A stretch of DNA of 64,000 nucleotides from Deltaproteobacteria bacterium (GCA_033763315.1 JANRKS010000006.1:32001-96000), one strand, 5' to 3'. Positions 1-64,000 are shown, counted from the first letter of the stretch. Made by a program: numbers and translations. Notes: a model not told the origin generated them from the sequence alone.

Positions 1-581
1 AGATCGAGGTTAAGCAACTGGTCACGCGCGCGCTCGGCTTGTTCCACCGTGGTGATGGCGCCCGGCTTTGCAATCGCAAGGCCCTGCGTTTCAAGATGGC
101 CGAACAGCACAGCTTCCTTTTCGTGGGTGGTGGTCGCGGCTTCAATCTCTGCGTTGCGTGGCAGCAAACGAAACTGCAACGGATCAAGCGGGGCGTCGAT
201 GGTGAATCGCGCACGCTGGTAAGACACCAGCTTTGCGATGGCTTCTGCATCGGCAGGGCTGGCTCCTTCGGCAGTGGCCTTTGCGGCAATTACATCGGGC
301 GCAAATCCCACGCGCGCAAGGCAGCTGGCATCGAAACTGTGGCAGTGAACGCAAGCGCCGCGCCGGTTTGGCCGCCGCCATGCCAATAAGCCTTGCCGAA
401 ACTCTTGATTTGCAAAGGGATCGGCAACATCTTTTGCGATCGGAACCACCAGATCTTCGTCATCCTGCACCACGGGGCCGATAGGATGATTGGCCTTGAT
501 CAAGTTTACGTCGCAACCACACAGCCCGATAAACGCAAGCATCGTTCCGGTAAGCCGAATGCTGCACAGAGTACGTGGCAT
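1..581 (-). CDS. c-type cytochrome lipoprotein, 5' part only (runs off the window edge); paralog of 46283..48358
   Basis: Not in the ORF track. The ATG at 581 overlaps the upstream stop codon (TGATG) and the frame stays open to base 1: MPRTLCSIRLTGTMLAFIGLCGC...FRQGLLAWRRPNRRGACVHCH...ARDQLLNLD. It has a lipobox-like LCGC and a CxxCH motif. Confidence 0.8.
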   Translation of the reverse strand, partial: MPRTLCSIRLTGTMLAFIGLCGCDVNLIKANHPIGPVVQDDEDLVVPIAKDVADPFANQEFRQGLLAWRRPNRRGACVHCHSFDASCLARVGFAPDVIAAKATAEGASPADAEAIAKLVSYQRARFTIDAPLDPLQFRLLPRNAEIEAATTTHEKEAVLFGHLETQGLAIAKPGAITTVEQAERARDQLLNLD

Positions 582-1615
582 CAAAACACCTGATACTGCA
601 GGCCCAACGCTGCGTAGCCTATCGGCAAGCCCCAGGTGCCAGCTTGTCTTTCGGCGAAGGTCAACTGAACCCAAGGCACGCCAACCCCAGCGGCCAAATC
701 AAACGTAAGTTGCAGATTTTGTGTGACGGCCACGCCTGCGCTCGCAAGCCCCATTGCCGCGCCGGCCGGATGCAGGGCAACGTCTGCCGTATAGCCAGGC
801 GTTGTGTCCGAATCGAAATGGGTAACGCCGCCCCACAATTGCAGACCAGCATCCAAAGTGATCCGCCCTTGCTGCAGGCGCCGCAGAAGGCCTAAGCCTG
901 CAAGATAACTCTTCACACCGCTTTGCCCTTCAACCCCAGTTAGAGGAGACGCCGCAACGTTAAAGAGGCCCGCCATCGACAGCACCCATTTCGGGCGCAG
1001 AAGCACGCGAAACGCCAGGTGCCCGAGCCACTCGGGCGAAACGCCCCGAACAGATGACAGCACAGCGGGCGCCAACAACACGTGGCCCTGGCGTGAAAAC
1101 GTGGGTGCGCTTGGTTTAGGCGTTGGCGCCGCCGCAGCCACGTCGCTTACAGGCTTTGGCATCGCGGGCGCCGCTTCGATTTTCGTGCTGCGCGCGGGAA
1201 GCGCAAGCTCAAGCAAGCTGGCGCGCAAAAGTTCAACGGTTTGCAGCGCCACCGTGCCGTGGTCGTGTGCGTCGGCATCTAGTTGGCGCAACACGGTTTT
1301 GCCTGTGACCCGGTCTGCCACCACCGCTTGCCAGCCAGTGTCCGTGTAAGCCACACGAACCGCGGCGATCGCCGCCCGTTCTTTCGCCAGCGCATCAAGA
1401 CGCCATGGAACTTCAAGGCTGGGTTCATCAACCACCGCGATGGGCTGGTAACCCATGATTTGAAATTCAACACTTAACCGCGCTTGCAATCCGGCATCCG
1501 AAGAGACCACAAGGATCTGCCGCGCCTCTCGGTCGTCTGTCCATCCAGGACTGGCGATTGCAACCAACGTCAGGAAACAGATAGGTGCAATCAGGGCGCG
1601 AGCCACACGCATCAC
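581..1615 (-). CDS. exported protein: N-terminal domain, Pro-rich linker, putative small outer-membrane beta-barrel (ECF module 1)
   Basis: Signal peptide, alternating hydrophobic strands in the C-terminal half, C-terminal Phe (GLQYQVF). Resembles 3750..4871 and 59488..60504. Confidence 0.7.
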   Translation of the reverse strand: MMRVARALIAPICFLTLVAIASPGWTDDREARQILVVSSDAGLQARLSVEFQIMGYQPIAVVDEPSLEVPWRLDALAKERAAIAAVRVAYTDTGWQAVVADRVTGKTVLRQLDADAHDHGTVALQTVELLRASLLELALPARSTKIEAAPAMPKPVSDVAAAAPTPKPSAPTFSRQGHVLLAPAVLSSVRGVSPEWLGHLAFRVLLRPKWVLSMAGLFNVAASPLTGVEGQSGVKSYLAGLGLLRRLQQGRITLDAGLQLWGGVTHFDSDTTPGYTADVALHPAGAAMGLASAGVAVTQNLQLTFDLAAGVGVPWVQLTFAERQAGTWGLPIGYAALGLQYQVF

Positions 1616-2835
1616 GGCCTGCGGTCCATGCCGTCCATCGATGATGCCGCGATCAACTTTTGGGCTAGCTGCGTATACGCACCGGAGGGGTGCGCTTTCA
1701 CAAACGCGCGCGCTGCGGCCACCGCCTGCGCATCCAGCTTCGCGGCCTTCAAGGATTCAATGTGACGCCAACCGGCTTCTTCGGACATGGGGCCCCGAGG
1801 GGCGCGCTGATAGCTGCGCGCAAACCATTGCGACGCGCGCGTGGGGCTGCGGCTCTGCTCGTCAGCCATACGGCCCAATGTGAACGCGGCGATGCTGGCG
1901 GCTCGGTCATCCGATGATTCCCACACGTGCTCATAAAGGCGTGCAGCTCGTTTTTGCTGGCCACCCAAGCGAAGGGCATCGCCTACGGCAATCGCGTCCG
2001 CGGCACTCAAGCGATTCAGATTGCGCTCAAGGCCCAACCGCGAAATGGCTCTGACGGCGCCTGCGAAATCGCCGGCGCGCACCAGGCTTTGCCACGGGGC
2101 CGTTGCAACAACGTCACGTGGGCGTGGTGAAGACGATGGTGGGCTCTCCATTGCAGGCGCAGCCGCCGCTTGCGGCGGGCAGCGAATGTCTTGGGCGTCG
2201 CCAGCGTTCAGAATGATGTCTTTGGCGAGGCAATCGCCATGCACGCGCACCTGACCGTGGTGCATTTGCACGAAAAGCGTTTCCGCCGGGGCATCCCAGG
2301 CCATGTCGAAACTTGTGCCTGTGACCTCCACAACAAAAACGCCCTGTTCGCCCGCAACGAAATCCCAGTGTTTCACACGTGGCGTAACATCTGCGCGTAG
2401 GCGGCCGCTGCGCAAAACTATCTTCGCCAATGCCTTTTGGTTGGCCGCGATCTTCGCCGTGGCGCCGCCTTGCAAGGCCACATTGGTACCCTCTTCAAAC
2501 TGCATTGGGAAGGCGCGATCGAGCGCGGCCGTCACCCAGGCTCCTGTGGCTGGCAATGGTGTGATGTGTGCCGCGAATGATGTGGGTTGTGGCACGGCAA
2601 CCTCGCGCGCGGTGGGGCGCAAGGCGATAAAGGCAACAACGCTCGCGGCGAAGCCCAGCGAAGACGCAAGCAACCACGGCCGCAGCGCGTGCAACTTGGA
2701 GGTGTGGCGTTGGCTTGCCGCGCGTAGAAACCCATCGCGCGCCCGCTCGGGATTGCGCATGGCTTCGCGCCGCTCGTCCCAGACCTGGGCGGCCGGGGCA
2801 ATGAACTGCGCTATTTCGCGATCGCGGTCTTCCAT
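1612..2835 (-). CDS. FecR-domain anti-sigma factor with C-terminal TPR
   Basis: One TM helix, FecR-like segments (LRSGRL...VEVTGTSFDM...MHHGQVRV), TPR helices ending AARAFVKAHPSGAY. Lies directly after an ECF sigma. The start at 2835 is my choice; the track gives 2862. Confidence 0.8.
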   Translation of the reverse strand: MEDRDREIAQFIAPAAQVWDERREAMRNPERARDGFLRAASQRHTSKLHALRPWLLASSLGFAASVVAFIALRPTAREVAVPQPTSFAAHITPLPATGAWVTAALDRAFPMQFEEGTNVALQGGATAKIAANQKALAKIVLRSGRLRADVTPRVKHWDFVAGEQGVFVVEVTGTSFDMAWDAPAETLFVQMHHGQVRVHGDCLAKDIILNAGDAQDIRCPPQAAAAPAMESPPSSSPRPRDVVATAPWQSLVRAGDFAGAVRAISRLGLERNLNRLSAADAIAVGDALRLGGQQKRAARLYEHVWESSDDRAASIAAFTLGRMADEQSRSPTRASQWFARSYQRAPRGPMSEEAGWRHIESLKAAKLDAQAVAAARAFVKAHPSGAYTQLAQKLIAASSMDGMDRRP

Positions 2836-3446
2836 TTTCCACTTCTGCTCACGCAGTCCCAAAGGTCCGGATCTTGGCGTGCGGCGGTCAAGAAGCGCCC
2901 CTCGGCGCTGCCCAAACGTCGCTTAATGGTGGCCAGGGAAACACCGCACACGCTGGCCACCTCTTCAAGTTGCATGCCCTCAAGGTGCCGCAACGAGAAC
3001 GGTATGCGAAGGTCTGAAGACATCTTATCGAGGATCAGGCGCAGCGATTCGGCCAACATGGCTTCTTGGGAATCGGGCGCGTCGACGTGTGGGATCTCGC
3101 TGGTGCGAAGGAATAGTGCGCGCAGCCGTCGGCGGCGTCCCATTTTCCGTAGGTAGGAACGCGCTTTAAACACCGCCACCGACGCCAGCCAATGTTTGAG
3201 AGATTCGCCCTTTCTTACGTCACGAAAGTTTGCCAGCGCCGCCACAAAAACTTCTTGAAGTAGATCGGGGATATCGCCATCGGGCCCCAAAATGCGACAC
3301 AACACACGGTCAACGTAACCGGCATACGTGTCATACAGGGCGCGTGGCGCATTGGGATCGCCGGCCCAAAGCGCGGCAAGTATGCGTTGCTCCTGGGTTT
3401 GAACTTCGGGCCCCGGCGCCCACTGGCTGATGCTTTCGCTCGTCAT
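2811..3446 (-). CDS. ECF sigma-70 factor (module 1)
   Basis: Region 2 (DLLQEVFV...WLASVA) and region 4 (LEEVASVCGVSLATIKRRL). Start inferred at ATG 3446. Confidence 0.9.
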   Translation of the reverse strand: MTSESISQWAPGPEVQTQEQRILAALWAGDPNAPRALYDTYAGYVDRVLCRILGPDGDIPDLLQEVFVAALANFRDVRKGESLKHWLASVAVFKARSYLRKMGRRRRLRALFLRTSEIPHVDAPDSQEAMLAESLRLILDKMSSDLRIPFSLRHLEGMQLEEVASVCGVSLATIKRRLGSAEGRFLTAARQDPDLWDCVSRSGKWKTAIAK

Positions 3447-3598
3447 GAATGCGATCGGACTCGAAGCGATGAAGGTATAGCTTAACAAGTGCCGGGGACT
3501 CGGCTAGGGAAAGCTGGCCATCTGTCGGCGGCACACATAGGGGTACCTAAGCCAGATTGATGGATCGCTGGGCACACGCCTTCAGTCATCAGAAAGAG

Positions 3599-3626
3599 GT
3601 CGCCGCGAACCGGATCGAACGGCTCA
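3599..3626 (-). promoter_or_regulatory. possible ECF promoter variant TGAGCC-N18-CGAC upstream of sigma 1
   Basis: One mismatch and one extra spacer base relative to TGACCC-N17-CGAC; intergenic and correctly oriented. Confidence 0.35.
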
Positions 3627-3749
3627 ACAAAATTACACATACTTGCACCAAGGGTATCGGCATGTCCTTTGGCGAAGTTCAGCAGCTCGCGAGCTGAGCT
3701 TGCGGCTGGTGACCCACTTTGTGGTTGGTAAGGGTGATTCCCAGGCGGT

Positions 3750-4871
3750 TCAAAAAATAAATCCGGCGGCTAGCGCTGGCCGAATGGTTTGCGGATTGGC
3801 GGGTGCCACGAGGTTTCCCGCGTCTCGTACGGCCAAACGGAGGTCCAAAAGCTCAAGCTCCGCTGCCATTTCGATAAAGAGTGCAATCCCCAGCCACACA
3901 TGGCTGGCTCTGGCGCGAAGGCGCGCGACGGGGTTGGGTCGCATGCCGGAGGAGACAGGTTTGTATCCGGAAGTCGGCTCTGTTTGAACGTCGAGTCGCA
4001 CAACATCACCACCAACGTCAAACCCTGTTTGAAGCTCCCATCGGTCGTAACGGCGGGCAGCGGCCAACCCCACCCGAAGACCCAGCAGGGACATGTCGGC
4101 GCTGACGTCTGGAGTTGCGGCGATGGTTGTCGCAAACACATGACGAAACTCCACGCGTGCTGCCCACGACCACGAGGCGCGACGCTGCCATCGTGCCACG
4201 CCCGCCGCCGCTGTGTGCTGCGGACCTACGCTTGGCAACAGCACAACAGCTCCATACCCGGCATCAAGTTGCCAGCTGTGCGCTTCTGTTTCCGCAGTCC
4301 TCGACTTTGCGCTCACGGCCGCCACCGCAGGCACCACGGCTGCCGGCGGTGGTGGCGGGGCCAACGTCTCTCTTACCTTTTCGACCTCAAGGCCGATCAC
4401 TTCGCCTCCGTCAAGCGCGTCCAAGAGCGTGCGGAACGCTTGGGCGGATTGCTCGAACAGAAGAAGATCGTCTTTGCCATCCGTTTGCCGAAAACGTCGA
4501 ATGGCCGCGCGCCGGTTCTTCACATCCACGAAGAACAACGCGCCTGTGTTTTCGTCGCGAAGGTCAAGCCAAGCACGCGCGGCGGGGGCGCCTTCTTCTT
4601 CGTCTAGACTTAGGACCTGGGCCGCTACGTTAGGCTTATTGGGTGTCACCAGGGTCCATCCTGTGGGATCGATGACCTCGTGAATGTAACGGGACAAATC
4701 CTTGGCGCGCGCCGTTTCGCTCGGATCTGAGAGCACAAAAAGCTCAGCGGTGCGAGGCAGTGTAGGTCCGTCTTTGGCCCTCGCCACTTGTGAACCGAAC
4801 AGCAACGCCGAGACCGTCAACCAAAGAAAGACGCGGCCCGTTTTATGGTTCCTTCGCATTTTCCAGGGCAT
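3750..4871 (-). CDS. exported protein with putative small beta-barrel (ECF module 2)
   Basis: Signal peptide, PPPPP linker, amphipathic strands, ends ALAAGFIF. Confidence 0.7.
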   Translation of the reverse strand: MPWKMRRNHKTGRVFLWLTVSALLFGSQVARAKDGPTLPRTAELFVLSDPSETARAKDLSRYIHEVIDPTGWTLVTPNKPNVAAQVLSLDEEEGAPAARAWLDLRDENTGALFFVDVKNRRAAIRRFRQTDGKDDLLLFEQSAQAFRTLLDALDGGEVIGLEVEKVRETLAPPPPPAAVVPAVAAVSAKSRTAETEAHSWQLDAGYGAVVLLPSVGPQHTAAAGVARWQRRASWSWAARVEFRHVFATTIAATPDVSADMSLLGLRVGLAAARRYDRWELQTGFDVGGDVVRLDVQTEPTSGYKPVSSGMRPNPVARLRARASHVWLGIALFIEMAAELELLDLRLAVRDAGNLVAPANPQTIRPALAAGFIF

Positions 4872-5670
4872 GAATGCGCACCATAGCGCGCGATTTCAAC
4901 AGCGTGTCGGGGTGCTTTTGTAGAAGGGCTTTCCAGGCCTCAAGTTCAAGCGTGGGCTTCCCTAAGGCCTGCAGTGCCAGCGCGCGCCCCGCGAGCGCCT
5001 CGTGCTCCATCGGGCTCGCATCGGGCAACCGCAAGTAGGCGTCGAACGCCGCGAGCGCTTTGCCGGCTTTGCCGTCGTCAAGCCACAAGCGCCCCAAGCT
5101 AACATGTGAGAGCTCGGCTTCCGCAGAGTGTGGGTAAAGGCGCGCGAGCCGGAGATAAAGTTGCGCTGCCTCCTTTGTGCGGCGAGCGGCGCGTGCTGCG
5201 CCCGCGGCGCGGAAGAGCTCGCTCGCGCTTTGATGGTTCGTGGCATGCGCCTTGGGTGGGGCTTCAGTGGGAACGAAATCCGGGTGCGGTGCCTCGAAAA
5301 TCATCTGCGGTGTTGCGTGGGGGGCTGCCCCTTTTGGTGGTGAGGCTTCGGGTTTGACAAAAAGACTTAGATTGTCGTCGCGAAGCTCGACGATCCAGTC
5401 GATGACTCGCGCTGTGGCGAATCCCGTTGCCAAGAGGACGACCATGGCCGCCACAAGCGGCAACCATGTGGGTCGCCTGGAGCGCGCCGCCACGGGGGCG
5501 GGAACCGGCGCGGGATGTTGCAGCCAAGCGGCTCTACTTAGAATTCGCCGAGCCATTTCTTCGTCTTCGGCCGTGACGTTCGCGTCCCGTCGCAATCCGG
5601 ACTCAAACGCGTTGTTGGCGGCGATCGACGCCATGTTCGAGGGATCACGGTCTCGCGGCGTGGACGTCAT
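4843..5670 (-). CDS. membrane-anchored TPR protein, putative anti-sigma factor (module 2)
   Basis: TM helix (WLPLVAAMVVLLATG) followed by TPR helices (ARLYPHSAEA, LLQKHPDT). Start overlaps the sigma stop codon (ATGA). Confidence 0.75.
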   Translation of the reverse strand: MTSTPRDRDPSNMASIAANNAFESGLRRDANVTAEDEEMARRILSRAAWLQHPAPVPAPVAARSRRPTWLPLVAAMVVLLATGFATARVIDWIVELRDDNLSLFVKPEASPPKGAAPHATPQMIFEAPHPDFVPTEAPPKAHATNHQSASELFRAAGAARAARRTKEAAQLYLRLARLYPHSAEAELSHVSLGRLWLDDGKAGKALAAFDAYLRLPDASPMEHEALAGRALALQALGKPTLELEAWKALLQKHPDTLLKSRAMVRIHALENAKEP

Positions 5671-6317
5671 GATTGCCTCCCGAAAAGTTCTTGAAGTTGT
5701 GGGTCGGCGGCGATGCGATCGCGAACCGCTTTTCTTGCCAGACGTAGCCGCGAACGCACAGTTTCAAGCGGCACGTCCATACTGACTGCCACCTCCTGCA
5801 CCGAATAGCCTAGGGCCGTTAAGATGAGCGTCTCCGCTTGAACGTCGGAGAGGTCGTCAAGCAGTATTCGTAAGCGGGATCGGGTGCCATCGTCCCATGC
5901 TGCTTGCAAATGCACCGCGTCCGGGTCGTCGCCCGATTGAGCGGCTTCGTTTTCGTACTTGCGACGAGCGATTTTCCGGCGAACGAAGTCAGTGGCGGCA
6001 TGTACGGCAACGCGCGTGGCGAAGTAGCTCAACGAGCTTTCGCCCCTAAATGACGTAAGCGATCGGTTAAGACGTAGCAGAGCCTCCTGCACCACATCTT
6101 CCACGTCGGCCGCACTTGCAGGCATCAGGGCGCTTCGGGTGACCGCCACCATCCGTGGCAACAACTTCGCAAGCAATTCGTTGCGTGCCGCCACCGAACC
6201 TGCAAGGGCGTTCTGCAGCAGTTGACGCAAGTGTGCCTCGGTCTGGGACTTTTCCAGATCCGCGCCATCATCGCCCTCCAAGGGGGCATGTACACCTTCG
6301 TCGAATGCCAACTTCAC
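5667..6317 (-). CDS. ECF sigma-70 factor (module 2)
   Basis: Regions 2 and 4 (VEDVVQEAL...FRGESSLSYF; YSVQEVA...TVRSRLRLAR). Start moved to GTG 6317 because a promoter motif lies immediately upstream of it. Confidence 0.9.
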   Translation of the reverse strand: MKLAFDEGVHAPLEGDDGADLEKSQTEAHLRQLLQNALAGSVAARNELLAKLLPRMVAVTRSALMPASAADVEDVVQEALLRLNRSLTSFRGESSLSYFATRVAVHAATDFVRRKIARRKYENEAAQSGDDPDAVHLQAAWDDGTRSRLRILLDDLSDVQAETLILTALGYSVQEVAVSMDVPLETVRSRLRLARKAVRDRIAADPQLQELFGRQS

Positions 6318-6327
6318 TCCAAGTACA

Positions 6328-6354
6328 GTCGCACCTCGCGGGCCTATCGGGTCA
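6328..6354 (-). promoter_or_regulatory. ECF-type promoter TGACCC-N17-CGAC (putative autoregulatory promoter of sigma 2)
   Basis: Minus strand TGACCC GATAGGCCCGCGAGGTG CGAC, 10 nt before GTG 6317. Confidence 0.7.
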
Positions 6355-6432
6355 AACGTCAACGACCACATCGGTCCTTGCTGCGGTGCGCTTAACGAGA
6401 GCAAAACAAAAGGTCAAGAGCCCCATTGCAAG

Positions 6433-6459
6433 TGACCCGCTCCGTCGTCCACATGCGAC
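6433..6459 (+). promoter_or_regulatory. ECF-type promoter TGACCC-N17-CGAC for the operon starting at 6529
   Basis: TGACCC GCTCCGTCGTCCACATG CGAC, divergent from the sigma-2 copy. Confidence 0.7.
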
Positions 6460-6528
6460 CTACGCATTTGCGCGGGAAACATGGCGCTTCGCTAGGCCCG
6501 TGGTTTGCAACCCTCCGAAAAATTCCCC

Positions 6529-7860
6529 ATGAAGTTCACACACCGCTCCTCGATTCTCTTTGCGGCGCCGATCGCTTGCTTCGTGACCTGCCTCGGCGCC
6601 TGCACAACTTCGAACACGTCGAACAGCGACGATGGCGGCGGCACAGGTGGCACAGACGAGCCGGCCCCGAACTCGTCCGGAGGAGGTGGAGCAAGTGGAG
6701 GAAAGGGAGGCAGTGGAGGCAGTGGAGGCCGTGGAGGAAGTGGGTCCCTTGGGGGGCAACCGACTGATGCCGGCGTTGGTGGAGCAACAGTGGCGTCGGG
6801 TTGGTGGGACAACGCTTGGCCGCTGCGAAGATCTCTGAGCGCTGATTGGCCGTCCGACTCTGCCTCGCAGGATCTGCCCGTTCTTGTGGCCTTGACGCCG
6901 CAGCAACTTGGCAGCGGCGGCTTGAGTCAAAAGGCGGCTGGCTTGCGTTTTGTCGCCAAGGACGGATCGCTCTTGCCGCACGAAGTGGACACGGTTTCTG
7001 ACACGCGCATCTTTGTGTGGGTTAAGCGGCCTCAAGGCAGCGACGCCTGGTGGCTGTACTACGGAAATCTCGCCGCACCAGCGCTGCCGAAAGCGCACGC
7101 GCAGGCGGTATGGGGCGCAGACAGCGTGGTGTGGCACCTCGGAGACAACGGCAACGAGTCGGGCCCGGGAGGGTTTGATGCCACAAATGAAGGTGGAAGC
7201 TTTGGGGAGGGTTTCATCGGCCGTGCCTACATGGGCGATTCGACCAAGCGCAGTAGTTTGGCTTTATCGCGCGAAGCCACCGCCAACAAGCGGCTGCTGG
7301 CCGGCGCGTCCGCGCTCACGATTTCCGCGTGGGTGAAACCAACGGATTTCAAGCTTCTCGGCGACAAGCCTTTTGATCGACAGGTCGTGTCCATCGGCAC
7401 CAGCAAAGCGGACTCGAATTACAACCACGCGGCGGCATTTTTGGCTGTGGGCCTCGAGAAAATGGGAAGCCCTGGCGGCGAGGTGGTGGCAGGCATACGT
7501 CCCACGGGCGATGAAGAGACGATTCGTTCGCCTGGGGCCGTATCGGCAAACACCTGGACGCATGTGGCAGCGGTTTTCGATCTAGCGCTCAAGCGCGGCC
7601 GGTTTTTCATTAACGGGGCGCCAAGCGGCGGTTGGATGAACCGGGGGGATATAGAAACCACGATGTTCGACGCTGCGTACGAATCAAAGTCAGCTCACAT
7701 CGGAGCAAGTGCGGGAGGCGGCTATGGGTATTTCGACGGTGGCATCGACGAAGTACGGCTTGAGCGACGCCAGCGTGACGAGACGTCGTTGCTCAACATG
7801 TACCTAAACATGAAGTCACCGGAAACCACCGTGAAGGTGGGGCCTGAAGACGCCCGATAG
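6529..7860 (+). CDS. lipoprotein with DUF2341-like and LamG/concanavalin-like domains
   Basis: Lipobox LGAC, Gly-rich tether, WWDNAW...LRFV...VWVK...LYYGN (DUF2341-like), TISAWVK...WTHVAAV...FDGGIDEVR (LamG). Confidence 0.8.
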   Translation: MKFTHRSSILFAAPIACFVTCLGACTTSNTSNSDDGGGTGGTDEPAPNSSGGGGASGGKGGSGGSGGRGGSGSLGGQPTDAGVGGATVASGWWDNAWPLRRSLSADWPSDSASQDLPVLVALTPQQLGSGGLSQKAAGLRFVAKDGSLLPHEVDTVSDTRIFVWVKRPQGSDAWWLYYGNLAAPALPKAHAQAVWGADSVVWHLGDNGNESGPGGFDATNEGGSFGEGFIGRAYMGDSTKRSSLALSREATANKRLLAGASALTISAWVKPTDFKLLGDKPFDRQVVSIGTSKADSNYNHAAAFLAVGLEKMGSPGGEVVAGIRPTGDEETIRSPGAVSANTWTHVAAVFDLALKRGRFFINGAPSGGWMNRGDIETTMFDAAYESKSAHIGASAGGGYGYFDGGIDEVRLERRQRDETSLLNMYLNMKSPETTVKVGPEDAR

Positions 7861-7941
7861 AAGTCCACCGCGTTGTGCGTTGCCTGTTGCCAATCAGCAA
7901 CAGACCGTTGGCTCGACCCAACACCCAAAAGAGGACGTTTG

Positions 7942-10002
7942 ATGCTAAAGGCGATCGGAAGAATCTTCGTGGCGTCACTGCTTGTGACGGCTTGTGGATC
8001 AAACTCACAGTCTGATGCGACGGATGACGGCCGCATGGACGATGCCGCGGGTGGGGCCGCTGGCTCGGGCGGCCAAGCGGGCTCACCAGGCCAAGGTGGC
8101 AGCGCAGGCCAGGCGGCCTCCGGTCAAGGCGGCAGTCCGTCGTCGCAGGCCGGAGCGGGGGGCGCCTCGTCGCCCGTGCCATCTTCGGTGGATCCCAAAG
8201 AAGGAAAATCGATATTCGAAACGCTTTTCGGTTTCGAGCCGCATTTTGTGGAGCCGCCCGATTCGGGCATGGCCAACATCAAACGTGATTTCGGCGCCAA
8301 GGGCGATGGCGTCAGTGACGACACGGGTGCGTTTAAGAGAGCCATTGAAGCGGATGAGCCGCGCACCATCTTCATTCCTCAAGGCACATACTTGGTGCGC
8401 GATCAGCTTCGTTATGGCGAGGCCGCAACGAAAAAGAAGCGCGTGTTGCTCATCGGCGAGAGCCGAACCCAAAGCATCATCAAGCTGGCCGATGGATCCC
8501 CGGGCTTTGCCAATCCCGCGAAGCCACGCGTGTTCATCCACACAAGGCCTTCCGCTCAGCAAGCTGAGCAGAATATGCACCACTACATTTATCATTTGAC
8601 CTTGGAGATCGGTCGCAACAACCCCGGTGCCATCGCGTTGAACTATCACACCAACAACTCGGGCACGGTCAAAGACGTCAGCATTCGAGCCTCTGATCCG
8701 TTGGGCCATCCGGGCCTCGTGGGCATCGCCTTCGATGACGTTTGGTTTGGGCCTGGTGGTGGCCGCTACATCGACATTGATGGCTTCAAAACGGGCGTGC
8801 TGATTGGCAGCGCACAAAACCACACGACGCTTGAGCACATCGTTGTGAAAAACTGTGAAACGGGCTTTCTCAATTCAGGCTACGGCGTAAGCGCACGCAA
8901 CTTGCGCACCGACAAATGTGCAACCGGCTTCCGCGCGAAAGGAGGATTGAGCGTGGTGGTGGGCGCGCAGTTCTCGAACGGCAGCGACGGCACGGCGATG
9001 GATCTGGGCCAAGGTCAAGCGCTGGTGCGCGATCTACGGAGCACGGGCTACAAAACGGCGATACAGGGCGCAACGAATACGGTGCCCGGGCCCGACGTAG
9101 CCGCGTGGACGTCAAGCGAAGCGCGTAGCAACTGGCCCATCGTTGGCCAACCGATGGTTCTACCCATCGAAGAAAGCCCAGAGCATCAGTATCCCCAAAC
9201 AGCCGCGCAGTGGGCCGTCGTTCCTTCCGCTGATGATATTGCGCCAAGCCTGCAGGCAGCCATCGATGCGGGTAAAGAAACCATTTACATTAAGGGCGGC
9301 CAAATTCGCAGCACGGTCGTGTTGCGCAACAAGGTCAAACGGATCATGGGCCTTGGCGTTCGGGTGATTGGGTTCATGACTGCTGACGCTCCGGCGTTCC
9401 GTATGGCGGCCGGTGATGACCACCCTGTCATCATCGAATTGATTTATTCCGCGTACGAGTCGAACGCAAAGTTCGCTCTGGAACACGCGGCGCCACGCAC
9501 ATTGGTGTTTCGCCACGGCTCGGCTTCTTATCGCAGCTTGCCTTCGGCGGCGGGGGCGCGCGTGTTTATGGAAAGCGTTGTGAGTTATCCGTTCTTGTTC
9601 AGCGGCGTTAACGCGTGGCTGAGGGACATAAACACCGAACAGGGCGGCGACCAGGTTCCGAACATCGTGAACAGCGGTGGAACGCTGTGGGTGCTGGGGC
9701 AAAAAACGGAAGACTACGCCACGAAACTGGCCACCAAGGACAACGGGCGAACCGAATTGCTGGGCGGCACATACCGCCAAAATTGGGACAGCGCAGACAA
9801 TGTGGGCCCGCTTTTAGACAACAACCCGCTGTTTGACATCGATAACGCGCGCGCCAGCCTTTCCTTCACAACGTGGGCAACCCACGCGGGGGCGCCCCCT
9901 TACAAGATTCTCGTGCGCGAGCGACGTGGCAACGACACGAAATTCCTGCTGAGCAGCGCCGCCCCGGGGACGCAGGCCCTGTTCGTGGGCAGCGGGCCCT
10001 GA
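7942..10002 (+). CDS. lipoprotein with pectate_lyase_3/GH55-like right-handed beta-helix (glycan-active enzyme)
   Basis: Lipobox VTAC, NIKRDFGAKGDGVSDDT...IFIPQGTY, and a second degenerate copy DDIAPSLQAAID. GAGGA RBS upstream of the start. Confidence 0.8.
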   Translation: MLKAIGRIFVASLLVTACGSNSQSDATDDGRMDDAAGGAAGSGGQAGSPGQGGSAGQAASGQGGSPSSQAGAGGASSPVPSSVDPKEGKSIFETLFGFEPHFVEPPDSGMANIKRDFGAKGDGVSDDTGAFKRAIEADEPRTIFIPQGTYLVRDQLRYGEAATKKKRVLLIGESRTQSIIKLADGSPGFANPAKPRVFIHTRPSAQQAEQNMHHYIYHLTLEIGRNNPGAIALNYHTNNSGTVKDVSIRASDPLGHPGLVGIAFDDVWFGPGGGRYIDIDGFKTGVLIGSAQNHTTLEHIVVKNCETGFLNSGYGVSARNLRTDKCATGFRAKGGLSVVVGAQFSNGSDGTAMDLGQGQALVRDLRSTGYKTAIQGATNTVPGPDVAAWTSSEARSNWPIVGQPMVLPIEESPEHQYPQTAAQWAVVPSADDIAPSLQAAIDAGKETIYIKGGQIRSTVVLRNKVKRIMGLGVRVIGFMTADAPAFRMAAGDDHPVIIELIYSAYESNAKFALEHAAPRTLVFRHGSASYRSLPSAAGARVFMESVVSYPFLFSGVNAWLRDINTEQGGDQVPNIVNSGGTLWVLGQKTEDYATKLATKDNGRTELLGGTYRQNWDSADNVGPLLDNNPLFDIDNARASLSFTTWATHAGAPPYKILVRERRGNDTKFLLSSAAPGTQALFVGSGP

Positions 10003-10060
10003 AAATATAGTTGAGCTCTGTCAATGCGATCCCGCGCGGCAATCGGGTGGAATAAGGAGC

Positions 10061-11827
10061 ATGGACTTGTCAGTGTCGTCCTTGTTCCGACGTGCGCGGC
10101 CCGCCGCCTACGCAACCTGGTTTGCTGTGTTGTCCCTCGCTGCTCAGGGTTGTTCCGCCTCCGCCGGGACCTCTGATGGGGACACTGACGACGGGGAAGG
10201 CGGACAATCGGGAGGCTCGGGAGGGGGAGGGGAAGGCGGGATCGTGGTTCCACCGCCGCCCCCGGGATGCGACGCGGTGGAGCCTCTTGCACCCACGGCT
10301 CGTCGGCTCACGCAAAGCGAAGTCATCAACTCGGTGAGGGACGTCCTGGGCGTCGTGTTGACGCCCCAGACGGCAGGCTTCGAGAAGGAAACCATCACCG
10401 GATTCTCGACGGACGTGGTTGCTCTCATTCCAAACTTCGAGTTTGTACGATCGAGCGTAACCCTCGGTGAGAAGGTGACGGCGAAGCTCACGGACCGCGC
10501 CGCCTTTGTGCAGAAGTTTGGTGGTTGCAACGAATACGGCGAAGCGTGCGAAACAAAGTTCGTGAAAGGCCTGGGCCTACGGTTGTTCCGACGACCTTTG
10601 GCGGACGAAGAGGTTGCGCGCTTTCGCAAAATCTTGGCCGATGCAAATCAACAGAAGATGCCGTTCGCGGAGGGTACGTCGTACGTCTTGCAAGCCATGC
10701 TCGGATCGGCAAGCTTTCTTTACCGGATGGAGCCCGAAGTGGGTGACGGCTCGTTCCGTCAACTCGACGACTACCAAATTGCGAGCCGCCTTTCGTTCGC
10801 GCTGTGGGCCACGTCGCCCGACGACGAGTTGATGAACAAGGCGCGAGAAGGAAAGCTAAAGAATGCAAGCGAGCGCGAAGCGCAAGTGGAACGAATGCTT
10901 AACGACAACCGCGCCAAGGAAGTCTTCGCCCGTTACGCCTCCGACTGGTTGGTGCTCGAACAAGCCGGGAAGATTCTTTACGACGAGAAGATGTATCCGG
11001 AGTACACGCCGGCCTTAGGCGCCCAGATCGTCGAAGAAACGAAAGCGTTTATCGACGCTTTCTGGGACGAAGGTTTGCCGCACAACGAGATCTACACAGC
11101 CAAGTTCGCGTTCGCCGATAAGAAGATGGCCGAGATCTATGGTTTCGAGAACCCCAAAGAGGGGCTTACGCGTTATGACCTGTCCAAGGATCCCCATCGC
11201 TTTGGCTTGCTCACTCAAGCCGCAATCCTTGGGCCTTCGGGGGTTCGCTCGACGGAGCCTGGAATCGTGTTTCGTGGCCAGTTCATCCTTAAGCGTTTTA
11301 TGTGCACCGAGCCTCCTGAGTTAACGCAAGAACTACGAGAATCACTGGGCGATCGAATCGCTGAGAACCTGCAGGTTGGCGAATCAAAGTCGCAGCGCTT
11401 CGCTGCCGAGGCTCGTAACTCTGGCGGCACTTGCGCCGCCTGCCACAGCACGTTTGATCCTTTGGCCTACGCCCTTGAGCCGTACGACAGCTTGGGTCGC
11501 CATCGCGAGCAGGACCGCTTCGGAAATAAACTGCGCACCGACGGCAAGTTCACGTCAAGCCTTGATTCAGAAGAGCGCTCGTTTGCGACCACCGAAGAAT
11601 TCGCAACAACCTTCGCGCAGCTGCCACAGACGCGGGCCTGCCTGGTCGCCAATGCCTTGCACTTCTTGGCAGGGCAAGCCATCCACATTGACGACGAGAA
11701 GCAGGGCTGCCTGGTTGAGTCCATCAAGAACTCGATGAGCAAGCCTGACGCCTCGTTCAAGGACTTGTTCCGCGCCATCGCTTTGCACCCTGCGAACCAG
11801 GGCTTCAAGACACTTGCGGCGCCGTAG
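10061..11827 (+). CDS. DUF1592/DUF1588-family heme-c lipoprotein (pair 1)
   Basis: RRLT..E..NS, FRRPL, IASRLSF.LW..PD, CAACH...DPL.Y.LE.YD..GR; lipobox AQGC. Confidence 0.9.
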   Translation: MDLSVSSLFRRARPAAYATWFAVLSLAAQGCSASAGTSDGDTDDGEGGQSGGSGGGGEGGIVVPPPPPGCDAVEPLAPTARRLTQSEVINSVRDVLGVVLTPQTAGFEKETITGFSTDVVALIPNFEFVRSSVTLGEKVTAKLTDRAAFVQKFGGCNEYGEACETKFVKGLGLRLFRRPLADEEVARFRKILADANQQKMPFAEGTSYVLQAMLGSASFLYRMEPEVGDGSFRQLDDYQIASRLSFALWATSPDDELMNKAREGKLKNASEREAQVERMLNDNRAKEVFARYASDWLVLEQAGKILYDEKMYPEYTPALGAQIVEETKAFIDAFWDEGLPHNEIYTAKFAFADKKMAEIYGFENPKEGLTRYDLSKDPHRFGLLTQAAILGPSGVRSTEPGIVFRGQFILKRFMCTEPPELTQELRESLGDRIAENLQVGESKSQRFAAEARNSGGTCAACHSTFDPLAYALEPYDSLGRHREQDRFGNKLRTDGKFTSSLDSEERSFATTEEFATTFAQLPQTRACLVANALHFLAGQAIHIDDEKQGCLVESIKNSMSKPDASFKDLFRAIALHPANQGFKTLAAP

Positions 11828-11868
11828 ACGACGAAACCATCCAGCCAGCGACTTTAAGGACAAAGACA

Positions 11869-13290
11869 ATGAAATACCGTCATGTACTGAGCCGGCGCAC
11901 GATGCTTCGCGGATTCGGAGGGGCAGCCATCGCTTTGCCCTTCCTGGACGAAATGCGTTCAAGCACGGCCTACGCGGCCGATGTGGCTCCGGCGTGTGTT
12001 ACGTACTTCTTCGGCAACGGCATACCGGTAAAGGCCTTCAATGGGGGCCTCACCGGACGGGTTGCACCGTTGAGCGAGATAGCGGCAAGGTCAGCGATTC
12101 ATGCCCGCGTGAACTTGACCAAATCTTTCCACGGCCCAGCGACGGAGGCGAGCCTTCGCGGCAAGGCCAATGCGGGCCCATCGATTGAACAGTACGTCAG
12201 GCACAAAAAGTATGCGGGCGGCGTGGTTCCGACGCGTTTGACCAACTTGTCGGCCGGCATCTACTGGCGCACCGATGAAGGTTACAAATACAAGCACAGC
12301 TTTGACATGAACGGGGACTCGATGGATACCAATCCACCGAGGTCGCTGAAGGCCATTTTCGACCGCCTGTTCGTAGGCTTTAAGCCGCCGGGAAATCCGG
12401 GCACTGACCCTGTGCCGACCCCTTCCGGTCCGAACCTGAAGCGCAGCGTGCTCGACGCCGTTGTTGCGGACTACAAGTTCTACACGTCTAGTGCGGGGAA
12501 CTTGGGCGCCACCAGCCGCGAACGTATCAAGTCGCATCTTGATCGTATTTACGAAGTCGAAAAAACTCTGCCGGGCCTGGACGCTCAGATGCAGAACGCA
12601 ACCAATCCCTCTGGGCCGCTTTCAGGCGGCTCTTCGAGCTGCAAAGTTCCCGCGGCCACGAACGAGGGACAACTTCCCGATCCCAATAACAATGGTGTGC
12701 CCCCCATCAGCCCGGATCTGATCGAGAGCTATTGGAAGAAGATGGTGGACCTTTATGCGATGGGGCTCCACTGCGACATCTTCCGTTTCGGCAATCTCAT
12801 GGCCAGCGGATCGGCGGAGCGAATCATCTTCAAGGGCTCGATGAACTACAACGGGCAAACCCGGTCTGTAAATCACGGCAAAAATGGCCATGATTATTGG
12901 CACGACTGGAGCCCGAGCAACAATTTTGCGCAGGAGCTTGAGGAGCACATCAACTTCGTGTGTAGGCAGATGGTCTTCTTCGTGAAGGCGCTTGACGACA
13001 AGGCTTACGTTCAGGCCAACGGCAAGACGTTTTGGGAGAATCAGCTCGTTGTCGTCACAACCGAACTCGACAACCACTCGAATATGGACCACGCCACGGA
13101 CAGGACGTTTCATCTCGTCTCCCCTGCGGGCGGCAAGATCAAGCCTGGTGTGCTGATGGCCGAAAGCAGTCCGCAGGTCACGTATGTGGACTTCTATGAA
13201 ACCCTGCTCAAGGGATTCGGCATTGAGAACCCGAGTGACTTTGGTCTTGCGTCTCAGCGCAAGGGACTGGCCACAGGCGTTCTTGCTTAG
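11869..13290 (+). CDS. DUF1552-family Tat-exported protein (pair 1)
   Basis: SRRTMLRG..LPFLDEM, RSVLD, HL..I..VE, CD..R, GHDYWH. Confidence 0.9.
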   Translation: MKYRHVLSRRTMLRGFGGAAIALPFLDEMRSSTAYAADVAPACVTYFFGNGIPVKAFNGGLTGRVAPLSEIAARSAIHARVNLTKSFHGPATEASLRGKANAGPSIEQYVRHKKYAGGVVPTRLTNLSAGIYWRTDEGYKYKHSFDMNGDSMDTNPPRSLKAIFDRLFVGFKPPGNPGTDPVPTPSGPNLKRSVLDAVVADYKFYTSSAGNLGATSRERIKSHLDRIYEVEKTLPGLDAQMQNATNPSGPLSGGSSSCKVPAATNEGQLPDPNNNGVPPISPDLIESYWKKMVDLYAMGLHCDIFRFGNLMASGSAERIIFKGSMNYNGQTRSVNHGKNGHDYWHDWSPSNNFAQELEEHINFVCRQMVFFVKALDDKAYVQANGKTFWENQLVVVTTELDNHSNMDHATDRTFHLVSPAGGKIKPGVLMAESSPQVTYVDFYETLLKGFGIENPSDFGLASQRKGLATGVLA

Positions 13291-13411
13291 CGCTAAACGC
13301 GACGGAACGCAGCCCACACACGTTTGTTCATTCACTCCAAAATTTCTTTAACGAAAACGCCTGCACGCGGCCTCCTACGAAGAACTTTAGTTTCTCTTGG
13401 AGGGAGTACGA

Positions 13412-14632
13412 ATGAAACGCTTGAAAAATGAATCCAGCCAATGTGTGAGGCCTTGTCGATTGTTGGCGATGGCCTTTATCGTAGGCGCGCTTGCTGCGGG
13501 TTGTGGTGGTGGGAGTGGGAGCGGAGGTGGCGATCCTGACAGCGGCGCCGGCAACATGGGTGGCGCAGGTCTAGAACCTGGGGCCGGGGGATCACCCGGA
13601 ACGGGTGGCAACGCCAACGTGGCAGGATCGCCGGGTCAAGGCGGCGACAACCCGGACGGAGGCGAGAATACCAGCGACGCAAGCGTTGGCGCGGGCGGAA
13701 GTCCTGGTATGGGTGGCGCGCCCGGCATGGGAGGCTCTGGCTCGGGCGGAACGGGTGGTGCAGCGCCTGCGTGCGGTGCCGTCGGACAGCCTTGCTGCGC
13801 CAACGACGCTTGCAACACAGGCGCAGCATGCGATGAACGACAAGGCCCAGACATTTGCGTGGCATGTGGACAACCTGGTGGCCCATGCTGTGAGGGCAAC
13901 GCATGCGGAGGCGGTGGCTGTTGTATCGACGACGCGTGTATCGCCAGCGGCCAAGCTTGCACGGATGGCATCGACGGTGTGTGCACGGCTGGCGCTTGCG
14001 TGGAAGGCACACAAAAATGCGGTGGCCAAGGCGACGCTTGTTGCGATGGCGGGACCTGTACGGCCAGTGGTTTGGGCTGCATCCAGGGCATGTGTCAAGC
14101 CTGCGGCGGGGCCGATCAACGATGCTGTGGCGGCCAAGCTAACAGTTGCAACAATGGCCTAAGCTGTCAGGGTGCCGGCGGTGGCCAACCTCCGTTGTGC
14201 AAACCATGCGGAAAGACGGGCCAGGCGTGTTGTGGCGGCTTTGGAGGAAGCTGCGAATCGGGGAACCGTTGTGCACAAAACAATGGCGCCAGCGTCTGCC
14301 AAGCCTGTGGTGGCGCAGGGCAGGCGTGTTGTGGCTTTCAGCGTACGTGTGGAACCGGTCTTCGCTGTGGCGGCTCGGGCGAACAAGAGGTTTGCCAGCC
14401 CTGCGGCACCGAGGGAACCGCTTGTTGTGGCACGGGTGCAAATCGCACGTGTGGCGCAGCGTTGGCTTGTCGCCAAGTGCAAGACGCTTTGACCTGCGTT
14501 AAGTGTGGGGCACAAGGCGAAGCTTGCTGCGGCTCCGGTCTGACTGGTGACATGTGCAATCAAGGCCTCACGTGCGGCTTCTCGCAGAATGGCCGTACAT
14601 GCCGACCTGCCATGATGTCCGTTATGCCGTAG
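13412..14632 (+). CDS. Cys-rich repeat lipoprotein (about 8 CGxxGxxCC units)
   Basis: Lipobox AAGC, Gly-rich tether, tandem six-Cys repeats; GGAGGGAG RBS before ATG 13412. Confidence 0.8.
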   Translation: MKRLKNESSQCVRPCRLLAMAFIVGALAAGCGGGSGSGGGDPDSGAGNMGGAGLEPGAGGSPGTGGNANVAGSPGQGGDNPDGGENTSDASVGAGGSPGMGGAPGMGGSGSGGTGGAAPACGAVGQPCCANDACNTGAACDERQGPDICVACGQPGGPCCEGNACGGGGCCIDDACIASGQACTDGIDGVCTAGACVEGTQKCGGQGDACCDGGTCTASGLGCIQGMCQACGGADQRCCGGQANSCNNGLSCQGAGGGQPPLCKPCGKTGQACCGGFGGSCESGNRCAQNNGASVCQACGGAGQACCGFQRTCGTGLRCGGSGEQEVCQPCGTEGTACCGTGANRTCGAALACRQVQDALTCVKCGAQGEACCGSGLTGDMCNQGLTCGFSQNGRTCRPAMMSVMP

Positions 14633-14649
14633 GCGTATTTGACTGACCG

Positions 14650-14697
14650 CAACGCACTGATGCCAGCGCTCCTTGGGCGGCTGGCATCAATGCGTTG
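14650..14697 (+). terminator. long imperfect hairpin after the Cys-rich gene (terminator or RNA-stabilising element)
   Basis: Arms CAACGCA-C-TGATGCCAGC and GCTGGCATCA-A-TGCGTTG; no strong U-tract. Confidence 0.5.
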
Positions 14698-14839
14698 ATG
14701 GTAACCGCTCGTCGTTGTTCGCTCACGTCTTCACATGGTGCGGTGCCCCTGTGGGGCCGGCCCAACAGCTGTTGGCTGCCTCCAACACCTCAGTCAAGCG
14801 GGGGGGGCACGTTCACTTGACATAGCGTGAGCTTAGGTG

Positions 14840-14855
14840 TGGTCCAAGCCTTGCT
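14840..14855 (+). promoter_or_regulatory. putative sigma-54 promoter for pair 2
   Basis: TGGTCCAAGCCTTGCT has the GG-N10-GC spacing with TTGCT; a perfect palindrome CCAACAGCTGTTGG lies upstream at 14762..14775. Confidence 0.45.
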
Positions 14856-14922
14856 TAACTAGCGTTCCTAGGTTCGGCGGTTGATTGGCCGTTCAACCAA
14901 GCCCACTGAAGGAGTTCAAGCA

Positions 14923-16653
14923 ATGGGGACGAGATTGCCGAAGGGGACGCGGATCACCTTGAGGACCCGAGACATCGTTCGCGCCTGTGCGTTCGTAATG
15001 ATGTTCAGCTCGTGCCAAGGCACTGTTGGCAACACGGGCGACGCCACGGGAGGTGGTGGAACAGGAGGCGAGGGTGCCGGCGCCACGGGGGGCGATGACG
15101 TCAGCGTGAGCCCAAGCGCTGGGGGCACGGGCGTCACCGTCAACCAGAAGGCGTTCGCGCCCATGGTGGCTCACATGTTCCGCCTTACACGCGAGCAGTT
15201 GTCAAATATCGTGACTGACGTCTTCGGCAACAAAGTGAGTCTGACCAAGCCAATCGAGGCTGACGAAACCAACGAAGTTTTTCTGGCGGAGGGTGCGGCG
15301 TCCGTTGCCACATCGGCGCGTGGTGTTGAACAATACGAGGACGCCGCGTTTGACGTGGCCACCCAGGCCTTGGCCCAGCGTTCCGCCATAGCGTGGTTGG
15401 CCGCGTGCCAACCCAAAAGCGATTCTGATGCTTGTATTGCGAAGCTCGTGGCAGACGTTGGTCAGCGGCTGTGGCGAAGGCCTCTCACCGACGCGGAAGT
15501 TCGCGCTTACGCTTCCATCGTAGGCCTCAGCGGCAGCGATGCGGCCGCGCGCGATGTAGGAATGACATATCTGTTGGCCGCCCTCCTGCAGTCGCCGAAT
15601 TTTATCTACGTGGCGTTCGTCGGCGAGCCCGACGACGCGACGGGCATGCGGCGCCTGACGGGATATGAAATGGCGTCAAGGTTGTCGCTGTTTCTTTGGA
15701 ACTCAGGTCCCGACGCTGAACTGCTGGCCGCCGCCGGTGCAGGGAAGCTTGACGAGGTTGCCGGCATAAACGAGCAAGCCGCGCGGATGCTTGCCCACCC
15801 GCGTGCGCGCGCCATGGTTACGAAGTTCTTCTCCGAAAGCTGGAAGGTTTCACGCCTCAATGAAGCCTCGAAGGATCCGTCGGTCTTCCCGGATTGGTCA
15901 CCGGCGTTGCTTGAATCATACAAAGGCGAGTTTCGTCGCGTCCTGGAGGACATCGTGTTCGAACGCGATGCTGATATTCGTGAGGTGCTAACCGGGACAA
16001 AAACATTCGCTGATGCCGCTGTGGCAAAGGCCTATGGCATCAATGTGAGCGGAAACGGTTTCGTATCCGCGAACCTACGAGCTTCGCAGTCGGGGTTGCT
16101 TACCTCGGGCGCTGTGATGGCTGCCAACGCGTTTTCGCAGCGCACTTCGCCCACGCAGCGAGGTGTTTTCGTGCGCGAACAAATTCTGTGCGACGAGGTG
16201 CCGGCGCCCATGCAGGGCGTGGACACGTCGCTCAAGGAAGCCGACGCCAACTTGCCTTTGCGGGAACGACTGGCCGAACATCGAACCAACCCAGTCTGTG
16301 CCAGCTGCCATGCCTTGTTCGATCCGATCGGCTTGGCATTCGAGCAGTTCGATGGCATGGGCCGCTATCGTTCGACCGAGGCAGGCAAGGCGATCGAAAC
16401 GTCCGGCACGATCGACGACGAGCCGTTTTCAGATCCACGTGGCCTGGCTGCCTTCGTTAGCCGCCAGCCGCGCACGGCGACGTGTCTTGCAAAACAGCTC
16501 CTGACGTTTGCAACGGGTGGCGAGGTTGGGGAGAAACAAGAAGGCGCTGTTGAACTGGTGGCCGAACGTACCACCCAAGCGAACCACAGTTTCAAGAAAC
16601 TGGTTCTTAACCTCGTTGCATCGCCAGCCTTCAGGTTCATCGAGAAGGACTAA
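14923..16653 (+). CDS. DUF1592/DUF1588-family heme-c lipoprotein (pair 2)
   Basis: RLTREQ, WRRPL, LLQSPNF, EMASRLS, TSPTQRG, CASCH...DPIG..FE.FD.MG; AAGGAG RBS before ATG 14923. Confidence 0.9.
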   Translation: MGTRLPKGTRITLRTRDIVRACAFVMMFSSCQGTVGNTGDATGGGGTGGEGAGATGGDDVSVSPSAGGTGVTVNQKAFAPMVAHMFRLTREQLSNIVTDVFGNKVSLTKPIEADETNEVFLAEGAASVATSARGVEQYEDAAFDVATQALAQRSAIAWLAACQPKSDSDACIAKLVADVGQRLWRRPLTDAEVRAYASIVGLSGSDAAARDVGMTYLLAALLQSPNFIYVAFVGEPDDATGMRRLTGYEMASRLSLFLWNSGPDAELLAAAGAGKLDEVAGINEQAARMLAHPRARAMVTKFFSESWKVSRLNEASKDPSVFPDWSPALLESYKGEFRRVLEDIVFERDADIREVLTGTKTFADAAVAKAYGINVSGNGFVSANLRASQSGLLTSGAVMAANAFSQRTSPTQRGVFVREQILCDEVPAPMQGVDTSLKEADANLPLRERLAEHRTNPVCASCHALFDPIGLAFEQFDGMGRYRSTEAGKAIETSGTIDDEPFSDPRGLAAFVSRQPRTATCLAKQLLTFATGGEVGEKQEGAVELVAERTTQANHSFKKLVLNLVASPAFRFIEKD

Positions 16654-16661
16654 GGAGCCTC

Positions 16662-18077
16662 ATGAAAAACTCGGGCAACAAATCATCAAGAATTGTTAGC
16701 GTGGGCCCAAAGGTCATTGAGCGTCGCACGTTTTTGCGCGGCGCCTTTGGGGGCGTGAGTTTGTCGCTGGGGCTTCCGCTGTTAGACGCCATGCTGAACA
16801 CCAACGGCGATGCACTTGCGGCGACGGGCGGGCCTCTGCCCATGCGCTTCGGTGTGTTTCATTGGGGCGGAGGGGTCAACCACAAAGCCTGGATTCCCGC
16901 GCAAACCGGCGCGAACTTCGCGCTGCCTGACTCCCTCAAGGACTTTGAGGATAGCAAGGCCTATCTGACCACCGTAACGGGCTTAAGCCACATCGAAGCA
17001 AGCCCCGGCCATATCCCGGCACGCGGAATCGCGTTGTCAAACAGCCATGACTTAAGCGTATGCCAGGGCAGCTGCGTGGGCGTGTATCGAGGCCAGGCCA
17101 TGCCCGAGCCTTCCCTTGATGCTTTGGTTGCTGAAGCCTGGAAAGGCCAGGCGCCTTATGATCTGCTGCCTGTCGGCATCTGCCGCAAAGGACCGTACGC
17201 CAGCAACAGCTCGTGGGCACGTGGTGGCACTGCGTACAACCGCCATGAGGCTTCGCCACAAGCCCTCTACGAGCGCCTCTTCTCAAAACCGCTACCGGCA
17301 ACGGGGAGCGGCGGCTCACCGGGCGTTCTGGATGTGGCCACAAAGATGCGTAAGAGCGTCTTGGATGTGCTCAAGGGTGATGCAACGGCTTTGATGGCGA
17401 AGCTGGGAACCACGGACAAACGCCGCCTGGAACAGCATCTGGAGGGCTTACGCTCCATCGAGGCGTCACTGGCAATTCGCGAGAGCATGCCGACCTCTGT
17501 CAGCTGCGCCGCACCCGATGCACCCGCGAAGAAGGACTTCGGCGATGGCACCACCAAAGAGGAGAAGGAAGCCAAATCCATTTTGATGTCGGACATTCTG
17601 GCCGTGGCCATCGCCTGCGACCTGACGCGGGTCTTCTCCTATGAATGGTCTGCCAATCAATCGCAGTCGATCTATTGGGAAGCCAACTCTACAGGTCAGC
17701 ATCACGAAGATGTCACACACGGCAAATCTCAATCAGATGAGCACGCCCGGATCATCCGCTTCATCATGAAGAACTTTGCCTATCTCACGAGAAAGCTTCG
17801 ACAGATCCCAGAAGGCGCGGGCAACGTTTTGGATCGCACGCTGATTTTTGGCACATCCGAGCATGCCGACGCGGGCGATCACAATTGGACAGATCATCCA
17901 CTTCTGCTGGTTGGTAAGGCGGGTGGCAAGGTGAAGGCAGGCGTTCACATTCGGGGCAAAGGCGAGATCGCTCCCAAAGTCATGTTTTCGGCGGTTCGAG
18001 CGGTGGGCGTCAACATCACAAAGCTCGGCCACGCGGACCGAGCGGTGACCAGTGGCTTTACTGAGATCGAACAGTAA
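16662..18077 (+). CDS. DUF1552-family Tat-exported protein (pair 2)
   Basis: ERRTFLRG...LPLLDAM, KSVLD, ACDLTRV, QHHEDVTH. Confidence 0.9.
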   Translation: MKNSGNKSSRIVSVGPKVIERRTFLRGAFGGVSLSLGLPLLDAMLNTNGDALAATGGPLPMRFGVFHWGGGVNHKAWIPAQTGANFALPDSLKDFEDSKAYLTTVTGLSHIEASPGHIPARGIALSNSHDLSVCQGSCVGVYRGQAMPEPSLDALVAEAWKGQAPYDLLPVGICRKGPYASNSSWARGGTAYNRHEASPQALYERLFSKPLPATGSGGSPGVLDVATKMRKSVLDVLKGDATALMAKLGTTDKRRLEQHLEGLRSIEASLAIRESMPTSVSCAAPDAPAKKDFGDGTTKEEKEAKSILMSDILAVAIACDLTRVFSYEWSANQSQSIYWEANSTGQHHEDVTHGKSQSDEHARIIRFIMKNFAYLTRKLRQIPEGAGNVLDRTLIFGTSEHADAGDHNWTDHPLLLVGKAGGKVKAGVHIRGKGEIAPKVMFSAVRAVGVNITKLGHADRAVTSGFTEIEQ

Positions 18078-18147
18078 GCTTTGGTTGAACGGCGCCGCCA
18101 AGGACCCCGGCACGTGCTGCTCTAGGCTGCTGGCTGACCAGGCCCGT

Positions 18148-20190
18148 TCACTGACCTGCGTCTAGGACTTGCCTGACTTTGCGCAGAAGCAGGTCCGGGA
18201 TGATGGGCTTTTGCAGGAAGGCCATGCCTCGGTCAAGAACGCCTCGAGACAGCACGGTGTTCTCGGTATAGCCAGAGACGAACAACACACGCATCTTTGG
18301 CCGTAGGGCGCACAGACCATCGAACAGCGGCTTGCCGCCCATACCTGGCATCACGACATCCGTCAGTAGGAGGTGAATGAGCTCATCACTGTCAGTGCAC
18401 AGTTTTAAAGCCGTTGCGCCGTTTTCTGCCTCAATCACGCGGTAGCCGTTACGCCTTAACGTTGTGCTCGTCACGCCCCGCACTTGTTCATCGTCTTCAA
18501 CCACCAAAACTGTTTCGGTGCCCTGCAGGTTCACCAGCGGCTGCTCAAGCGTAGCCGCCTGCACCGCTTCATCCACGCGCGGCAGGTAAATCTTGAAGGT
18601 GGTTCCTTGGCTTGGCTCGCTGTAAACCAGGATATGGCCGCCGTTTTGTTTGACGATTCCAAACACCGTGGAAAGTCCGAGGCCCGTACCCCTTTCCCCA
18701 TCCTTTGTGGTGAAGAACGGCTCGAAGATCCGCTCTTGGGTCTGGGCATCCATGCCTTCCCCCGTATCGGTCACAGCGATCATCACGTAGGGGCCCGGCG
18801 TCACGTCGTGCTGGCCCTCTGCATAGCCGGCGTCTAGCTCGACATTTGCGGCTTCCACTATAAGCCGCCCGCCCCGTGGCATCGCATCCCGAGCATTAAC
18901 GGCCAAATTCATCACGACCTGTTCCATCTCTGTAGGATCGGCCCGCACGTGGCCGCAGTCCTTGGACAAAAGCAACGAAAGTTCGATGTCTTCGCCCAGC
19001 AGGCGGTACAGCATCTTTTGCATGCTCGCCAATTGTTCCGCTGGATCGAGCACACGAGACTCAGAGACCTTTCGCCGACTGAAGGCCAGCAAATGCTGGG
19101 TCAGCTCTTTGGCTCGCTTGCCTGCGCGGTGAATTTGCTCAATATCCATCCACACGGGTGAGCCTTTGGCCAAATCCTCCATCAGGAACGATGAATAGCC
19201 CAAAATGACGGAAAGAAGGTTATTGAAGTCGTGAGCAACGCCCGCGGCCAGCTGTCCGACGGCGTCCATCTTTTGCGCCTGCCGAAGCTGCGCTTCAAGT
19301 TCCCGTTGTTGGGTGACGTCAGCCTGCACGCCCACAAAATTCACCACTTTGCCAACTTCATCCACTACGGGCGATACACTTAGGTTGTTCCAGAACGTAG
19401 TTCCATCCTTGCGGTAATTAAGTAGCTCGACAGCACAGGCCTGGCCTAAAGCGAGGCTGTGGCGAAGTTTGGCAACCACCTCCTTATCGGTTTTGGGACC
19501 TTGGAGGAAGCGACAGTTCTTACCCAGAGCCTCGTGCGGGGGATATCCTGTGAGACGCTCAAAGCCTGGGCTGACAAAAACAATCGGGTTGTCGAACAGC
19601 GTGGCATCTGTGATGACGATGCCTTGTGGCACAGCACGGATGGCGCGCTCGCGCATCTGCAGCTGCGCCTTTTCCTCAACCAAGGCTTGATTGGACTCGG
19701 TGAGCTGCTGCGTCTTCTCCTCAAGTTTTCTGACCAGGGATGCGCTGTAGAGTTTGAATAGATCCGGCGCTTCTTCGGCCGCATGCAAGCCATCTGGCTC
19801 GCCCATGCGGGGCGCGCTTGCCATGGCGGCGAAGATGCGGGCCATAAGTTCAGCGGGCTCCAAGGGCTTGACCAAGAACGCATCGGCGCCCAAACCGTAG
19901 GCAAGCTTCTCATCTGCGGGTTCGGTATAGGTGGCCGTGTAGACCACGAACGGAATCGCCTTGAGCTGAGCGTCTGCTTTCCACTGCCGCAACAGGGTGT
20001 AGCCATCCATGACGGGCATCAATAAGTCGGACACGATAATGCTGGGGACAACCTGCCGTGCCATCATCATGGCTTCCGCGCCATGTCGAGCGGCCGTGAC
20101 AGCAAAACCGTGCCCCTGCAGCAGCGATTGCAGAAAATAAAGATTCTCCTCTTTGTCATCCACAATCAACGCGCGCAGGGTGTTCGTCAT
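18148..20190 (-). CDS. hybrid histidine kinase REC-LOV-HisKA-HATPase-REC (putative blue-light sensor)
   Basis: Canonical LOV motif GKNCRFLQ and NYRKDGTTFWN, H-box AHDFNN, two receiver domains. ATG 20190 overlaps the upstream stop codon. Confidence 0.9.
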   Translation of the reverse strand: MTNTLRALIVDDKEENLYFLQSLLQGHGFAVTAARHGAEAMMMARQVVPSIIVSDLLMPVMDGYTLLRQWKADAQLKAIPFVVYTATYTEPADEKLAYGLGADAFLVKPLEPAELMARIFAAMASAPRMGEPDGLHAAEEAPDLFKLYSASLVRKLEEKTQQLTESNQALVEEKAQLQMRERAIRAVPQGIVITDATLFDNPIVFVSPGFERLTGYPPHEALGKNCRFLQGPKTDKEVVAKLRHSLALGQACAVELLNYRKDGTTFWNNLSVSPVVDEVGKVVNFVGVQADVTQQRELEAQLRQAQKMDAVGQLAAGVAHDFNNLLSVILGYSSFLMEDLAKGSPVWMDIEQIHRAGKRAKELTQHLLAFSRRKVSESRVLDPAEQLASMQKMLYRLLGEDIELSLLLSKDCGHVRADPTEMEQVVMNLAVNARDAMPRGGRLIVEAANVELDAGYAEGQHDVTPGPYVMIAVTDTGEGMDAQTQERIFEPFFTTKDGERGTGLGLSTVFGIVKQNGGHILVYSEPSQGTTFKIYLPRVDEAVQAATLEQPLVNLQGTETVLVVEDDEQVRGVTSTTLRRNGYRVIEAENGATALKLCTDSDELIHLLLTDVVMPGMGGKPLFDGLCALRPKMRVLFVSGYTENTVLSRGVLDRGMAFLQKPIIPDLLLRKVRQVLDAGQ

Positions 20191-20573
20191 TGGGGCGTCC
20201 TTGCCTGTGCCGCAATAAAGCTGGCCACCTCGGTCGCAAATGATTCGGGATTGATGGGCTTCTCTATGTAACCGTTGCAACCGGCTTGCAGGGCCTTTTC
20301 CCGATCGCCAGCCATGGCATAAGAAGTCACAGCAACGATGGGCGTTTGTTTAAGCTCGTCAAAGGAGCGCAGGGCGCGAGCCACTGAGTACCCGTCCATC
20401 GTGGGCAATTGGATGTCGAGCAGAATCAAGACGGGCTTCAAACTGCGCGCAAGGTCCACGCCTATGCGGCCGTCATGCGCCGAGACGACCTTGAACCCAT
20501 GGGCCTCCAGCAGGAACGTTGTTAGGTAACGATTGTGCTCGTTGTCCTCGATCAAAAGAATTGTGGCATCCAT
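20187..20573 (-). CDS. single-domain response regulator (DivK/CheY-like)
   Basis: IEDN...LLDIQLP...VTSYAM...YIEKPI. Confidence 0.9.
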   Translation of the reverse strand: MDATILLIEDNEHNRYLTTFLLEAHGFKVVSAHDGRIGVDLARSLKPVLILLDIQLPTMDGYSVARALRSFDELKQTPIVAVTSYAMAGDREKALQAGCNGYIEKPINPESFATEVASFIAAQARTPQ

Positions 20574-20574
20574 G

Positions 20575-22224
20575 TTAGACCGCACCTTCAAGGGGCAACG
20601 AAAGAGAAAAGGTGCTGCCCTTGGCCCACGTGCTTGTGGCTTGCACCTGGCCTCCCATCAGCCCCGCCAATCGTCGGCAAATCGCCAGACCCAATCCGGT
20701 TCCTTCGTATTGTCGGGTCAAGCCTGTATCCACCTGGCTAAACGGTTGGAATAGACGGCTCAAATTCTCCGCCGCGATTCCCATCCCCGTGTCTTGGACA
20801 TCAATGCGAATCCCCGATCCTGGGGCTAAAAGGCTCCCGGCATCCGTCAACTGCACAATGATTTTCACGTGTCCCTGCATGGTGAACTTGATCGCGTTGG
20901 TCACAAGGTTGATGAGGATCTGCTCGAATCTGCGCTTGTCACTGATCATCGGCGGCAGCGCGCCTGGAAGTTCGCACAGCAACGCAAGCCCCTTCTTTTG
21001 GGCCAACGGGGATGTGAGATCAATGACGGCTTGAATTGAGCGCGTCAGATCGAAAGACTCACGACGCACTTGCAGCTGACCGGCTTCGATTTTCGATAGG
21101 TCAAGAACGTCATTGATGAGATCAAGCAAGTGCCTCCCGCTCGATCGCACCATTGATAGTTGCTTTCTTTGCTCGTCCGATAGGGGCCCGGCCAAGCCTT
21201 GTAGAAGAATTCCCGTAAAGCCAATGATTGAATTCAAAGGCGTCCGGAGCTCGTGTGACATGGTGGCCAAGAACGCAGACTTGATCTGGTCGGCAGCTTC
21301 TGCGCGTACCAGCGCCTCCTTGAGTTCCGCGGTGCGTTCATCCACCTTGCGCTCAAGGGATGTATTCAACTCGTATAAAGATTTTTGGACTGCTTTGCGT
21401 TCGCTGATGTCACGGATCACAGCCAACAAGTTGCCGTCGGGCAGTTGCGTGGCGATCACCTCGGCGGGAAACGTGGTGCCGTTCTTGCGTTTGAATTGCC
21501 ACTCCCGCTCATGGGTCGCCCGGGATGTGATCTCCTTTAGGGCCGGGCTGATGTGTTGCGCTTCGGAAGCGGCAACAATGTCGGTTGCGTTCAACCGCAC
21601 AAATTCCTCGCGCGTGTAACCCAACATCTTGCACATGCTTGGGTTGGCGTCGACATAGTTGCTTTCGGCATCCGCAATGACGATGCCATCGGGTGCGTAG
21701 TCGAAAAGCGTGCGATACCGTCCTTCGCTCGTTGTGCGTGCCTCTTCTGCTTCTTTGCGCTTCGAGATATCGATTCCTACGCCCATCAAGCAGGTTTCCC
21801 CAAACAACTCAGTCCGCGCCCCGGTGAAGTAATAGGGAATGCTCAACCCTGCCTTTGTGTGAAAGCCTGCCTCAACCGAAGAACGACCGTCAGCAAAGAC
21901 TTCACTGATGCGCTCCGCCACCAGCAATCGATCGGCTGGTGAAATAAAATCAAGCGGATGCTTGTTCGCCACCTCGGCGCTGCTGCAGCCTGAGACGGTC
22001 TCGAAGTTCCTGTTCCATCGAAGAAACTTACCGCGCGCGGTGTACAGATAGAAAATGCCGGGCAAGTGATCGAGGATCGCGTCCGCAAAATGGGGCTCGC
22101 CCCGCTTGGCGAGTTGTTGGCCGTCGACTTGGGCCCTGCGCTGCTGTTGTCTAGCGACGGGCGGCACCAGCCTGCCCCGTCTCGGCTTCCGTGCCGCCAA
22201 TCGCGAGTTTGAAGAATCGCCCAT
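20575..22224 (-). CDS. PAS-PAS sensor histidine kinase
   Basis: Two PAS domains, MSHELRTPL, NAIKFT, DTGMGI, GTGLGL; AAGGAGG RBS before ATG 22224. Confidence 0.9.
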   Translation of the reverse strand: MGDSSNSRLAARKPRRGRLVPPVARQQQRRAQVDGQQLAKRGEPHFADAILDHLPGIFYLYTARGKFLRWNRNFETVSGCSSAEVANKHPLDFISPADRLLVAERISEVFADGRSSVEAGFHTKAGLSIPYYFTGARTELFGETCLMGVGIDISKRKEAEEARTTSEGRYRTLFDYAPDGIVIADAESNYVDANPSMCKMLGYTREEFVRLNATDIVAASEAQHISPALKEITSRATHEREWQFKRKNGTTFPAEVIATQLPDGNLLAVIRDISERKAVQKSLYELNTSLERKVDERTAELKEALVRAEAADQIKSAFLATMSHELRTPLNSIIGFTGILLQGLAGPLSDEQRKQLSMVRSSGRHLLDLINDVLDLSKIEAGQLQVRRESFDLTRSIQAVIDLTSPLAQKKGLALLCELPGALPPMISDKRRFEQILINLVTNAIKFTMQGHVKIIVQLTDAGSLLAPGSGIRIDVQDTGMGIAAENLSRLFQPFSQVDTGLTRQYEGTGLGLAICRRLAGLMGGQVQATSTWAKGSTFSLSLPLEGAV

Positions 22225-22556
22225 ACGCCCCCCTCCTTGTACGCGACCGTAGCATCGCCTAGGTCCCGCATGGGTGCAAATGGCCGATACAGATCCCGCA
22301 CAAGTGGGGCTGGCTTTCAGTACGGCATCATGCTCGTCATAACCGTTTAGGCCGGGCGGCATGGGTGCGCTTTGCACCTTTGCCTACCCCGGTCGCGAGG
22401 CGCGCCACTGGCATGGCCGGGATGGGTACGGGCTTGTGGGCCGTGGCCCAGCCGCCGCTTCATATGGAGTCGTTGAATCTTGGCCCTAGCCGCTGAGGTC
22501 AGCATATCGACGTTCCTCAGTGTTCGACCGCGTCCGCTTCGAGTAAAACCGGAAAG

Positions 22557-24590
22557 ATGGGCAGCAAGGTTGGCGCGATGTTTGTGATCGGAACGCTTTT
22601 GGCAGGCTGCGCTTCAGGCTCCAGCCAGCAAAGCGCCACGGTGTTGTTCCGCGATCAGTTTGACCAGCTGCGGCCTGGGGCCTTCTCCCATCCGATAGGC
22701 CCGCGCAGCGAGTATCACTATTTACCCGAGGTGGCTCCTCGCCAAGGGTGGACGATCTCCAACCATCTTTGGGAGGGGTCCCAGTGGAGTTGGCGCGTGG
22801 TGGAACGCAACGGGCAAGCTGGCCTCGCGCAAACATACGACAATCCCTACCCGCATTGGCATCCCATGGTGGTGGCAGGCGATCCGCTGTGGAGGGAGTA
22901 CACGGCGAACGCGGTGTTTGAAACAGCGTCAAACAAGCGGGTGGGCCTGGCGGTGCATTATCTTCATGATCGGGTTTACGTGTTCGTTGGGATCGAGGCC
23001 GGCCGATTCCTGATCAAGACCGTGAACCACGAAAGCACCTTTCATCAACCTGACGAACGCATTCTGGCGTCAGCCCCGCATGCACAATCGTCAGGACCAT
23101 CGCAGCTTGTTGTGCAGGTGCATGGCCCCGACGTTGTTGCCACGCTTGCTGGCCACACAATGCGCGCGAGCGTTCCTGGCCTAAGCCATGGCCGCATCGC
23201 CGTTGTCGCTTCAGGCCCCGCCACCTTCTTCAACGTCACGGTCACCGCGCCCAGGGACGCGGCGCAACGACTTGCGCAGGCGCAAGCGCATCGGCAGCAA
23301 GACGATATCGCGCGCAACAAGAAATACCCGGCAATGAAGCTGTGGCGAACCATCTCCACCCTCGGCTTTGGCGTGGGTCGCAACATGCGCATAGGCGACC
23401 TGGATAACGACGGGCAAAAAGAGCTCATCTTGGGTCAAGTGCAACACCACGGCCCCGCGGACGCGCACGCAGAACTTTCTTGCTTAACCGCCATGCGGCT
23501 TGACGGCTCAAAGCTATGGCAGATCGGCGAGCCCGATCCCTACCGGCACCATCTGACCAATGATGTGGCCTGGCAAATTCACGATCTTGATGGCGACGGC
23601 AAGACTGAAGTGATCTACACGATGAATCAACGAATCTTCGTTGCCGATGGGCGCTCGGGCAAAACGCTGCGTGAAGCGCCCACGCCTGCCGCACGGCCAG
23701 CACCCGGGCAAGTCAGCAAGTTCCCCCGCATTCTTGGCGACGCTTTGTTGATCGCAGACCTGCAAGGCAAAGGGCACCCCACAAGCCTCGTGCTCAAAGA
23801 TCGCTATGAAAACGTATGGGTCTACGACGATCAGCTGCAACCCCGTTGGAGCGCACCCTGCAACACGGGCCACTTTCCTTTCGCCCACGACATCAACAAT
23901 GACGGCCACCAAGAGCTGCTGGCCGGCTATTGCTTTTTTGGCCCCAATGGCGAGGCGTTATGGTCCTGGGAAAAACAACTGCAGGATCACGCTGACGGCG
24001 TGGCCATTGTGCGCTTGGGTGGACCCAACGCACCCTTAGATGTGGTTATGGTTGCAAGCGATGAGGGGCTGCTGTTGGGTGACACAGCAGGCAACGTGAA
24101 GGTCCATCATCGGATTGGGCACGCGCAAAGTGCGTCGGTGGCGAATTACCGCGATGACCTGCCGGGCCTTGAGATCGTCGTGTCCGATTTTTGGGGAAAC
24201 CAGGGCATCATCTTGATTTTCGATGCGCAGGGCCGCCTCATCAAGCAGTTCGAGCCTATGCAGGCAGGCAGCCCTGTGGTTCCCATCAACTGGTCAGGTG
24301 GCAAAGAAGAGCTGTTCGCTCTGGCTGCAGATGTGAATGAAGGCGGTCTGTTCGACGGGCACGGAGAGCGAGCGGTACGGTTTCCCGCCGATGGTCATCC
24401 AGATCAAACGTTCGCTGTGGCTGATCTCACCGGCGACGCACGCGATGAAATTTTGGTTTGGGATCCAAGCGCGGTTTGGATCTACACCCAGGATCAACCC
24501 GCCGCGGGTCCCGTTGAACGACGCCGACGCAGCGACGAGTTGAATCAATCCAATTACCAGATCGTGGTGTCGGTGCCGAAGTCCTATTGA
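22557..24590 (+). CDS. lipoprotein with N-terminal beta-sandwich and C-terminal Ca-binding beta-propeller (rhamnogalacturonan lyase PL11-like)
   Basis: Lipobox LAGC; repeated DxDxDG loops (GDLDNDG, HDLDGDG, HDINNDG, DLTGD) and several His motifs. Lyase activity is an inference. Confidence 0.65.
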   Translation: MGSKVGAMFVIGTLLAGCASGSSQQSATVLFRDQFDQLRPGAFSHPIGPRSEYHYLPEVAPRQGWTISNHLWEGSQWSWRVVERNGQAGLAQTYDNPYPHWHPMVVAGDPLWREYTANAVFETASNKRVGLAVHYLHDRVYVFVGIEAGRFLIKTVNHESTFHQPDERILASAPHAQSSGPSQLVVQVHGPDVVATLAGHTMRASVPGLSHGRIAVVASGPATFFNVTVTAPRDAAQRLAQAQAHRQQDDIARNKKYPAMKLWRTISTLGFGVGRNMRIGDLDNDGQKELILGQVQHHGPADAHAELSCLTAMRLDGSKLWQIGEPDPYRHHLTNDVAWQIHDLDGDGKTEVIYTMNQRIFVADGRSGKTLREAPTPAARPAPGQVSKFPRILGDALLIADLQGKGHPTSLVLKDRYENVWVYDDQLQPRWSAPCNTGHFPFAHDINNDGHQELLAGYCFFGPNGEALWSWEKQLQDHADGVAIVRLGGPNAPLDVVMVASDEGLLLGDTAGNVKVHHRIGHAQSASVANYRDDLPGLEIVVSDFWGNQGIILIFDAQGRLIKQFEPMQAGSPVVPINWSGGKEELFALAADVNEGGLFDGHGERAVRFPADGHPDQTFAVADLTGDARDEILVWDPSAVWIYTQDQPAAGPVERRRRSDELNQSNYQIVVSVPKSY

Positions 24591-24711
24591 GCCGCTTCAG
24601 CCCGAAGGCGCGCAGGCGTTTGCGAACGCCGTGCGCGATTGGGTCAAGAAGCGCCTGCGGCTACACGGACACCCGCACGCTTGTGGTGCGGGTGCCGTGA
24701 CGAGCGGGGGC

Positions 24712-25965
24712 TCAGTCGTAGACACCACCGGGTGGTTCGGTAGAAAGGTTTGACTCAACCAGAATGCGCGAGAAGGTGGTTCCCTCTTCCCGATACGCAA
24801 ACTCAAGCGTGTGGCTACCTGCGGAAAGTGTAGGCTGAACGACGGCATTCGATGCGCCGGAATCGCGAACGTCGGCCCAGCCGTAGCTGCCCATGCCCAC
24901 GATGTTGTCCCACTTGATCCAAGTGCCGTGATCGATCCGCACCCAGAATGAATCGGATGATGTGGACGGCGCGGTGACGAGCACCCAGAACTTCACCTTC
25001 GTGGTGGCACCCAGTTGGAAGTCAAAGCGAGCGTATCCAGTATCTGGGGCGGCGTTCAGGCTGTTGTAGCCTGGGAACACCTTGGCCTCTTCATCGCTCC
25101 AATCGAAGAACATCGGCGACGAGTAAGAGGCGCCGTAGCCGTCTCGAATGACGAGGGGGTAGTTATTGGACGCGAAGCCCGAGCACCACACCTGCGAGGG
25201 CGTTCCGGTGTAACCAGAGCGCACCGGCACCACGCGGAAACAGCCCGTGGACTGCGCGTTGTAGACCAGGTTCGAATTGTTTTGCACGGAGGAGAAAGCT
25301 CCAGAAGCCTGCTGCTTCTCAATCTGGTAGCTGGTGGCCCCTGCCACAGCCGTCCAGGTGAAGCGAATCCGGTTGCTGCCGCTCACGTGGCTGAGCACCG
25401 GGGCGGCCAGCGGCGAGGAGAACGCCGTGGGCGAATAGTTCGGGTTGTCCGTGAACACCAGCGCGTCTAGCTGCACGTTGTTCTCACGATAAGCCACATC
25501 AAAGTCGTGGGCGCCTGCGGTCAGGTTGAACGTGACAGCAGATTTATCACCGTTGACGCTATCGTGAACGAAATCCCAGTGCCAAGCCGAGCCAAGGGCG
25601 ATGTCCATCCAGCGCACCCAGGTGCCGCCATCGAAGCGAACCCACAGCGAATCCGACGTGGTATCCGGCGCCTTCACGCGACCATACACGCCATAGACGC
25701 CGGCGTTGGTCAGCTCGATGTGGTATCGCGCGATGCCGGTCGCGGGCGGCGCGTTCAAGCTGTTGAGCCCGGAGGGCACTTTGACGAGAGAGCCGTCGGA
25801 CGCCAAGACCGCGTCCTCAATTCGCAAAGGGGACGTGATGCTGTTGCCACCTTCGCTGCTCGCGGCTCGCACCGACTCCGCTTCGACCCAAAGAGTGTCC
25901 GCGCTTGCGGATAGTGAAGGCAGAAGTGCTGCCACTGCCAGGGACAAGATTGTCTTCGTACGCAT
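24712..25965 (-). CDS. secreted protein with two CBM-like beta-sandwich domains flanking an FnIII-like domain
   Basis: Signal peptide; internal duplication SDSLWVRFD...AYRE / SDSFWVRID...AYRE; FTWTAVAGATSYQI. Confidence 0.75.
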   Translation of the reverse strand: MRTKTILSLAVAALLPSLSASADTLWVEAESVRAASSEGGNSITSPLRIEDAVLASDGSLVKVPSGLNSLNAPPATGIARYHIELTNAGVYGVYGRVKAPDTTSDSLWVRFDGGTWVRWMDIALGSAWHWDFVHDSVNGDKSAVTFNLTAGAHDFDVAYRENNVQLDALVFTDNPNYSPTAFSSPLAAPVLSHVSGSNRIRFTWTAVAGATSYQIEKQQASGAFSSVQNNSNLVYNAQSTGCFRVVPVRSGYTGTPSQVWCSGFASNNYPLVIRDGYGASYSSPMFFDWSDEEAKVFPGYNSLNAAPDTGYARFDFQLGATTKVKFWVLVTAPSTSSDSFWVRIDHGTWIKWDNIVGMGSYGWADVRDSGASNAVVQPTLSAGSHTLEFAYREEGTTFSRILVESNLSTEPPGGVYD

Positions 25966-26144
25966 GTTTTTTCCTTTTCAAGCACCCGTGTTGAAAGGCT
26001 TGGGTGCTGTTGGGTGGACGGTTCCCGGGCGAAAAGTCGCACGAATAAAAACCGGGGCGTGGTCAAAAGACTCCAGCTTGGCGGTGGCACTCATCCCGAC
26101 CCTAAGGCCCCCCAGGAACAGCCCAGATCAAACGAGCGACACAA

Positions 26145-27260
26145 CTACTGGCCGCCGTTGCTTTGCCAAAATGTGTCGTAACATTGTTTCTGTTCCGCAC
26201 ACGGCAAAGTTGCGCAGGCCTCGAACTGTGGAAGCTTTTCATCCAAAAACAGACCGCTCAAGTAACAGACGTCGTCGCTGCTCGCGACATTGGGGTCGGC
26301 CTCTCCGCAAGCCTTTGCGCCCTGTTCGCACACCAAGGCTCCACCTCTTAGAATCATCGTACAAACAAGCAGCTCATCGTTATAGCCGCCGGCTGAGCAC
26401 GCTTGAAGTGCGGCCGTATCCTTGTACGAGGGGGGGCTGGCCTCAAGGGCGGCGATTGATAGGCAGGCTTCGGCAAGATTTGACGAATCAATTTCGCCGC
26501 CCTTGTTTGTTATAAAGTTGCACAGTTCTGTTTTCTTTGTGTTCGCAACGCAGGCGTCGAAAATAGGCTCCACGCGGGGATTCAAAGCGCCTTTAGCGCG
26601 AATCGGCTCGAATACCTCTCGAACCTTTTTGCAAGCGTTGCTCGCCGCCAAGCGCTGCGCCTCTGTGGTGGTTCCCACACAACTTGCAACAAGGCCGGGA
26701 AAGTAGTCACATCCCACTTGTGCGGCAGCTGTGTCGGCACCACCATCAACCACAGCTTGATCCTCGGCGTAGGCAAAGCCCCAGACACCTGTCTCAGTCA
26801 CGTCTGCCTCCCAGTCTTCGTCGTTAGGTGGCACAGCGCCTACAAGCACAGCCGCACGTCGCACGGCAAAGCCTTCTGCCTTTCCTTGATTTCCCACTAA
26901 GACGTACCCTCGCATGGGCGCCGCAGGCGCAACGGCTTGTCGCAGGCGCGCGGCGCCAGTGAAAACCAGCGCTTCGCCCGTGATCTCGACGGCCACATCA
27001 CCGGCGGGCGTGCGCCCACGCTTGGCAAGCTGGCCCACCACCCTCACTCGCATGCGCGCAGGTTGCGACACAGACGCGGCCGGCACCGTCACAACGGCTC
27101 GACCACGACCGACGCCCACAGTGACGGAGACATCCTGCCTGCCGACTTCAACGATGGTTTCAGCGAACACCACGGCGTATGGCGCTGCATTCTTTTCATC
27201 CGAGCAGCCGGCGAAGGCTACAAAGGTTAACAAGGCAATGATTTGTCGTTTTCGATTCAT
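26145..27260 (-). CDS. hypothetical lipoprotein with Cys-rich C-terminal half
   Basis: MNRKRQ...FAGC lipobox; GAGGA upstream of ATG 27260. Confidence 0.7.
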   Translation of the reverse strand: MNRKRQIIALLTFVAFAGCSDEKNAAPYAVVFAETIVEVGRQDVSVTVGVGRGRAVVTVPAASVSQPARMRVRVVGQLAKRGRTPAGDVAVEITGEALVFTGAARLRQAVAPAAPMRGYVLVGNQGKAEGFAVRRAAVLVGAVPPNDEDWEADVTETGVWGFAYAEDQAVVDGGADTAAAQVGCDYFPGLVASCVGTTTEAQRLAASNACKKVREVFEPIRAKGALNPRVEPIFDACVANTKKTELCNFITNKGGEIDSSNLAEACLSIAALEASPPSYKDTAALQACSAGGYNDELLVCTMILRGGALVCEQGAKACGEADPNVASSDDVCYLSGLFLDEKLPQFEACATLPCAEQKQCYDTFWQSNGGQ

Positions 27261-27498
27261 GACATCCTCAGAGTTGGGCGCAATCGCGATGACGCACCTG
27301 TTGAATCGCCTTCGCGGAGCTTCGAGAAGGCTTAACTCAACAGACACGTGGGCGAGGCCGAACCTTCCGTCCGAACCCCGCTGGCCCGCTTTACACCTGA
27401 CGATCGGCCAAGCTCGTTGCGCCAAAACTTCGCCTCGAAGGGCTAGGAATTGACCCAGGGAAGTCTTTGGCAGGATTGGTCCGCGCGTTAGCTGCGCC

Positions 27499-28902
27499 CT
27501 AAGGGATCTTCGGGCTCAATGCCGGACCGTCGCCGGTGGGCAGCTGCATCACCTTATCGATAACGAATCGATCGATCTTCGCCCCAGCCTCGCGCCGCTT
27601 AAGAGTGAAGGTGTTGTTGCCAGAGGTCGCAGCCGAGATGGTGCCCAGGTACACCCAAGCGAACGTCGCGCTGATCTGCAGATTCCCGCGCGTGTTCGTT
27701 CCGTCGTTGAGCCGAAAGAAAAGCGAATCTGCGGCGTTGGTCTCAGAGCGACGTCGGGCGTACACGTAGTAGGTCCCGGTGGTGGCAAGAGAGAGGGCGT
27801 AGCTCAACTCGGACGAGGCGACCTCACCGGGGTCCTTAATGGCGCCTTCAGGTACCACCACATAGCCTGCGCCAAGGAAGCCTGCGTCCGTGGTTTGCAC
27901 CGCCCACGCTATATCGCCATTTGCGTTGGCGCTGGTGAAGTCTTCGGCCTCGAAGACCACCTGCCCGTTTTGTTCGACGAAAGCGCCACCTGTAGCGCCA
28001 ACCTTGACATTGACGACAGCCGATTTGGTTGTTTGTGGAAGGCTGTCGTAAGCCACGGCCGAAAGTGCGCGTCCGCCCAACATGAGGTTCACGTTCGCCA
28101 AAGAAAAGGGCGCCGCCAGAACCTCGCCTAGCGAAGTCTCGCCATCGAAGAACACCACCTTCGAGACGATGTCTGCTGCGGAAGCCGCCGTGGCTTGCAA
28201 AGTTACGGGCATGCCGGCAGGCAAACTTGCATTCGCTGAGGGCTGCGTAATCGATACCGTGGGCGGCGCTACGCTTGTGATGGAAACGGGAGAAGAGTTG
28301 GCCGTTTTGTTGTCGCCCGTTGAGGCGCGCGCAACAAGCGTTCGCATGCCGGCAGGCAACATTGGTACTGACACCGTGAAGGGTGGTGTGGTGGACATGC
28401 CAAGGACGGTTTCACCTTCGAGAATCTCTACCCTCGCGATCTGTGCTGGTGACGCCACAGTGGCCGAAACGACGAACTCCACCGCCCGGGACTCTGCAAC
28501 CTTGCTTCCGCTCATGGGTTGCGTGATTGAGACGCTGGGCGTGGATTGCGTTGCGCCGCCTGTGCCTACAGAGCCGCCTGTGCCTACAGAGCCGCCTGTG
28601 CCTATCGAGCCGCCTGTGCCTATCGAGCCGCCTGTGCCTATCGAGCCGCCTGTGCCGCTGCCACCTTTACCGCCGACCCCGCTTGCACCCCCTGATCCGT
28701 TTTTTCCTCCAGAGCCGCCCTTACCCGCGGAGCCACCCGACGCGCTGTCGCCGCCTCCGCCGGAACCTGCGTTGTTGCCATCGTCGCCGTTGTCTCGGGA
28801 TCCAGAGGAGCTGCAGGCGAAAAGTAACGCGCCTGCGAGTGCCACGTTAAACGGAAGGCCAAGGAACGAGCGAGAGGAGCGAGTGACAAGTTTTATCGGC
28901 AT
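27499..28902 (-). CDS. lipoprotein with Gly/Thr tether, two bacterial Ig-like domains and a CBM-like C-terminal domain
   Basis: Lipobox LFAC; two P(S/T)VSITQP Ig-like starts; VVFEAEDF...DSLFFRL...RREAG. Confidence 0.8.
   Translation of the reverse strand: MPIKLVTRSSRSFLGLPFNVALAGALLFACSSSGSRDNGDDGNNAGSGGGGDSASGGSAGKGGSGGKNGSGGASGVGGKGGSGTGGSIGTGGSIGTGGSIGTGGSVGTGGSVGTGGATQSTPSVSITQPMSGSKVAESRAVEFVVSATVASPAQIARVEILEGETVLGMSTTPPFTVSVPMLPAGMRTLVARASTGDNKTANSSPVSITSVAPPTVSITQPSANASLPAGMPVTLQATAASAADIVSKVVFFDGETSLGEVLAAPFSLANVNLMLGGRALSAVAYDSLPQTTKSAVVNVKVGATGGAFVEQNGQVVFEAEDFTSANANGDIAWAVQTTDAGFLGAGYVVVPEGAIKDPGEVASSELSYALSLATTGTYYVYARRRSETNAADSLFFRLNDGTNTRGNLQISATFAWVYLGTISAATSGNNTFTLKRREAGAKIDRFVIDKVMQLPTGDGPALSPKIP
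28555..28656. repeat. 18-bp coding tandem repeat, about 5.7 copies (GTGGS[IV] units)
   Basis: GCCGCCTGTGCCTACAGA x2, GCCGCCTGTGCCTATCGA x3, then a partial copy. Confidence 0.95.
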
Positions 28903-28935
28903 GGTTGCTTAAGTGGAACGCAAACCAAAGACCGG

Positions 28936-28961
28936 CGTCAGTTGAGCTTACTCAACTGACG
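28936..28961. promoter_or_regulatory. perfect 11-bp inverted repeat (operator or hairpin)
   Basis: CGTCAGTTGAG-CTTA-CTCAACTGACG, intergenic, about 35 bp upstream of the 28902 start. Confidence 0.6.
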
Positions 28962-29068
28962 AAGAGGTGTGGACCTGGCGTCCGCGTCCAATCCAACACC
29001 AGCGTGCAGCTTACTAGAAATGTTGGAGCTATTTGTTGGGCTCTGTCAGCGGCGAAGTGCCGCAACGC

Positions 29069-30487
29069 TTATCCCCTTAGGCGCTGGTGCACCATCGACG
29101 TTGTGTCGTACTTCGCCGTGCCGAAACTGTCAGTGGGCACGTCCATCGCGCGCGCCATGGATCCCAGCAACCCGTTGTGCGCCGTGCCCTTGAGATCCAG
29201 CCAACGCCCCGTCTTGTAGACGCCCAGGCTTCCCGCGAGAATGAATGGTACGCGCACAAGCGAGTGCCGCGGGCCTTCGCCCATGTGGTTCGCGAATAGC
29301 AAAAGGCTCGAGTCGAACAGGCGTGCGCCCGATGCACTTTTGGTGTCTTTGAAGCGTCGGATGAGGTCGGCGAAGACTTCAACGAACCACTTGTCCGCCA
29401 CCGCCTTGCGGCTGCCGCCTTCGTGCGCGATCTCGTGATGGCTGACTGAGCCCGTGCCGAAAGCGAGATCACCGGCGGACGACTGCTCCTTAAAGGCGTC
29501 TCCCAAGAACGCCAAGGAGACGTTCGATCCGCTCGCGTTAGGCAACATGAAGGTCACCACACGGGTCAGGTCGCATTTTAATGCCGTGATTGCGAGATCC
29601 ATCTGAAGCGACGTCAACTCGCGAAGCTTCGCCTTGTCCTTTGGATCGGTCCCATCGGCGGGTGCCTTTGCTTGGCAGCTTCCTGTGTCAACAGGCGGGC
29701 CAACGGCGTTAAGCTCCTCCTCCATCTTTCGAATCGACTGAAGGTGCTCCTCTAGCTTCAGTTTGTCCTCCGGGCCTAGCTTTCCGCCAAGCCTGGTGAG
29801 GTTACGGCCCACGACATCTAAGACGCTCTTGCGTTGGGTCCGCAACTTGTCCACCGCAGCTACAGGCAGGGATTGACCTTGAAACAGCCGTTTAAACACA
29901 GAGTAGGGGCTCTCATCCGGTTTGTTTCCGTCGGGCCACGTCTTGTTTGTGGTGGGGCCATTGAACGATATGAAGGCTTCAGTGGGATCGCTTCCAAAGA
30001 ACGATCCAGTGGTCTGTACACCGAGCTCCAAAGATTTGAACGCGGTTGGTGAACGAGCCTGCAACGCTTTCGCCACGTACTGATCAACGGAAATGGCGTT
30101 GCCCTTGATTCGGTCCTGCTGGTTCTCGCCACCGGTGTCGGTTCGCGCCGACAGCGCACCGGTCAGCAGATGCGGCAGACTTTGGTGCCCGGCAATGTCT
30201 CCGTGACCCAGCGGATCCTCTCGGGCAACCGTCAAGTCAAGTGACATGAAAATCGCGTCGGCTTGATGCGCGGCCAGAGGCTGGGTGCATTCAGGCAACG
30301 TAAAATTGGTTTCGGTACCTTTGGGGAAGAACTTGTCCGGAACCACGCCGTTGGTCCACTGCAATATCATCAGGCGCTTTGGTTCAGCCACAGCCCCCTG
30401 TGCATGGTCCTCCGTTAGCAAAGGCAAAAACGCAGGCGAGACTCCAAGCCCGCGCAGCAGAGTTCGGCGAGAAAACCTGTCGCTCAT
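29069..30487 (-). CDS. DUF1552-family Tat-exported protein (pair 3)
   Basis: MSDRFSRRTLLRG, KSVLD, CDLTRV, SHHEIAH; start reassigned to ATG 30487. Confidence 0.9.
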   Translation of the reverse strand: MSDRFSRRTLLRGLGVSPAFLPLLTEDHAQGAVAEPKRLMILQWTNGVVPDKFFPKGTETNFTLPECTQPLAAHQADAIFMSLDLTVAREDPLGHGDIAGHQSLPHLLTGALSARTDTGGENQQDRIKGNAISVDQYVAKALQARSPTAFKSLELGVQTTGSFFGSDPTEAFISFNGPTTNKTWPDGNKPDESPYSVFKRLFQGQSLPVAAVDKLRTQRKSVLDVVGRNLTRLGGKLGPEDKLKLEEHLQSIRKMEEELNAVGPPVDTGSCQAKAPADGTDPKDKAKLRELTSLQMDLAITALKCDLTRVVTFMLPNASGSNVSLAFLGDAFKEQSSAGDLAFGTGSVSHHEIAHEGGSRKAVADKWFVEVFADLIRRFKDTKSASGARLFDSSLLLFANHMGEGPRHSLVRVPFILAGSLGVYKTGRWLDLKGTAHNGLLGSMARAMDVPTDSFGTAKYDTTSMVHQRLRG

Positions 30488-30488
30488 G

Positions 30489-32186
30489 TCAGAGATCTCC
30501 TGGGGTAGCGGTACGGTAAGCAAACGCGCGGGATCGTGCCAACGCGACAAACAGCTCTCGCACGTCCCCTGACGCTTCGAGGAAGCTGCCAAGCGACGAG
30601 CCAAGGGAGTTAAGATCAACCGCGCTCTCGAGGCGGTGTTGCATGAACCTGAAGGCTTGCCGAACGAGGCAATCCTTAACTTCAGAGCTTTCCCCCAACA
30701 ATCGACTTAGCTCGACCCCGTTCGCGAAGGCGTGATCGATTCCGTCCAGCTGAACCGTGCCCGATGCGTCCACAGCTTGTCCGTTGTCAGTGTCGCGGCG
30801 TTTACCAATGCCGTCGTAGTGCTCGAAGGCAAAGCCGAGCGGGTCCAGTTGCTCGTGGCAGCCCCGGCAACCCGGGTTGGCTCCGTGTTCGGCGAACCGC
30901 TGCCGGGTCGTGACGCCAGGTCGGGGCGGGGCGACATCAGGAATCTCGGCAGGAGGAACGCCCACGTCGCGGCAGAGGACCCTGGTGAAGATCACTTTGC
31001 CGCGCTTGACCGGGTGAGAGCCATTCGTCGCGCCTGACGCTGAGAGAAACGCCAACCGCGTCAGGATGCCCGCGCGCTGCCCCTCCATTAAATCAATAGC
31101 CTGCGCTGCCGAGCCGGCAGACACTCCATAAAGCCCCGCGGTCGTTTCATCGATCCACGCCTTTCGGGTGGATAGCAGCGTAGATAACTTTCCGTCGCCA
31201 GCGACAACCACGTTAGCCACGAGCGCTCGGGTTTCTGCCGCCATCGCCTTCGCCGTGTCTGCGCTGTACGTGGGGTAAATCTCGGGGCTCTTCGACGTGT
31301 CGAACAAGCGGTTCACGAGCAGCCATTCCTCAATGAACGCCGCCAGGCGCGGCTTCGCACGTTCATCCTTCAGCATTCGCCTCGCTTGCCGCTCGCGCTC
31401 TTGAACGTCGCCGAGCTTGGCATCGTCTGCCGCCTTCATGAGCTCGTCGTCGGGGGCGCTACCCCAAAGGAAGTAGGATAGGCGGCTGGCCAAGGTGTAG
31501 TCGTCGAGCCGCACCTGCTCCTTTGCTTCCCGGCGTCCGTCCTGCCAAAGGTAGAGGAACTGGGGCGATTGCAAAAGGGCGCTCAAGATGAGGCGTTCGG
31601 CCTCAACATGTCCCAGTGACAGATCTTTGCGCGCTTGCTCGTAAAGACCTCCATAGTCGGCAAGCTCCACCGGCGTCAACGGACGACGAAACAAGCGCTT
31701 CCCGGCTTTCTCCACGAAGGCGCGCCCGCAATTCGTTTCTGCCTGTGCGTTGCCCGCTTGGCAGGGATAGAGCCGAGCCAGGGTTTCCAAACCCTTTGCT
31801 GCCAAAGCTTCCGCAGCTTCGGCGAACGCCCGGGTCTGCGTAACATCTGCGGGACCTGCACCAACGAAGCCAAAGGACGTGCTGACGTTGCCCGGAAACA
31901 TGCGAGCGGGGCGTGTTTCGTCTCCCAACATGTCTTTGACCGTGGCGTCGTATTCATCGTTGGTGAGACGACGCAGAGCTAGAGGCCCCGTCGCGCTCGG
32001 GTCACCCGTGTCGCCCGGGACGATCGATCCAACCGGTGGCAGGGACGACATATCGTTCGCAGCGCCCCCGGCGCCGCCCCCCCCGGCCCGGGCCCCGCCA
32101 GAGCCGTTGGTGCCAGCAGAGCTACAGGCTGAGACGACGACAACAAGGGAAAACAACGCCAGGAGTCGATTGGCAATAGGATCCAT
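30489..32186 (-). CDS. DUF1592/DUF1588-family heme-c lipoprotein (pair 3)
   Basis: Lipobox VSAC, LRRLTNDEY, LASRLSYFLW, SHPVKRG, CRGCH. Confidence 0.9.
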   Translation of the reverse strand: MDPIANRLLALFSLVVVVSACSSAGTNGSGGARAGGGGAGGAANDMSSLPPVGSIVPGDTGDPSATGPLALRRLTNDEYDATVKDMLGDETRPARMFPGNVSTSFGFVGAGPADVTQTRAFAEAAEALAAKGLETLARLYPCQAGNAQAETNCGRAFVEKAGKRLFRRPLTPVELADYGGLYEQARKDLSLGHVEAERLILSALLQSPQFLYLWQDGRREAKEQVRLDDYTLASRLSYFLWGSAPDDELMKAADDAKLGDVQERERQARRMLKDERAKPRLAAFIEEWLLVNRLFDTSKSPEIYPTYSADTAKAMAAETRALVANVVVAGDGKLSTLLSTRKAWIDETTAGLYGVSAGSAAQAIDLMEGQRAGILTRLAFLSASGATNGSHPVKRGKVIFTRVLCRDVGVPPAEIPDVAPPRPGVTTRQRFAEHGANPGCRGCHEQLDPLGFAFEHYDGIGKRRDTDNGQAVDASGTVQLDGIDHAFANGVELSRLLGESSEVKDCLVRQAFRFMQHRLESAVDLNSLGSSLGSFLEASGDVRELFVALARSRAFAYRTATPGDL

Positions 32187-32195
32187 GGGCGTTAG

Positions 32196-32222
32196 GTGGC
32201 ACGCCGGTCGCGATCAGGGTCA
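32196..32222 (-). promoter_or_regulatory. ECF-type promoter TGACCC-N17-CCAC for pair 3
   Basis: One mismatch to the motif; 9 nt before ATG 32186. Confidence 0.6.
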
Positions 32223-32310
32223 AACGTTGACGAAATGAGCGTTGATCCGTGGAGTAGCTATCACGACGGCTGACGGCGTTCAGATTTTCATCCCTGGGTC
32301 TGCGAAATTT

Positions 32311-32337
32311 TGACCCAATTCCCACGCGAGCGACGAC
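32311..32337 (+). promoter_or_regulatory. ECF-type promoter TGACCC-N17-CGAC for the LamG/pair 4 operon
   Basis: TGACCC AATTCCCACGCGAGCGA CGAC, 9 nt before ATG 32347. Confidence 0.7.
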
Positions 32338-32346
32338 TCAGGGTAA

Positions 32347-33411
32347 ATGGCCATCGCTCAGACGTTCAGAGGGTGCCGATTTGCCCTCTTTCTCGTCCTT
32401 GCCAGCGGCGCCTGCGGAAACGCGACGCAGGCGGGCGACGACACCTCAGGTAACGAAGGGGGCCAAGCCGGATTAAACGGCGGCAGCGGCGGCAAAAGTG
32501 AATCAGGCGGAAGCGGCCCCGCGTCCGGAAGCGGCGGCAACAACGGCGGCCAACCTGGGGGCACGCCCGGTAGCGGTGGCAGCGCTGGCACAACTGCGAG
32601 CGGCGGGATGCAAGGGGCTGCAGGAAGCGGCGGGGCGGGCGCAGGCGGCCAGAGCAACGGTAGCGGAGGTTCCATGGGGCAACCCGCGCCGAGTGGCTGT
32701 GGCGTTGCGGCTGATCAAGACACCGTTGCGCTTTGGTCGTTTGAATCGACCAATGCAGATCACACGGGCACCTATCCCATCACGTGGCGAGGCGGAACGC
32801 CGGGCACCGCCACAGGGGCCGACAAGTGCGCCAAAGCCATTCAGATGGACGGCAAGACCTTCGGCGAGGTGAATTTCAAAACGGGCTTTGCCGGCCTGAC
32901 CGAGGGCGCCATTGAGATGTTTGTGTGGTTGCCGCCCAAGTCTAACAAAGTGCACGTGATGCTTGCGGCAGACGCCCGCAACCAGAAGTCCAACGGTCAC
33001 TTCGTGCTGGGTTACGAGACCCAAGGAAAGATTGTTTTGCGCATGCAAAATGCGGAGACCGCGCCCGAAGGCAGCAAGACCTTCTACGTGTGTTCAGGTG
33101 CCAACATGCCTGCCAACCAGTGGATTCATCTGGGAATCAACTTTGGCCCTCAAGGCGTGCAGATGTTCGTCAACGGTGAGATTGCCGAAAACAAAGGCGT
33201 TCACTACAAGCACGGAAACGAGCAGAACTGTGGCGACAACCCAGCGTGGTCACCAGCCGGCAACGGCAACCCGCTTGTCATCGGTGGCGCCACGAACGAA
33301 GCCACAGAGGGCATCGCCGACACAGTGATCAAGCGCTTCGAAGGGCGAATTGATCAACTTCGCATCAGCCGCAAGCGACGAGACTTTGCCGCCTTGAAGG
33401 GAAAGCCATGA
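32347..33411 (+). CDS. LamG/concanavalin-like lipoprotein
   Basis: Lipobox SGAC, Gly-rich tether, VALWSFE...QWIHL...FEGRIDQLRIS. Confidence 0.8.
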   Translation: MAIAQTFRGCRFALFLVLASGACGNATQAGDDTSGNEGGQAGLNGGSGGKSESGGSGPASGSGGNNGGQPGGTPGSGGSAGTTASGGMQGAAGSGGAGAGGQSNGSGGSMGQPAPSGCGVAADQDTVALWSFESTNADHTGTYPITWRGGTPGTATGADKCAKAIQMDGKTFGEVNFKTGFAGLTEGAIEMFVWLPPKSNKVHVMLAADARNQKSNGHFVLGYETQGKIVLRMQNAETAPEGSKTFYVCSGANMPANQWIHLGINFGPQGVQMFVNGEIAENKGVHYKHGNEQNCGDNPAWSPAGNGNPLVIGGATNEATEGIADTVIKRFEGRIDQLRISRKRRDFAALKGKP

Positions 33412-35123
33412 ACAAACAAAACTACACCCGCGCTCTCGCGTTGTTGTTCGTCTTCTCCGTTGGCGGTTGCAGCGGCAATCTCAATGACAACGACGCAGGT
33501 GGTGCCGGCAACGGTGGGGGCACACAACCCGGTGGTCCAAACAGCCCCTCGCAGCCCACCGTGAAAGACCCACCTGCCGAAGGCGCCTGCAGCAACCCGT
33601 TGCGGGATCCTGGCCCCTTGGTCGCGCGTCGGCTCACGCGTTGGGAATACGTGAACTCAGTGAAGGACGTGCTGGGGATCGATCTGTCTCAGGAGATCAA
33701 GGACTATCCGCGCGAATTGCGGACAGAAGGGTTCTTCAACACAGCCAAGGATCTGCTGCCCACGCTTGATCGCGTGACGTTGTGGAACGAGTTGGCGCGC
33801 AAGGCCAGTGAAAAGGTGGCCGATCTAAACGGCTTCGTTGGCAAGTACACGAGCTGTCGCGACGCCACGGCCGCGTGCCAAAAGGAATTCATCAGCCGCC
33901 TTGGTGCCGCCTTGGCGCGCCGGCCGCTGTCCGATGCCGAGGTGGATCGTTTCCTGCCCATCTTTGCGGCCACGGATTCGTGCAAGCTTGGCTTTGAAGC
34001 AGGTGGCAAGGCCGTGTTGCAAGCGTTGCTGCAATCGCCACAGTTCTTGTACAGGGCTGAGCGCCAAAAAGGTGCAGAGCAAGGCACCTTCAGGGCGCTA
34101 GACGGGTACGAGATGGCCAGCCGGCTTTCGTACCTCGTGGCTGGAACCTCACCGGATCAAGCGCTTTTTGATGCAGCCAAGTCTGGCGCGCTCGCGGATC
34201 CGAACAACCGCGCCAAACAAGTGCGAAGGCTGATTGGCACGCCCCAGGGGAAAGCGACGGCACGCCGCTTTTTAGCCGACTGGCTGACCCTGGATGACCT
34301 CGACACCGTTGCTCGGGGTAAAGATCGCTTCGCCGAATGGGACGACAGCCTTCGTCCTGCCTTGAAAGAAGAAGTGCTTCGTATGGCCGATGACGTTCTG
34401 TTTGAGCAGCGCAAGCCGCTGGCGTCGTTGCTAACAACAACAAGAACGTTCGCCACGCCTGAGCTTGCCAAATTGTACGGCCTGCCATCGAAAGGCGCCG
34501 CTTGGCAGCCCTACGATCTACCTGCGAGTTTGAATCGCAAAGGGCTGCTGACAACGGCGGGCGTTCTCATCCGAAGCGGCGGATCGGCGGAGGCAGACAT
34601 GATCGCGCGATCGCTTTACATCTACCGCGGTATTCTTTGCCAAGACATTCCTGGCCCCCCAGCGGGCACCAACACGGCGGATCCACCTGAACTAAAAGGC
34701 GACGGAAAGCGCACGCTCGCCGAACATCGCATCGCGGATCCAACGTGTGGCAAATGCCACAAGGCGTTTGAGCCCCTGGCGTTTGCTTTCGAGCCTTTCG
34801 ACGGCATTGGTGCGTACCGCGAAAAGGATGAACAAGGCAACCCGACGCGCATGAATGGCAGCTTCCCCGCCATCGGCAGCGAGCCTGCGGGTTCATTCGG
34901 AGACGTTGGCCAATTCGTTGACCTACTGGCCAAACACCCAGAGACACAAACTTGTCTCATCAAGAAGCCGTTCCAGTTCGCCATCGGCCGCGCGCTTGAG
35001 ACGCTTGACGACTGTACGATTGATGATCTGAAGCGCGCGCTTGCCGGCACGGACGGCTCGTATGAGGAGCTGCTGGTGGCGTTGTCTCGCCATCCGGTTT
35101 TTGCCTTCGTTCGCCGCGAGTGA
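33408..35123 (+). CDS. DUF1592/DUF1588-family heme-c lipoprotein (pair 4)
   Basis: Lipobox VGGC, RRLTRWEY, EMASRLSY, CGKCH. Confidence 0.9.
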   Translation: MNKQNYTRALALLFVFSVGGCSGNLNDNDAGGAGNGGGTQPGGPNSPSQPTVKDPPAEGACSNPLRDPGPLVARRLTRWEYVNSVKDVLGIDLSQEIKDYPRELRTEGFFNTAKDLLPTLDRVTLWNELARKASEKVADLNGFVGKYTSCRDATAACQKEFISRLGAALARRPLSDAEVDRFLPIFAATDSCKLGFEAGGKAVLQALLQSPQFLYRAERQKGAEQGTFRALDGYEMASRLSYLVAGTSPDQALFDAAKSGALADPNNRAKQVRRLIGTPQGKATARRFLADWLTLDDLDTVARGKDRFAEWDDSLRPALKEEVLRMADDVLFEQRKPLASLLTTTRTFATPELAKLYGLPSKGAAWQPYDLPASLNRKGLLTTAGVLIRSGGSAEADMIARSLYIYRGILCQDIPGPPAGTNTADPPELKGDGKRTLAEHRIADPTCGKCHKAFEPLAFAFEPFDGIGAYREKDEQGNPTRMNGSFPAIGSEPAGSFGDVGQFVDLLAKHPETQTCLIKKPFQFAIGRALETLDDCTIDDLKRALAGTDGSYEELLVALSRHPVFAFVRRE

Positions 35124-35133
35124 GGAGCCACCG

Positions 35134-36633
35134 ATGAAGAAGTCCACGATGCAGTACCAAAAGTCATTCAATCGTCGCACCTTGCTGCGCGGCGCGGGCA
35201 GCATCGCCATTGGCCTGCCTTTTCTTGATGGCATGCAAACCACCAGTGTGTGGGGCGCCACGCCGGCGCCGCCCATGCGCGCCGTTACGTTCTTCTTCGG
35301 GTTGGGGGTGCGGCCTGAACACGCCGCGGCTGGGCTTACGGGACCGCTATCGCCGTTGGCTCCTTTTGCATCCAAAGTTGGATTCTCGAAAAACCTGAAC
35401 CTAGGTACATCCACCAGCAGCGCCAATCACGACGTGGGCTGCGAGTTTGTGTTCCGGGGCGTCGATAACAAAAGCGCCACCATCGACCAATTTGTGCTTG
35501 AGCAGCTTCATGGTGGACAAACACCCACGGCCATTCGAAGCCTCATTGCGGGCACCTACTCACGCAACAATGGCAAACGCGAGAACCATTCATATCGATC
35601 GAATGGTGGTGTGACCGATTCGGTTGTCCGCGTGCCGCAAGCGCTATTTGACCGCGTCTTTGGGCAATTTGATCCAGGGAAACCCGCAAACCCAACCCCG
35701 GTTCCCACCCAACCGGGCAGCTGCGAAGCGGACAAGATGCGGCACATCGAGCGCTCGATCTTGGACTCCGTGTCAGAGCAGTACAAGTTTCTTTCAAGTG
35801 ACGCTGGCAACCTCGGCGCAGGCTCCCGGGCGCAGCTATCCGACCACATGGATAAGATTCGCGAACTTGAACTGACGGTGTTTGGCGAATCCATGCAGAC
35901 CGCCACCGCCGCGACACAGGCCGCGTTGAACGCACAAGTGTGTGGAAAGCCAGAAAGGCCGGGCGTGTTCGACGGGCAGAACTTCAATCGCTTGCAAACC
36001 AATGTCGGCGATGGGGATGTGGGCAACGGCAGCGACACGGTTCCGATTGCGTGGGCCGACTGGGACAAGATGTGGCGCACGATGGCCGACGTTTATGCGA
36101 TGGCTTTGATTTGCGACAGATCCCGCTTCGGTAACCTTCAATTCATGTCGGGCGGCGATCGCGTCAGCATAAAGGGGAACTATTCGTGGGCCGGGCGATC
36201 AATTACCTTCGACGACCCCACCACTTCGCATGAATACTGGCATGGCTGGGGCGGCGACGTGGCCCACGGGAAAACTGGAATCCACAAATCAAGAGACTGG
36301 GTTGAAAAACACACGCACCTTCTCATGTCTCGCGCCGCATACTTCATGGGCGTTCTAGATGGCGCCAAAGAAGGCAACGGCAAGAGCGTGCTTGAAAACA
36401 TGCTGTTTTTGATGAGCACCGAACTGGGAGATGGTGGCGACAGCCATTCGCTTCGCGACATCTTTCACTTGTGGACAAGCGCCAGCGGTAAGTTGAAGGT
36501 AGGCGCCGGAATCGATTTCGCAGAGATGGATGCCACGAAGCTTTACAACACCATCGCGAAGGCCCTTACCGGCAAAACCATGACGTTGACGCATGCACCT
36601 GACGCCACAAGCATGGGTTGGCTGGTTGCCTAA
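35134..36633 (+). CDS. DUF1552-family Tat-exported protein (pair 4)
   Basis: NRRTLLRG..LPFLDGM, RSILD, SHEYWH; GAGGAG RBS before ATG 35134. Confidence 0.9.
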   Translation: MKKSTMQYQKSFNRRTLLRGAGSIAIGLPFLDGMQTTSVWGATPAPPMRAVTFFFGLGVRPEHAAAGLTGPLSPLAPFASKVGFSKNLNLGTSTSSANHDVGCEFVFRGVDNKSATIDQFVLEQLHGGQTPTAIRSLIAGTYSRNNGKRENHSYRSNGGVTDSVVRVPQALFDRVFGQFDPGKPANPTPVPTQPGSCEADKMRHIERSILDSVSEQYKFLSSDAGNLGAGSRAQLSDHMDKIRELELTVFGESMQTATAATQAALNAQVCGKPERPGVFDGQNFNRLQTNVGDGDVGNGSDTVPIAWADWDKMWRTMADVYAMALICDRSRFGNLQFMSGGDRVSIKGNYSWAGRSITFDDPTTSHEYWHGWGGDVAHGKTGIHKSRDWVEKHTHLLMSRAAYFMGVLDGAKEGNGKSVLENMLFLMSTELGDGGDSHSLRDIFHLWTSASGKLKVGAGIDFAEMDATKLYNTIAKALTGKTMTLTHAPDATSMGWLVA

Positions 36634-36703
36634 GCCGTGCGGCGCCTGAGGACCGACAACGGGAGCCGGGCTCGGCCGTGCGGTCTTTCAGACGCATCAG
36701 TCA

Positions 36704-36845
36704 CCTAAGCGGCAACAGGGTTGTCCCTGAGCGCAGCCAGAGCCGCGTCGGCCGCTGGGGGCAGGACGGTGGCCGCGAGGCCGAGCACGGCCGCAAACCC
36801 CTGAGGTGGCGCGGTCGCTCTGATCCCCTACAACATCTCGACGCG
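36704..36845 (+). repeat. about 142-bp direct repeat, copy 1
   Basis: Aligns colinearly with 39450..39590 (CCTAAGCGGCAAC...CCGCTGGGGGCAGGACGG...ACAACATCTCGA). Confidence 0.9.
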
Positions 36846-37068
36846 ATCATCAACGTTCATGGCCGGCAGGAGGAGAGATAGCGATGCGGCCATCGTTTCA
36901 GGAGGGATCTCCGCGAGGATCTTGGCGTTCACATGCAAGCGCTTGGTGCTCAAGATAGCCCGATGTGAACGAGGCCATGCACAGGTAGAAGCGATGAAAG
37001 GCCAAGCGCTGTTCTGACCTGGACGAAGGGACATTCTGCAGCGTCGACGCCAGCTGATGAAGCTGCCC
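36705..37068 (-). pseudogene. decayed 3' half of a hemerythrin-like domain gene
   Basis: One frame reads EQRLAFHRFYLCMASFTSGYLEHQAL. After a deletion/frameshift another frame reads AKILAEIPPETMAASLSLLLPAMNVDDRVEML*GIRATAPPQGFAAVLGLAATVL, with an in-frame TAG at 36828..36830. The family is recognised from memory. Confidence 0.65.
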
Positions 37069-37149
37069 TCACAACGGCCCCCCAAAAAACGAAACCGAGC
37101 GCCGGCGGCGTCGATAAACTCTTCACGTTGTCCGAGCAACCGCCCAACC

Positions 37150-37620
37150 CTATTTGCCCCTCTGTTTGACGGCCCGCTTCAGCACAACCAGATCTGCGAG
37201 ATCTTGGGGCCGCGCCCAGAAGGTTTTCTCCGCAATTAGATCGTCGAGCGAAAGATAGTGAGCGTCCACCGTGCCGAAGCGTGACGTCACTCGTCGCGTC
37301 CAGGCATCCGCAAATCGCTTAATGGAACCAAAACTCGAGACAATGTCGATGCGTACTGGTGCCACACCCAATTGCACGATGGTATCGGGATTGCGCAAAT
37401 ATTCCGCGCTCGCAAACTTTGGGCTCGTTCCCCCAAAGAATTTGCCAATCGCCCTGACCGTGCGTTCCGCATTCGCGCGCGATGGATCTATGAACACATC
37501 CAGGTCCTTAGTAGCCCGTGGACGGGCATGAAAAGCCAACGCGTGTGCGCCGCCTATGAGGTACCTAACCCGCTCTTCGTTTAGCGAGACGAGAAACTCT
37601 TCGAAATCTGGGTGCGCCAT
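37150..37620 (-). CDS. nucleotidyltransferase (Pol-beta-like, DUF6036-type)
   Basis: YLIGGAHA..H..PRATKDLDV, C-terminal K...RPQDLADL. Confidence 0.85.
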   Translation of the reverse strand: MAHPDFEEFLVSLNEERVRYLIGGAHALAFHARPRATKDLDVFIDPSRANAERTVRAIGKFFGGTSPKFASAEYLRNPDTIVQLGVAPVRIDIVSSFGSIKRFADAWTRRVTSRFGTVDAHYLSLDDLIAEKTFWARPQDLADLVVLKRAVKQRGK

Positions 37621-37798
37621 TTTTTCCTTGGGCCTTCAAGCTACTTACCAGGCAGTCAAGCACAGCATCGACTCTTTGAATTGGGTTCAGGCCGCGATAC
37701 CAGAAACGAAAGTCCTCTTCATCGGCTCGTGACGACTGCACGACAGATACGGTCCATCGTTTGCCGGCACGGTTAACAACTTCCTTCCTTATCGCCAT
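37565..37798 (-). CDS. small protein overlapping the nucleotidyltransferase start (TA-like partner)
   Basis: EEDFRFW..LNPIQRV...PRFRRV pattern typical of small genes that precede this NTase type. Confidence 0.7.
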   Translation of the reverse strand: MAIRKEVVNRAGKRWTVSVVQSSRADEEDFRFWYRGLNPIQRVDAVLDCLVSSLKAQGKNGAPRFRRVSRLAKRRAG

Positions 37799-38397
37799 TG
37801 GGTCAGCTTACATCATCCACCGACCTAACCTGCGAGGTTCGTTCACACACGCGACTCATTCAGGCGAGCCGCGGGCAGGAGCGCGGACAAGGCCGCGCCA
37901 GCCGAGCGTTTTGCGAATTACCTGCGCAATGCGCCAATCGAATTTGTGTGGTTGACAGTCCGCTTTGGGATCACGTCATCGCTCAAATCTGATCCTTAAC
38001 CTGGCAGTGACAATCCTCCGCCAGCGAACCTCGCGCTTCAAAAGTCGCCCGCCTGCGATGGCCTCCCGCCCCTACGAGATCAGGTGGGGAAAGCCGAGGC
38101 ACAAGCCGTAAAGGCAATGCATCCCGAGATCCATCGGGGTCTATCGACAACCTACCGTGGCAAACCTGTTGGCTCGAGGTTTCAAAACTGCGCGGCGAAT
38201 CTCATTGCGGAAGCCATTGACGCTTACGCAAGGGGTCTACACCGCGACGCCGAGATCTCAACGGGGCTTTGCTTCAAGCCCTCGAGCAGCATAACGCCGC
38301 GTCGATAGCCTCGTTGTCGTCGCGGCACTTGAGTTGTTTGTTTTGTGGACCGCTTTTCGCCACACGCCCGAAACACGTTTGATGCAATCCTTCGAAT

Positions 38398-39396
38398 GTG
38401 AAGATCATCGATCATCTTAAAAGCGTCCAGCCCGGCGTCACGGTGCTTGAGATGGATTTTGCAACCAAGACCGAAAGGCAAATCGATCCATCAGAGATTG
38501 CGCCCGGGATCGCCGCCGGCCGGTTTGTTTGGATCGACGTTCAAGGCGAAGTCGAGGAGTCGCGCGCGCTTTTGCGACGCCTCGATTTGCTTGACGATGA
38601 CACCATCGAGAGCTGCTTGCGCTGTGAGCCTGCCGTGCACTACGAGAGGCACGAAAGCCACCTGAACTTATTGGTGTGCACTTATACCGGTGAGCTCCAG
38701 GGCAGCCTTGCGCTAGAACGACTTAGCGCCACCCTAAGCGAAAACTATCTCGTTACGTTCCATCAGGTCCCATCACCCCTCGTTCGCTCAGTGAGGGCAA
38801 ACTACCGCAGCGACTTCCTTCGGTTCGCGCAGACGCCCAGCTTCTTGATTTACGAGCTATGGGACCAAGTTCTTGATCGCTTCTTGCAGGCACAGAAGAT
38901 CATGGGTGACCACGTGGAGCGATTGCAACTTGAGCTGCACACTATGAACGTCGATGATGCGTTCTTCCAACGGCACGCGGTGTTGTCTTCCCAACTCCTG
39001 CACTTTCGGACCCTGTTGCTTCCCACGCGCACGGTGCTGTGCGATATGGCGACCCGTCGTTCAGCATTACTCTCCGAAACAACCCAGCGCTTCTTGTTGA
39101 ACATGGTCGGCACGGTAGACCACTTGATAGAAGACATGCTCGCGGATCGCGACATCCTTTCGAATTCGTTGAACCTTCACATGTCCATGACGGCTCATCG
39201 CACAAGCCGAGTGATGCACCGCTTAACCTCGGTGAGCTTTGTCTTTCTCCCGTTGACGTTTCTCGTGGGCGTGTACGGAATGAATTTTCGCGTTTTGCCA
39301 GAACTCGAATGGCGGTACGGATACGCCTACTTTTGGGCCGTAACCGCCAGCCTAACGCTCGTGATCAGCTTCTTTTTGAGACGCACCCGCCTTTAG
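38398..39396 (+). CDS. corA: CorA-family Mg2+/divalent cation transporter
   Basis: FLPLTFLVGVYGMNF..LPELEWRYGY signature with two C-terminal TM helices. Confidence 0.9.
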   Translation: MKIIDHLKSVQPGVTVLEMDFATKTERQIDPSEIAPGIAAGRFVWIDVQGEVEESRALLRRLDLLDDDTIESCLRCEPAVHYERHESHLNLLVCTYTGELQGSLALERLSATLSENYLVTFHQVPSPLVRSVRANYRSDFLRFAQTPSFLIYELWDQVLDRFLQAQKIMGDHVERLQLELHTMNVDDAFFQRHAVLSSQLLHFRTLLLPTRTVLCDMATRRSALLSETTQRFLLNMVGTVDHLIEDMLADRDILSNSLNLHMSMTAHRTSRVMHRLTSVSFVFLPLTFLVGVYGMNFRVLPELEWRYGYAYFWAVTASLTLVISFFLRRTRL

Positions 39397-39449
39397 ACCG
39401 ATCCGTGACCCGGCGCCAAACCCAGCCCGCGCCTCAGCCGTATCGCTCT

Positions 39450-39590
39450 CCTAAGCGGCAACGTTGTTATCACTGAGCGCAGCCAAAGCCGCGTAGTCCG
39501 CTGGGGGCAGGACGGCGGCCGCGAGGCCGAGCACGGCCCAAACCTCTGTTGTGGCGCGGTCGCTCTGATCCCGGACAACATCTCGATGCG
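39450..39590 (+). repeat. about 141-bp direct repeat, copy 2 (second hemerythrin 3' remnant, frameshifted)
   Basis: Minus strand reads EMLSGIRATAPQQRF, then a 1-nt deletion, then AVLGLAAAVLPPADYAALAALSDNNVAA*. Confidence 0.85.
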
Positions 39591-39654
39591 CCCGTGCACC
39601 ACGTCACAAGGCCACCCATGGTCAGGGGCAACGATGAATCCCGAATCTGGAAGC

Positions 39655-41337
39655 TTAACCCCCGCCCGCTGGCACTTCTGCGAACAGCCTGCTTTTCGTT
39701 GTTTGAAGCAGCAACTCACGGAAGGTCCCCTCTTTGCGGAGGCTGGTTTTGAGCGCTTGCACCGCGGCTTCGTCGCCGCTCGTCTCAAGCCGCCCGAACG
39801 CAAACCGGAACCATTGCTTTGCCCAGCAAGCCGCTGCGTCGTCGCTGTTTACCAGCTTCTGTGCCAGCTCTGTCACGCCCGTGAATTTCCCCAGGTCGGT
39901 ATCCACCGCTTCACCGGTGGCGTCGATCGGCTTGCCATGTTCGGTTGTGCGGTGCTGCCCCATGGCGTCGTATTCCTCAAAAGCGAAGCCAATGGGATCC
40001 ATAAGGCGGTGGCAACCCGTGCACTGCGGGTTGTTGTTGTGCGCCGTATGATGCTCACGCGTTGTCTGATCCGGCGGCGCCAGGCCGATCATTACGTTCA
40101 CATCGGGAGGCGGAGGAGGCAACGTGCCGCACAGAAGCTGCTCCCGAATATAGCGCCCGGTAAAAGTCGGTGAAGTTGAATTGAAACCCGAGTGGCTGGC
40201 CAGCATACCGCCTTGGGTGAGGATGCCCGCGCGACGTTTGGGATCGTCTAGTTCCACCTTCTTGAACGCTGTGCTGCCCGGCTTGCTAGCCCCATAGTAA
40301 GGCGCCAGATCGTCGTTCACAAACACGTAGCCGGCTGTGAAAAGGTCGGAGACTTTTCCCTCGGCCGCCACGTGCGCAGCAAAGGCTTCTGCACCCTTGC
40401 GCAGCAAATCAGCGTAATCGTTGTTCCATTTGGGGAAGGTCTTGGGATCCTTGGCGGCGGTTGAAATTTTTGAAAGCTCCAACCACTGCTTGTTGAAGGC
40501 CGCGAAGGTGCGTTTGGCCTTCCCATCGGAAAGCATGCGCTGCGCCTGCGCCGCGATTTGCGCTTCGGTTGTAAGCTTGTTGTCTGCCGCCGCAGCGAAT
40601 AGTTCCTCGTCGGGAAGGCTTTTCCATATCAAGTACGAAAGCCGAGAGGCCATCTCCCACGACGTGGCTGTGCGTGCTTTATCGCCCACTTGTTCAACCC
40701 TGTAGAAGAACGGAACAGAGATAAGCAACGACTGCGCCGCCATCTCAATCCCCTCCAAGAAGGTTTCGCCTTTTTCAAAAACACCCATCAGGCGATCAAT
40801 CTCTTCGGCAGCCAAGGGCCTGCGCCACGCGCGCCTGCCAAACCCTTCGATCACCTTGCGGGCACAATCGGTCGAACCGCCCCCGGAGGCGCAGCTGTTC
40901 CAGGTTGAAGCCTTTGCGGCGGCTGCTTTGGCCAACTGTGCAGAGGCGGCCAACGACTGTTCGGCCAGCACACCAGGAAATGACAACGCCGATCCGTTGT
41001 TGTCGAAGCCCTTCACCTTTTCCTCAACGGGAAACGACTGTGCCGGCGTCAAGGGCGCGCCAAGCATGTCCGAAACTGTGTTGTCGTATTCCTCGCGCGT
41101 TAGCCTGCGCATCACGAAGGCCGCGGCGGGACAATCATCAGCGTTCTTGCAATCAGTAGGATTAGGCTGCGTGCTTTGACCGCCGCTTTGGTTGCCGCCC
41201 GAACCGGATTCACCACCTGCGCCACCGCTGCTATCGCCACCGGTTTTGTCACTGTCTACGGTGCCCGTGCATGCGGCCAAGCCCGTTGCAACGGCCAGCG
41301 CAAACACAACTTTGCAGTTACGACTAACGGCTTTCAT
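39655..41337 (-). CDS. DUF1592/DUF1588-family heme-c lipoprotein (pair 5)
   Basis: Lipobox LAAC, MRRLTREEY, EMASRLSY, TSPT, CTGCH. Confidence 0.9.
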   Translation of the reverse strand: MKAVSRNCKVVFALAVATGLAACTGTVDSDKTGGDSSGGAGGESGSGGNQSGGQSTQPNPTDCKNADDCPAAAFVMRRLTREEYDNTVSDMLGAPLTPAQSFPVEEKVKGFDNNGSALSFPGVLAEQSLAASAQLAKAAAAKASTWNSCASGGGSTDCARKVIEGFGRRAWRRPLAAEEIDRLMGVFEKGETFLEGIEMAAQSLLISVPFFYRVEQVGDKARTATSWEMASRLSYLIWKSLPDEELFAAAADNKLTTEAQIAAQAQRMLSDGKAKRTFAAFNKQWLELSKISTAAKDPKTFPKWNNDYADLLRKGAEAFAAHVAAEGKVSDLFTAGYVFVNDDLAPYYGASKPGSTAFKKVELDDPKRRAGILTQGGMLASHSGFNSTSPTFTGRYIREQLLCGTLPPPPPDVNVMIGLAPPDQTTREHHTAHNNNPQCTGCHRLMDPIGFAFEEYDAMGQHRTTEHGKPIDATGEAVDTDLGKFTGVTELAQKLVNSDDAAACWAKQWFRFAFGRLETSGDEAAVQALKTSLRKEGTFRELLLQTTKSRLFAEVPAGGG

Positions 41338-42755
41338 GTCAGCAACTCCGTGATGGGTCCCGTGCTCTTGTCGGCGTCGCCAAACGTCGTCAGATTCACC
41401 CCCATGGCCTTCGCCAGTGTGAGATGTAGATCATTGAAGCGTCTGGTTTTGCCACCACCGTTATACTGGTGAGCCAAACGAACGTGCCGGCCAGCCCGCA
41501 GTGTGCCGCCTCCTGAACCAGCGATAAGGATCGGACAGCTGCGTGCTGTGTGTGCCCCACCGTGGTTCATCGAGGTCAAGAACACGGCCATCATGTCGTC
41601 GAAGGCACCAAAATCTTTGAGTCGTTGAACCAACACGCCAAACTGTTCCAGGCTCCATTTGGCCACAGCCCGCCACCCCTCCGCGTACTTCGCTTGTTCG
41701 GGCCATTTGCCCTCTTGTGCCTCGAAGTGCGAGGCGTCGTGCCACCGCCACGAGGGCAATCCGATCCAAGGGAACGTGAGGTTGTTGGCTTCGGTTCCAA
41801 ATTGGAAGGTGCCGATGCGTGTAAGGTCGCATGCAAAAGCCATCGCCATCAGATCGATCTGCTGCTTCATGATGAAGGGCGTGTCCTCGATCGCTTCAAG
41901 TTCGTCCCCATCGTACAAGCCTTTGCCGTGTGAAGGGCTGATGGAGCTGGTTTTCTCTGGTGGGTTGCATCCCTGCTGGGCGCCCGTGCCCAACCGGCTT
42001 TCTAGTTCGCGAAACGAAGTGAGGTATTGATCAACCTTGGCTTTGTCTGCCGCACCAAGCTTCGCCTTCAACCCGTTGGCCTGCGACAAAGCCGCGTCCA
42101 AAACCGATTGCTTCTTTGCGCGGAGCTTCTGCGCCTGGCCCGGATCCGCTGACACATCGGCAAACACGCGCTCCCAAAGCTTGATCGGGTTGTCGGTGGC
42201 AGGAACCGCCTGCGATTTCGATAGCCAGGAGATCGCCTGCCCTTGATTCGAGCCACCGTTGTGCACCCCCGCATGCATCGTCTTAAAGCGCGTGCTTGGA
42301 TTCAACTTCTGCGCAATCACCTGATCGATGGAGATCATGTTGCTTGGTGACTTTTCGTATGTGTCGGTGCCCGTCAAGGTTGTGCTGTACGCGGGATGGT
42401 TTCCACCCGAGTTGTCTAACCCCTCAACGAACGTCAGTTCGCTACGATGAGGCTCGAGCGCCTTGAGCATCTCGGGCAGCACATATTTGTCGTTGTCCAT
42501 CGCGCCCGGTCCGCTCCACGCGATTTCCCTCATCGGATCCGTGCGGTAGTTGTACTCTTTGGCTCCAGGTGCGGCCGGCCAAAAGACGTCGGCGTAGATT
42601 GAAAGCGGCTGCATCCAAAACAGCAGTTTTTTTGCGGGGGCTGCCTGGGCTTGTTTTCCCAAGGGCGTCATGGCCTCCAAGAAGGGCAAGGCCAAGGAGA
42701 AGCCGGCGCCACCGCGTAGCAGGGTTCGTCGAGACAGAGAAGGCGTACGTTTCAT
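41334..42755 (-). CDS. DUF1552-family Tat-exported protein (pair 5)
   Basis: SRRTLLRG..LPFLEAM, QSVLD, ACDLTR, WHDASH. Confidence 0.9.
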   Translation of the reverse strand: MKRTPSLSRRTLLRGGAGFSLALPFLEAMTPLGKQAQAAPAKKLLFWMQPLSIYADVFWPAAPGAKEYNYRTDPMREIAWSGPGAMDNDKYVLPEMLKALEPHRSELTFVEGLDNSGGNHPAYSTTLTGTDTYEKSPSNMISIDQVIAQKLNPSTRFKTMHAGVHNGGSNQGQAISWLSKSQAVPATDNPIKLWERVFADVSADPGQAQKLRAKKQSVLDAALSQANGLKAKLGAADKAKVDQYLTSFRELESRLGTGAQQGCNPPEKTSSISPSHGKGLYDGDELEAIEDTPFIMKQQIDLMAMAFACDLTRIGTFQFGTEANNLTFPWIGLPSWRWHDASHFEAQEGKWPEQAKYAEGWRAVAKWSLEQFGVLVQRLKDFGAFDDMMAVFLTSMNHGGAHTARSCPILIAGSGGGTLRAGRHVRLAHQYNGGGKTRRFNDLHLTLAKAMGVNLTTFGDADKSTGPITELLT

Positions 42756-42797
42756 GAAGATGTGTCCTTTCGTGACGGAAGGCCGTTACACCAAGTG

Positions 42798-44513
42798 CTA
42801 GTTACTCAAGGCGCGCTTCCAGAATGCGGGGTCTGAAAATCTGCGCACCAATCCCCCTCGTACCCCCTCATTTCGGAGATCCTCCACAAACGCTGCGTCC
42901 GCCGCACACGATCCTCCCTCCTGCAAGCCGCGACCTGCGATGAATGCTTCGAGTTTGCGCGCGAAACATGTGTGCGCGCGAGGCTGTTCAAGCACAACCT
43001 TGGCAAGACCGCGTGCGCCTTCGAAACTGAACTTTTGGTCGCCTTCCGCCAGGAAACCTGTGACGTCCAGCGATTTCTTCGCTCGCGCGTCCGTGGTCCG
43101 GTAGGCGCCGACACCATCAAACTTTTCAAGGCCGAAGCCCAAGGGATCCATAAGGTCGTGGCACAGGGCGCATCGTGGATTCTCGGCGTGAGCCACCAAG
43201 CGCTCGCGATGGGTCAGCACGCCGTCGGGCGGCAACGGAAACGCATTGACGTCTGCGGGGGGCGAAGGCAATTCATCGCAAAGCAGTTGCTCCCTCACAA
43301 AGCGACCGCGACGAATGATGTCGGTATCATTTTGCAAGCCGTGCGTGGCAAGGAACGCGCCTAACGTCAAAAGACCAGAGCGGCCCTGTGCGGCCGTGTC
43401 CGCCTTGGCCCATGTTCCATCATCCGCACCACCCTGCAGTCCATAAAATGTTCCCAGACGTTTGTTCAAAAAGGTGTGCGGCGCTGTTAGCAAGGTCTCC
43501 AAGCGTCCATCGCCGCGCCAAATAGCCTCTTTCACGAACGCTCTGAACTCGGACAACATGTCCGCGCGGATGTCGTTTGTGAATTTCGGATACGTCCCTT
43601 CATCCTTGGCAACCGACGTCACCGCTTGCACGTCCATGGTCTCATCGAAATACCTCTGCAGCGCGCCGCCAGCCTCCGCGGCCGCCAGCAACCGCGTTGC
43701 TTGCTTGGCCAAGCCTTCCTTCGAATCCAATTCGCCCTTCTTTGCAGATTCGAGAAGCTCAGCGTCGGGTGGCGAATCCAATAGGGTAAAAGATAAAAAC
43801 GAGGCCTTCTCGTATCCCGTCAGCTCCACCTTGCCGCCATCGGCCTTCGCGCCTAACTCGAATCTGAACAGTGTGTTGGGCGAGAGCAGGATGGCTTGGG
43901 TCAGCTGACGAAACGCCACGTCTGCGCCGTCGATCGCCTTTTCGGCGCTGTAATAGCTCACGTAACTGTCCACCTCTTCAGACGTTGGAGGCCGACGAAA
44001 GGCCTTGAGCGCCAGGCGTTCGATGGCCTGCTTCACGCAATCGTTCGATGGTGCGCCTTCCAAACAAGCGTTGATTGACTTGCGCGCCGTAAACACCGCG
44101 CTGGCCTGCGTTCCCAGCTTGTCCACCAGTGCTTCGACGTGCGGCACGGTGAGCGCCAATCCCGAAGCGGTGCCACGATCGGTAACAAACGGCTCAAGCG
44201 CCTTGGCCACATCTTTGGCGCCTGTGTTCACCGTCTTGAGCACATTCTCAAGCTGAACAGGCGTGAGCCGCCAAAGCCGTTGTGGCAACGGGCCACAAGC
44301 GTTCATCTCATCAGGCGTGCCGGAGCCGCCTGCAGCGTTTCCTCCGCGGCCGTTCGATCCACCGCTCGATCCCCCATCGCCTTTGCCGTCGTCCTGATCA
44401 TCATCGCCTTGCCCTGTTTGATTGCCTATAGAGCCTGTGCAAGCCACGAACGCGATGAGACACAGGGCAAATGTGGTGCGGACGGTCTGCGCGAATAATG
44501 TGACGTGGCTCAT
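42798..44513 (-). CDS. DUF1592/DUF1588-family heme-c lipoprotein (pair 6)
   Basis: Lipobox FVAC, AFRRP, EKASFLSF, IIRRG, CALCH. Confidence 0.9.
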   Translation of the reverse strand: MSHVTLFAQTVRTTFALCLIAFVACTGSIGNQTGQGDDDQDDGKGDGGSSGGSNGRGGNAAGGSGTPDEMNACGPLPQRLWRLTPVQLENVLKTVNTGAKDVAKALEPFVTDRGTASGLALTVPHVEALVDKLGTQASAVFTARKSINACLEGAPSNDCVKQAIERLALKAFRRPPTSEEVDSYVSYYSAEKAIDGADVAFRQLTQAILLSPNTLFRFELGAKADGGKVELTGYEKASFLSFTLLDSPPDAELLESAKKGELDSKEGLAKQATRLLAAAEAGGALQRYFDETMDVQAVTSVAKDEGTYPKFTNDIRADMLSEFRAFVKEAIWRGDGRLETLLTAPHTFLNKRLGTFYGLQGGADDGTWAKADTAAQGRSGLLTLGAFLATHGLQNDTDIIRRGRFVREQLLCDELPSPPADVNAFPLPPDGVLTHRERLVAHAENPRCALCHDLMDPLGFGLEKFDGVGAYRTTDARAKKSLDVTGFLAEGDQKFSFEGARGLAKVVLEQPRAHTCFARKLEAFIAGRGLQEGGSCAADAAFVEDLRNEGVRGGLVRRFSDPAFWKRALSN

Positions 44514-45922
44514 GCGTAAACCTCTTGCAGTGGGCCCTTGTTGATACGTGGATCGCCAAACGAGGTTACGTCCGCCCCCACCGCGCGGGCTATCGACACA
44601 AAGAAATCGGATACGGAATGGACGGGGTGCTCTTTGTTGATCTGCGGCTTGAAGCCGGAGTCCCCAGGGGTCACGAGGGTCATGCGTGGGTCGCCGCTTG
44701 TGATCTTGCTGGTGGGAAGTTGAACGAGACGCCCTGTTTTCAAGGCACCTTTGAGATCGCCCACGGTGATAAACAGATAGTCGCTTTGCCCGCCATGATG
44801 TTGGCCGCCCGAGTTGTTCATGAAAACAATGAGCGTGCTATCCGCTAACGTTCCGCTGCCATCGGATATGCGCTCCAATTGCCCCCGAAGGTAGGCCATG
44901 CTCTTCGCGGAATAGTTGTGGAATGCCTTGTGGTGCTCCATAGTCGCGCCGCCGTGCCACATGCCGTGCTGCCCTGGGTAGTTGGGCTTTCCCTCGCTGT
45001 TGTGCCAAACGCCTAAGAAGGGCATGCCTCCCGTGTTGTGGGCGATCACGCCGACCTGGGTGAAGCCGCACCCCATCGCCTGTGTCATGATGTCGGCGAT
45101 CACCTGCGGCCGATCTGGGTTGGCATACTTCCCTTTCAGTGCGGCGGGATCGGGCGCTTTGGGCGATGTGCAAGAAAGTTGAGCGGTTGCAACGTCCTTG
45201 AGCTTCGCTTCGATCTCGCGCAAGGACGTCATATACTGTTCAAGCTTGGCCTTCTCTGTTGACGCCAGGTTGTTTGAGGCCTTCTTGATATCGGAGACCA
45301 CGAAATCAAGCAGGCTCTTCTTCTGCCGCAAAAGCGCGGCCGCAGCGCCCTGGTTGCCGCCCGCAGGATCAGCCGGTGTGGTTTTGCCGAAGATCGAAGC
45401 GAAGGCGGCTACGGGATCTTGTTGGATGGCGAACGGAGCCAAGGGGCCATCGCTGCTGTAAGTGAGGGAAAAGTCGTCGTCCTCATCACCCGGCCAAACG
45501 GCCAAGTTGATCGAAGATATGGGGGCGTCTTTGCCCGCTGTTTTGGCGATGACGCGGTCGATTGAAGGGCCAAGCGGTGCCGTTTTGACACCTTCAAGCG
45601 GCTTTCGATCCATGGCGGTGAGTGGCCATAGGTTTCCGTGCAAGTGGTGCCCGAAGGGGTTGTACATGTGCTGCACAACCGTCGTTTGTGACTTGTAAGG
45701 GTCAAGCGGCGAAAACCCCTTCAAATCAAGACCCCCGCCGGAGGCCACCGGACGCATCTCGTCCGTAATGCCGATGCGATCAATGAAGAAGATGACGCGC
45801 CGTTTGGTGGTGGTGGCGCCCATCGCGGGCCGGATGGCCTGCTTTAGCATGGGGGAAAGAAGCCAGGCGCCCGCGCCAAGGCCCATCGCGGAAACAAAAC
45901 CTCTTCGTTTGAGAAGATACAT
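44510..45922 (-). CDS. DUF1552-family Tat-exported protein (pair 6)
   Basis: KRRGFV, SIDRVIA, KSLLD, GQHGMWH, GQHH; start inferred at ATG 45922. Confidence 0.85.
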   Translation of the reverse strand: MYLLKRRGFVSAMGLGAGAWLLSPMLKQAIRPAMGATTTKRRVIFFIDRIGITDEMRPVASGGGLDLKGFSPLDPYKSQTTVVQHMYNPFGHHLHGNLWPLTAMDRKPLEGVKTAPLGPSIDRVIAKTAGKDAPISSINLAVWPGDEDDDFSLTYSSDGPLAPFAIQQDPVAAFASIFGKTTPADPAGGNQGAAAALLRQKKSLLDFVVSDIKKASNNLASTEKAKLEQYMTSLREIEAKLKDVATAQLSCTSPKAPDPAALKGKYANPDRPQVIADIMTQAMGCGFTQVGVIAHNTGGMPFLGVWHNSEGKPNYPGQHGMWHGGATMEHHKAFHNYSAKSMAYLRGQLERISDGSGTLADSTLIVFMNNSGGQHHGGQSDYLFITVGDLKGALKTGRLVQLPTSKITSGDPRMTLVTPGDSGFKPQINKEHPVHSVSDFFVSIARAVGADVTSFGDPRINKGPLQEVYA

Positions 45923-45976
45923 CTTCGATTTTTTCTCCGGCAAGTGTGGAAGCGGCCAATGCTCGAGTAAGCAAGT

Positions 45977-46003
45977 GTCGCGGCCGGAGCCAAAGAAGGG
46001 TCA
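45977..46003 (-). promoter_or_regulatory. ECF-type promoter TGACCC-N17-CGAC for the pair 6/pair 5 operon
   Basis: Minus strand TGACCC TTCTTTGGCTCCGGCCG CGAC. Confidence 0.7.
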
Positions 46004-46282
46004 AAGTGAGGATGAAATTTTGCGAGGGCTCTAGTGCGGGGAAGCAAATGCGAGCAACACCGCCCCGGGGCCAAACGGGGGCAGCGACGGAAATTTGACG
46101 GTGCCAGGCGCAATGATGGGCAGCGCTTCAGTTGACGCAGCAGCGGGAGGGCTCGGTGGGGGAGGGCAGACGGCCGCGGGCGGCATCACCGCGGAACCAT
46201 AGCTGCCTCGCCCTCACTCAGTAGCAGTCGCCAAGCCTGGACTGTGGCGACATGGGTTTATCCTCATTGTTGACCCACAAAT

Positions 46283-48358
46283 CTAGGGGCAGTGATCCGC
46301 GTATGGCGCTTCACCGTAGCGAAGCGGGCGCCGTTCGCACGCGGCGTCGATTGCGGCCTCATACTCGTCCACGATACGTTTCGTTAGTTCGATGGTCGCA
46401 GGCGATTCATGCTTCTCGGCGAAGGCAATCGGCATTGTGTTGCGGTAGATCGGCCGCATCGCGGACTTGTCACTGACCTTGCCGGTTCTCTGGATATGCT
46501 CGGTGGCCAAGAGCGCCATCATGCGAAATGTGTTGCCCGCGAGGACTTTGTAAAGCGCGAGAGCCTCGGGGGCTTGGGGCATCTTGTTCAATTCGATGCC
46601 GCGGTTGTAGGCCATGTAGTATCCGTACGTGTGCGCCCAGAAGTGATCAATGCCCTGCTCGAGCTCCTGTTTTTGGGTGGGATCCTCGTACTCATAAGCT
46701 GCGGCCAGGTTCTTGCGGAAGCGATGGTAAACCAAGTGATTGTAGTAGCCGCGCTCGTACAACTCGCCCGTAAAGTATTCCGACACCTTCGTTGAGTTGC
46801 TGCCATTGGTTCGGTAAAGGGTTTTGTCGAAGAACCACCCTACCCAGAACCACGAGACTTTCAGATCGTTCAACATCACGCGTGGATCCAACGAGTGATC
46901 AAGCTTCTCGACCGCGTCGGGCGGTAAACCCAAGCACGTGTTCCAGCTGCCCTTGCAATCTTTGGGAAAGAACACACTGCTCTTCGTGCGCGCCAAGTCG
47001 CCCAGCTCCCAAATGCTGTTCCGCCCTGGAAAAGGTGCGGCGCTCATGTTTGTCAGCCCAGGACGGCCTCGCATTTCTTCAAGGAATTGGTGTTGCGCGA
47101 ACACGACCGAGTCGTATTTGAGTTGATAGGACTTGTACGCAAACTCGTCGTGATCGTTGAAGTCGGCAGCTTTTGGGTCTACTTTCACAACACCCGTAAG
47201 CTTCGTCAGCGTTTCGCGCGCGTCTTGGATGGGCCAAAGCGTTTCCCACGAGGGATTGGCGATGTACTTGTCATGCAATTCATAAAGCTTCGCTTCGGCA
47301 GCCTTATCGACCGGAATGTGAGGCCGATCGGGAATCCACTCGTTGAGGGTGCCGTGTTCCTTGCCATGGTGAATGTCCTCGGTCCAACGATTGAGCGGCA
47401 CACCAATGGGGAAGGTGCGGGGGTTGATGGCTAGCAGCTCATCTTTGGCTTTGAGCGCCTTGGCCTTGGTGTCAAGCACTCCATCAAACAAGGTGGGAGC
47501 CGCTTGTTTTAGGTTCAGGCCGAATTTGTGATCGCGCTCGGCCGGTGTGGCGCCTGCGAGCACCTGGCCGCCTGGCTGAAATGGACGAAAATCAAGGAAC
47601 TTTTTGGGTCCCGCGATGCCGTACTTGGCGCGAATCGCGTGCACGAAGTCGATCACAGCGCGCGTTTGCTCCTCAGAAATGTGCTTGAGGGCACGACGGA
47701 AGATGGTGGCGTCGTCGTAGCCGATGTACGCGAGATCAACGGGCATGGGGCCATGGCAGCTGGCACACGCCGCACCTTCGTGATCGGGGGCACGCCATTC
47801 TTTGAGGCCGCGTGCGAAAGCCGAAGCAATCGCCCCTTCGTCAAGCATGCTGAGGTCGTTGCATCCCATTGTCTTGTCGGCGGTGACGGTTTTGCCAACA
47901 AGCGTTGCGTAGATCTGCAAGATCTCGCTTTCTGACAGTTGTTCTGCAGAAAACGACGGCATCACACCTGCCACGCTGCCGTCTTTGCCTTCACGAATGA
48001 TCTTCGCGAACGTATCGTAGCCCTTGTCCTCACGCAGGGAGGGGAACTTGCCAACGCCTTTGCCTTCAGCGCCGTGGCATCCTGCGCAATTAAGCGCGAA
48101 GGCGCCTGCCAACACCGTAGGTTCCGGTTTGACCTCGCTGCCTTTTTCTATGCAAACACGTTTGGCCGGCGCAGGCGCCGATGGCGTACCGCCGGTTTTG
48201 CCACCACCGCCTTGACTGGGTCCACCTGACCCAGCTTGGCTGCCACCTTCCCCGTTGCCGCCGCCATCGTCGCGATCGCCAGATACCCGCCCACCGGCAC
48301 AGGCTTGTGCCAACGCAACCGTAACCGCCAAGAGGACAACGCGCCGCCCATTCGGCAT
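46283..48358 (-). CDS. diheme cytochrome c lipoprotein with a large unrecognised C-terminal domain
   Basis: Lipobox AQAC, CAGCH...MPSF (class I cytochrome c), second motif CASCH. Start is 48358 or 48427. Confidence 0.8.
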   Translation of the reverse strand: MPNGRRVVLLAVTVALAQACAGGRVSGDRDDGGGNGEGGSQAGSGGPSQGGGGKTGGTPSAPAPAKRVCIEKGSEVKPEPTVLAGAFALNCAGCHGAEGKGVGKFPSLREDKGYDTFAKIIREGKDGSVAGVMPSFSAEQLSESEILQIYATLVGKTVTADKTMGCNDLSMLDEGAIASAFARGLKEWRAPDHEGAACASCHGPMPVDLAYIGYDDATIFRRALKHISEEQTRAVIDFVHAIRAKYGIAGPKKFLDFRPFQPGGQVLAGATPAERDHKFGLNLKQAAPTLFDGVLDTKAKALKAKDELLAINPRTFPIGVPLNRWTEDIHHGKEHGTLNEWIPDRPHIPVDKAAEAKLYELHDKYIANPSWETLWPIQDARETLTKLTGVVKVDPKAADFNDHDEFAYKSYQLKYDSVVFAQHQFLEEMRGRPGLTNMSAAPFPGRNSIWELGDLARTKSSVFFPKDCKGSWNTCLGLPPDAVEKLDHSLDPRVMLNDLKVSWFWVGWFFDKTLYRTNGSNSTKVSEYFTGELYERGYYNHLVYHRFRKNLAAAYEYEDPTQKQELEQGIDHFWAHTYGYYMAYNRGIELNKMPQAPEALALYKVLAGNTFRMMALLATEHIQRTGKVSDKSAMRPIYRNTMPIAFAEKHESPATIELTKRIVDEYEAAIDAACERRPLRYGEAPYADHCP

Positions 48359-48521
48359 CGGAGCGCCCTGTGTACTCGTGGCTAAAGAGATTCCCCAGGT
48401 TTGACTTGGCGTGAACTGCTTATCCATGGTCGTGGTCTGTGAGTGACATCAGGGTCGAAGTTGTTTCAAAAAGACTGAAAACTCGAACTCATGACGAGTG
48501 GAGGACCTCAGGCCGCTGCCG

Positions 48522-49853
48522 TCACGAAGGTGGGCACTCGTCCAAGAATGTGCCCCCGGAGGGGTAGGGAACAAGGACGAGGTTAACGCTTTCGGGAAGG
48601 GCATCGAGAAAGGCCTGGGGAAGGTCCTTCTCGGGGGCATTGGGGTCGCCTACCTCAAGCTGAACAACCTTAAGCGTTGGCAGCTTGGTGAGGTATTCAA
48701 GCGCGCCCTCGTAGACATAGGGACGCTTGGCGGACTGGGCGGTCACGCGCACCTGGCGAATGTTCTTGTGACCCGCGAATGCGCGGAAGGACGTGAGGTT
48801 TAGCGCCCCCTTCGCGTTGTGCTTAAGCTCAAGACAACGCAGGTTCGGCATTTGGCTGAGAAACGCAGCGATTTGGTCATCGTTCATGGTTGTGCGATGA
48901 ATCTGCAGGTCTTCCACACGCTTGGCTGCTTTGAGGAATTCGAGCGCCTCCGGACCTGCAGATCCGTTGTCGAGAACGAGGCGCGTTAAGTTCGGCATCG
49001 CAGGCAGTTCGTTCACCAGCGTGCCCGCAAGTGAGAAGTTGTGTTTGATTTCGAGCGCTGTCAGATCTGGGTGAACTTTCAGATACCTGATGAAGGCCTT
49101 CGTAGCGCCACCTTTGACGTCCATGTAATGAAAGCGCGCTTCACGTAAAGCCGCCATCTTTTCGAGAAACGCGAGCCCCGCGTCGGAGACATCCTGCGCT
49201 TCGATATGAACGCTCTGCAGTTTGTGGAAGGTGGTCACCTTCGATATCAACGCGTCTGAGACGTTGCCCGCCGCTGTGTTCTTGTTCCACATCTTGATGC
49301 GGGTGACGTTGCCGGCGGGGTCACGATCCACCTCAAACTGCGCGACCTTGCTTTTTAGTTGGTTGATAAGGTCATCTTGTGCGGCAACCGTCGACACAGG
49401 CAGTGCAGGCACATTCGTTTTTGAAACCAGCGGTGGAAGAGGTCCGGTGAAGATGACCAAGCCTCCTGCGGCGCCTCCCATAGGGAATGAGCTACCGCCT
49501 TGGCCAGCCGGTGCGGGTTGCCCGCCAGCGCCACCTGCAGCTGTGCCGGCCATGCCTCCTGAGGCGCCGGCCGTGCCTCCGCTCGTCTGTCCACCTACGC
49601 TTGGCGTTGCGCCACCTAGGCCGCCGTTTCCACCGGCGTTTTGCGATCCCCCGGTACCGCCTTTCTCATTTGGGTTAGGGGAGCTCACGCCGCCTTCTCC
49701 GCCTGTCTTGCCGTCAACGTCGTCTGACGCGCTCTCCGTGTCGGAAGTTCGGCAAGCGGAAGCGTAAAGCAGGCCCAGCCCGGCGGCGAGCATGACGAGA
49801 CGCTGCCTACGCCCAAGAATTATGCACAGGCTTGCGGCGTTGGCCGGCGGCAT
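48522..49853 (-). CDS. lipoprotein with leucine-rich-repeat-like domain
   Basis: Lipobox ASAC, Gly tether, LxxLxL repeats (MPNLTRLVLD, MPNLRCLELK, LPTLKVVQL). Confidence 0.75.
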   Translation of the reverse strand: MPPANAASLCIILGRRQRLVMLAAGLGLLYASACRTSDTESASDDVDGKTGGEGGVSSPNPNEKGGTGGSQNAGGNGGLGGATPSVGGQTSGGTAGASGGMAGTAAGGAGGQPAPAGQGGSSFPMGGAAGGLVIFTGPLPPLVSKTNVPALPVSTVAAQDDLINQLKSKVAQFEVDRDPAGNVTRIKMWNKNTAAGNVSDALISKVTTFHKLQSVHIEAQDVSDAGLAFLEKMAALREARFHYMDVKGGATKAFIRYLKVHPDLTALEIKHNFSLAGTLVNELPAMPNLTRLVLDNGSAGPEALEFLKAAKRVEDLQIHRTTMNDDQIAAFLSQMPNLRCLELKHNAKGALNLTSFRAFAGHKNIRQVRVTAQSAKRPYVYEGALEYLTKLPTLKVVQLEVGDPNAPEKDLPQAFLDALPESVNLVLVPYPSGGTFLDECPPS

Positions 49854-49973
49854 GAATCACTCCTCGAACAAAAGAGGGTCGTCACCTTAATGCGCAAGTA
49901 TGGGATGTTTGCCGCGGAGGCACAGTTGACACTACTCAATCAAACGGAGCCGGCCGAACCGTGGCCCCGCTCT

Positions 49974-51140
49974 CTACGGGACAGCTCGATCCGGCGCCGC
50001 GGCGCCAGTCAATCGCTTGATGTAGGCCACTTCGTTGGGATCGTAAGGCCGTCCGTCAGGATGCAAGATGTCGTGAAACCAAACGTCCGGTGGATTTGTG
50101 TAGGTGCGGGTCCACGAGTCCCACGGGTAGTTCGTTTGCGTTTTCCCCGCAACAAAGCCCCAACAGTAGGCTGCCACGTTGTTTCGCTTTAAGATTTCGA
50201 GACACGGATCGAACAAACTTTGTTGCCCGCGTGCCATGAATTCGGTGCACAGCAACGGGCGGCCATAGCGCCGAAGCTGGAAGATCTTTTCCTCCAGTCG
50301 CTTCGGCGGATCATAAGAATGAAAGCTGATAACGTCTGACTCAGCCACCATTAGCTTTTGCAACGGGCGCAAAGCTGCATCGTTTGACCAGTCGCCGTTC
50401 CAAAGGCCCGCTGTCAGGGGCTGCGTGGGGCGCGCGGCCTTGGCCCAACCGAAAGCCGCACGCAACAGGTCCATCGCGCGGGCCTCCTTGTCGTGGATCT
50501 CCCGTTTGGCGTAGCTTTTCTTGTTGGCGTTGTTGGGCTCGTTGAAGATGTCCCAACCGTGAACGCGGTTGTCGTTGCGAAAGGCGCCCACAACACCTCT
50601 TACATAAGCTTGCAAAGAGTTGTGCCGTTGGGGCGCCCCCAAAATGGCGGCGCCGGGGCTCTGTAGCCATCCGGGATTGTGTACGTGAGGTCGGGGCGGC
50701 GCTTGCTTGCCCAGCTGAGGTTGTGGATTCCAAACACCATCGAAAAGCACGAACAACACACCAATCTTGTGACGATGTGCCACCGTCAAGAATTGGTCCA
50801 CGCGCGCAAGGAAGGCCTCTCGATCCTGCCACAACAGATCATGCAAGAACACACGAACGCTGTTAAAGCCGAGCGCCTCTGCCCAACCAAGCTCGCGCTC
50901 AATCGTGGCCAAGTCGAACGAGTCGGCCTGCCACATCTCAAGTTGGTTCACGGCGTTGCTCGGTATGAAATTGCAACCGGCCAACCAACCGGTTCGCTTG
51001 AGCCATTGCGCTGCCGTGGCAGGGGGCCACGCAGCGTGTGCAGCGTATGGCATCTGCGCGAAAGCGGTGCTGGCCACTGCGGCTTGCAGTGACTGGCGCA
51101 AGAACGTGCGTCTTGAAGAGGGGAGGCGTTTGTCCTGCAT
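49974..51140 (-). CDS. Tat-exported GH5-type glycoside hydrolase (GH5_13-like)
   Basis: SRRTFLRQ, NQLEMWQ, acid/base WDIFNEP, nucleophile LCTEFMAR. Confidence 0.85.
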   Translation of the reverse strand: MQDKRLPSSRRTFLRQSLQAAVASTAFAQMPYAAHAAWPPATAAQWLKRTGWLAGCNFIPSNAVNQLEMWQADSFDLATIERELGWAEALGFNSVRVFLHDLLWQDREAFLARVDQFLTVAHRHKIGVLFVLFDGVWNPQPQLGKQAPPRPHVHNPGWLQSPGAAILGAPQRHNSLQAYVRGVVGAFRNDNRVHGWDIFNEPNNANKKSYAKREIHDKEARAMDLLRAAFGWAKAARPTQPLTAGLWNGDWSNDAALRPLQKLMVAESDVISFHSYDPPKRLEEKIFQLRRYGRPLLCTEFMARGQQSLFDPCLEILKRNNVAAYCWGFVAGKTQTNYPWDSWTRTYTNPPDVWFHDILHPDGRPYDPNEVAYIKRLTGAAAPDRAVP

Positions 51141-51144
51141 AATC

Positions 51145-52353
51145 TCAATCTTGGCGCTGCATTCCGTGTGTCTCACGAGCAAAACCCACGAAGGCGGCAT
51201 TGGAGTTAATCCTAACGGCTTGCTTGACGTTGCTCACAGTGCCGTTGGCCGTGTTCAGCTGCAATGTTACGACTGTGTGTTGTTCCTGGCTACCCACCAG
51301 TAAAAAGGTGCCGGTGGCGTCAATGGCGAAATCACGCGGCCCTGTGATGCTTGGGTGCACAAACCTCTGAAGTTGCCGTGGTCGAAAGGAAGCCGGATCC
51401 ACCTCGTAAGTATAGATACTCGCGGGCGGGCTGCGAACCGAGACGTACACAAAGCGGCCATCGGGCGAAACGATCACATGCGCCCCACCTCCCTGTCTGG
51501 TTGTTGCCGCCGCGGGGTTCGTTAGGTTTCCCGTGTCCGGATCGAGATCGTAAGAAACCAAAGTCATTTCACCTTCGTGCACCAGATACGCAGCGCGGTT
51601 CGAAGGATGGATCGCGATGTGACGCGGGCGAGGGTGCGTGCGTAAGCGGGTTTGATTTCCGTCCGCGGCAGGCAGCTCTTGCAAACTTCCACTGCGTTTA
51701 TCGAAGCGGTAGCGGCCCACTGAATCGTCGTCGCGGTTTGGAACGAATACAAAGCGACCGTCATGGGAGAAAGCAATTTGGTGCGGCCGATGCCCCGTAG
51801 GCAGGCTGGCCACGGAAGCTCCCAAACGACCATCTGGCTGCATCTGGAACACGTGTACGTCGTCGCTGCGGAAGTTGGCGACGAGCACGAAGTGTCCCGC
51901 AGGGTCTACACTTAGGTGCGTGGGGGCCGATCCGCCGCTGTTGGTCGATGCCAACCATTTCAAAGTGCCGTCGTGCGTGTCGCGCGAAAACGCATGGATC
52001 ACTCCATGCTCACCTTTGCCATCACAAACATACATGTGGCGACCATCGCTTGAGATGGCGCCATAGTTTCCACTTTGGGAGAAGCTCTTTTCCAGGCTGA
52101 GGTGGCCCGTGGACGGATCGAACGAAAGCAAAGCGATGTCGCCTGCTCCTAGTGCGTAGGCGAACACGTGCAGTGTGTTGGGCGCAGCCTTAGCGATGGT
52201 TTTGCTTGGCGGGTGGATGCAGGACCCGAGCAGAACGAGGCTCAGGATCAGGCTTGGTGAGAGACCACGCCCTAACGCTGTCGGAAGCGGATTTCGATCG
52301 AACCGGGCTTGCTTCACCCGTTCCATCTGACGTTGTGAATCTGCTCGTGGCAT
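51145..52353 (-). CDS. lactonase-family (6-phosphogluconolactonase-like) beta-propeller, probable lipoprotein
   Basis: PTHLSVD..G.FVLVANF, PHQIAF, PRHIAIHP, GPRDFAID. Confidence 0.8.
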   Translation of the reverse strand: MPRADSQRQMERVKQARFDRNPLPTALGRGLSPSLILSLVLLGSCIHPPSKTIAKAAPNTLHVFAYALGAGDIALLSFDPSTGHLSLEKSFSQSGNYGAISSDGRHMYVCDGKGEHGVIHAFSRDTHDGTLKWLASTNSGGSAPTHLSVDPAGHFVLVANFRSDDVHVFQMQPDGRLGASVASLPTGHRPHQIAFSHDGRFVFVPNRDDDSVGRYRFDKRSGSLQELPAADGNQTRLRTHPRPRHIAIHPSNRAAYLVHEGEMTLVSYDLDPDTGNLTNPAAATTRQGGGAHVIVSPDGRFVYVSVRSPPASIYTYEVDPASFRPRQLQRFVHPSITGPRDFAIDATGTFLLVGSQEQHTVVTLQLNTANGTVSNVKQAVRINSNAAFVGFARETHGMQRQD

Positions 52354-52685
52354 TGATGTTGCTCAATGGATCTTCGCGATGGCGATGGCGGTGTTGGCCG
52401 GGGCATAAGAGAGCGCAACCGCGTCAGGTGCTTAGGTCAGTGCCTCATGCGATCGTTGTCTGCCGTCTCAAGCTTGGCCGTCACGGTGTAATCAGACCAG
52501 TTCGCTGAACCGTCACTGCCCCAATACGAGGTGCTGTCAGCGTCGATCGACTGCGCCCCAAGGCGTCTTCGACTGAGCCGCTGCCCAACAACGTGCTTCG
52601 GGCCCCCTGGCGATCGGCCGAGGGGCCCGTGAGACCGTCCCGCAACAGGGCGGCCTCGTGTTACGTCAAGAGAACGGCTATGTAC

Positions 52686-53603
52686 CTAGCGTTCGCTAGG
52701 CAACAGGTCCGCAACGTCATCGCCAATGCGCTTGGCAATCTCGAACAAGGGTAAGTCGTTTCGATCCGAACCGAAAGGCTCTTCAATCTCGGTGGCCAAA
52801 AGTTCAAGACCCATGGTTGAGAAGAACAAAAACATCGCCGCAACCACCGTGCCGTAGCCATAGTCCTTCGCCATCGCAAAGGGCACAACCAAGGTGAACA
52901 ACACGATGAACTGCTTGATGTACGAGCTGTAGCCGAACGGGATGGGGGTGCGCGAGATTCGTTCGCAAGCCCCTGTGACGTCGTCGAAGGCAGTGAGCAA
53001 CGGCTGCAAAGCGATCACTGACTCGTGAGGTAGATTGCCCGCCCGCACATCGCTGTGAAACTCCTGCGTCAGATGGCTAAGCAGTCGGTTCGGACGGTGA
53101 GGGGCGTTCGCGAGCAGTTCAGCTACTTTGGCGATGGCCAGCTCGCCTTGTGTTTCCGCGGCGCGATCCACTGGATCCAGATCGCGTGCTTTATGGCTGG
53201 GGGGAAAAGCCCGCAGGTGTTGAGCCAGCGTGGCCGCGAAGCCCGCAATAAGCTTTGCGTAAAGCGATCGCCGTTCACGCCCCGGAGGCAACATCGCGTG
53301 CAGTTGGCGCGACAGCGCACGGCTGTTGTTCACCAACTGGCCCCACAGCCGCCGGCCCTCCCACCAACGGTCGTAGGCGGTGTTCGTCCGAAAAACCAAC
53401 AACAGGCCCAAGATGATTCCCAGCAACGACAAAACCGGCAAGCCAAAAGGCTGCGGAATCTTTCCCACATCCCGTTCCAGCCACACCACAAGTGCCGCAT
53501 AGATGGCCACCCCCACCACGTCCAAGAACAGCGTGCGGAACACCGGGCTTTGGGCAAAGCCAAGCAACACCTTCGTCCAGCTTTGAGGGTTGTATCGAAT
53601 CAC
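52686..53603 (-). CDS. bestrophin-family ion channel (YneE-like)
   Basis: LLVFRTNTAYDRWWEGR, CERI..TPIP, EIEEPFG.D.NDLP; start inferred at GTG 53603. Confidence 0.9.
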   Translation of the reverse strand: MIRYNPQSWTKVLLGFAQSPVFRTLFLDVVGVAIYAALVVWLERDVGKIPQPFGLPVLSLLGIILGLLLVFRTNTAYDRWWEGRRLWGQLVNNSRALSRQLHAMLPPGRERRSLYAKLIAGFAATLAQHLRAFPPSHKARDLDPVDRAAETQGELAIAKVAELLANAPHRPNRLLSHLTQEFHSDVRAGNLPHESVIALQPLLTAFDDVTGACERISRTPIPFGYSSYIKQFIVLFTLVVPFAMAKDYGYGTVVAAMFLFFSTMGLELLATEIEEPFGSDRNDLPLFEIAKRIGDDVADLLPSER

Positions 53604-53774
53604 GGGGTTGTCCTTGTCATGAATGCATCGCCCGGCGGGAATATACTGTCGCTCCGTGATTTGACGAGCAAAGGACGCCACGGACGATAGCGGCATCAAA
53701 AAGCGAACCCATAGAACGACGCAAGTGTGGTGCGGCGGGAGTTAGCGACAGCGATGGTTTTAGGCACGGGCAGA

Positions 53775-54329
53775 TTAGGCGTTTCTCGTTAGCCGCAGCT
53801 CAACCTCGCGATCCACGTACCGCCATTCCTCAGTTGATCGCAGACGCTCAAGCAGTTCATCGAACGCACCACGGCTTTCGGGGGCAAACTCAAACCACGT
53901 TAAAAAGTCGAAGTCACAACCCAAGTCACGGCAGTGGTACAAACGTCGCGCCACCGCAGGCAAGTATTCGCTGCCCACCGCAATGTGGTTCGATTTCTGT
54001 TCGAATATCGACCGCCGTTCGTCTTGGGACATTTGCCACCACTCGGGCAATTTGCGTATGGGGATAAGCGCGGCGCAAGTGCTGGCCGGGCGATCGAGAT
54101 CCTCCTGGATCGCCGCGAGCTTGCGCTTCTCCATGACTTCTTGATAGCGCTCGTTGCTCCTTACGCCATCAAGCGACCACGCTGCATCAATGGGGTTTTG
54201 GAACACCGAACCTTCAATCCGGCTCAATGCCGACGCCGCCGGAAGACCTTGGCCCACCACGGTCCGCACATGTTCCACGCGCCATTGCCCCACAGCCCCC
54301 GCAACAAAACTGACCCTTGTAACTGCCAT
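53775..54329 (-). CDS. cld: chlorite dismutase, short dimeric clade 2
   Basis: LIPIRK..EWW...DERR, proximal His (NHIA), distal Arg (AVARRLYHCRD), FDFLTWFE, TEEWRYVDRE; GGAGG RBS before ATG 54329. Confidence 0.85.
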   Translation of the reverse strand: MAVTRVSFVAGAVGQWRVEHVRTVVGQGLPAASALSRIEGSVFQNPIDAAWSLDGVRSNERYQEVMEKRKLAAIQEDLDRPASTCAALIPIRKLPEWWQMSQDERRSIFEQKSNHIAVGSEYLPAVARRLYHCRDLGCDFDFLTWFEFAPESRGAFDELLERLRSTEEWRYVDREVELRLTRNA

Positions 54330-54522
54330 GTTCACCTCCGCGTACGCCAAAGTGAAGCAGAGGTCATTTTTCGTCGACGTAAACACTGACCTTTAAAGCG
54401 AAAAAAAGCCCGAACAAGGCCCGGTTATCGTTGGGGTCGTTTATGCCTTCGCTACCGATTCTCCGGCGGCCTATCGTGCATGGGCACGGCCCGTATGGCA
54501 TCGACGGCGCGGGTAAGGGCCA

Positions 54523-55344
54523 CTAGCCCCCGTTGACAGAGGCGCGCAGACCCGGGAATTGAGCGTCGATGGCAGCGGTCATGGTGAGCAGGTCGCTGTT
54601 CATCGACCTTTGCTTGCTGTTTGCCTCGGCGGTTGCGTCCGAACCCTTCCTCAGCTCCGCCTGGATCTTATCCATCTGAAGCGCAAGGGTCGGATCCTTG
54701 CCAAGGTCGGTGACGGACTCGGCGTGGAGTTGATTGCCGCGTGCATTGATGCCGTCGCCGCGTCCGTCGAGGTGACGGTTGGCGGCGCTCAACTGAAGAA
54801 TGATTTTCATGTTGGCTTCGACCTTGGCCCACCTGGCAGCGTCGCTCAGGATTGGGTGCTGGTTGACCGTGGTCTGCACGGTGCACGAGCCCGGGGTCAG
54901 GTTAAGGCTGGCTCCAGCGTCACAGTTCGCCCGAATGCCTGCGGAAGCCTCGCTCGATGCGCTGCCGCTACCCGCTCTGCCCGTAGCGCGCGCATTTGCA
55001 TCGGCGCGACAGTCGGCAACGAATGAGGCGTTGAAGCTGGGTGGCTGGCATACCACCTTGGTTTGAACCTTGATGGCGTCGCGGATGAAGGTTGCAATGG
55101 CATCTGCGTTCGCTTCGACCCCGAGACCTGCCGCGAGCTCGGCCTTGGCGTGCTGATGCCTTGCATAGGCCGCGTTGACGGCCTGTAGGTAGCCGTCGGC
55201 CTCCACGACCCACGACGCGTACTTAGCCGGCATCTCGGCGATCGGGACGTCGATCTCGGCGCTGGCTTTGAACGCGAAGCTGGCGGCACAGCCAGGCAAA
55301 AAAGCCGTGACAAGTAAAATAGCTACAAGTCCGATACGGATCAT
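54523..55344 (-). CDS. hypothetical lipoprotein (helical, with a Cys/Ala-rich insert)
   Basis: MIRIGLV...LPGC lipobox; GAGGGGGA upstream. Confidence 0.75.
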   Translation of the reverse strand: MIRIGLVAILLVTAFLPGCAASFAFKASAEIDVPIAEMPAKYASWVVEADGYLQAVNAAYARHQHAKAELAAGLGVEANADAIATFIRDAIKVQTKVVCQPPSFNASFVADCRADANARATGRAGSGSASSEASAGIRANCDAGASLNLTPGSCTVQTTVNQHPILSDAARWAKVEANMKIILQLSAANRHLDGRGDGINARGNQLHAESVTDLGKDPTLALQMDKIQAELRKGSDATAEANSKQRSMNSDLLTMTAAIDAQFPGLRASVNGG

Positions 55345-55623
55345 CGTTCGTTCCCCCTCAATGGTTTGACAAGCTACAGACCAGGCTCCAAGCGGCCATT
55401 TCCGGCCCCTCACGCCGTGGAAGTCGGAGCGGCTTGGGCACGGTACCACAGCCGGGCAACTTCACCTGCCAAACCGTTCAGCTGACCCTTCTGATCCTCA
55501 TGTCTTCAGGGCGAACTCCGAAAAAGGTTATGACTTTTTCAGCGTTGACCCTAAAGCATGATGCGACGGGACCAAGCAACCGCTGCCCCTACGGGCCACG
55601 AAGTCGGTCACCTAATGAGCAAA

Positions 55624-56541
55624 TCACTTGGCGCTGATGCTGAAGTCGTCCACGTAGATCTTGCCGCTCCAAGTGGTACCCGGCGTCACCTCACCGTAGA
55701 TTCCAAGCTCAAAGAGGTTGTTGGATGTCACCTTTGAGCAGTCGTAGTCTTGGGGAATGAGAAAATCAATCTTGGTCCACTGACCTGGCGTGGCCGCGGC
55801 CAAGATGCTTTGGCTCTTCCAGCCGTTGACCGTTTGCAAAACCAACGACAACTGCTTGAGTTGGTTGCCCGCGGGGACCAACACCCATGCTGATATCGTG
55901 CGGCCGGCCTGCAGGTAGTTCATGAACATGCTGCGGTCTTTCACGATGAAGAACCACTGGTATCGCAGGGTGCCTCCCGCCCCAGCATCGGCACCCGCGT
56001 CGGAGCCACCTGATGGCATCCCATCTGCGGTGTTGATCACGAGTTCCATGGCCTTGGCTTTGGTGTGAACGGGCGAGGTCACGAGCTGAGGCATCGGTGC
56101 TGGCACGCGCAGGTTGGCGGGATTTGAAATCGCGGACGAGGTCATGAACAAGTCCGCGTCGGATTCGAACTCGATGAGCTTTTGCCCCGGAAGGGTTGCG
56201 CAAGTCACCATGCCGCCGGTGCCGGGCGTTCCTCCCGTGTTGGCTGCGCCGCCCGTGCCCGTGCTGCCACCCGTGGTGTTTGCACCGCCGGTGCCTGTGC
56301 TGCCACCCGTGGCGTTGGTGCCGCCCGTGCCTGGGCTGCCACCTTTACCGCCTGAACCGCTGCCGCCCTTTCCGCCGGCGCTGCTCCCTGCTTTGCCTCC
56401 CTCCGATGTTCCGCCACCGGCCCCCGCCACTTCACCGCCCATACCACCTTCATTGTCGCCTTCTGAGTTTCCTCCCCCACAGCTCACGGCCCACGCCAAA
56501 CCAATCACGCTTACGCTTGCCAACAATAAACTCGTGCGCAT
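55624..56541 (-). CDS. lipoprotein with Gly/Thr tether and C-terminal CBM-like beta-sandwich
   Basis: Lipobox AVSC, TGG repeats, TISAWV..P...GQWTKI...GKIYVDDF; GGAGGAG RBS. Confidence 0.75.
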   Translation of the reverse strand: MRTSLLLASVSVIGLAWAVSCGGGNSEGDNEGGMGGEVAGAGGGTSEGGKAGSSAGGKGGSGSGGKGGSPGTGGTNATGGSTGTGGANTTGGSTGTGGAANTGGTPGTGGMVTCATLPGQKLIEFESDADLFMTSSAISNPANLRVPAPMPQLVTSPVHTKAKAMELVINTADGMPSGGSDAGADAGAGGTLRYQWFFIVKDRSMFMNYLQAGRTISAWVLVPAGNQLKQLSLVLQTVNGWKSQSILAAATPGQWTKIDFLIPQDYDCSKVTSNNLFELGIYGEVTPGTTWSGKIYVDDFSISAK

Positions 56542-56788
56542 TTATGCTTCTCCTCCGTCAATTTATGGATCGCACACCGCATGGGCCTGCTTTGCGGGTG
56601 TTGAAATTCGGAGTGTAGATTCGGCCACGCGCTCTGCCCACGGCAGCGGCACAACAGCTAACGATTTACTGACGAATGTATTGTGAGTACAAGCCCGCGA
56701 TGTGGTTGTTACGACGACCGGCGCATTGGATCGCCCGGGATGTTAAACGTCCAACTCTGCCAACGGCTTTCTTACCTAGGATGCTCCT

Positions 56789-58009
56789 GTGTTTCGTATT
56801 CCGTTTTTCCGCACGTCTGAAATTTTTCTCATGGGACTGCTCGCCGCTTTCGCGATGCAGGCCGGTTGTCGCCTAGGCAGGGGCTCGCAGCGGCCGAAAG
56901 CGCCTCCTGCCACGCTCCTCATCGGCTGCGACGGCAAAACCGTTCACGATACAAAAACGGCTTTGACCGCCGTGTCGCCAGAGGGAGATAGGGTGCTCGT
57001 GTTCGATGTGTCGCAGCCTTTTGCGCCACGGCTGAAGGGCAGCGTTGAGGTGAACAATTCCGTGTGGGGGCCGCCCACGAACCTCGCGCTTGGGCCAGGG
57101 GGCCGCTTCGCCCTGGTTTCCGACTCAATGAAAAATGTCGCGCAAGAAAACGCATGGACAGCCATCCCCAACGACAAGCTACACGTAGTCGATTTGCGCG
57201 CTTTACCTATGAAGGTGGTTAGCACGGTGAAGGTTGGCCTTCAGCCATCAGGCGTCGATGTGAGCCCCAGCGGGCAGCTGGCCCTCACCGCAAACCGAAA
57301 GGGACAAAGCGTTTCGCGCGTTGGGCTCTTCAACGATGGCCTCACGCTTACGGCTGTGCTCCTTGCAGATGTGCCCCTTGCAGGACAGGCCTCAGATGTA
57401 CGCTTTACACCCGACGGCAAACGTGCCCTTGTCACCCTGTTTTCAGAAAGCGCCGTGGCCGTCTTAAAGGTGGATGGACAAGATGTGAAACTGGCACACC
57501 GCTTGGACGTGGTACCGAATCCCTATCCTTTGGTGATTGCGCCCAACGGGAAGTTTGCCTTGGTGACCAGCATGGGCGCAACGTCCTCAAGCTCCGACGG
57601 GCAGCCCGATCTTCTTGGCGCTATCGATCTCGAATCCGACCCGCCAAAGCTGGTAGCCCAGGTGTTGGTGGGAGACAGTCCCGAGGGTTTGGCCATCAGC
57701 CCCACGGGCCAACACGCCGCCACCGTGAACCTCAGGGGCAGCAGTTCGAGGTCATCAGCATCGGCCTATCACCGCAACGCCACAGTGAGCCTGCTTTCAC
57801 TGGCCGGGGCTCCGCGATCCTTGCACGTGCTTGATACGGTAGAGGTCGGAGCCCTTGCTGAGGGCATCGCTTTTTCACCTGATGGTGAATACCTGTACGT
57901 GGGAAACTTCAGCGATCAGTCCTTAACGGTGCTGCGTATTTCAGAAAACAAACTCGTGGCGATTGGCCAGCCGCTTGCGCTTGGCTGTCGGCCTGCGTCC
58001 CTCAAGTGA
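56789..58009 (+). CDS. YncE/YVTN-type beta-propeller protein, probable lipoprotein
   Basis: Repeated VG..P.G..SP.G blades; QAGC lipobox-like; start uncertain. Confidence 0.8.
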   Translation: MFRIPFFRTSEIFLMGLLAAFAMQAGCRLGRGSQRPKAPPATLLIGCDGKTVHDTKTALTAVSPEGDRVLVFDVSQPFAPRLKGSVEVNNSVWGPPTNLALGPGGRFALVSDSMKNVAQENAWTAIPNDKLHVVDLRALPMKVVSTVKVGLQPSGVDVSPSGQLALTANRKGQSVSRVGLFNDGLTLTAVLLADVPLAGQASDVRFTPDGKRALVTLFSESAVAVLKVDGQDVKLAHRLDVVPNPYPLVIAPNGKFALVTSMGATSSSSDGQPDLLGAIDLESDPPKLVAQVLVGDSPEGLAISPTGQHAATVNLRGSSSRSSASAYHRNATVSLLSLAGAPRSLHVLDTVEVGALAEGIAFSPDGEYLYVGNFSDQSLTVLRISENKLVAIGQPLALGCRPASLK

Positions 58010-58061
58010 CAGTCACGGTGATCACGTACTTTCACATTTGATTCTTGCGCCCTGCGGTCCT

Positions 58062-58820
58062 TTAGGGGCGGTTCAGGCGTGCTTGTGCCTGCGCGGCAAG
58101 CGCACTGTGAGGGTGGTGGTGCAAGAATGCTTGAAGCGCTTTGCGTTCGCGGCTTTGATTGCCGAGGCTTCTGTAGGCTTGTGCCAAACCCCATCGGGCT
58201 TCTTCCGCAAGGGGCCCAGCCGGCTGCAAGGCGAGGGCGCTTTGAAATAGTTTGGCGCCACGTTGAGGATCGCGCAGCCGGTCGACGTATAAGCTGCCCG
58301 CCGCCACCATTGCGGCGTACGCGTTTTGGGAATGAGGTGAAGACCGTATCGCACGCTCGTAGGCACGGGCAGCGGCGCTCCAGCGCGCTTGTCTGCGTAA
58401 GTGATTTGCCTGGGCCAACAGATCGGAGGTCGATGGAGCAACGGAAGCGCGCTTTGGCTCCGGCACGGCTTGTGGTGGCCCAGGTGGTTCCGGGGTGGCA
58501 GGCACGACTGGTGCCGGCATCTCTTGCGGTTGCGAAACGTGTGCAGCTGGTTGCCTGGTTGACTGGAGCTGTCGCGACCGCAGCAAGAAGGCCGCCGAAA
58601 CCGCCGCCGACAAACTTAGGAACAAGACAACCCCTGCTGCCAACTGCAGTATGTAAGTCCGCCTGTGTCGCCCGCGTCTTGCGTGCGCTTGCAGGGTGTT
58701 CGCCACCAAGATCTCTGTGGCCTCGTCCGACAACCGACGAGCGGGCCCCGCTTCGGCGTCAAGTTTGGGTAGGTTGACGCTTGCCCAAGGTTCAGGTGTG
58801 TTGTGTGAAGGCGGGCTCAC
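58062..58820 (-). CDS. membrane-anchored TPR protein, putative anti-sigma factor (module 3)
   Basis: TM helix, TPR helices (QPAGPLAEEARW, FLHHHPHS); start overlaps the sigma stop codon. Confidence 0.75.
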   Translation of the reverse strand: MSPPSHNTPEPWASVNLPKLDAEAGPARRLSDEATEILVANTLQAHARRGRHRRTYILQLAAGVVLFLSLSAAVSAAFLLRSRQLQSTRQPAAHVSQPQEMPAPVVPATPEPPGPPQAVPEPKRASVAPSTSDLLAQANHLRRQARWSAAARAYERAIRSSPHSQNAYAAMVAAGSLYVDRLRDPQRGAKLFQSALALQPAGPLAEEARWGLAQAYRSLGNQSRERKALQAFLHHHPHSALAAQAQARLNRP

Positions 58821-59452
58821 GATGGTTCCTTGGTTTGCGTGGCTCCGTCACAACTCAAGTTCTGCTCGCGCAAGTTGTGGCGTGCGAGGCGCAGGCGGCT
58901 GCGCACCGTTTCCGTGGGGACTTTTAACTGCGAAGCGATCTCAGGTACGGTCATATCGAGCACATGATGCAACACAAGAACGTGACGTTGCTCGGGCGAT
59001 AGGCGATCCAGAACGGCAATGGTTTGGCGTCGCGTGAGGTACTCATCTGGATTCGACGTTGCAGCAACCAAGTCAGAGCCATCGAAAGGCTCGACGCTAT
59101 CCACACGTGACGGCTCTTGCCGCAGTCGCTTTAGGTTGCGAAAAACCGAGCGCACCACCACACGATCCACCCACATCTCAAACCGGCCCTCGCCGCGAAA
59201 GCTGTCTAAGCCATCAAGCACCACAAGCAGAGATTCTTGTGTGAGATCATCTACGTCGCTGTCGCGCCACACCAAGTAACGAACCAGATTGCGCACGCGG
59301 GGAAGCAGGGCGGTGACCAGCGCGCGCAAGGCTGTGTCCTCCCCCGCGATCGCACGGGGCAACAGATGCTGCAGCGAAGGAGGTTCCACCGGCATGGGGC
59401 TATGAGCCGCCATCGAACGGTAAGCCGCCTGGGCGTACAAAAACGGTGGCAT
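58817..59452 (-). CDS. ECF sigma-70 factor (module 3)
   Basis: VDDLTQESL...FRGEGRFEMW; TVPEIA...TVRSRLRLAR. Confidence 0.9.
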   Translation of the reverse strand: MPPFLYAQAAYRSMAAHSPMPVEPPSLQHLLPRAIAGEDTALRALVTALLPRVRNLVRYLVWRDSDVDDLTQESLLVVLDGLDSFRGEGRFEMWVDRVVVRSVFRNLKRLRQEPSRVDSVEPFDGSDLVAATSNPDEYLTRRQTIAVLDRLSPEQRHVLVLHHVLDMTVPEIASQLKVPTETVRSRLRLARHNLREQNLSCDGATQTKEPS

Positions 59453-59462
59453 GTGGCTTCAT

Positions 59463-59490
59463 GGAGACGTGGAGTTCACAAAGTGGGTCA
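59463..59490 (-). promoter_or_regulatory. ECF-type promoter TGACCC-N16-GTCTCC upstream of sigma 3
   Basis: TGACCC ACTTTGTGAACTCCAC GTCTCC; the same boxes and spacing occur at 62701..62728. Confidence 0.6.
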
Positions 59491-60504
59491 ACGAGAAAAC
59501 GTGAGCTCAAGCCCAATCCGCACACTGGGTTGCACGGACCACATGTACCATAACGGCCGATAACCCGTGGCGTCGCGCAGCCCGAGGCTGAACGGATCTT
59601 CGACGCCGTCTAGGCCCGCTGCCATCCAGAGCCCTAAACGCCCCGGCACAACTTGGCGCCGAAGCCGCAAGCCCGTGCCAACGAACCATTGTCCAAATCG
59701 CAACTCGTCCCGCAGTGGGCCAGAAAGCGGCTGCACCGACGTCCTTGACCAACCGAAGCGACCTTCCGCGCCAACGCGCCAGGCCCTGCCGAGCGCAACG
59801 TCGTAAGCAAGCACAAATCCCATCGCCCAGCTGTCGATATCGGCCTCGGCCCCTTGCGCGGTGACGCGGACCGATGGACGTCGAGATGATAGGAGGCCTA
59901 GGGTGAGGGCTCTCCATCTGCCTTCAATTCGCGCCTCAAGGGCATGGTTGGGCTCGGTTGGAAGTCCGTCCCACGTTGCCAGCCATCCGAGGCGCGGCGC
60001 CAGCTCCCACGGCGTGCGGGATAGGGCAGCGCTCGTGCTTGCGCGCGTTGGCGGGGGCGGTGGGGGCGTAGGCTTGTGTGTCGTGCCCAGTGGCGCGTTG
60101 TTGAGTCTCCCAACAATCGCGGTGCGCGCCACCAAGGCTCCCGCTTCTAGATCGGCCGTTCTCACAGGATGACTGGACGCGATGGGGCGGACCAACACCA
60201 AGGTGGAATCGGGCTTCCTGGTGAGGGCCACCAGGCTTCCTTCGCGCCACCAAATCACGACGGCTGCGTCATGCGAAGCCGCCGCCGCCTCGGCTGCCGT
60301 AACGTCGTGGTACTCACCAAGCGGCTTTGCTTGTACGAAAGCATTGGTGCGGATTTCGACCGCCAAATCACTGGTCTGTCCTCGCAAACGCTTAGTGAAG
60401 ACATCGCACGTCACATGGGGAGTGCACAGGAACAGCACGCGCAGTTTGGTCGCTCCATTGGCCTGCGTGCCCAGCGGGGCGCACAGGATCCACAGCGTCC
60501 ACAA
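59488..60504 (-). CDS. exported protein with putative small beta-barrel (ECF module 3)
   Basis: Same layout as 581..1615: N-domain, PPPPPP linker, amphipathic strands, ends GLELTFSR. Start uncertain. Confidence 0.7.
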   Translation of the reverse strand: MWTLWILCAPLGTQANGATKLRVLFLCTPHVTCDVFTKRLRGQTSDLAVEIRTNAFVQAKPLGEYHDVTAAEAAAASHDAAVVIWWREGSLVALTRKPDSTLVLVRPIASSHPVRTADLEAGALVARTAIVGRLNNAPLGTTHKPTPPPPPPTRASTSAALSRTPWELAPRLGWLATWDGLPTEPNHALEARIEGRWRALTLGLLSSRRPSVRVTAQGAEADIDSWAMGFVLAYDVALGRAWRVGAEGRFGWSRTSVQPLSGPLRDELRFGQWFVGTGLRLRRQVVPGRLGLWMAAGLDGVEDPFSLGLRDATGYRPLWYMWSVQPSVRIGLELTFSR

Positions 60505-60629
60505 GCACTGCTGGGCGACGGTTGTGAAGTGGAAGCGCGATGATGAGAGCAGACACTCAGTATAAGCTTGCGGCGTTATATTGGGCTAGACCGATGTCAC
60601 TTGCGTTGCTCTCAACCACCCAAGCATCG

Positions 60630-62054
60630 CTACCGTTGCGAAGGCCTTTTCCGCCTGAGTGCCAAGAGGCACAAAGTCACCAGGGACAACATGCAAGCCG
60701 GTCCCCCGTTGCGTTGACCTGACGCCACGGCGCAGCCGCTGCTGGCCTTGTTGTCTTCTGTTTTGTCGTCCTCGGCGGGCATCTCGCCCTCAATGGGTAG
60801 GCAAATTTTGTCGTCGCCGTGGTCGCGGCAAGCGAAGCCACTTACACAATCCGCGTTGCCAGTGCACGCTCGCGAGCAGAAGGCTTCTTTGCCGTCGGCT
60901 TCAACGCAAAGGCGTGATTGGCAATCCTCATTTACCGCGCAGCTCTCGCCGTCGGGGCGGATCAGTTGCCCCTCATCATCAGCCATACAGCGTGCGCCGA
61001 TACATCTTTGGTTGTCTTCGCAGTCGGCATCGTTCTGACATTCGGCGGCTGACATGCCCCCCGTGCCGCCTTGGTTGGCACCGTCACTTCCACCTGCTCC
61101 CGCGCCACCTGCACCCGCGCCACCCGCGCCACCGCCACCTGCGGCACCGCCAGCCGCGGTGCCATCGGGGACGTTCACGTTGGAACACGTGTTGTTGGGA
61201 GGAAGACACTGATTTGCGGCGCCTTGTACGGCCGCACAACGAAACCCGGAGGGACAACCAGTGCCGCAGCTTTGGCCACAAAACCGTTCGCCTGTAAGAT
61301 TATTGCGAACGCAAACGCCAGAGGCGCAATCGGCGGCCATCTGGCACGCAGCGCACAGCTGCCCCTTTCCGCTTCCAGATGAGCCACCCGTACCGCCTGT
61401 GTTTTGCCCCGTGCTGCCTCCCGCACCCCCGCCCCCGGGAACGGCAGTGCCTCCGCCGCCAGAGTAGATCTTGCAAATGCCGGCTTCGTCATCTTGATTC
61501 AAGGGCACCACACCTCCTGGGTACTGCGCCCTCATGACGGCACCGCTTGCTGTTGAGTGGCCAAGACCAAGGAAATGGCCGCCTTCGTGCGCAATGATGG
61601 TGAACGCATTCACCTGGCCGCGACCCGCGGGCGTGCCACTTACCCATTTGAAGTTTACGCCGTTCATGAGCATGTGTGCTGTGAGGCAACCACGTGATAA
61701 GCGCGACGTCGTCACTCCGATCGTCCCGTTACCGCTGCTCCAGCTCGATTCGGCCCATGCCACCACGCCATTGCCATTTCCCGGCGCGTCGCTGGTCGTG
61801 CCGCCATACTGAACCTTAAGGCTGGAACACGCGGGCTTTGTCCAAGCCTCCATGCCTGTCTTTAACTCTGTTTCAGTGGTGGCTAAGCCCAGATCCGCCG
61901 AAGGCGTGCCAAGCCGATAGGGCACAGGAGATTGGCAATAGCCGCCGCATGCCGAGGATATGCAGGAGTAAGCCCAGGCGACGTCGGGCGACAGCGCGTA
62001 CGCATAAACGCTGATAGCAACCAACCGCGCACAAAGTCCCAGACGCCATTTCAT
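60630..62054 (-). CDS. matrixin-like (M10) zinc metalloprotease with Cys-rich domains and MYXO-CTERM-type anchor
   Basis: HEGGHFLGLGH plus Met-turn (AVMRA); C-terminal SGCAV...hydrophobic...RRKR. Confidence 0.85.
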   Translation of the reverse strand: MKWRLGLCARLVAISVYAYALSPDVAWAYSCISSACGGYCQSPVPYRLGTPSADLGLATTETELKTGMEAWTKPACSSLKVQYGGTTSDAPGNGNGVVAWAESSWSSGNGTIGVTTSRLSRGCLTAHMLMNGVNFKWVSGTPAGRGQVNAFTIIAHEGGHFLGLGHSTASGAVMRAQYPGGVVPLNQDDEAGICKIYSGGGGTAVPGGGGAGGSTGQNTGGTGGSSGSGKGQLCAACQMAADCASGVCVRNNLTGERFCGQSCGTGCPSGFRCAAVQGAANQCLPPNNTCSNVNVPDGTAAGGAAGGGGAGGAGAGGAGAGGSDGANQGGTGGMSAAECQNDADCEDNQRCIGARCMADDEGQLIRPDGESCAVNEDCQSRLCVEADGKEAFCSRACTGNADCVSGFACRDHGDDKICLPIEGEMPAEDDKTEDNKASSGCAVASGQRNGGPACMLSLVTLCLLALRRKRPSQR

Positions 62055-62692
62055 CGTGGCACCTTCTTTGAAACTTCAGGCTTGAGTTTGAGCTCGCGCA
62101 CCCGGGCCGACAAAGTGGTCAATGCGATCGGTTTCTGGGTCGATGGCGGTCCAACCTCCATGCTTTTGCGTCGCCAACGAGCGATGGAGACGTCGCTCAG
62201 ATCGCGAACGGCCACACGACCACCATCCACCGCATTAGACAGAATCTTATATTTGCCCTGCGACATCTCAAGCGTTCTGAAAAGTCCTTGTTTGTCGGGG
62301 TCGCGCCTCAAGAACACAACCACGCTTTCTCCGCGTTCATAGTGCGGCGCCCCTGCCACCGTGGTCTGCACATCGCCATAGCGACCGCCTGGTTCCCACA
62401 AATGAACCACGCCATTGGCAGGAGCGTCGCCGGCCAAAACTTCGTTGACCTTAATCCACACATGCGTGCGAGGCTCAAGCAACGCTTCCGCAGCGCGTGG
62501 CGAATGCACGCGTGTTCCCGTGCGCATCACGGTGCCCTGAATCACTAGGTCGGCATGCCGAATGAGGTCGTCAAGCGGCAACTCCACCATCACGGTGGCT
62601 TGCGCGGATGTTGCGAATCCCGCAGACAGGCAAAACACGAACAGCAAATGCGCAAGTCGTCGGTAAAGCACATCGAACGGCACGATTGTCAT
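62051..62692 (-). CDS. exported hypothetical protein translationally coupled to the matrixin
   Basis: Signal peptide, LDDLIRHADLVIQGTV...PGG...GAP...GESVVVFL; ATGA overlap. Confidence 0.75.
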   Translation of the reverse strand: MTIVPFDVLYRRLAHLLFVFCLSAGFATSAQATVMVELPLDDLIRHADLVIQGTVMRTGTRVHSPRAAEALLEPRTHVWIKVNEVLAGDAPANGVVHLWEPGGRYGDVQTTVAGAPHYERGESVVVFLRRDPDKQGLFRTLEMSQGKYKILSNAVDGGRVAVRDLSDVSIARWRRKSMEVGPPSTQKPIALTTLSARVRELKLKPEVSKKVPR

Positions 62693-62700
62693 ATGACCAA

Positions 62701-62728
62701 GGAGACAGGCAGCGGCGATATCGGGTCA
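62701..62728 (-). promoter_or_regulatory. ECF-type promoter TGACCC-N16-GTCTCC for the protease operon
   Basis: TGACCC GATATCGCCGCTGCCT GTCTCC, 8 nt before ATG 62692. Confidence 0.6.
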
Positions 62729-62867
62729 CAATGGCTGCAAGTTTCTTGCGAGCGCTGATCCGTCGAGGCTGAGAGTCCGGGGGCCCAGCGAACGGGCAAA
62801 CAACTTGCCACCCATCCACGCCGCGTGAGGCGCACGACTGCAACGGGTAAATGATTGCTCTAGGCCC

Positions 62868-63977
62868 TCAAAGCACTGGGATCGCGACACCTGCACACCC
62901 AAACGTGATCTCGACTCGTTTGAGTGAACCCTTGCGAGCGGCCTCGCACAAGGCACCGTTAAGAACGATTGAGGTCTTTGCGGCGTTGTATTGCCAGCCG
63001 TCAACGTCCGAGCGAGCAATGCGTTTGCCATCGATGTCGACGGCGACGTCATCGGGCGAAGGGGGCGCTTTGCTCAGGCTAAACGTGCAGCTGCCCACCT
63101 GACCGGCTATCGCCTCTAGTGCCGCGGAAAGTTCTGCTTCGGAGGTCACACTGAAGAATTTGGTGTCTCCGGCCCGCGGCTCGGCGCCGGCCACCGCCAT
63201 CGCGTTTAGAGTTTCAAGCGCCCGGCCGACTTGGCGCTGTGGTGCGATGCCCACCACGAAGGTGTGAAAGCCCTCTTGTGCAGCGTTGCCCACAGCGGCG
63301 ATGGCAGCGGGGATGTCCGTGGAATTGCGGCTTCCGTTGCCGTTGAAGCACGTGGGTTCGCCATCCGTCGCCAGGAGCAGATACTTCGGGTTCTGTGTGG
63401 TCCGACCCTTGAGATAGTTCGTGGCCGCGTTCATGGCGGCCGTCGTTGGCGTGCCATTGTTGTTGCCGGGTGTCGAACGCATCACCGTAGCGTTGATTGC
63501 AGCGTAATTGTTGACGGCGACGTCATGCTCAACTCCGCCTTGCACCCCGCAAGCGGAAGTGGTTGGAAACGTCTTGAGGCCCCACAGAACTCCGGCCTGA
63601 GTCTTGTTGATGGTTCCATCGAGCGCCCGGGTCAACACGGTCCAATTGGTCTCGGCGTTTTGTAGCCTATCGGTGATCATTGAGGTCGATCGATCGAGCA
63701 CGAGCAATAGCTCCGCAGGCAGGCGCTCCAGCGGGAGCTGTTCGAATCCGCAAGTCTTGCCGTCTGCACCCAATGTGGGGTTGCCTTTGCCGGTGGCGCC
63801 GCCAGCGGGCTGTAGAAGCCCTGCGTCGCCAGCGCCTGGCACAGCAAACCCAATTCCTCCTTGGCCGGTGCCGTCTGAGTCCGAACCGCTTTGCGCGCCA
63901 CACGCAATCATGATCGCGCCGAAGAGAGCGGCCATGGCAACGGACGAAACTGTTGGCCTTGGTTCTTGAGTCGTCAC
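62868..63977 (-). CDS. vWA-domain lipoprotein (CglB-like architecture)
   Basis: Lipobox MIAC, MIDAS motifs LDRSTSM, TPT, ATDGEP; Cys-flanked C-terminal domain. Confidence 0.85.
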   Translation of the reverse strand: MTTQEPRPTVSSVAMAALFGAIMIACGAQSGSDSDGTGQGGIGFAVPGAGDAGLLQPAGGATGKGNPTLGADGKTCGFEQLPLERLPAELLLVLDRSTSMITDRLQNAETNWTVLTRALDGTINKTQAGVLWGLKTFPTTSACGVQGGVEHDVAVNNYAAINATVMRSTPGNNNGTPTTAAMNAATNYLKGRTTQNPKYLLLATDGEPTCFNGNGSRNSTDIPAAIAAVGNAAQEGFHTFVVGIAPQRQVGRALETLNAMAVAGAEPRAGDTKFFSVTSEAELSAALEAIAGQVGSCTFSLSKAPPSPDDVAVDIDGKRIARSDVDGWQYNAAKTSIVLNGALCEAARKGSLKRVEITFGCAGVAIPVL

Positions 63978-64000
63978 GAAAGACCTATCTTTGCTGATTG

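Follow-up and report, generated by a model that had tools for sequence, protein, structure and literature searches.

In a 64-kb window of DNA from a deltaproteobacterium (the whole 64,000-nt stretch analysed), five copies of a bipartite promoter-like motif lie ahead of the gene for the ECF sigma factor sigma 2 and ahead of operon-like runs holding pairs of DUF1592-family and DUF1552 genes (Table 1). We favour, with somewhat better than even confidence, a local autoregulated ECF regulon in which sigma 2 reads the five sites and is held by an anti-sigma factor. The sites would act as ECF-type promoters with a -35 box TTGACCC, a 16-nt spacer and a -10 box GCGAC, recognised by the sigma-2 form of RNA polymerase. 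A membrane-spanning anti-sigma factor with a periplasmic TPR region would keep sigma 2 inactive until an envelope or extracellular cue frees it. Freed sigma 2 would then boost its own transcription and fire the four neighbouring promoters, those of two operons headed by LamG genes and of three more DUF1592/DUF1552 units, and these targets would cover 5/6 pairs provided that each same-strand run is an operon. That sigma 2 drives the five promoters is, at the level of sequence, well supported but unproven; the evidence comes from this one window, in which both motif copies and ECF paralogues were counted. We infer the choice of sigma 2 over a paralogue as the reader, the extents of the operons, the release from the anti-sigma factor and the nature of the signal.

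Table 1. Promoter-like sites, sigma-factor modules and candidate target genes in the window.
Feature	Position	Strand	Source	Remark
Gene 3 of the sigma-2 operon: has a signal peptide and a C-terminal region with weak likeness to small outer-membrane beta-barrels	3750..4871	-		
Putative anti-sigma factor: a single membrane helix between a short cytoplasmic N-terminus and a periplasmic TPR domain (YbgF/BamD-like)	4843..5670	-		
ECF sigma factor sigma 2, 216 aa, Sigma70_r2 + r4_2	5667..6317	-	Pfam, NCBIfam	
Promoter-like site 1, TTGACCC-N16-GCGAC	6328..6354	-		10 nt ahead of sigma-2 GTG 6317; putative autoregulatory promoter
Promoter-like site 2, GTGACCC-N16-GCGAC	6433..6459	+		69 nt ahead of LamG ATG 6529; divergent from site 1
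Operon-like run: LamG lipoprotein, pectate-lyase-like beta-helix protein, pair 1, lipoprotein without assigned function	6529..14632	+		
Pair 2 (DUF1592 family + DUF1552)	14881..18077	+		248 nt downstream of the preceding run, same strand
Pair 3 (DUF1592-family lipoprotein, Tat-signal DUF1552)	29069..32186	-		
Promoter-like site 3, TTGACCC-N16-GCCAC	32196..32222	-		9 nt ahead of DUF1592 ATG 32186
Promoter-like site 4, TTGACCC-N16-ACGAC	32311..32337	+		9 nt ahead of LamG ATG 32347; divergent from site 3
LamG lipoprotein, then pair 4 (DUF1592 family, DUF1552)	32347..36633	+		
Pairs 6 and 5, order DUF1552-DUF1592-DUF1552-DUF1592	39655..45943	-		gaps -4, 42, -4 nt
Promoter-like site 5, TTGACCC-N16-GCGAC	45977..46003	-		33 nt ahead of DUF1552 TTG 45943, 54 nt ahead of ATG near 45922
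Comparator module: ECF sigma 3 (58817..59452) + TPR partner (58062..58820)	58062..59452	-	Pfam	
Comparator TGACCC-N17-TCTC	59464..59490	-		11 nt ahead of sigma-3 ATG 59452
Comparator TGACCC-N17-TCTC	62702..62728	-		9 nt ahead of ATG 62692, ORF 62051..62692

The four exact TGACCC-N17-CGAC copies reported by the first-pass annotation (sites 1, 2, 4 and 5) were all recovered by a pattern scan, as was the TGACCC-N17-CCAC variant at site 3. Its estimate of about 0.2 chance matches agrees with the mean of 0.18 obtained from shuffled sequence, against 4 observed (four or more in 0/100 shuffles); the CNAC form gave 5 matches against 0.54 expected, with five or more likewise in 0/100 shuffles. All five copies are intergenic on the gene map, which leaves 5,709 nt (8.9% of the window) between genes. 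Each copy is aimed at the nearest gene start, and sites 1/2 and 3/4 form the two back-to-back divergent pairs that had been described. The N17 spacer is invariant across the five sites, with the extended boxes TTGACCC and GCGAC present in 4/5 and 3/5, respectively. The boxes stand 1-2 nt further apart than in the RpoE reference, a point that counts against the assignment. A near-match at 55545 (+) faces the wrong direction, which counts against the regulon reading.

Could the motif be a chance pattern, or a functionless relic of duplicated operon heads? It was defined post hoc, the LamG/DUF1592/DUF1552 operons are paralogous, and in a looser control (intergenic sequence, both strands) 14/300 shuffles reached four matches for some pattern; a second real pattern there also had four matches, two of them within a 158-nt repeat. 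In the oriented control, however, covering 30 oriented upstream regions (4,477 nt), TGACCC-N17-CGAC was the top 6mer-N15..19-4mer pattern with 4 matches, and the count survives correction for post hoc choice because any such pattern reached at least four matches in 1/1000 dinucleotide shuffles. The five sites are not duplicated DNA, because their flanks and spacers, boxes excluded, are just 15-56% identical pairwise, and one of them precedes a sigma gene unrelated to the operon heads. With the start-codon geometry and the retention of the boxes in a 64%-identical orthologue (both below) also against it, we regard chance or relic as very improbable.

The distance from box to start codon is nearly constant at three sites. 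The CGAC or CCAC box ends 10, 9 and 9 nt before the start codons of sigma 2, the pair-3 DUF1592 gene (32186) and the LamG gene at 32347, the T of TGACCC lying 36-37 nt from the start codon at these 3/5 sites. Two additional TGACCC sites, before sigma 3 and ORF 62051..62692, are 36-38 nt from the start codon, and overall 5/45 genes have TGACCC 36-38 nt ahead of their start, against 0.04 expected. At 32186 and 32347 the choice of start is secured by a lipoprotein signal peptide running from residue 1. When the last C of the box is taken as the flipped -10 base, the predicted +1 coincides with the first base of the ATG codons at 32186 and 32347 and precedes GTG 6317 by 1 nt. Given this short distance of 9-10 nt from box to start codon, the three transcripts would be leaderless or would carry a 1-nt leader. 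The pair-3 promoter (site 3) is probably weak, because its -12 base is C, not G.

This geometry also bears on a second alternative, that the motif is a transcription-factor binding site or an unusual promoter of sigma-70 type whose -35 box is TTGACC. A constant spacer of 17 nt and a constant 9-10 nt to the start codons suit a leaderless-mRNA promoter, not an operator, and the boxes are without dyad symmetry. TTGACC does resemble the sigma-70 -35 hexamer TTGACA, and TGACCC is intergenically enriched overall: 14 of its 37 copies in the window are intergenic, 8 of these 14 lying outside the seven candidate promoter sites. The hexamers 17 nt past TTGACC (GCGACT, GCGACC, GCCACC, ACGACT and GCGACA) are, however, far from TATAAT, and a consensus scan found no sigma-70-type site in the motif-bearing intergenic regions. 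The specificity residues of sigma 2, moreover, predict exactly G..C and CG (below), and a non-ECF origin of the motif appears to us distinctly improbable.

Sigma 2 has the ECF (group 4) layout, with regions 2 and 4 only, and scores 73.3 bits against the NCBIfam superfamily model TIGR02937 (cut-off 42.9); its closest solved relatives are RpoE, SigE and SigH. The accessible text of Casas-Pastor 2021 (PMC7826278) names no ECF Hub group that fits it. At the sequence level, the exact motif 10 nt before its GTG provides sigma 2 with a bipartite promoter suited to autoregulation, and a footprint of this promoter is seen in orthologues. The ORF calls for P0005 (89% identical) and P0006 (64%) are over-long, and ahead of the real start they contain FDPI-x4-AT-x3-V, which is the in-frame translation of TTTGACCC...GCGAC with the spacing unchanged and the residues between differing; seen via amino acids alone, this footprint fixes 4/6 and 3/4 of the box bases. 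P0007 and the window's own sigma-2 record begin downstream of it. Among the genome contigs searched, the best sigma-2 relative had 39% identity, and TGACC occurred at a comparable place in 0/16 Myxococcota-type paralogue loci.

At the positions of RpoE Arg171, Ser172 and Asn84, sigma 2 carries Arg, Ser and Asp, invariant in three orthologues. In the accessible mutagenesis data of Todor et al. 2020 (Dataset S3, PMC7776599), which derive from other ECFs assayed in E. coli, Arg goes with C at -31 (0.88), Ser with G at -34 (0.83) and Asp with CG at -13/-12 (0.62, the top CG share among 20 residues). On our presumed mapping of the published residue and base numbering onto the boxes, the G and the fifth-position C of TGACCC stand three positions apart, matching the -34/-31 requirement, and the sites show the G, C and CG that Ser, Arg and Asp predict. 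Counting against this agreement, site 3 has CC at -13/-12, a pair that Asp disfavours (0.015; same dataset).

A third alternative accepts the sites as real ECF promoters and gives them to another ECF (sigma 1, sigma 3 or a paralogue elsewhere), sigma 2 itself being just a target within a sigma cascade. The sigma-2 family is large: it counts 935 proteins at E<=1e-10, and most of those with a named source are from Myxococcota. The view of the genome spans 64 kb, and many ECF paralogues are to be expected elsewhere in a Myxococcota genome. Sigma 3 is 37% identical to sigma 2, has a homologous TPR partner, and resembles it further in having the ETVRSRLRLAR helix and a TGACCC box. It owns, however, a different -10 box, TCTC: TGACCC-N17-TCTC has 2 matches in the window against 0.07 expected. 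Sigma 3 has the Arg and Ser of sigma 2, but Arg at the Asn84 position, which disfavours CG (share 0.045 in the accessible Dataset S3, PMC7776599). Sigma 1 has Lys, Arg and Ser at the three specificity positions; these suit both C at -31 and CG at -13/-12, and about 110 nt before its own start lies a near-match, TTGAGCC-N17-GCGAC. Its Arg at the Ser172 position nevertheless implies no G preference at -34, where G is invariant in the sites. Sigma 2 itself has an exact copy with matching geometry immediately ahead of it, retained in the ORF calls of its orthologues, and we consider control by another ECF unlikely, though a serious contender. ORF 62051..62692, ahead of which the second TCTC site lies, heads a run of genes on one strand, at the end of which stand sigma 3 and its TPR partner.

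The proposal that sigma 2 is the driver thus gains support from the start-codon geometry, the orthologue footprint, the specificity residues and the contrast with sigma 3; this contrast also illustrates, in nature, the published ECF specificity code. A wider reading, to which we give slightly less than an even chance, is that an expanded Myxococcota ECF family uses a modular promoter code: a common -35 TGACCC, private -10 boxes (GCGAC for sigma 2, GTCTCC for sigma 3) that depend on which residue occupies the RpoE Asn84 position, and largely leaderless transcripts, with sigma 2 as the dedicated switch of PSCyt3-PSD/DUF1552 pairs.

The candidate for holding sigma 2 inactive is the product of 4843..5670, in which no anti-sigma Pfam domain was recognised. 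When sigma 2 was modelled with residues 1-68 of this protein, the complex reached a score of 0.84, whereas the highest of three controls was 0.00; the mark it passed was reached by 58/80 solved complexes and 2/110 mismatched pairs, although sigma/anti-sigma complexes have already been solved and the pass may reflect likeness to them. At least 80% of contacts were common to the runs, partner pLDDT was at least 69, and the modelled contacts fall on both sigma-2 domains. We describe 4843..5670 as encoding a putative anti-sigma partner. The beta-barrel likeness of the 3750..4871 product is a lead only. FecI/FecR/TonB-transducer signalling was considered and rejected, as neither 4843..5670 nor 3750..4871 yielded a FecR or TonB-dependent receptor domain.

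Pfam searches bore out the gene content given by the first-pass annotation: three ECF sigmas, two LamG proteins and six DUF1592-family/DUF1552 pairs. All six are adjacent genes with PSD4/PSCyt3 (± PSD2, 3, 5) and HXXSHH domains above Pfam gathering scores, and the DUF1552 proteins bear Tat-like RR signals. The beta-helix protein beside pair 1, called GH55-like in the first-pass annotation, is pectate-lyase-like, Pfam giving only PF12708. The statement that five of the six pairs lie under the motif depends on assumed operons; pair 2 is without a motif copy of its own. Pair 3 is followed on the same strand by genes at 27499..28902, 26145..27425 and 24712..25965. All targets would presumably share one inducing signal. 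DUF1552 had no PDB match by sequence; a structure model (pLDDT 87.0) gave sulfatases and alkaline-phosphatase-superfamily proteins as best PDB matches (E 1.3e-6 to 1e-3, TM just 0.30-0.42), and no N-terminal sulfatase CxPxR formylglycine motif was found among the conserved DUF1552 columns. As a set, LamG, the beta-helix protein and the Tat-exported DUF1552 with its modelled alkaline-phosphatase-like fold suggest an extracytoplasmic, glycan-related task.

The main value of these observations is a regulatory handle, in the form of a sigma factor and a 27-bp promoter, on DUF1592/DUF1552 (PSCyt3/HXXSHH) pairs. Such pairs are numerous (7,367 cluster representatives at E<=0.001 from one DUF1552 query), and our literature search found no paper naming both DUF1592 and DUF1552, nor one joining PSCyt with ECF and sigma. 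The accessible text of He et al. 2017 (PMC5615132) describes the function of the 'planctomycete-specific cytochrome c' pairs as entirely unexplained and names no regulator. On the wider, modular-code reading, these widespread 'planctomycete-specific' systems would gain in sigma 2 their first assigned regulator, and PSCyt3-PSD/DUF1552 pairs would be tied through the TPR anti-sigma factor to an envelope- or glycan-sensed signal, the periplasmic domain indicating where the inducing cue is sensed.

Compared with E. coli RpoE-RseA and B. subtilis SigW-RsiW, the sigma-2 system is alike in its two-domain sigma (r2 + r4_2), in a downstream single-pass membrane protein whose N-terminus is modelled between both sigma domains, and in a bipartite promoter ahead of the sigma gene; RpoE also shares the Arg/Ser at 171/172. 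The box layout resembles that of SigW, TGAAAC-N16-CGTA. The sigma-2 system differs in that the boxes are TGACCC/CGAC with a spacer 1-2 nt longer, that the partner has a periplasmic TPR region and no recognised anti-sigma Pfam domain, that the targets are secreted lipoproteins and Tat substrates, not envelope-repair genes, and that three transcripts appear leaderless. The ECF/anti-sigma systems of Bacteroidota polysaccharide utilisation loci likewise place an ECF and a membrane anti-sigma factor beside secreted glycan-related genes, here LamG/CBM-like, pectate-lyase-like beta-helix, GH115_C/Big_7 and FG-GAP/RGL11-like proteins by Pfam. In contrast to those loci, no SusC/TonB-dependent transducer or FecR was detected at the sigma-2 locus, where the third gene is weakly beta-barrel-like.

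Local autoregulated ECF regulons are already known as a kind, of which the sigma-2 system would be a further member. The available material of Todor et al. 2020 (PMC7776599) sets out autoregulation and divergent neighbours as a route to finding promoters, 'local' ECF regulons and leaderless ECF promoters, and its local-regulator ECFs resemble sigma 2 in their autoregulatory motif, divergent neighbours and handful of nearby promoters. As regards sigma 2, its motif and its targets, the terms TGACCC, Myxococc, Sorangium and Polyangi are absent from the seven supplementary files of that paper that were searched. The PSCyt3/PSD pairs in the accessible part of He et al. 2017 (PMC5615132) have, as here, PSD3/PSD5/PSD4/PSCyt3/PSD2 beside DUF1552 and Laminin_G_3 and pectin-lyase-like genes in the neighbourhood; the pairs described here differ in lying in a Myxococcota-like genome behind a common ECF-type promoter.

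TGACCC-N17-CGAC had been proposed in the first-pass annotation as the promoter motif of an ECF regulon. All of its motif positions were reproduced, as four exact copies and one CCAC variant (site 3), and the case proved stronger than originally stated. The four exact copies compare with a mean of 0.18 expected in the window, close to the earlier estimate of about 0.2 chance matches, and no dinucleotide shuffle out of 100 reaches four. When CNAC is permitted, five sites are found versus 0.54 expected, a number that no shuffle reaches. Intergenic DNA accounts for 8.9% of the window (59.3% G+C) and holds all five sites, each directed at the nearest start, in keeping with the claim that the copies lie upstream of starts in the proper orientation. 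Extended boxes read TTGACCC in four of the five sites and GCGAC in three. Pfam agrees with the earlier gene map of three ECF sigma genes (sigma 1, 2 and 3), LamG and beta-helix proteins and six DUF1592/DUF1552 gene pairs. Operon extents were inferred from strand and spacing. Start and stop codons overlap by 4 bases between the second LamG gene and the DUF1592 gene of pair 4 (33408..33411), and likewise where DUF1552 meets DUF1592 in pairs 6 and 5 (41334..41337, 44510..44513); the three overlaps suggest that translation may be coupled at these junctions.

Motif sites and annotated genes, with the distance from each predicted -10 box to the start codon
Feature	Position	Strand	Detail
TGACCC-N17-CGAC	6354..6328	-	Exact pattern match; last C of CGAC to sigma 2 GTG 6317, gap 10 nt
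TGACCC-N17-CGAC	6433..6459	+	Exact pattern match; last C of CGAC to LamG ATG 6529, gap 69 nt
TGACCC-N17-CGAC	32311..32337	+	Exact pattern match; last C of CGAC to LamG ATG 32347, gap 9 nt
TGACCC-N17-CGAC	46003..45977	-	Exact pattern match; last C of CGAC to DUF1552 of pair 6, gap 33 or 54 nt
TGACCC-N17-CCAC	32222..32196	-	Added once CNAC permitted; last C of CCAC to DUF1592 (pair 3) ATG 32186, gap 9 nt
TGACCC-N17-TCTC (full: TGACCC-N16-GTCTCC)	59490..59464	-	11 nt before sigma 3 ATG 59452
TGACCC-N17-TCTC (full: TGACCC-N16-GTCTCC)	62728..62702	-	9 nt before ATG 62692
ECF sigma gene (sigma 1)	2811..3488		Pfam
ECF sigma gene (sigma 2)	5667..6317	-	Pfam; inside longer ORF 5667..6404
ECF sigma gene (sigma 3)	58817..59452		Pfam
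LamG protein	6505/6529..7860		Pfam
LamG protein	32347..33411		Pfam
Pectate-lyase-like beta-helix protein	7873..10002		Pfam
Six gene pairs, DUF1592-family (PSD3/5/4, PSCyt3, PSD2) + DUF1552 (HXXSHH)			Pfam

As a control for the post hoc choice of motif, a caveat raised in the annotation itself, every 6mer-N15..19-4mer pattern was counted in 30 oriented upstream regions (4,477 nt). TGACCC-N17-CGAC was the top pattern with four matches, and just one of 1000 dinucleotide shuffles of these regions gave any pattern with at least four, hence the enrichment holds. Under a looser control (all intergenic DNA, both strands), 14 of 300 shuffles reach four, as does a second real pattern, two copies of which fall inside a 158-nt repeat. 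This direct repeat of approximately 158 nt (36688..36845 and 39434..39590, 87-88% identity, no Rfam match) flanks a 2.7-kb segment between the ends of pair 4 and pair 5 that contains a small unknown ORF (37150..37620) and a CorA gene (38398..39396); at the gathering threshold, Rfam gave no match anywhere in the window. Duplication of a single promoter region does not account for the five sites, as outside the boxes their pairwise identity is only 15-56%, which is about random. Across 80 unrelated or distantly related loci (1.2 Mb) the exact motif was found once, inside long ORFs of locus L029. For TGACCC by itself, 14 of 37 copies in the window are intergenic, despite the 8.9% share of such DNA; eight of these 14 do not belong to the seven candidate promoter sites, and all but one of the eight are oriented away from any start.

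Taking the final C of CGAC or CCAC as the reference -10 base would place the start codon at +1 for the sites with gaps of 9-10 nt, and thus predicts leaderless mRNAs. The starts at 32186 and 32347 can be relied on, since a lipoprotein signal peptide opens at residue 1 in each protein; a leaderless class is also present among predicted ECF promoters (Todor et al. 2020, PMC7776599). When the -10 box is ignored, TGACCC occurs in sense within 120 nt upstream of 7 of 45 genes. The T of TGACCC is located 36-38 nt before the start in five of those seven, compared with 0.04 expected (0.17 with the higher intergenic TGACCC frequency); two of the five are not CGAC sites and have TCTC instead. A consensus scan found no sigma-70-type promoter in the intergenic regions of the sites. 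We consider it highly probable that the five sites are ECF-type promoters.

We lean towards sigma 2 as the factor that reads the CGAC sites. That it drives the regulon, as originally proposed, is favoured by position, by an orthologue footprint and by its specificity residues. Pair 2 showed no promoter site of its own when as many as 2 of the 12 box positions were allowed to mismatch, and a terminator scan was uninformative. An exact motif copy with leaderless geometry is located directly before sigma 2. The protein collection contains only three close relatives (P0005, P0006 and P0007, with 89%, 64% and 56% identity), the next relative being at 46%. Both P0005 and P0006 have ORF calls that extend upstream of the real start and there read FDPI-x4-AT-x3-V, the in-frame translation of TTTGACCC(N)AT...GCGAC(N), with the spacing to the start unchanged. 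Residues between the conserved blocks vary (GPRG, GLRH, CRSP), and further upstream the sequences show no relationship, while P0007 and the window's own sigma-2 protein record start downstream of this stretch. As the amino acids fix four of six and three of four box bases, the evidence for promoter conservation is partial but position-specific.

Alignment of sigma 2 with E. coli RpoE (chain 1or7_A) places Arg and Ser at Arg171 and Ser172 and Asp at Asn84, all three invariant in the sigma-2 orthologues. The RpoE spacer is 1-2 nt shorter than that of the sites described here. In specificity mutagenesis data obtained with other ECFs (Todor et al. 2020 Dataset S3, PMC7776599), and with a position-to-box mapping of our own, Arg at 171 goes with C at -31 (0.88), Ser at 172 with G at -34 (0.83) and Asp at 84 with CG at -13/-12 (0.62, the top CG share of 20 residues). 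TGACCC carries G and C three positions apart, and the -10 box opens with CG. Site 3 has CC at -13/-12 and is disfavoured, the share with Asp being 0.015 in the same dataset. Sigma 3 has Arg at position 84, for which the CG share is only 0.045, and its different -10 box fits this value. Sigma 1 (Lys, Arg, Ser) would fit C at -31 and CG, without a preference for G at -34. Approximately 110 nt before the sigma-1 TTG start 3488 lies TTGAGCC-N17-GCGAC (3599..3627, minus strand), with one mismatch to the main motif and a spacer one nt longer, which may be either a promoter for sigma 1 or a weak target of sigma 2. An intergenic near-match, TTGACCC-N16-GGGAC at 55545..55572 (+), was rejected as a regulon member on the grounds that it faces the 3' end of the minus-strand gene 55624..56541; another TGACCC is found nearby at 55483 (+).

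Sigma 3 has a parallel motif, TGACCC-N17-TCTC, the second copy of which precedes the first gene of a same-strand run ending in sigma 3 and its partner. Two copies occur versus 0.07 expected, with none of 100 shuffles reaching two; for the 12-base form with one mismatch, nine of 100 do. Judged by sequence, these look like a promoter pair of sigma 3 itself. Sigma 3 and sigma 2 are 37% identical with the helix ETVRSRLRLAR in common, and homology links the TPR domains of the membrane proteins encoded after them (36% over 112 residues, E 3e-11), so the window contains two paralogous modules of a sigma factor and a putative anti-sigma factor. The same predicted -35 box appears ahead of each, with a differing -10 box.

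The gene following sigma 2 (4843..5670) encodes a candidate anti-sigma factor, in which 67 cytoplasmic residues are followed by a single membrane helix and a TPR domain in the periplasm; three homologues were found, at 89%, 43% and 42% identity. Modelling of sigma 2 in complex with residues 1-68 of this product gave a score of 0.84 (best of 3 controls 0.00), a mark that 58 of 80 solved complexes attained, as did 2 of 110 mismatched pairs. Three runs had at least 80% of contacts in common, with partner pLDDT of at least 69, and the modelled contacts touch both sigma-2 domains. Sigma/anti-sigma complexes have already been solved, therefore the score is a measure of likeness and not proof of binding. 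In the closest relative, the sigma-2, candidate anti-sigma and first LamG orthologues each derive from a contig of 43,589 nt, suggesting that their linkage may be conserved. The TPR part also occurs directly after an ECF match in two further loci, L001 and L004. The third gene (3750..4871) encodes a signal peptide and a C-terminal part weakly like small outer-membrane barrels, a lead towards a barrel-like product.

A contig scan with the sigma-2 alignment yielded 80 loci, with a best identity of 39%. Where sources name relatives of the window sigmas, the names are Myxococcota, Polyangiaceae or Polyangiales, and in NCBIfam the ECF superfamily model alone scored above its cut-off. TGACC was found at a comparable place in none of 16 Myxococcota-type paralogue loci, with one loose match at -169 in L004. 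By tblastn with 11 window proteins, a DUF1592/DUF1552 pair lies near an ECF gene in only one of the 80 loci, L065, a Myxococcota MAG contig. There, L065:2306..10505 carries on one strand an ECF gene (32% identity to sigma 2), two unknown genes, a methyltransferase, DUF1592, DUF1552 and an RCC1-repeat gene. No motif common to the two L065 upstream regions could be derived, and the linkage was counted as weak support.

The predicted regulon encodes lipoproteins that carry glycine-rich linkers, together with Tat-signal DUF1552 proteins whose N-termini show Tat-like RR motifs. PSCyt3-PSD genes usually adjoin a gene of an unknown family and lie near Laminin_G_3 and pectin-lyase-like genes, with 'nothing known about their functions' (He et al. 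2017, PMC5615132). A PDB sequence search returned no match for DUF1552 or DUF1592. The DUF1552 protein of pair 5 (41334..42755, minus strand), modelled on 100 of 150 representatives listed, gave a pLDDT of 87.0 and a pTM of 0.85. The best PDB matches of the model are sulfatases and other alkaline-phosphatase-superfamily proteins (E 1.3e-6 to 1e-3, TM only 0.30-0.42), and we read the predicted structure as a distant alkaline-phosphatase-like fold, not a sulfatase. Between pair 2 and an FG-GAP/RGL11-like gene lie two PAS histidine kinases (18148..22377, minus strand), one a hybrid with two receiver domains, possibly a second regulatory input to the cluster.

Literature searches found no paper naming both DUF1592 and DUF1552 and none joining PSCyt with ECF and sigma; DUF1592 alone occurs in 2 papers and DUF1552 alone in 3, and the text of two of these does not deal with regulation. 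TGACCC, Myxococc, Sorangium and Polyangi are absent from seven of the supplements of Todor et al. (PMC7776599). The proposed regulon is clearly delimited and includes its own control for specificity, and it provides a first regulatory way into the large orphan family of DUF1592/DUF1552 gene pairs. No prior record of this instance was found; the mechanism itself is ordinary, a known type of local ECF regulon. ECF regulons local to their sigma gene are established, as are leaderless ECF promoters and promoter finding through autoregulation and divergent neighbours (PMC7776599).
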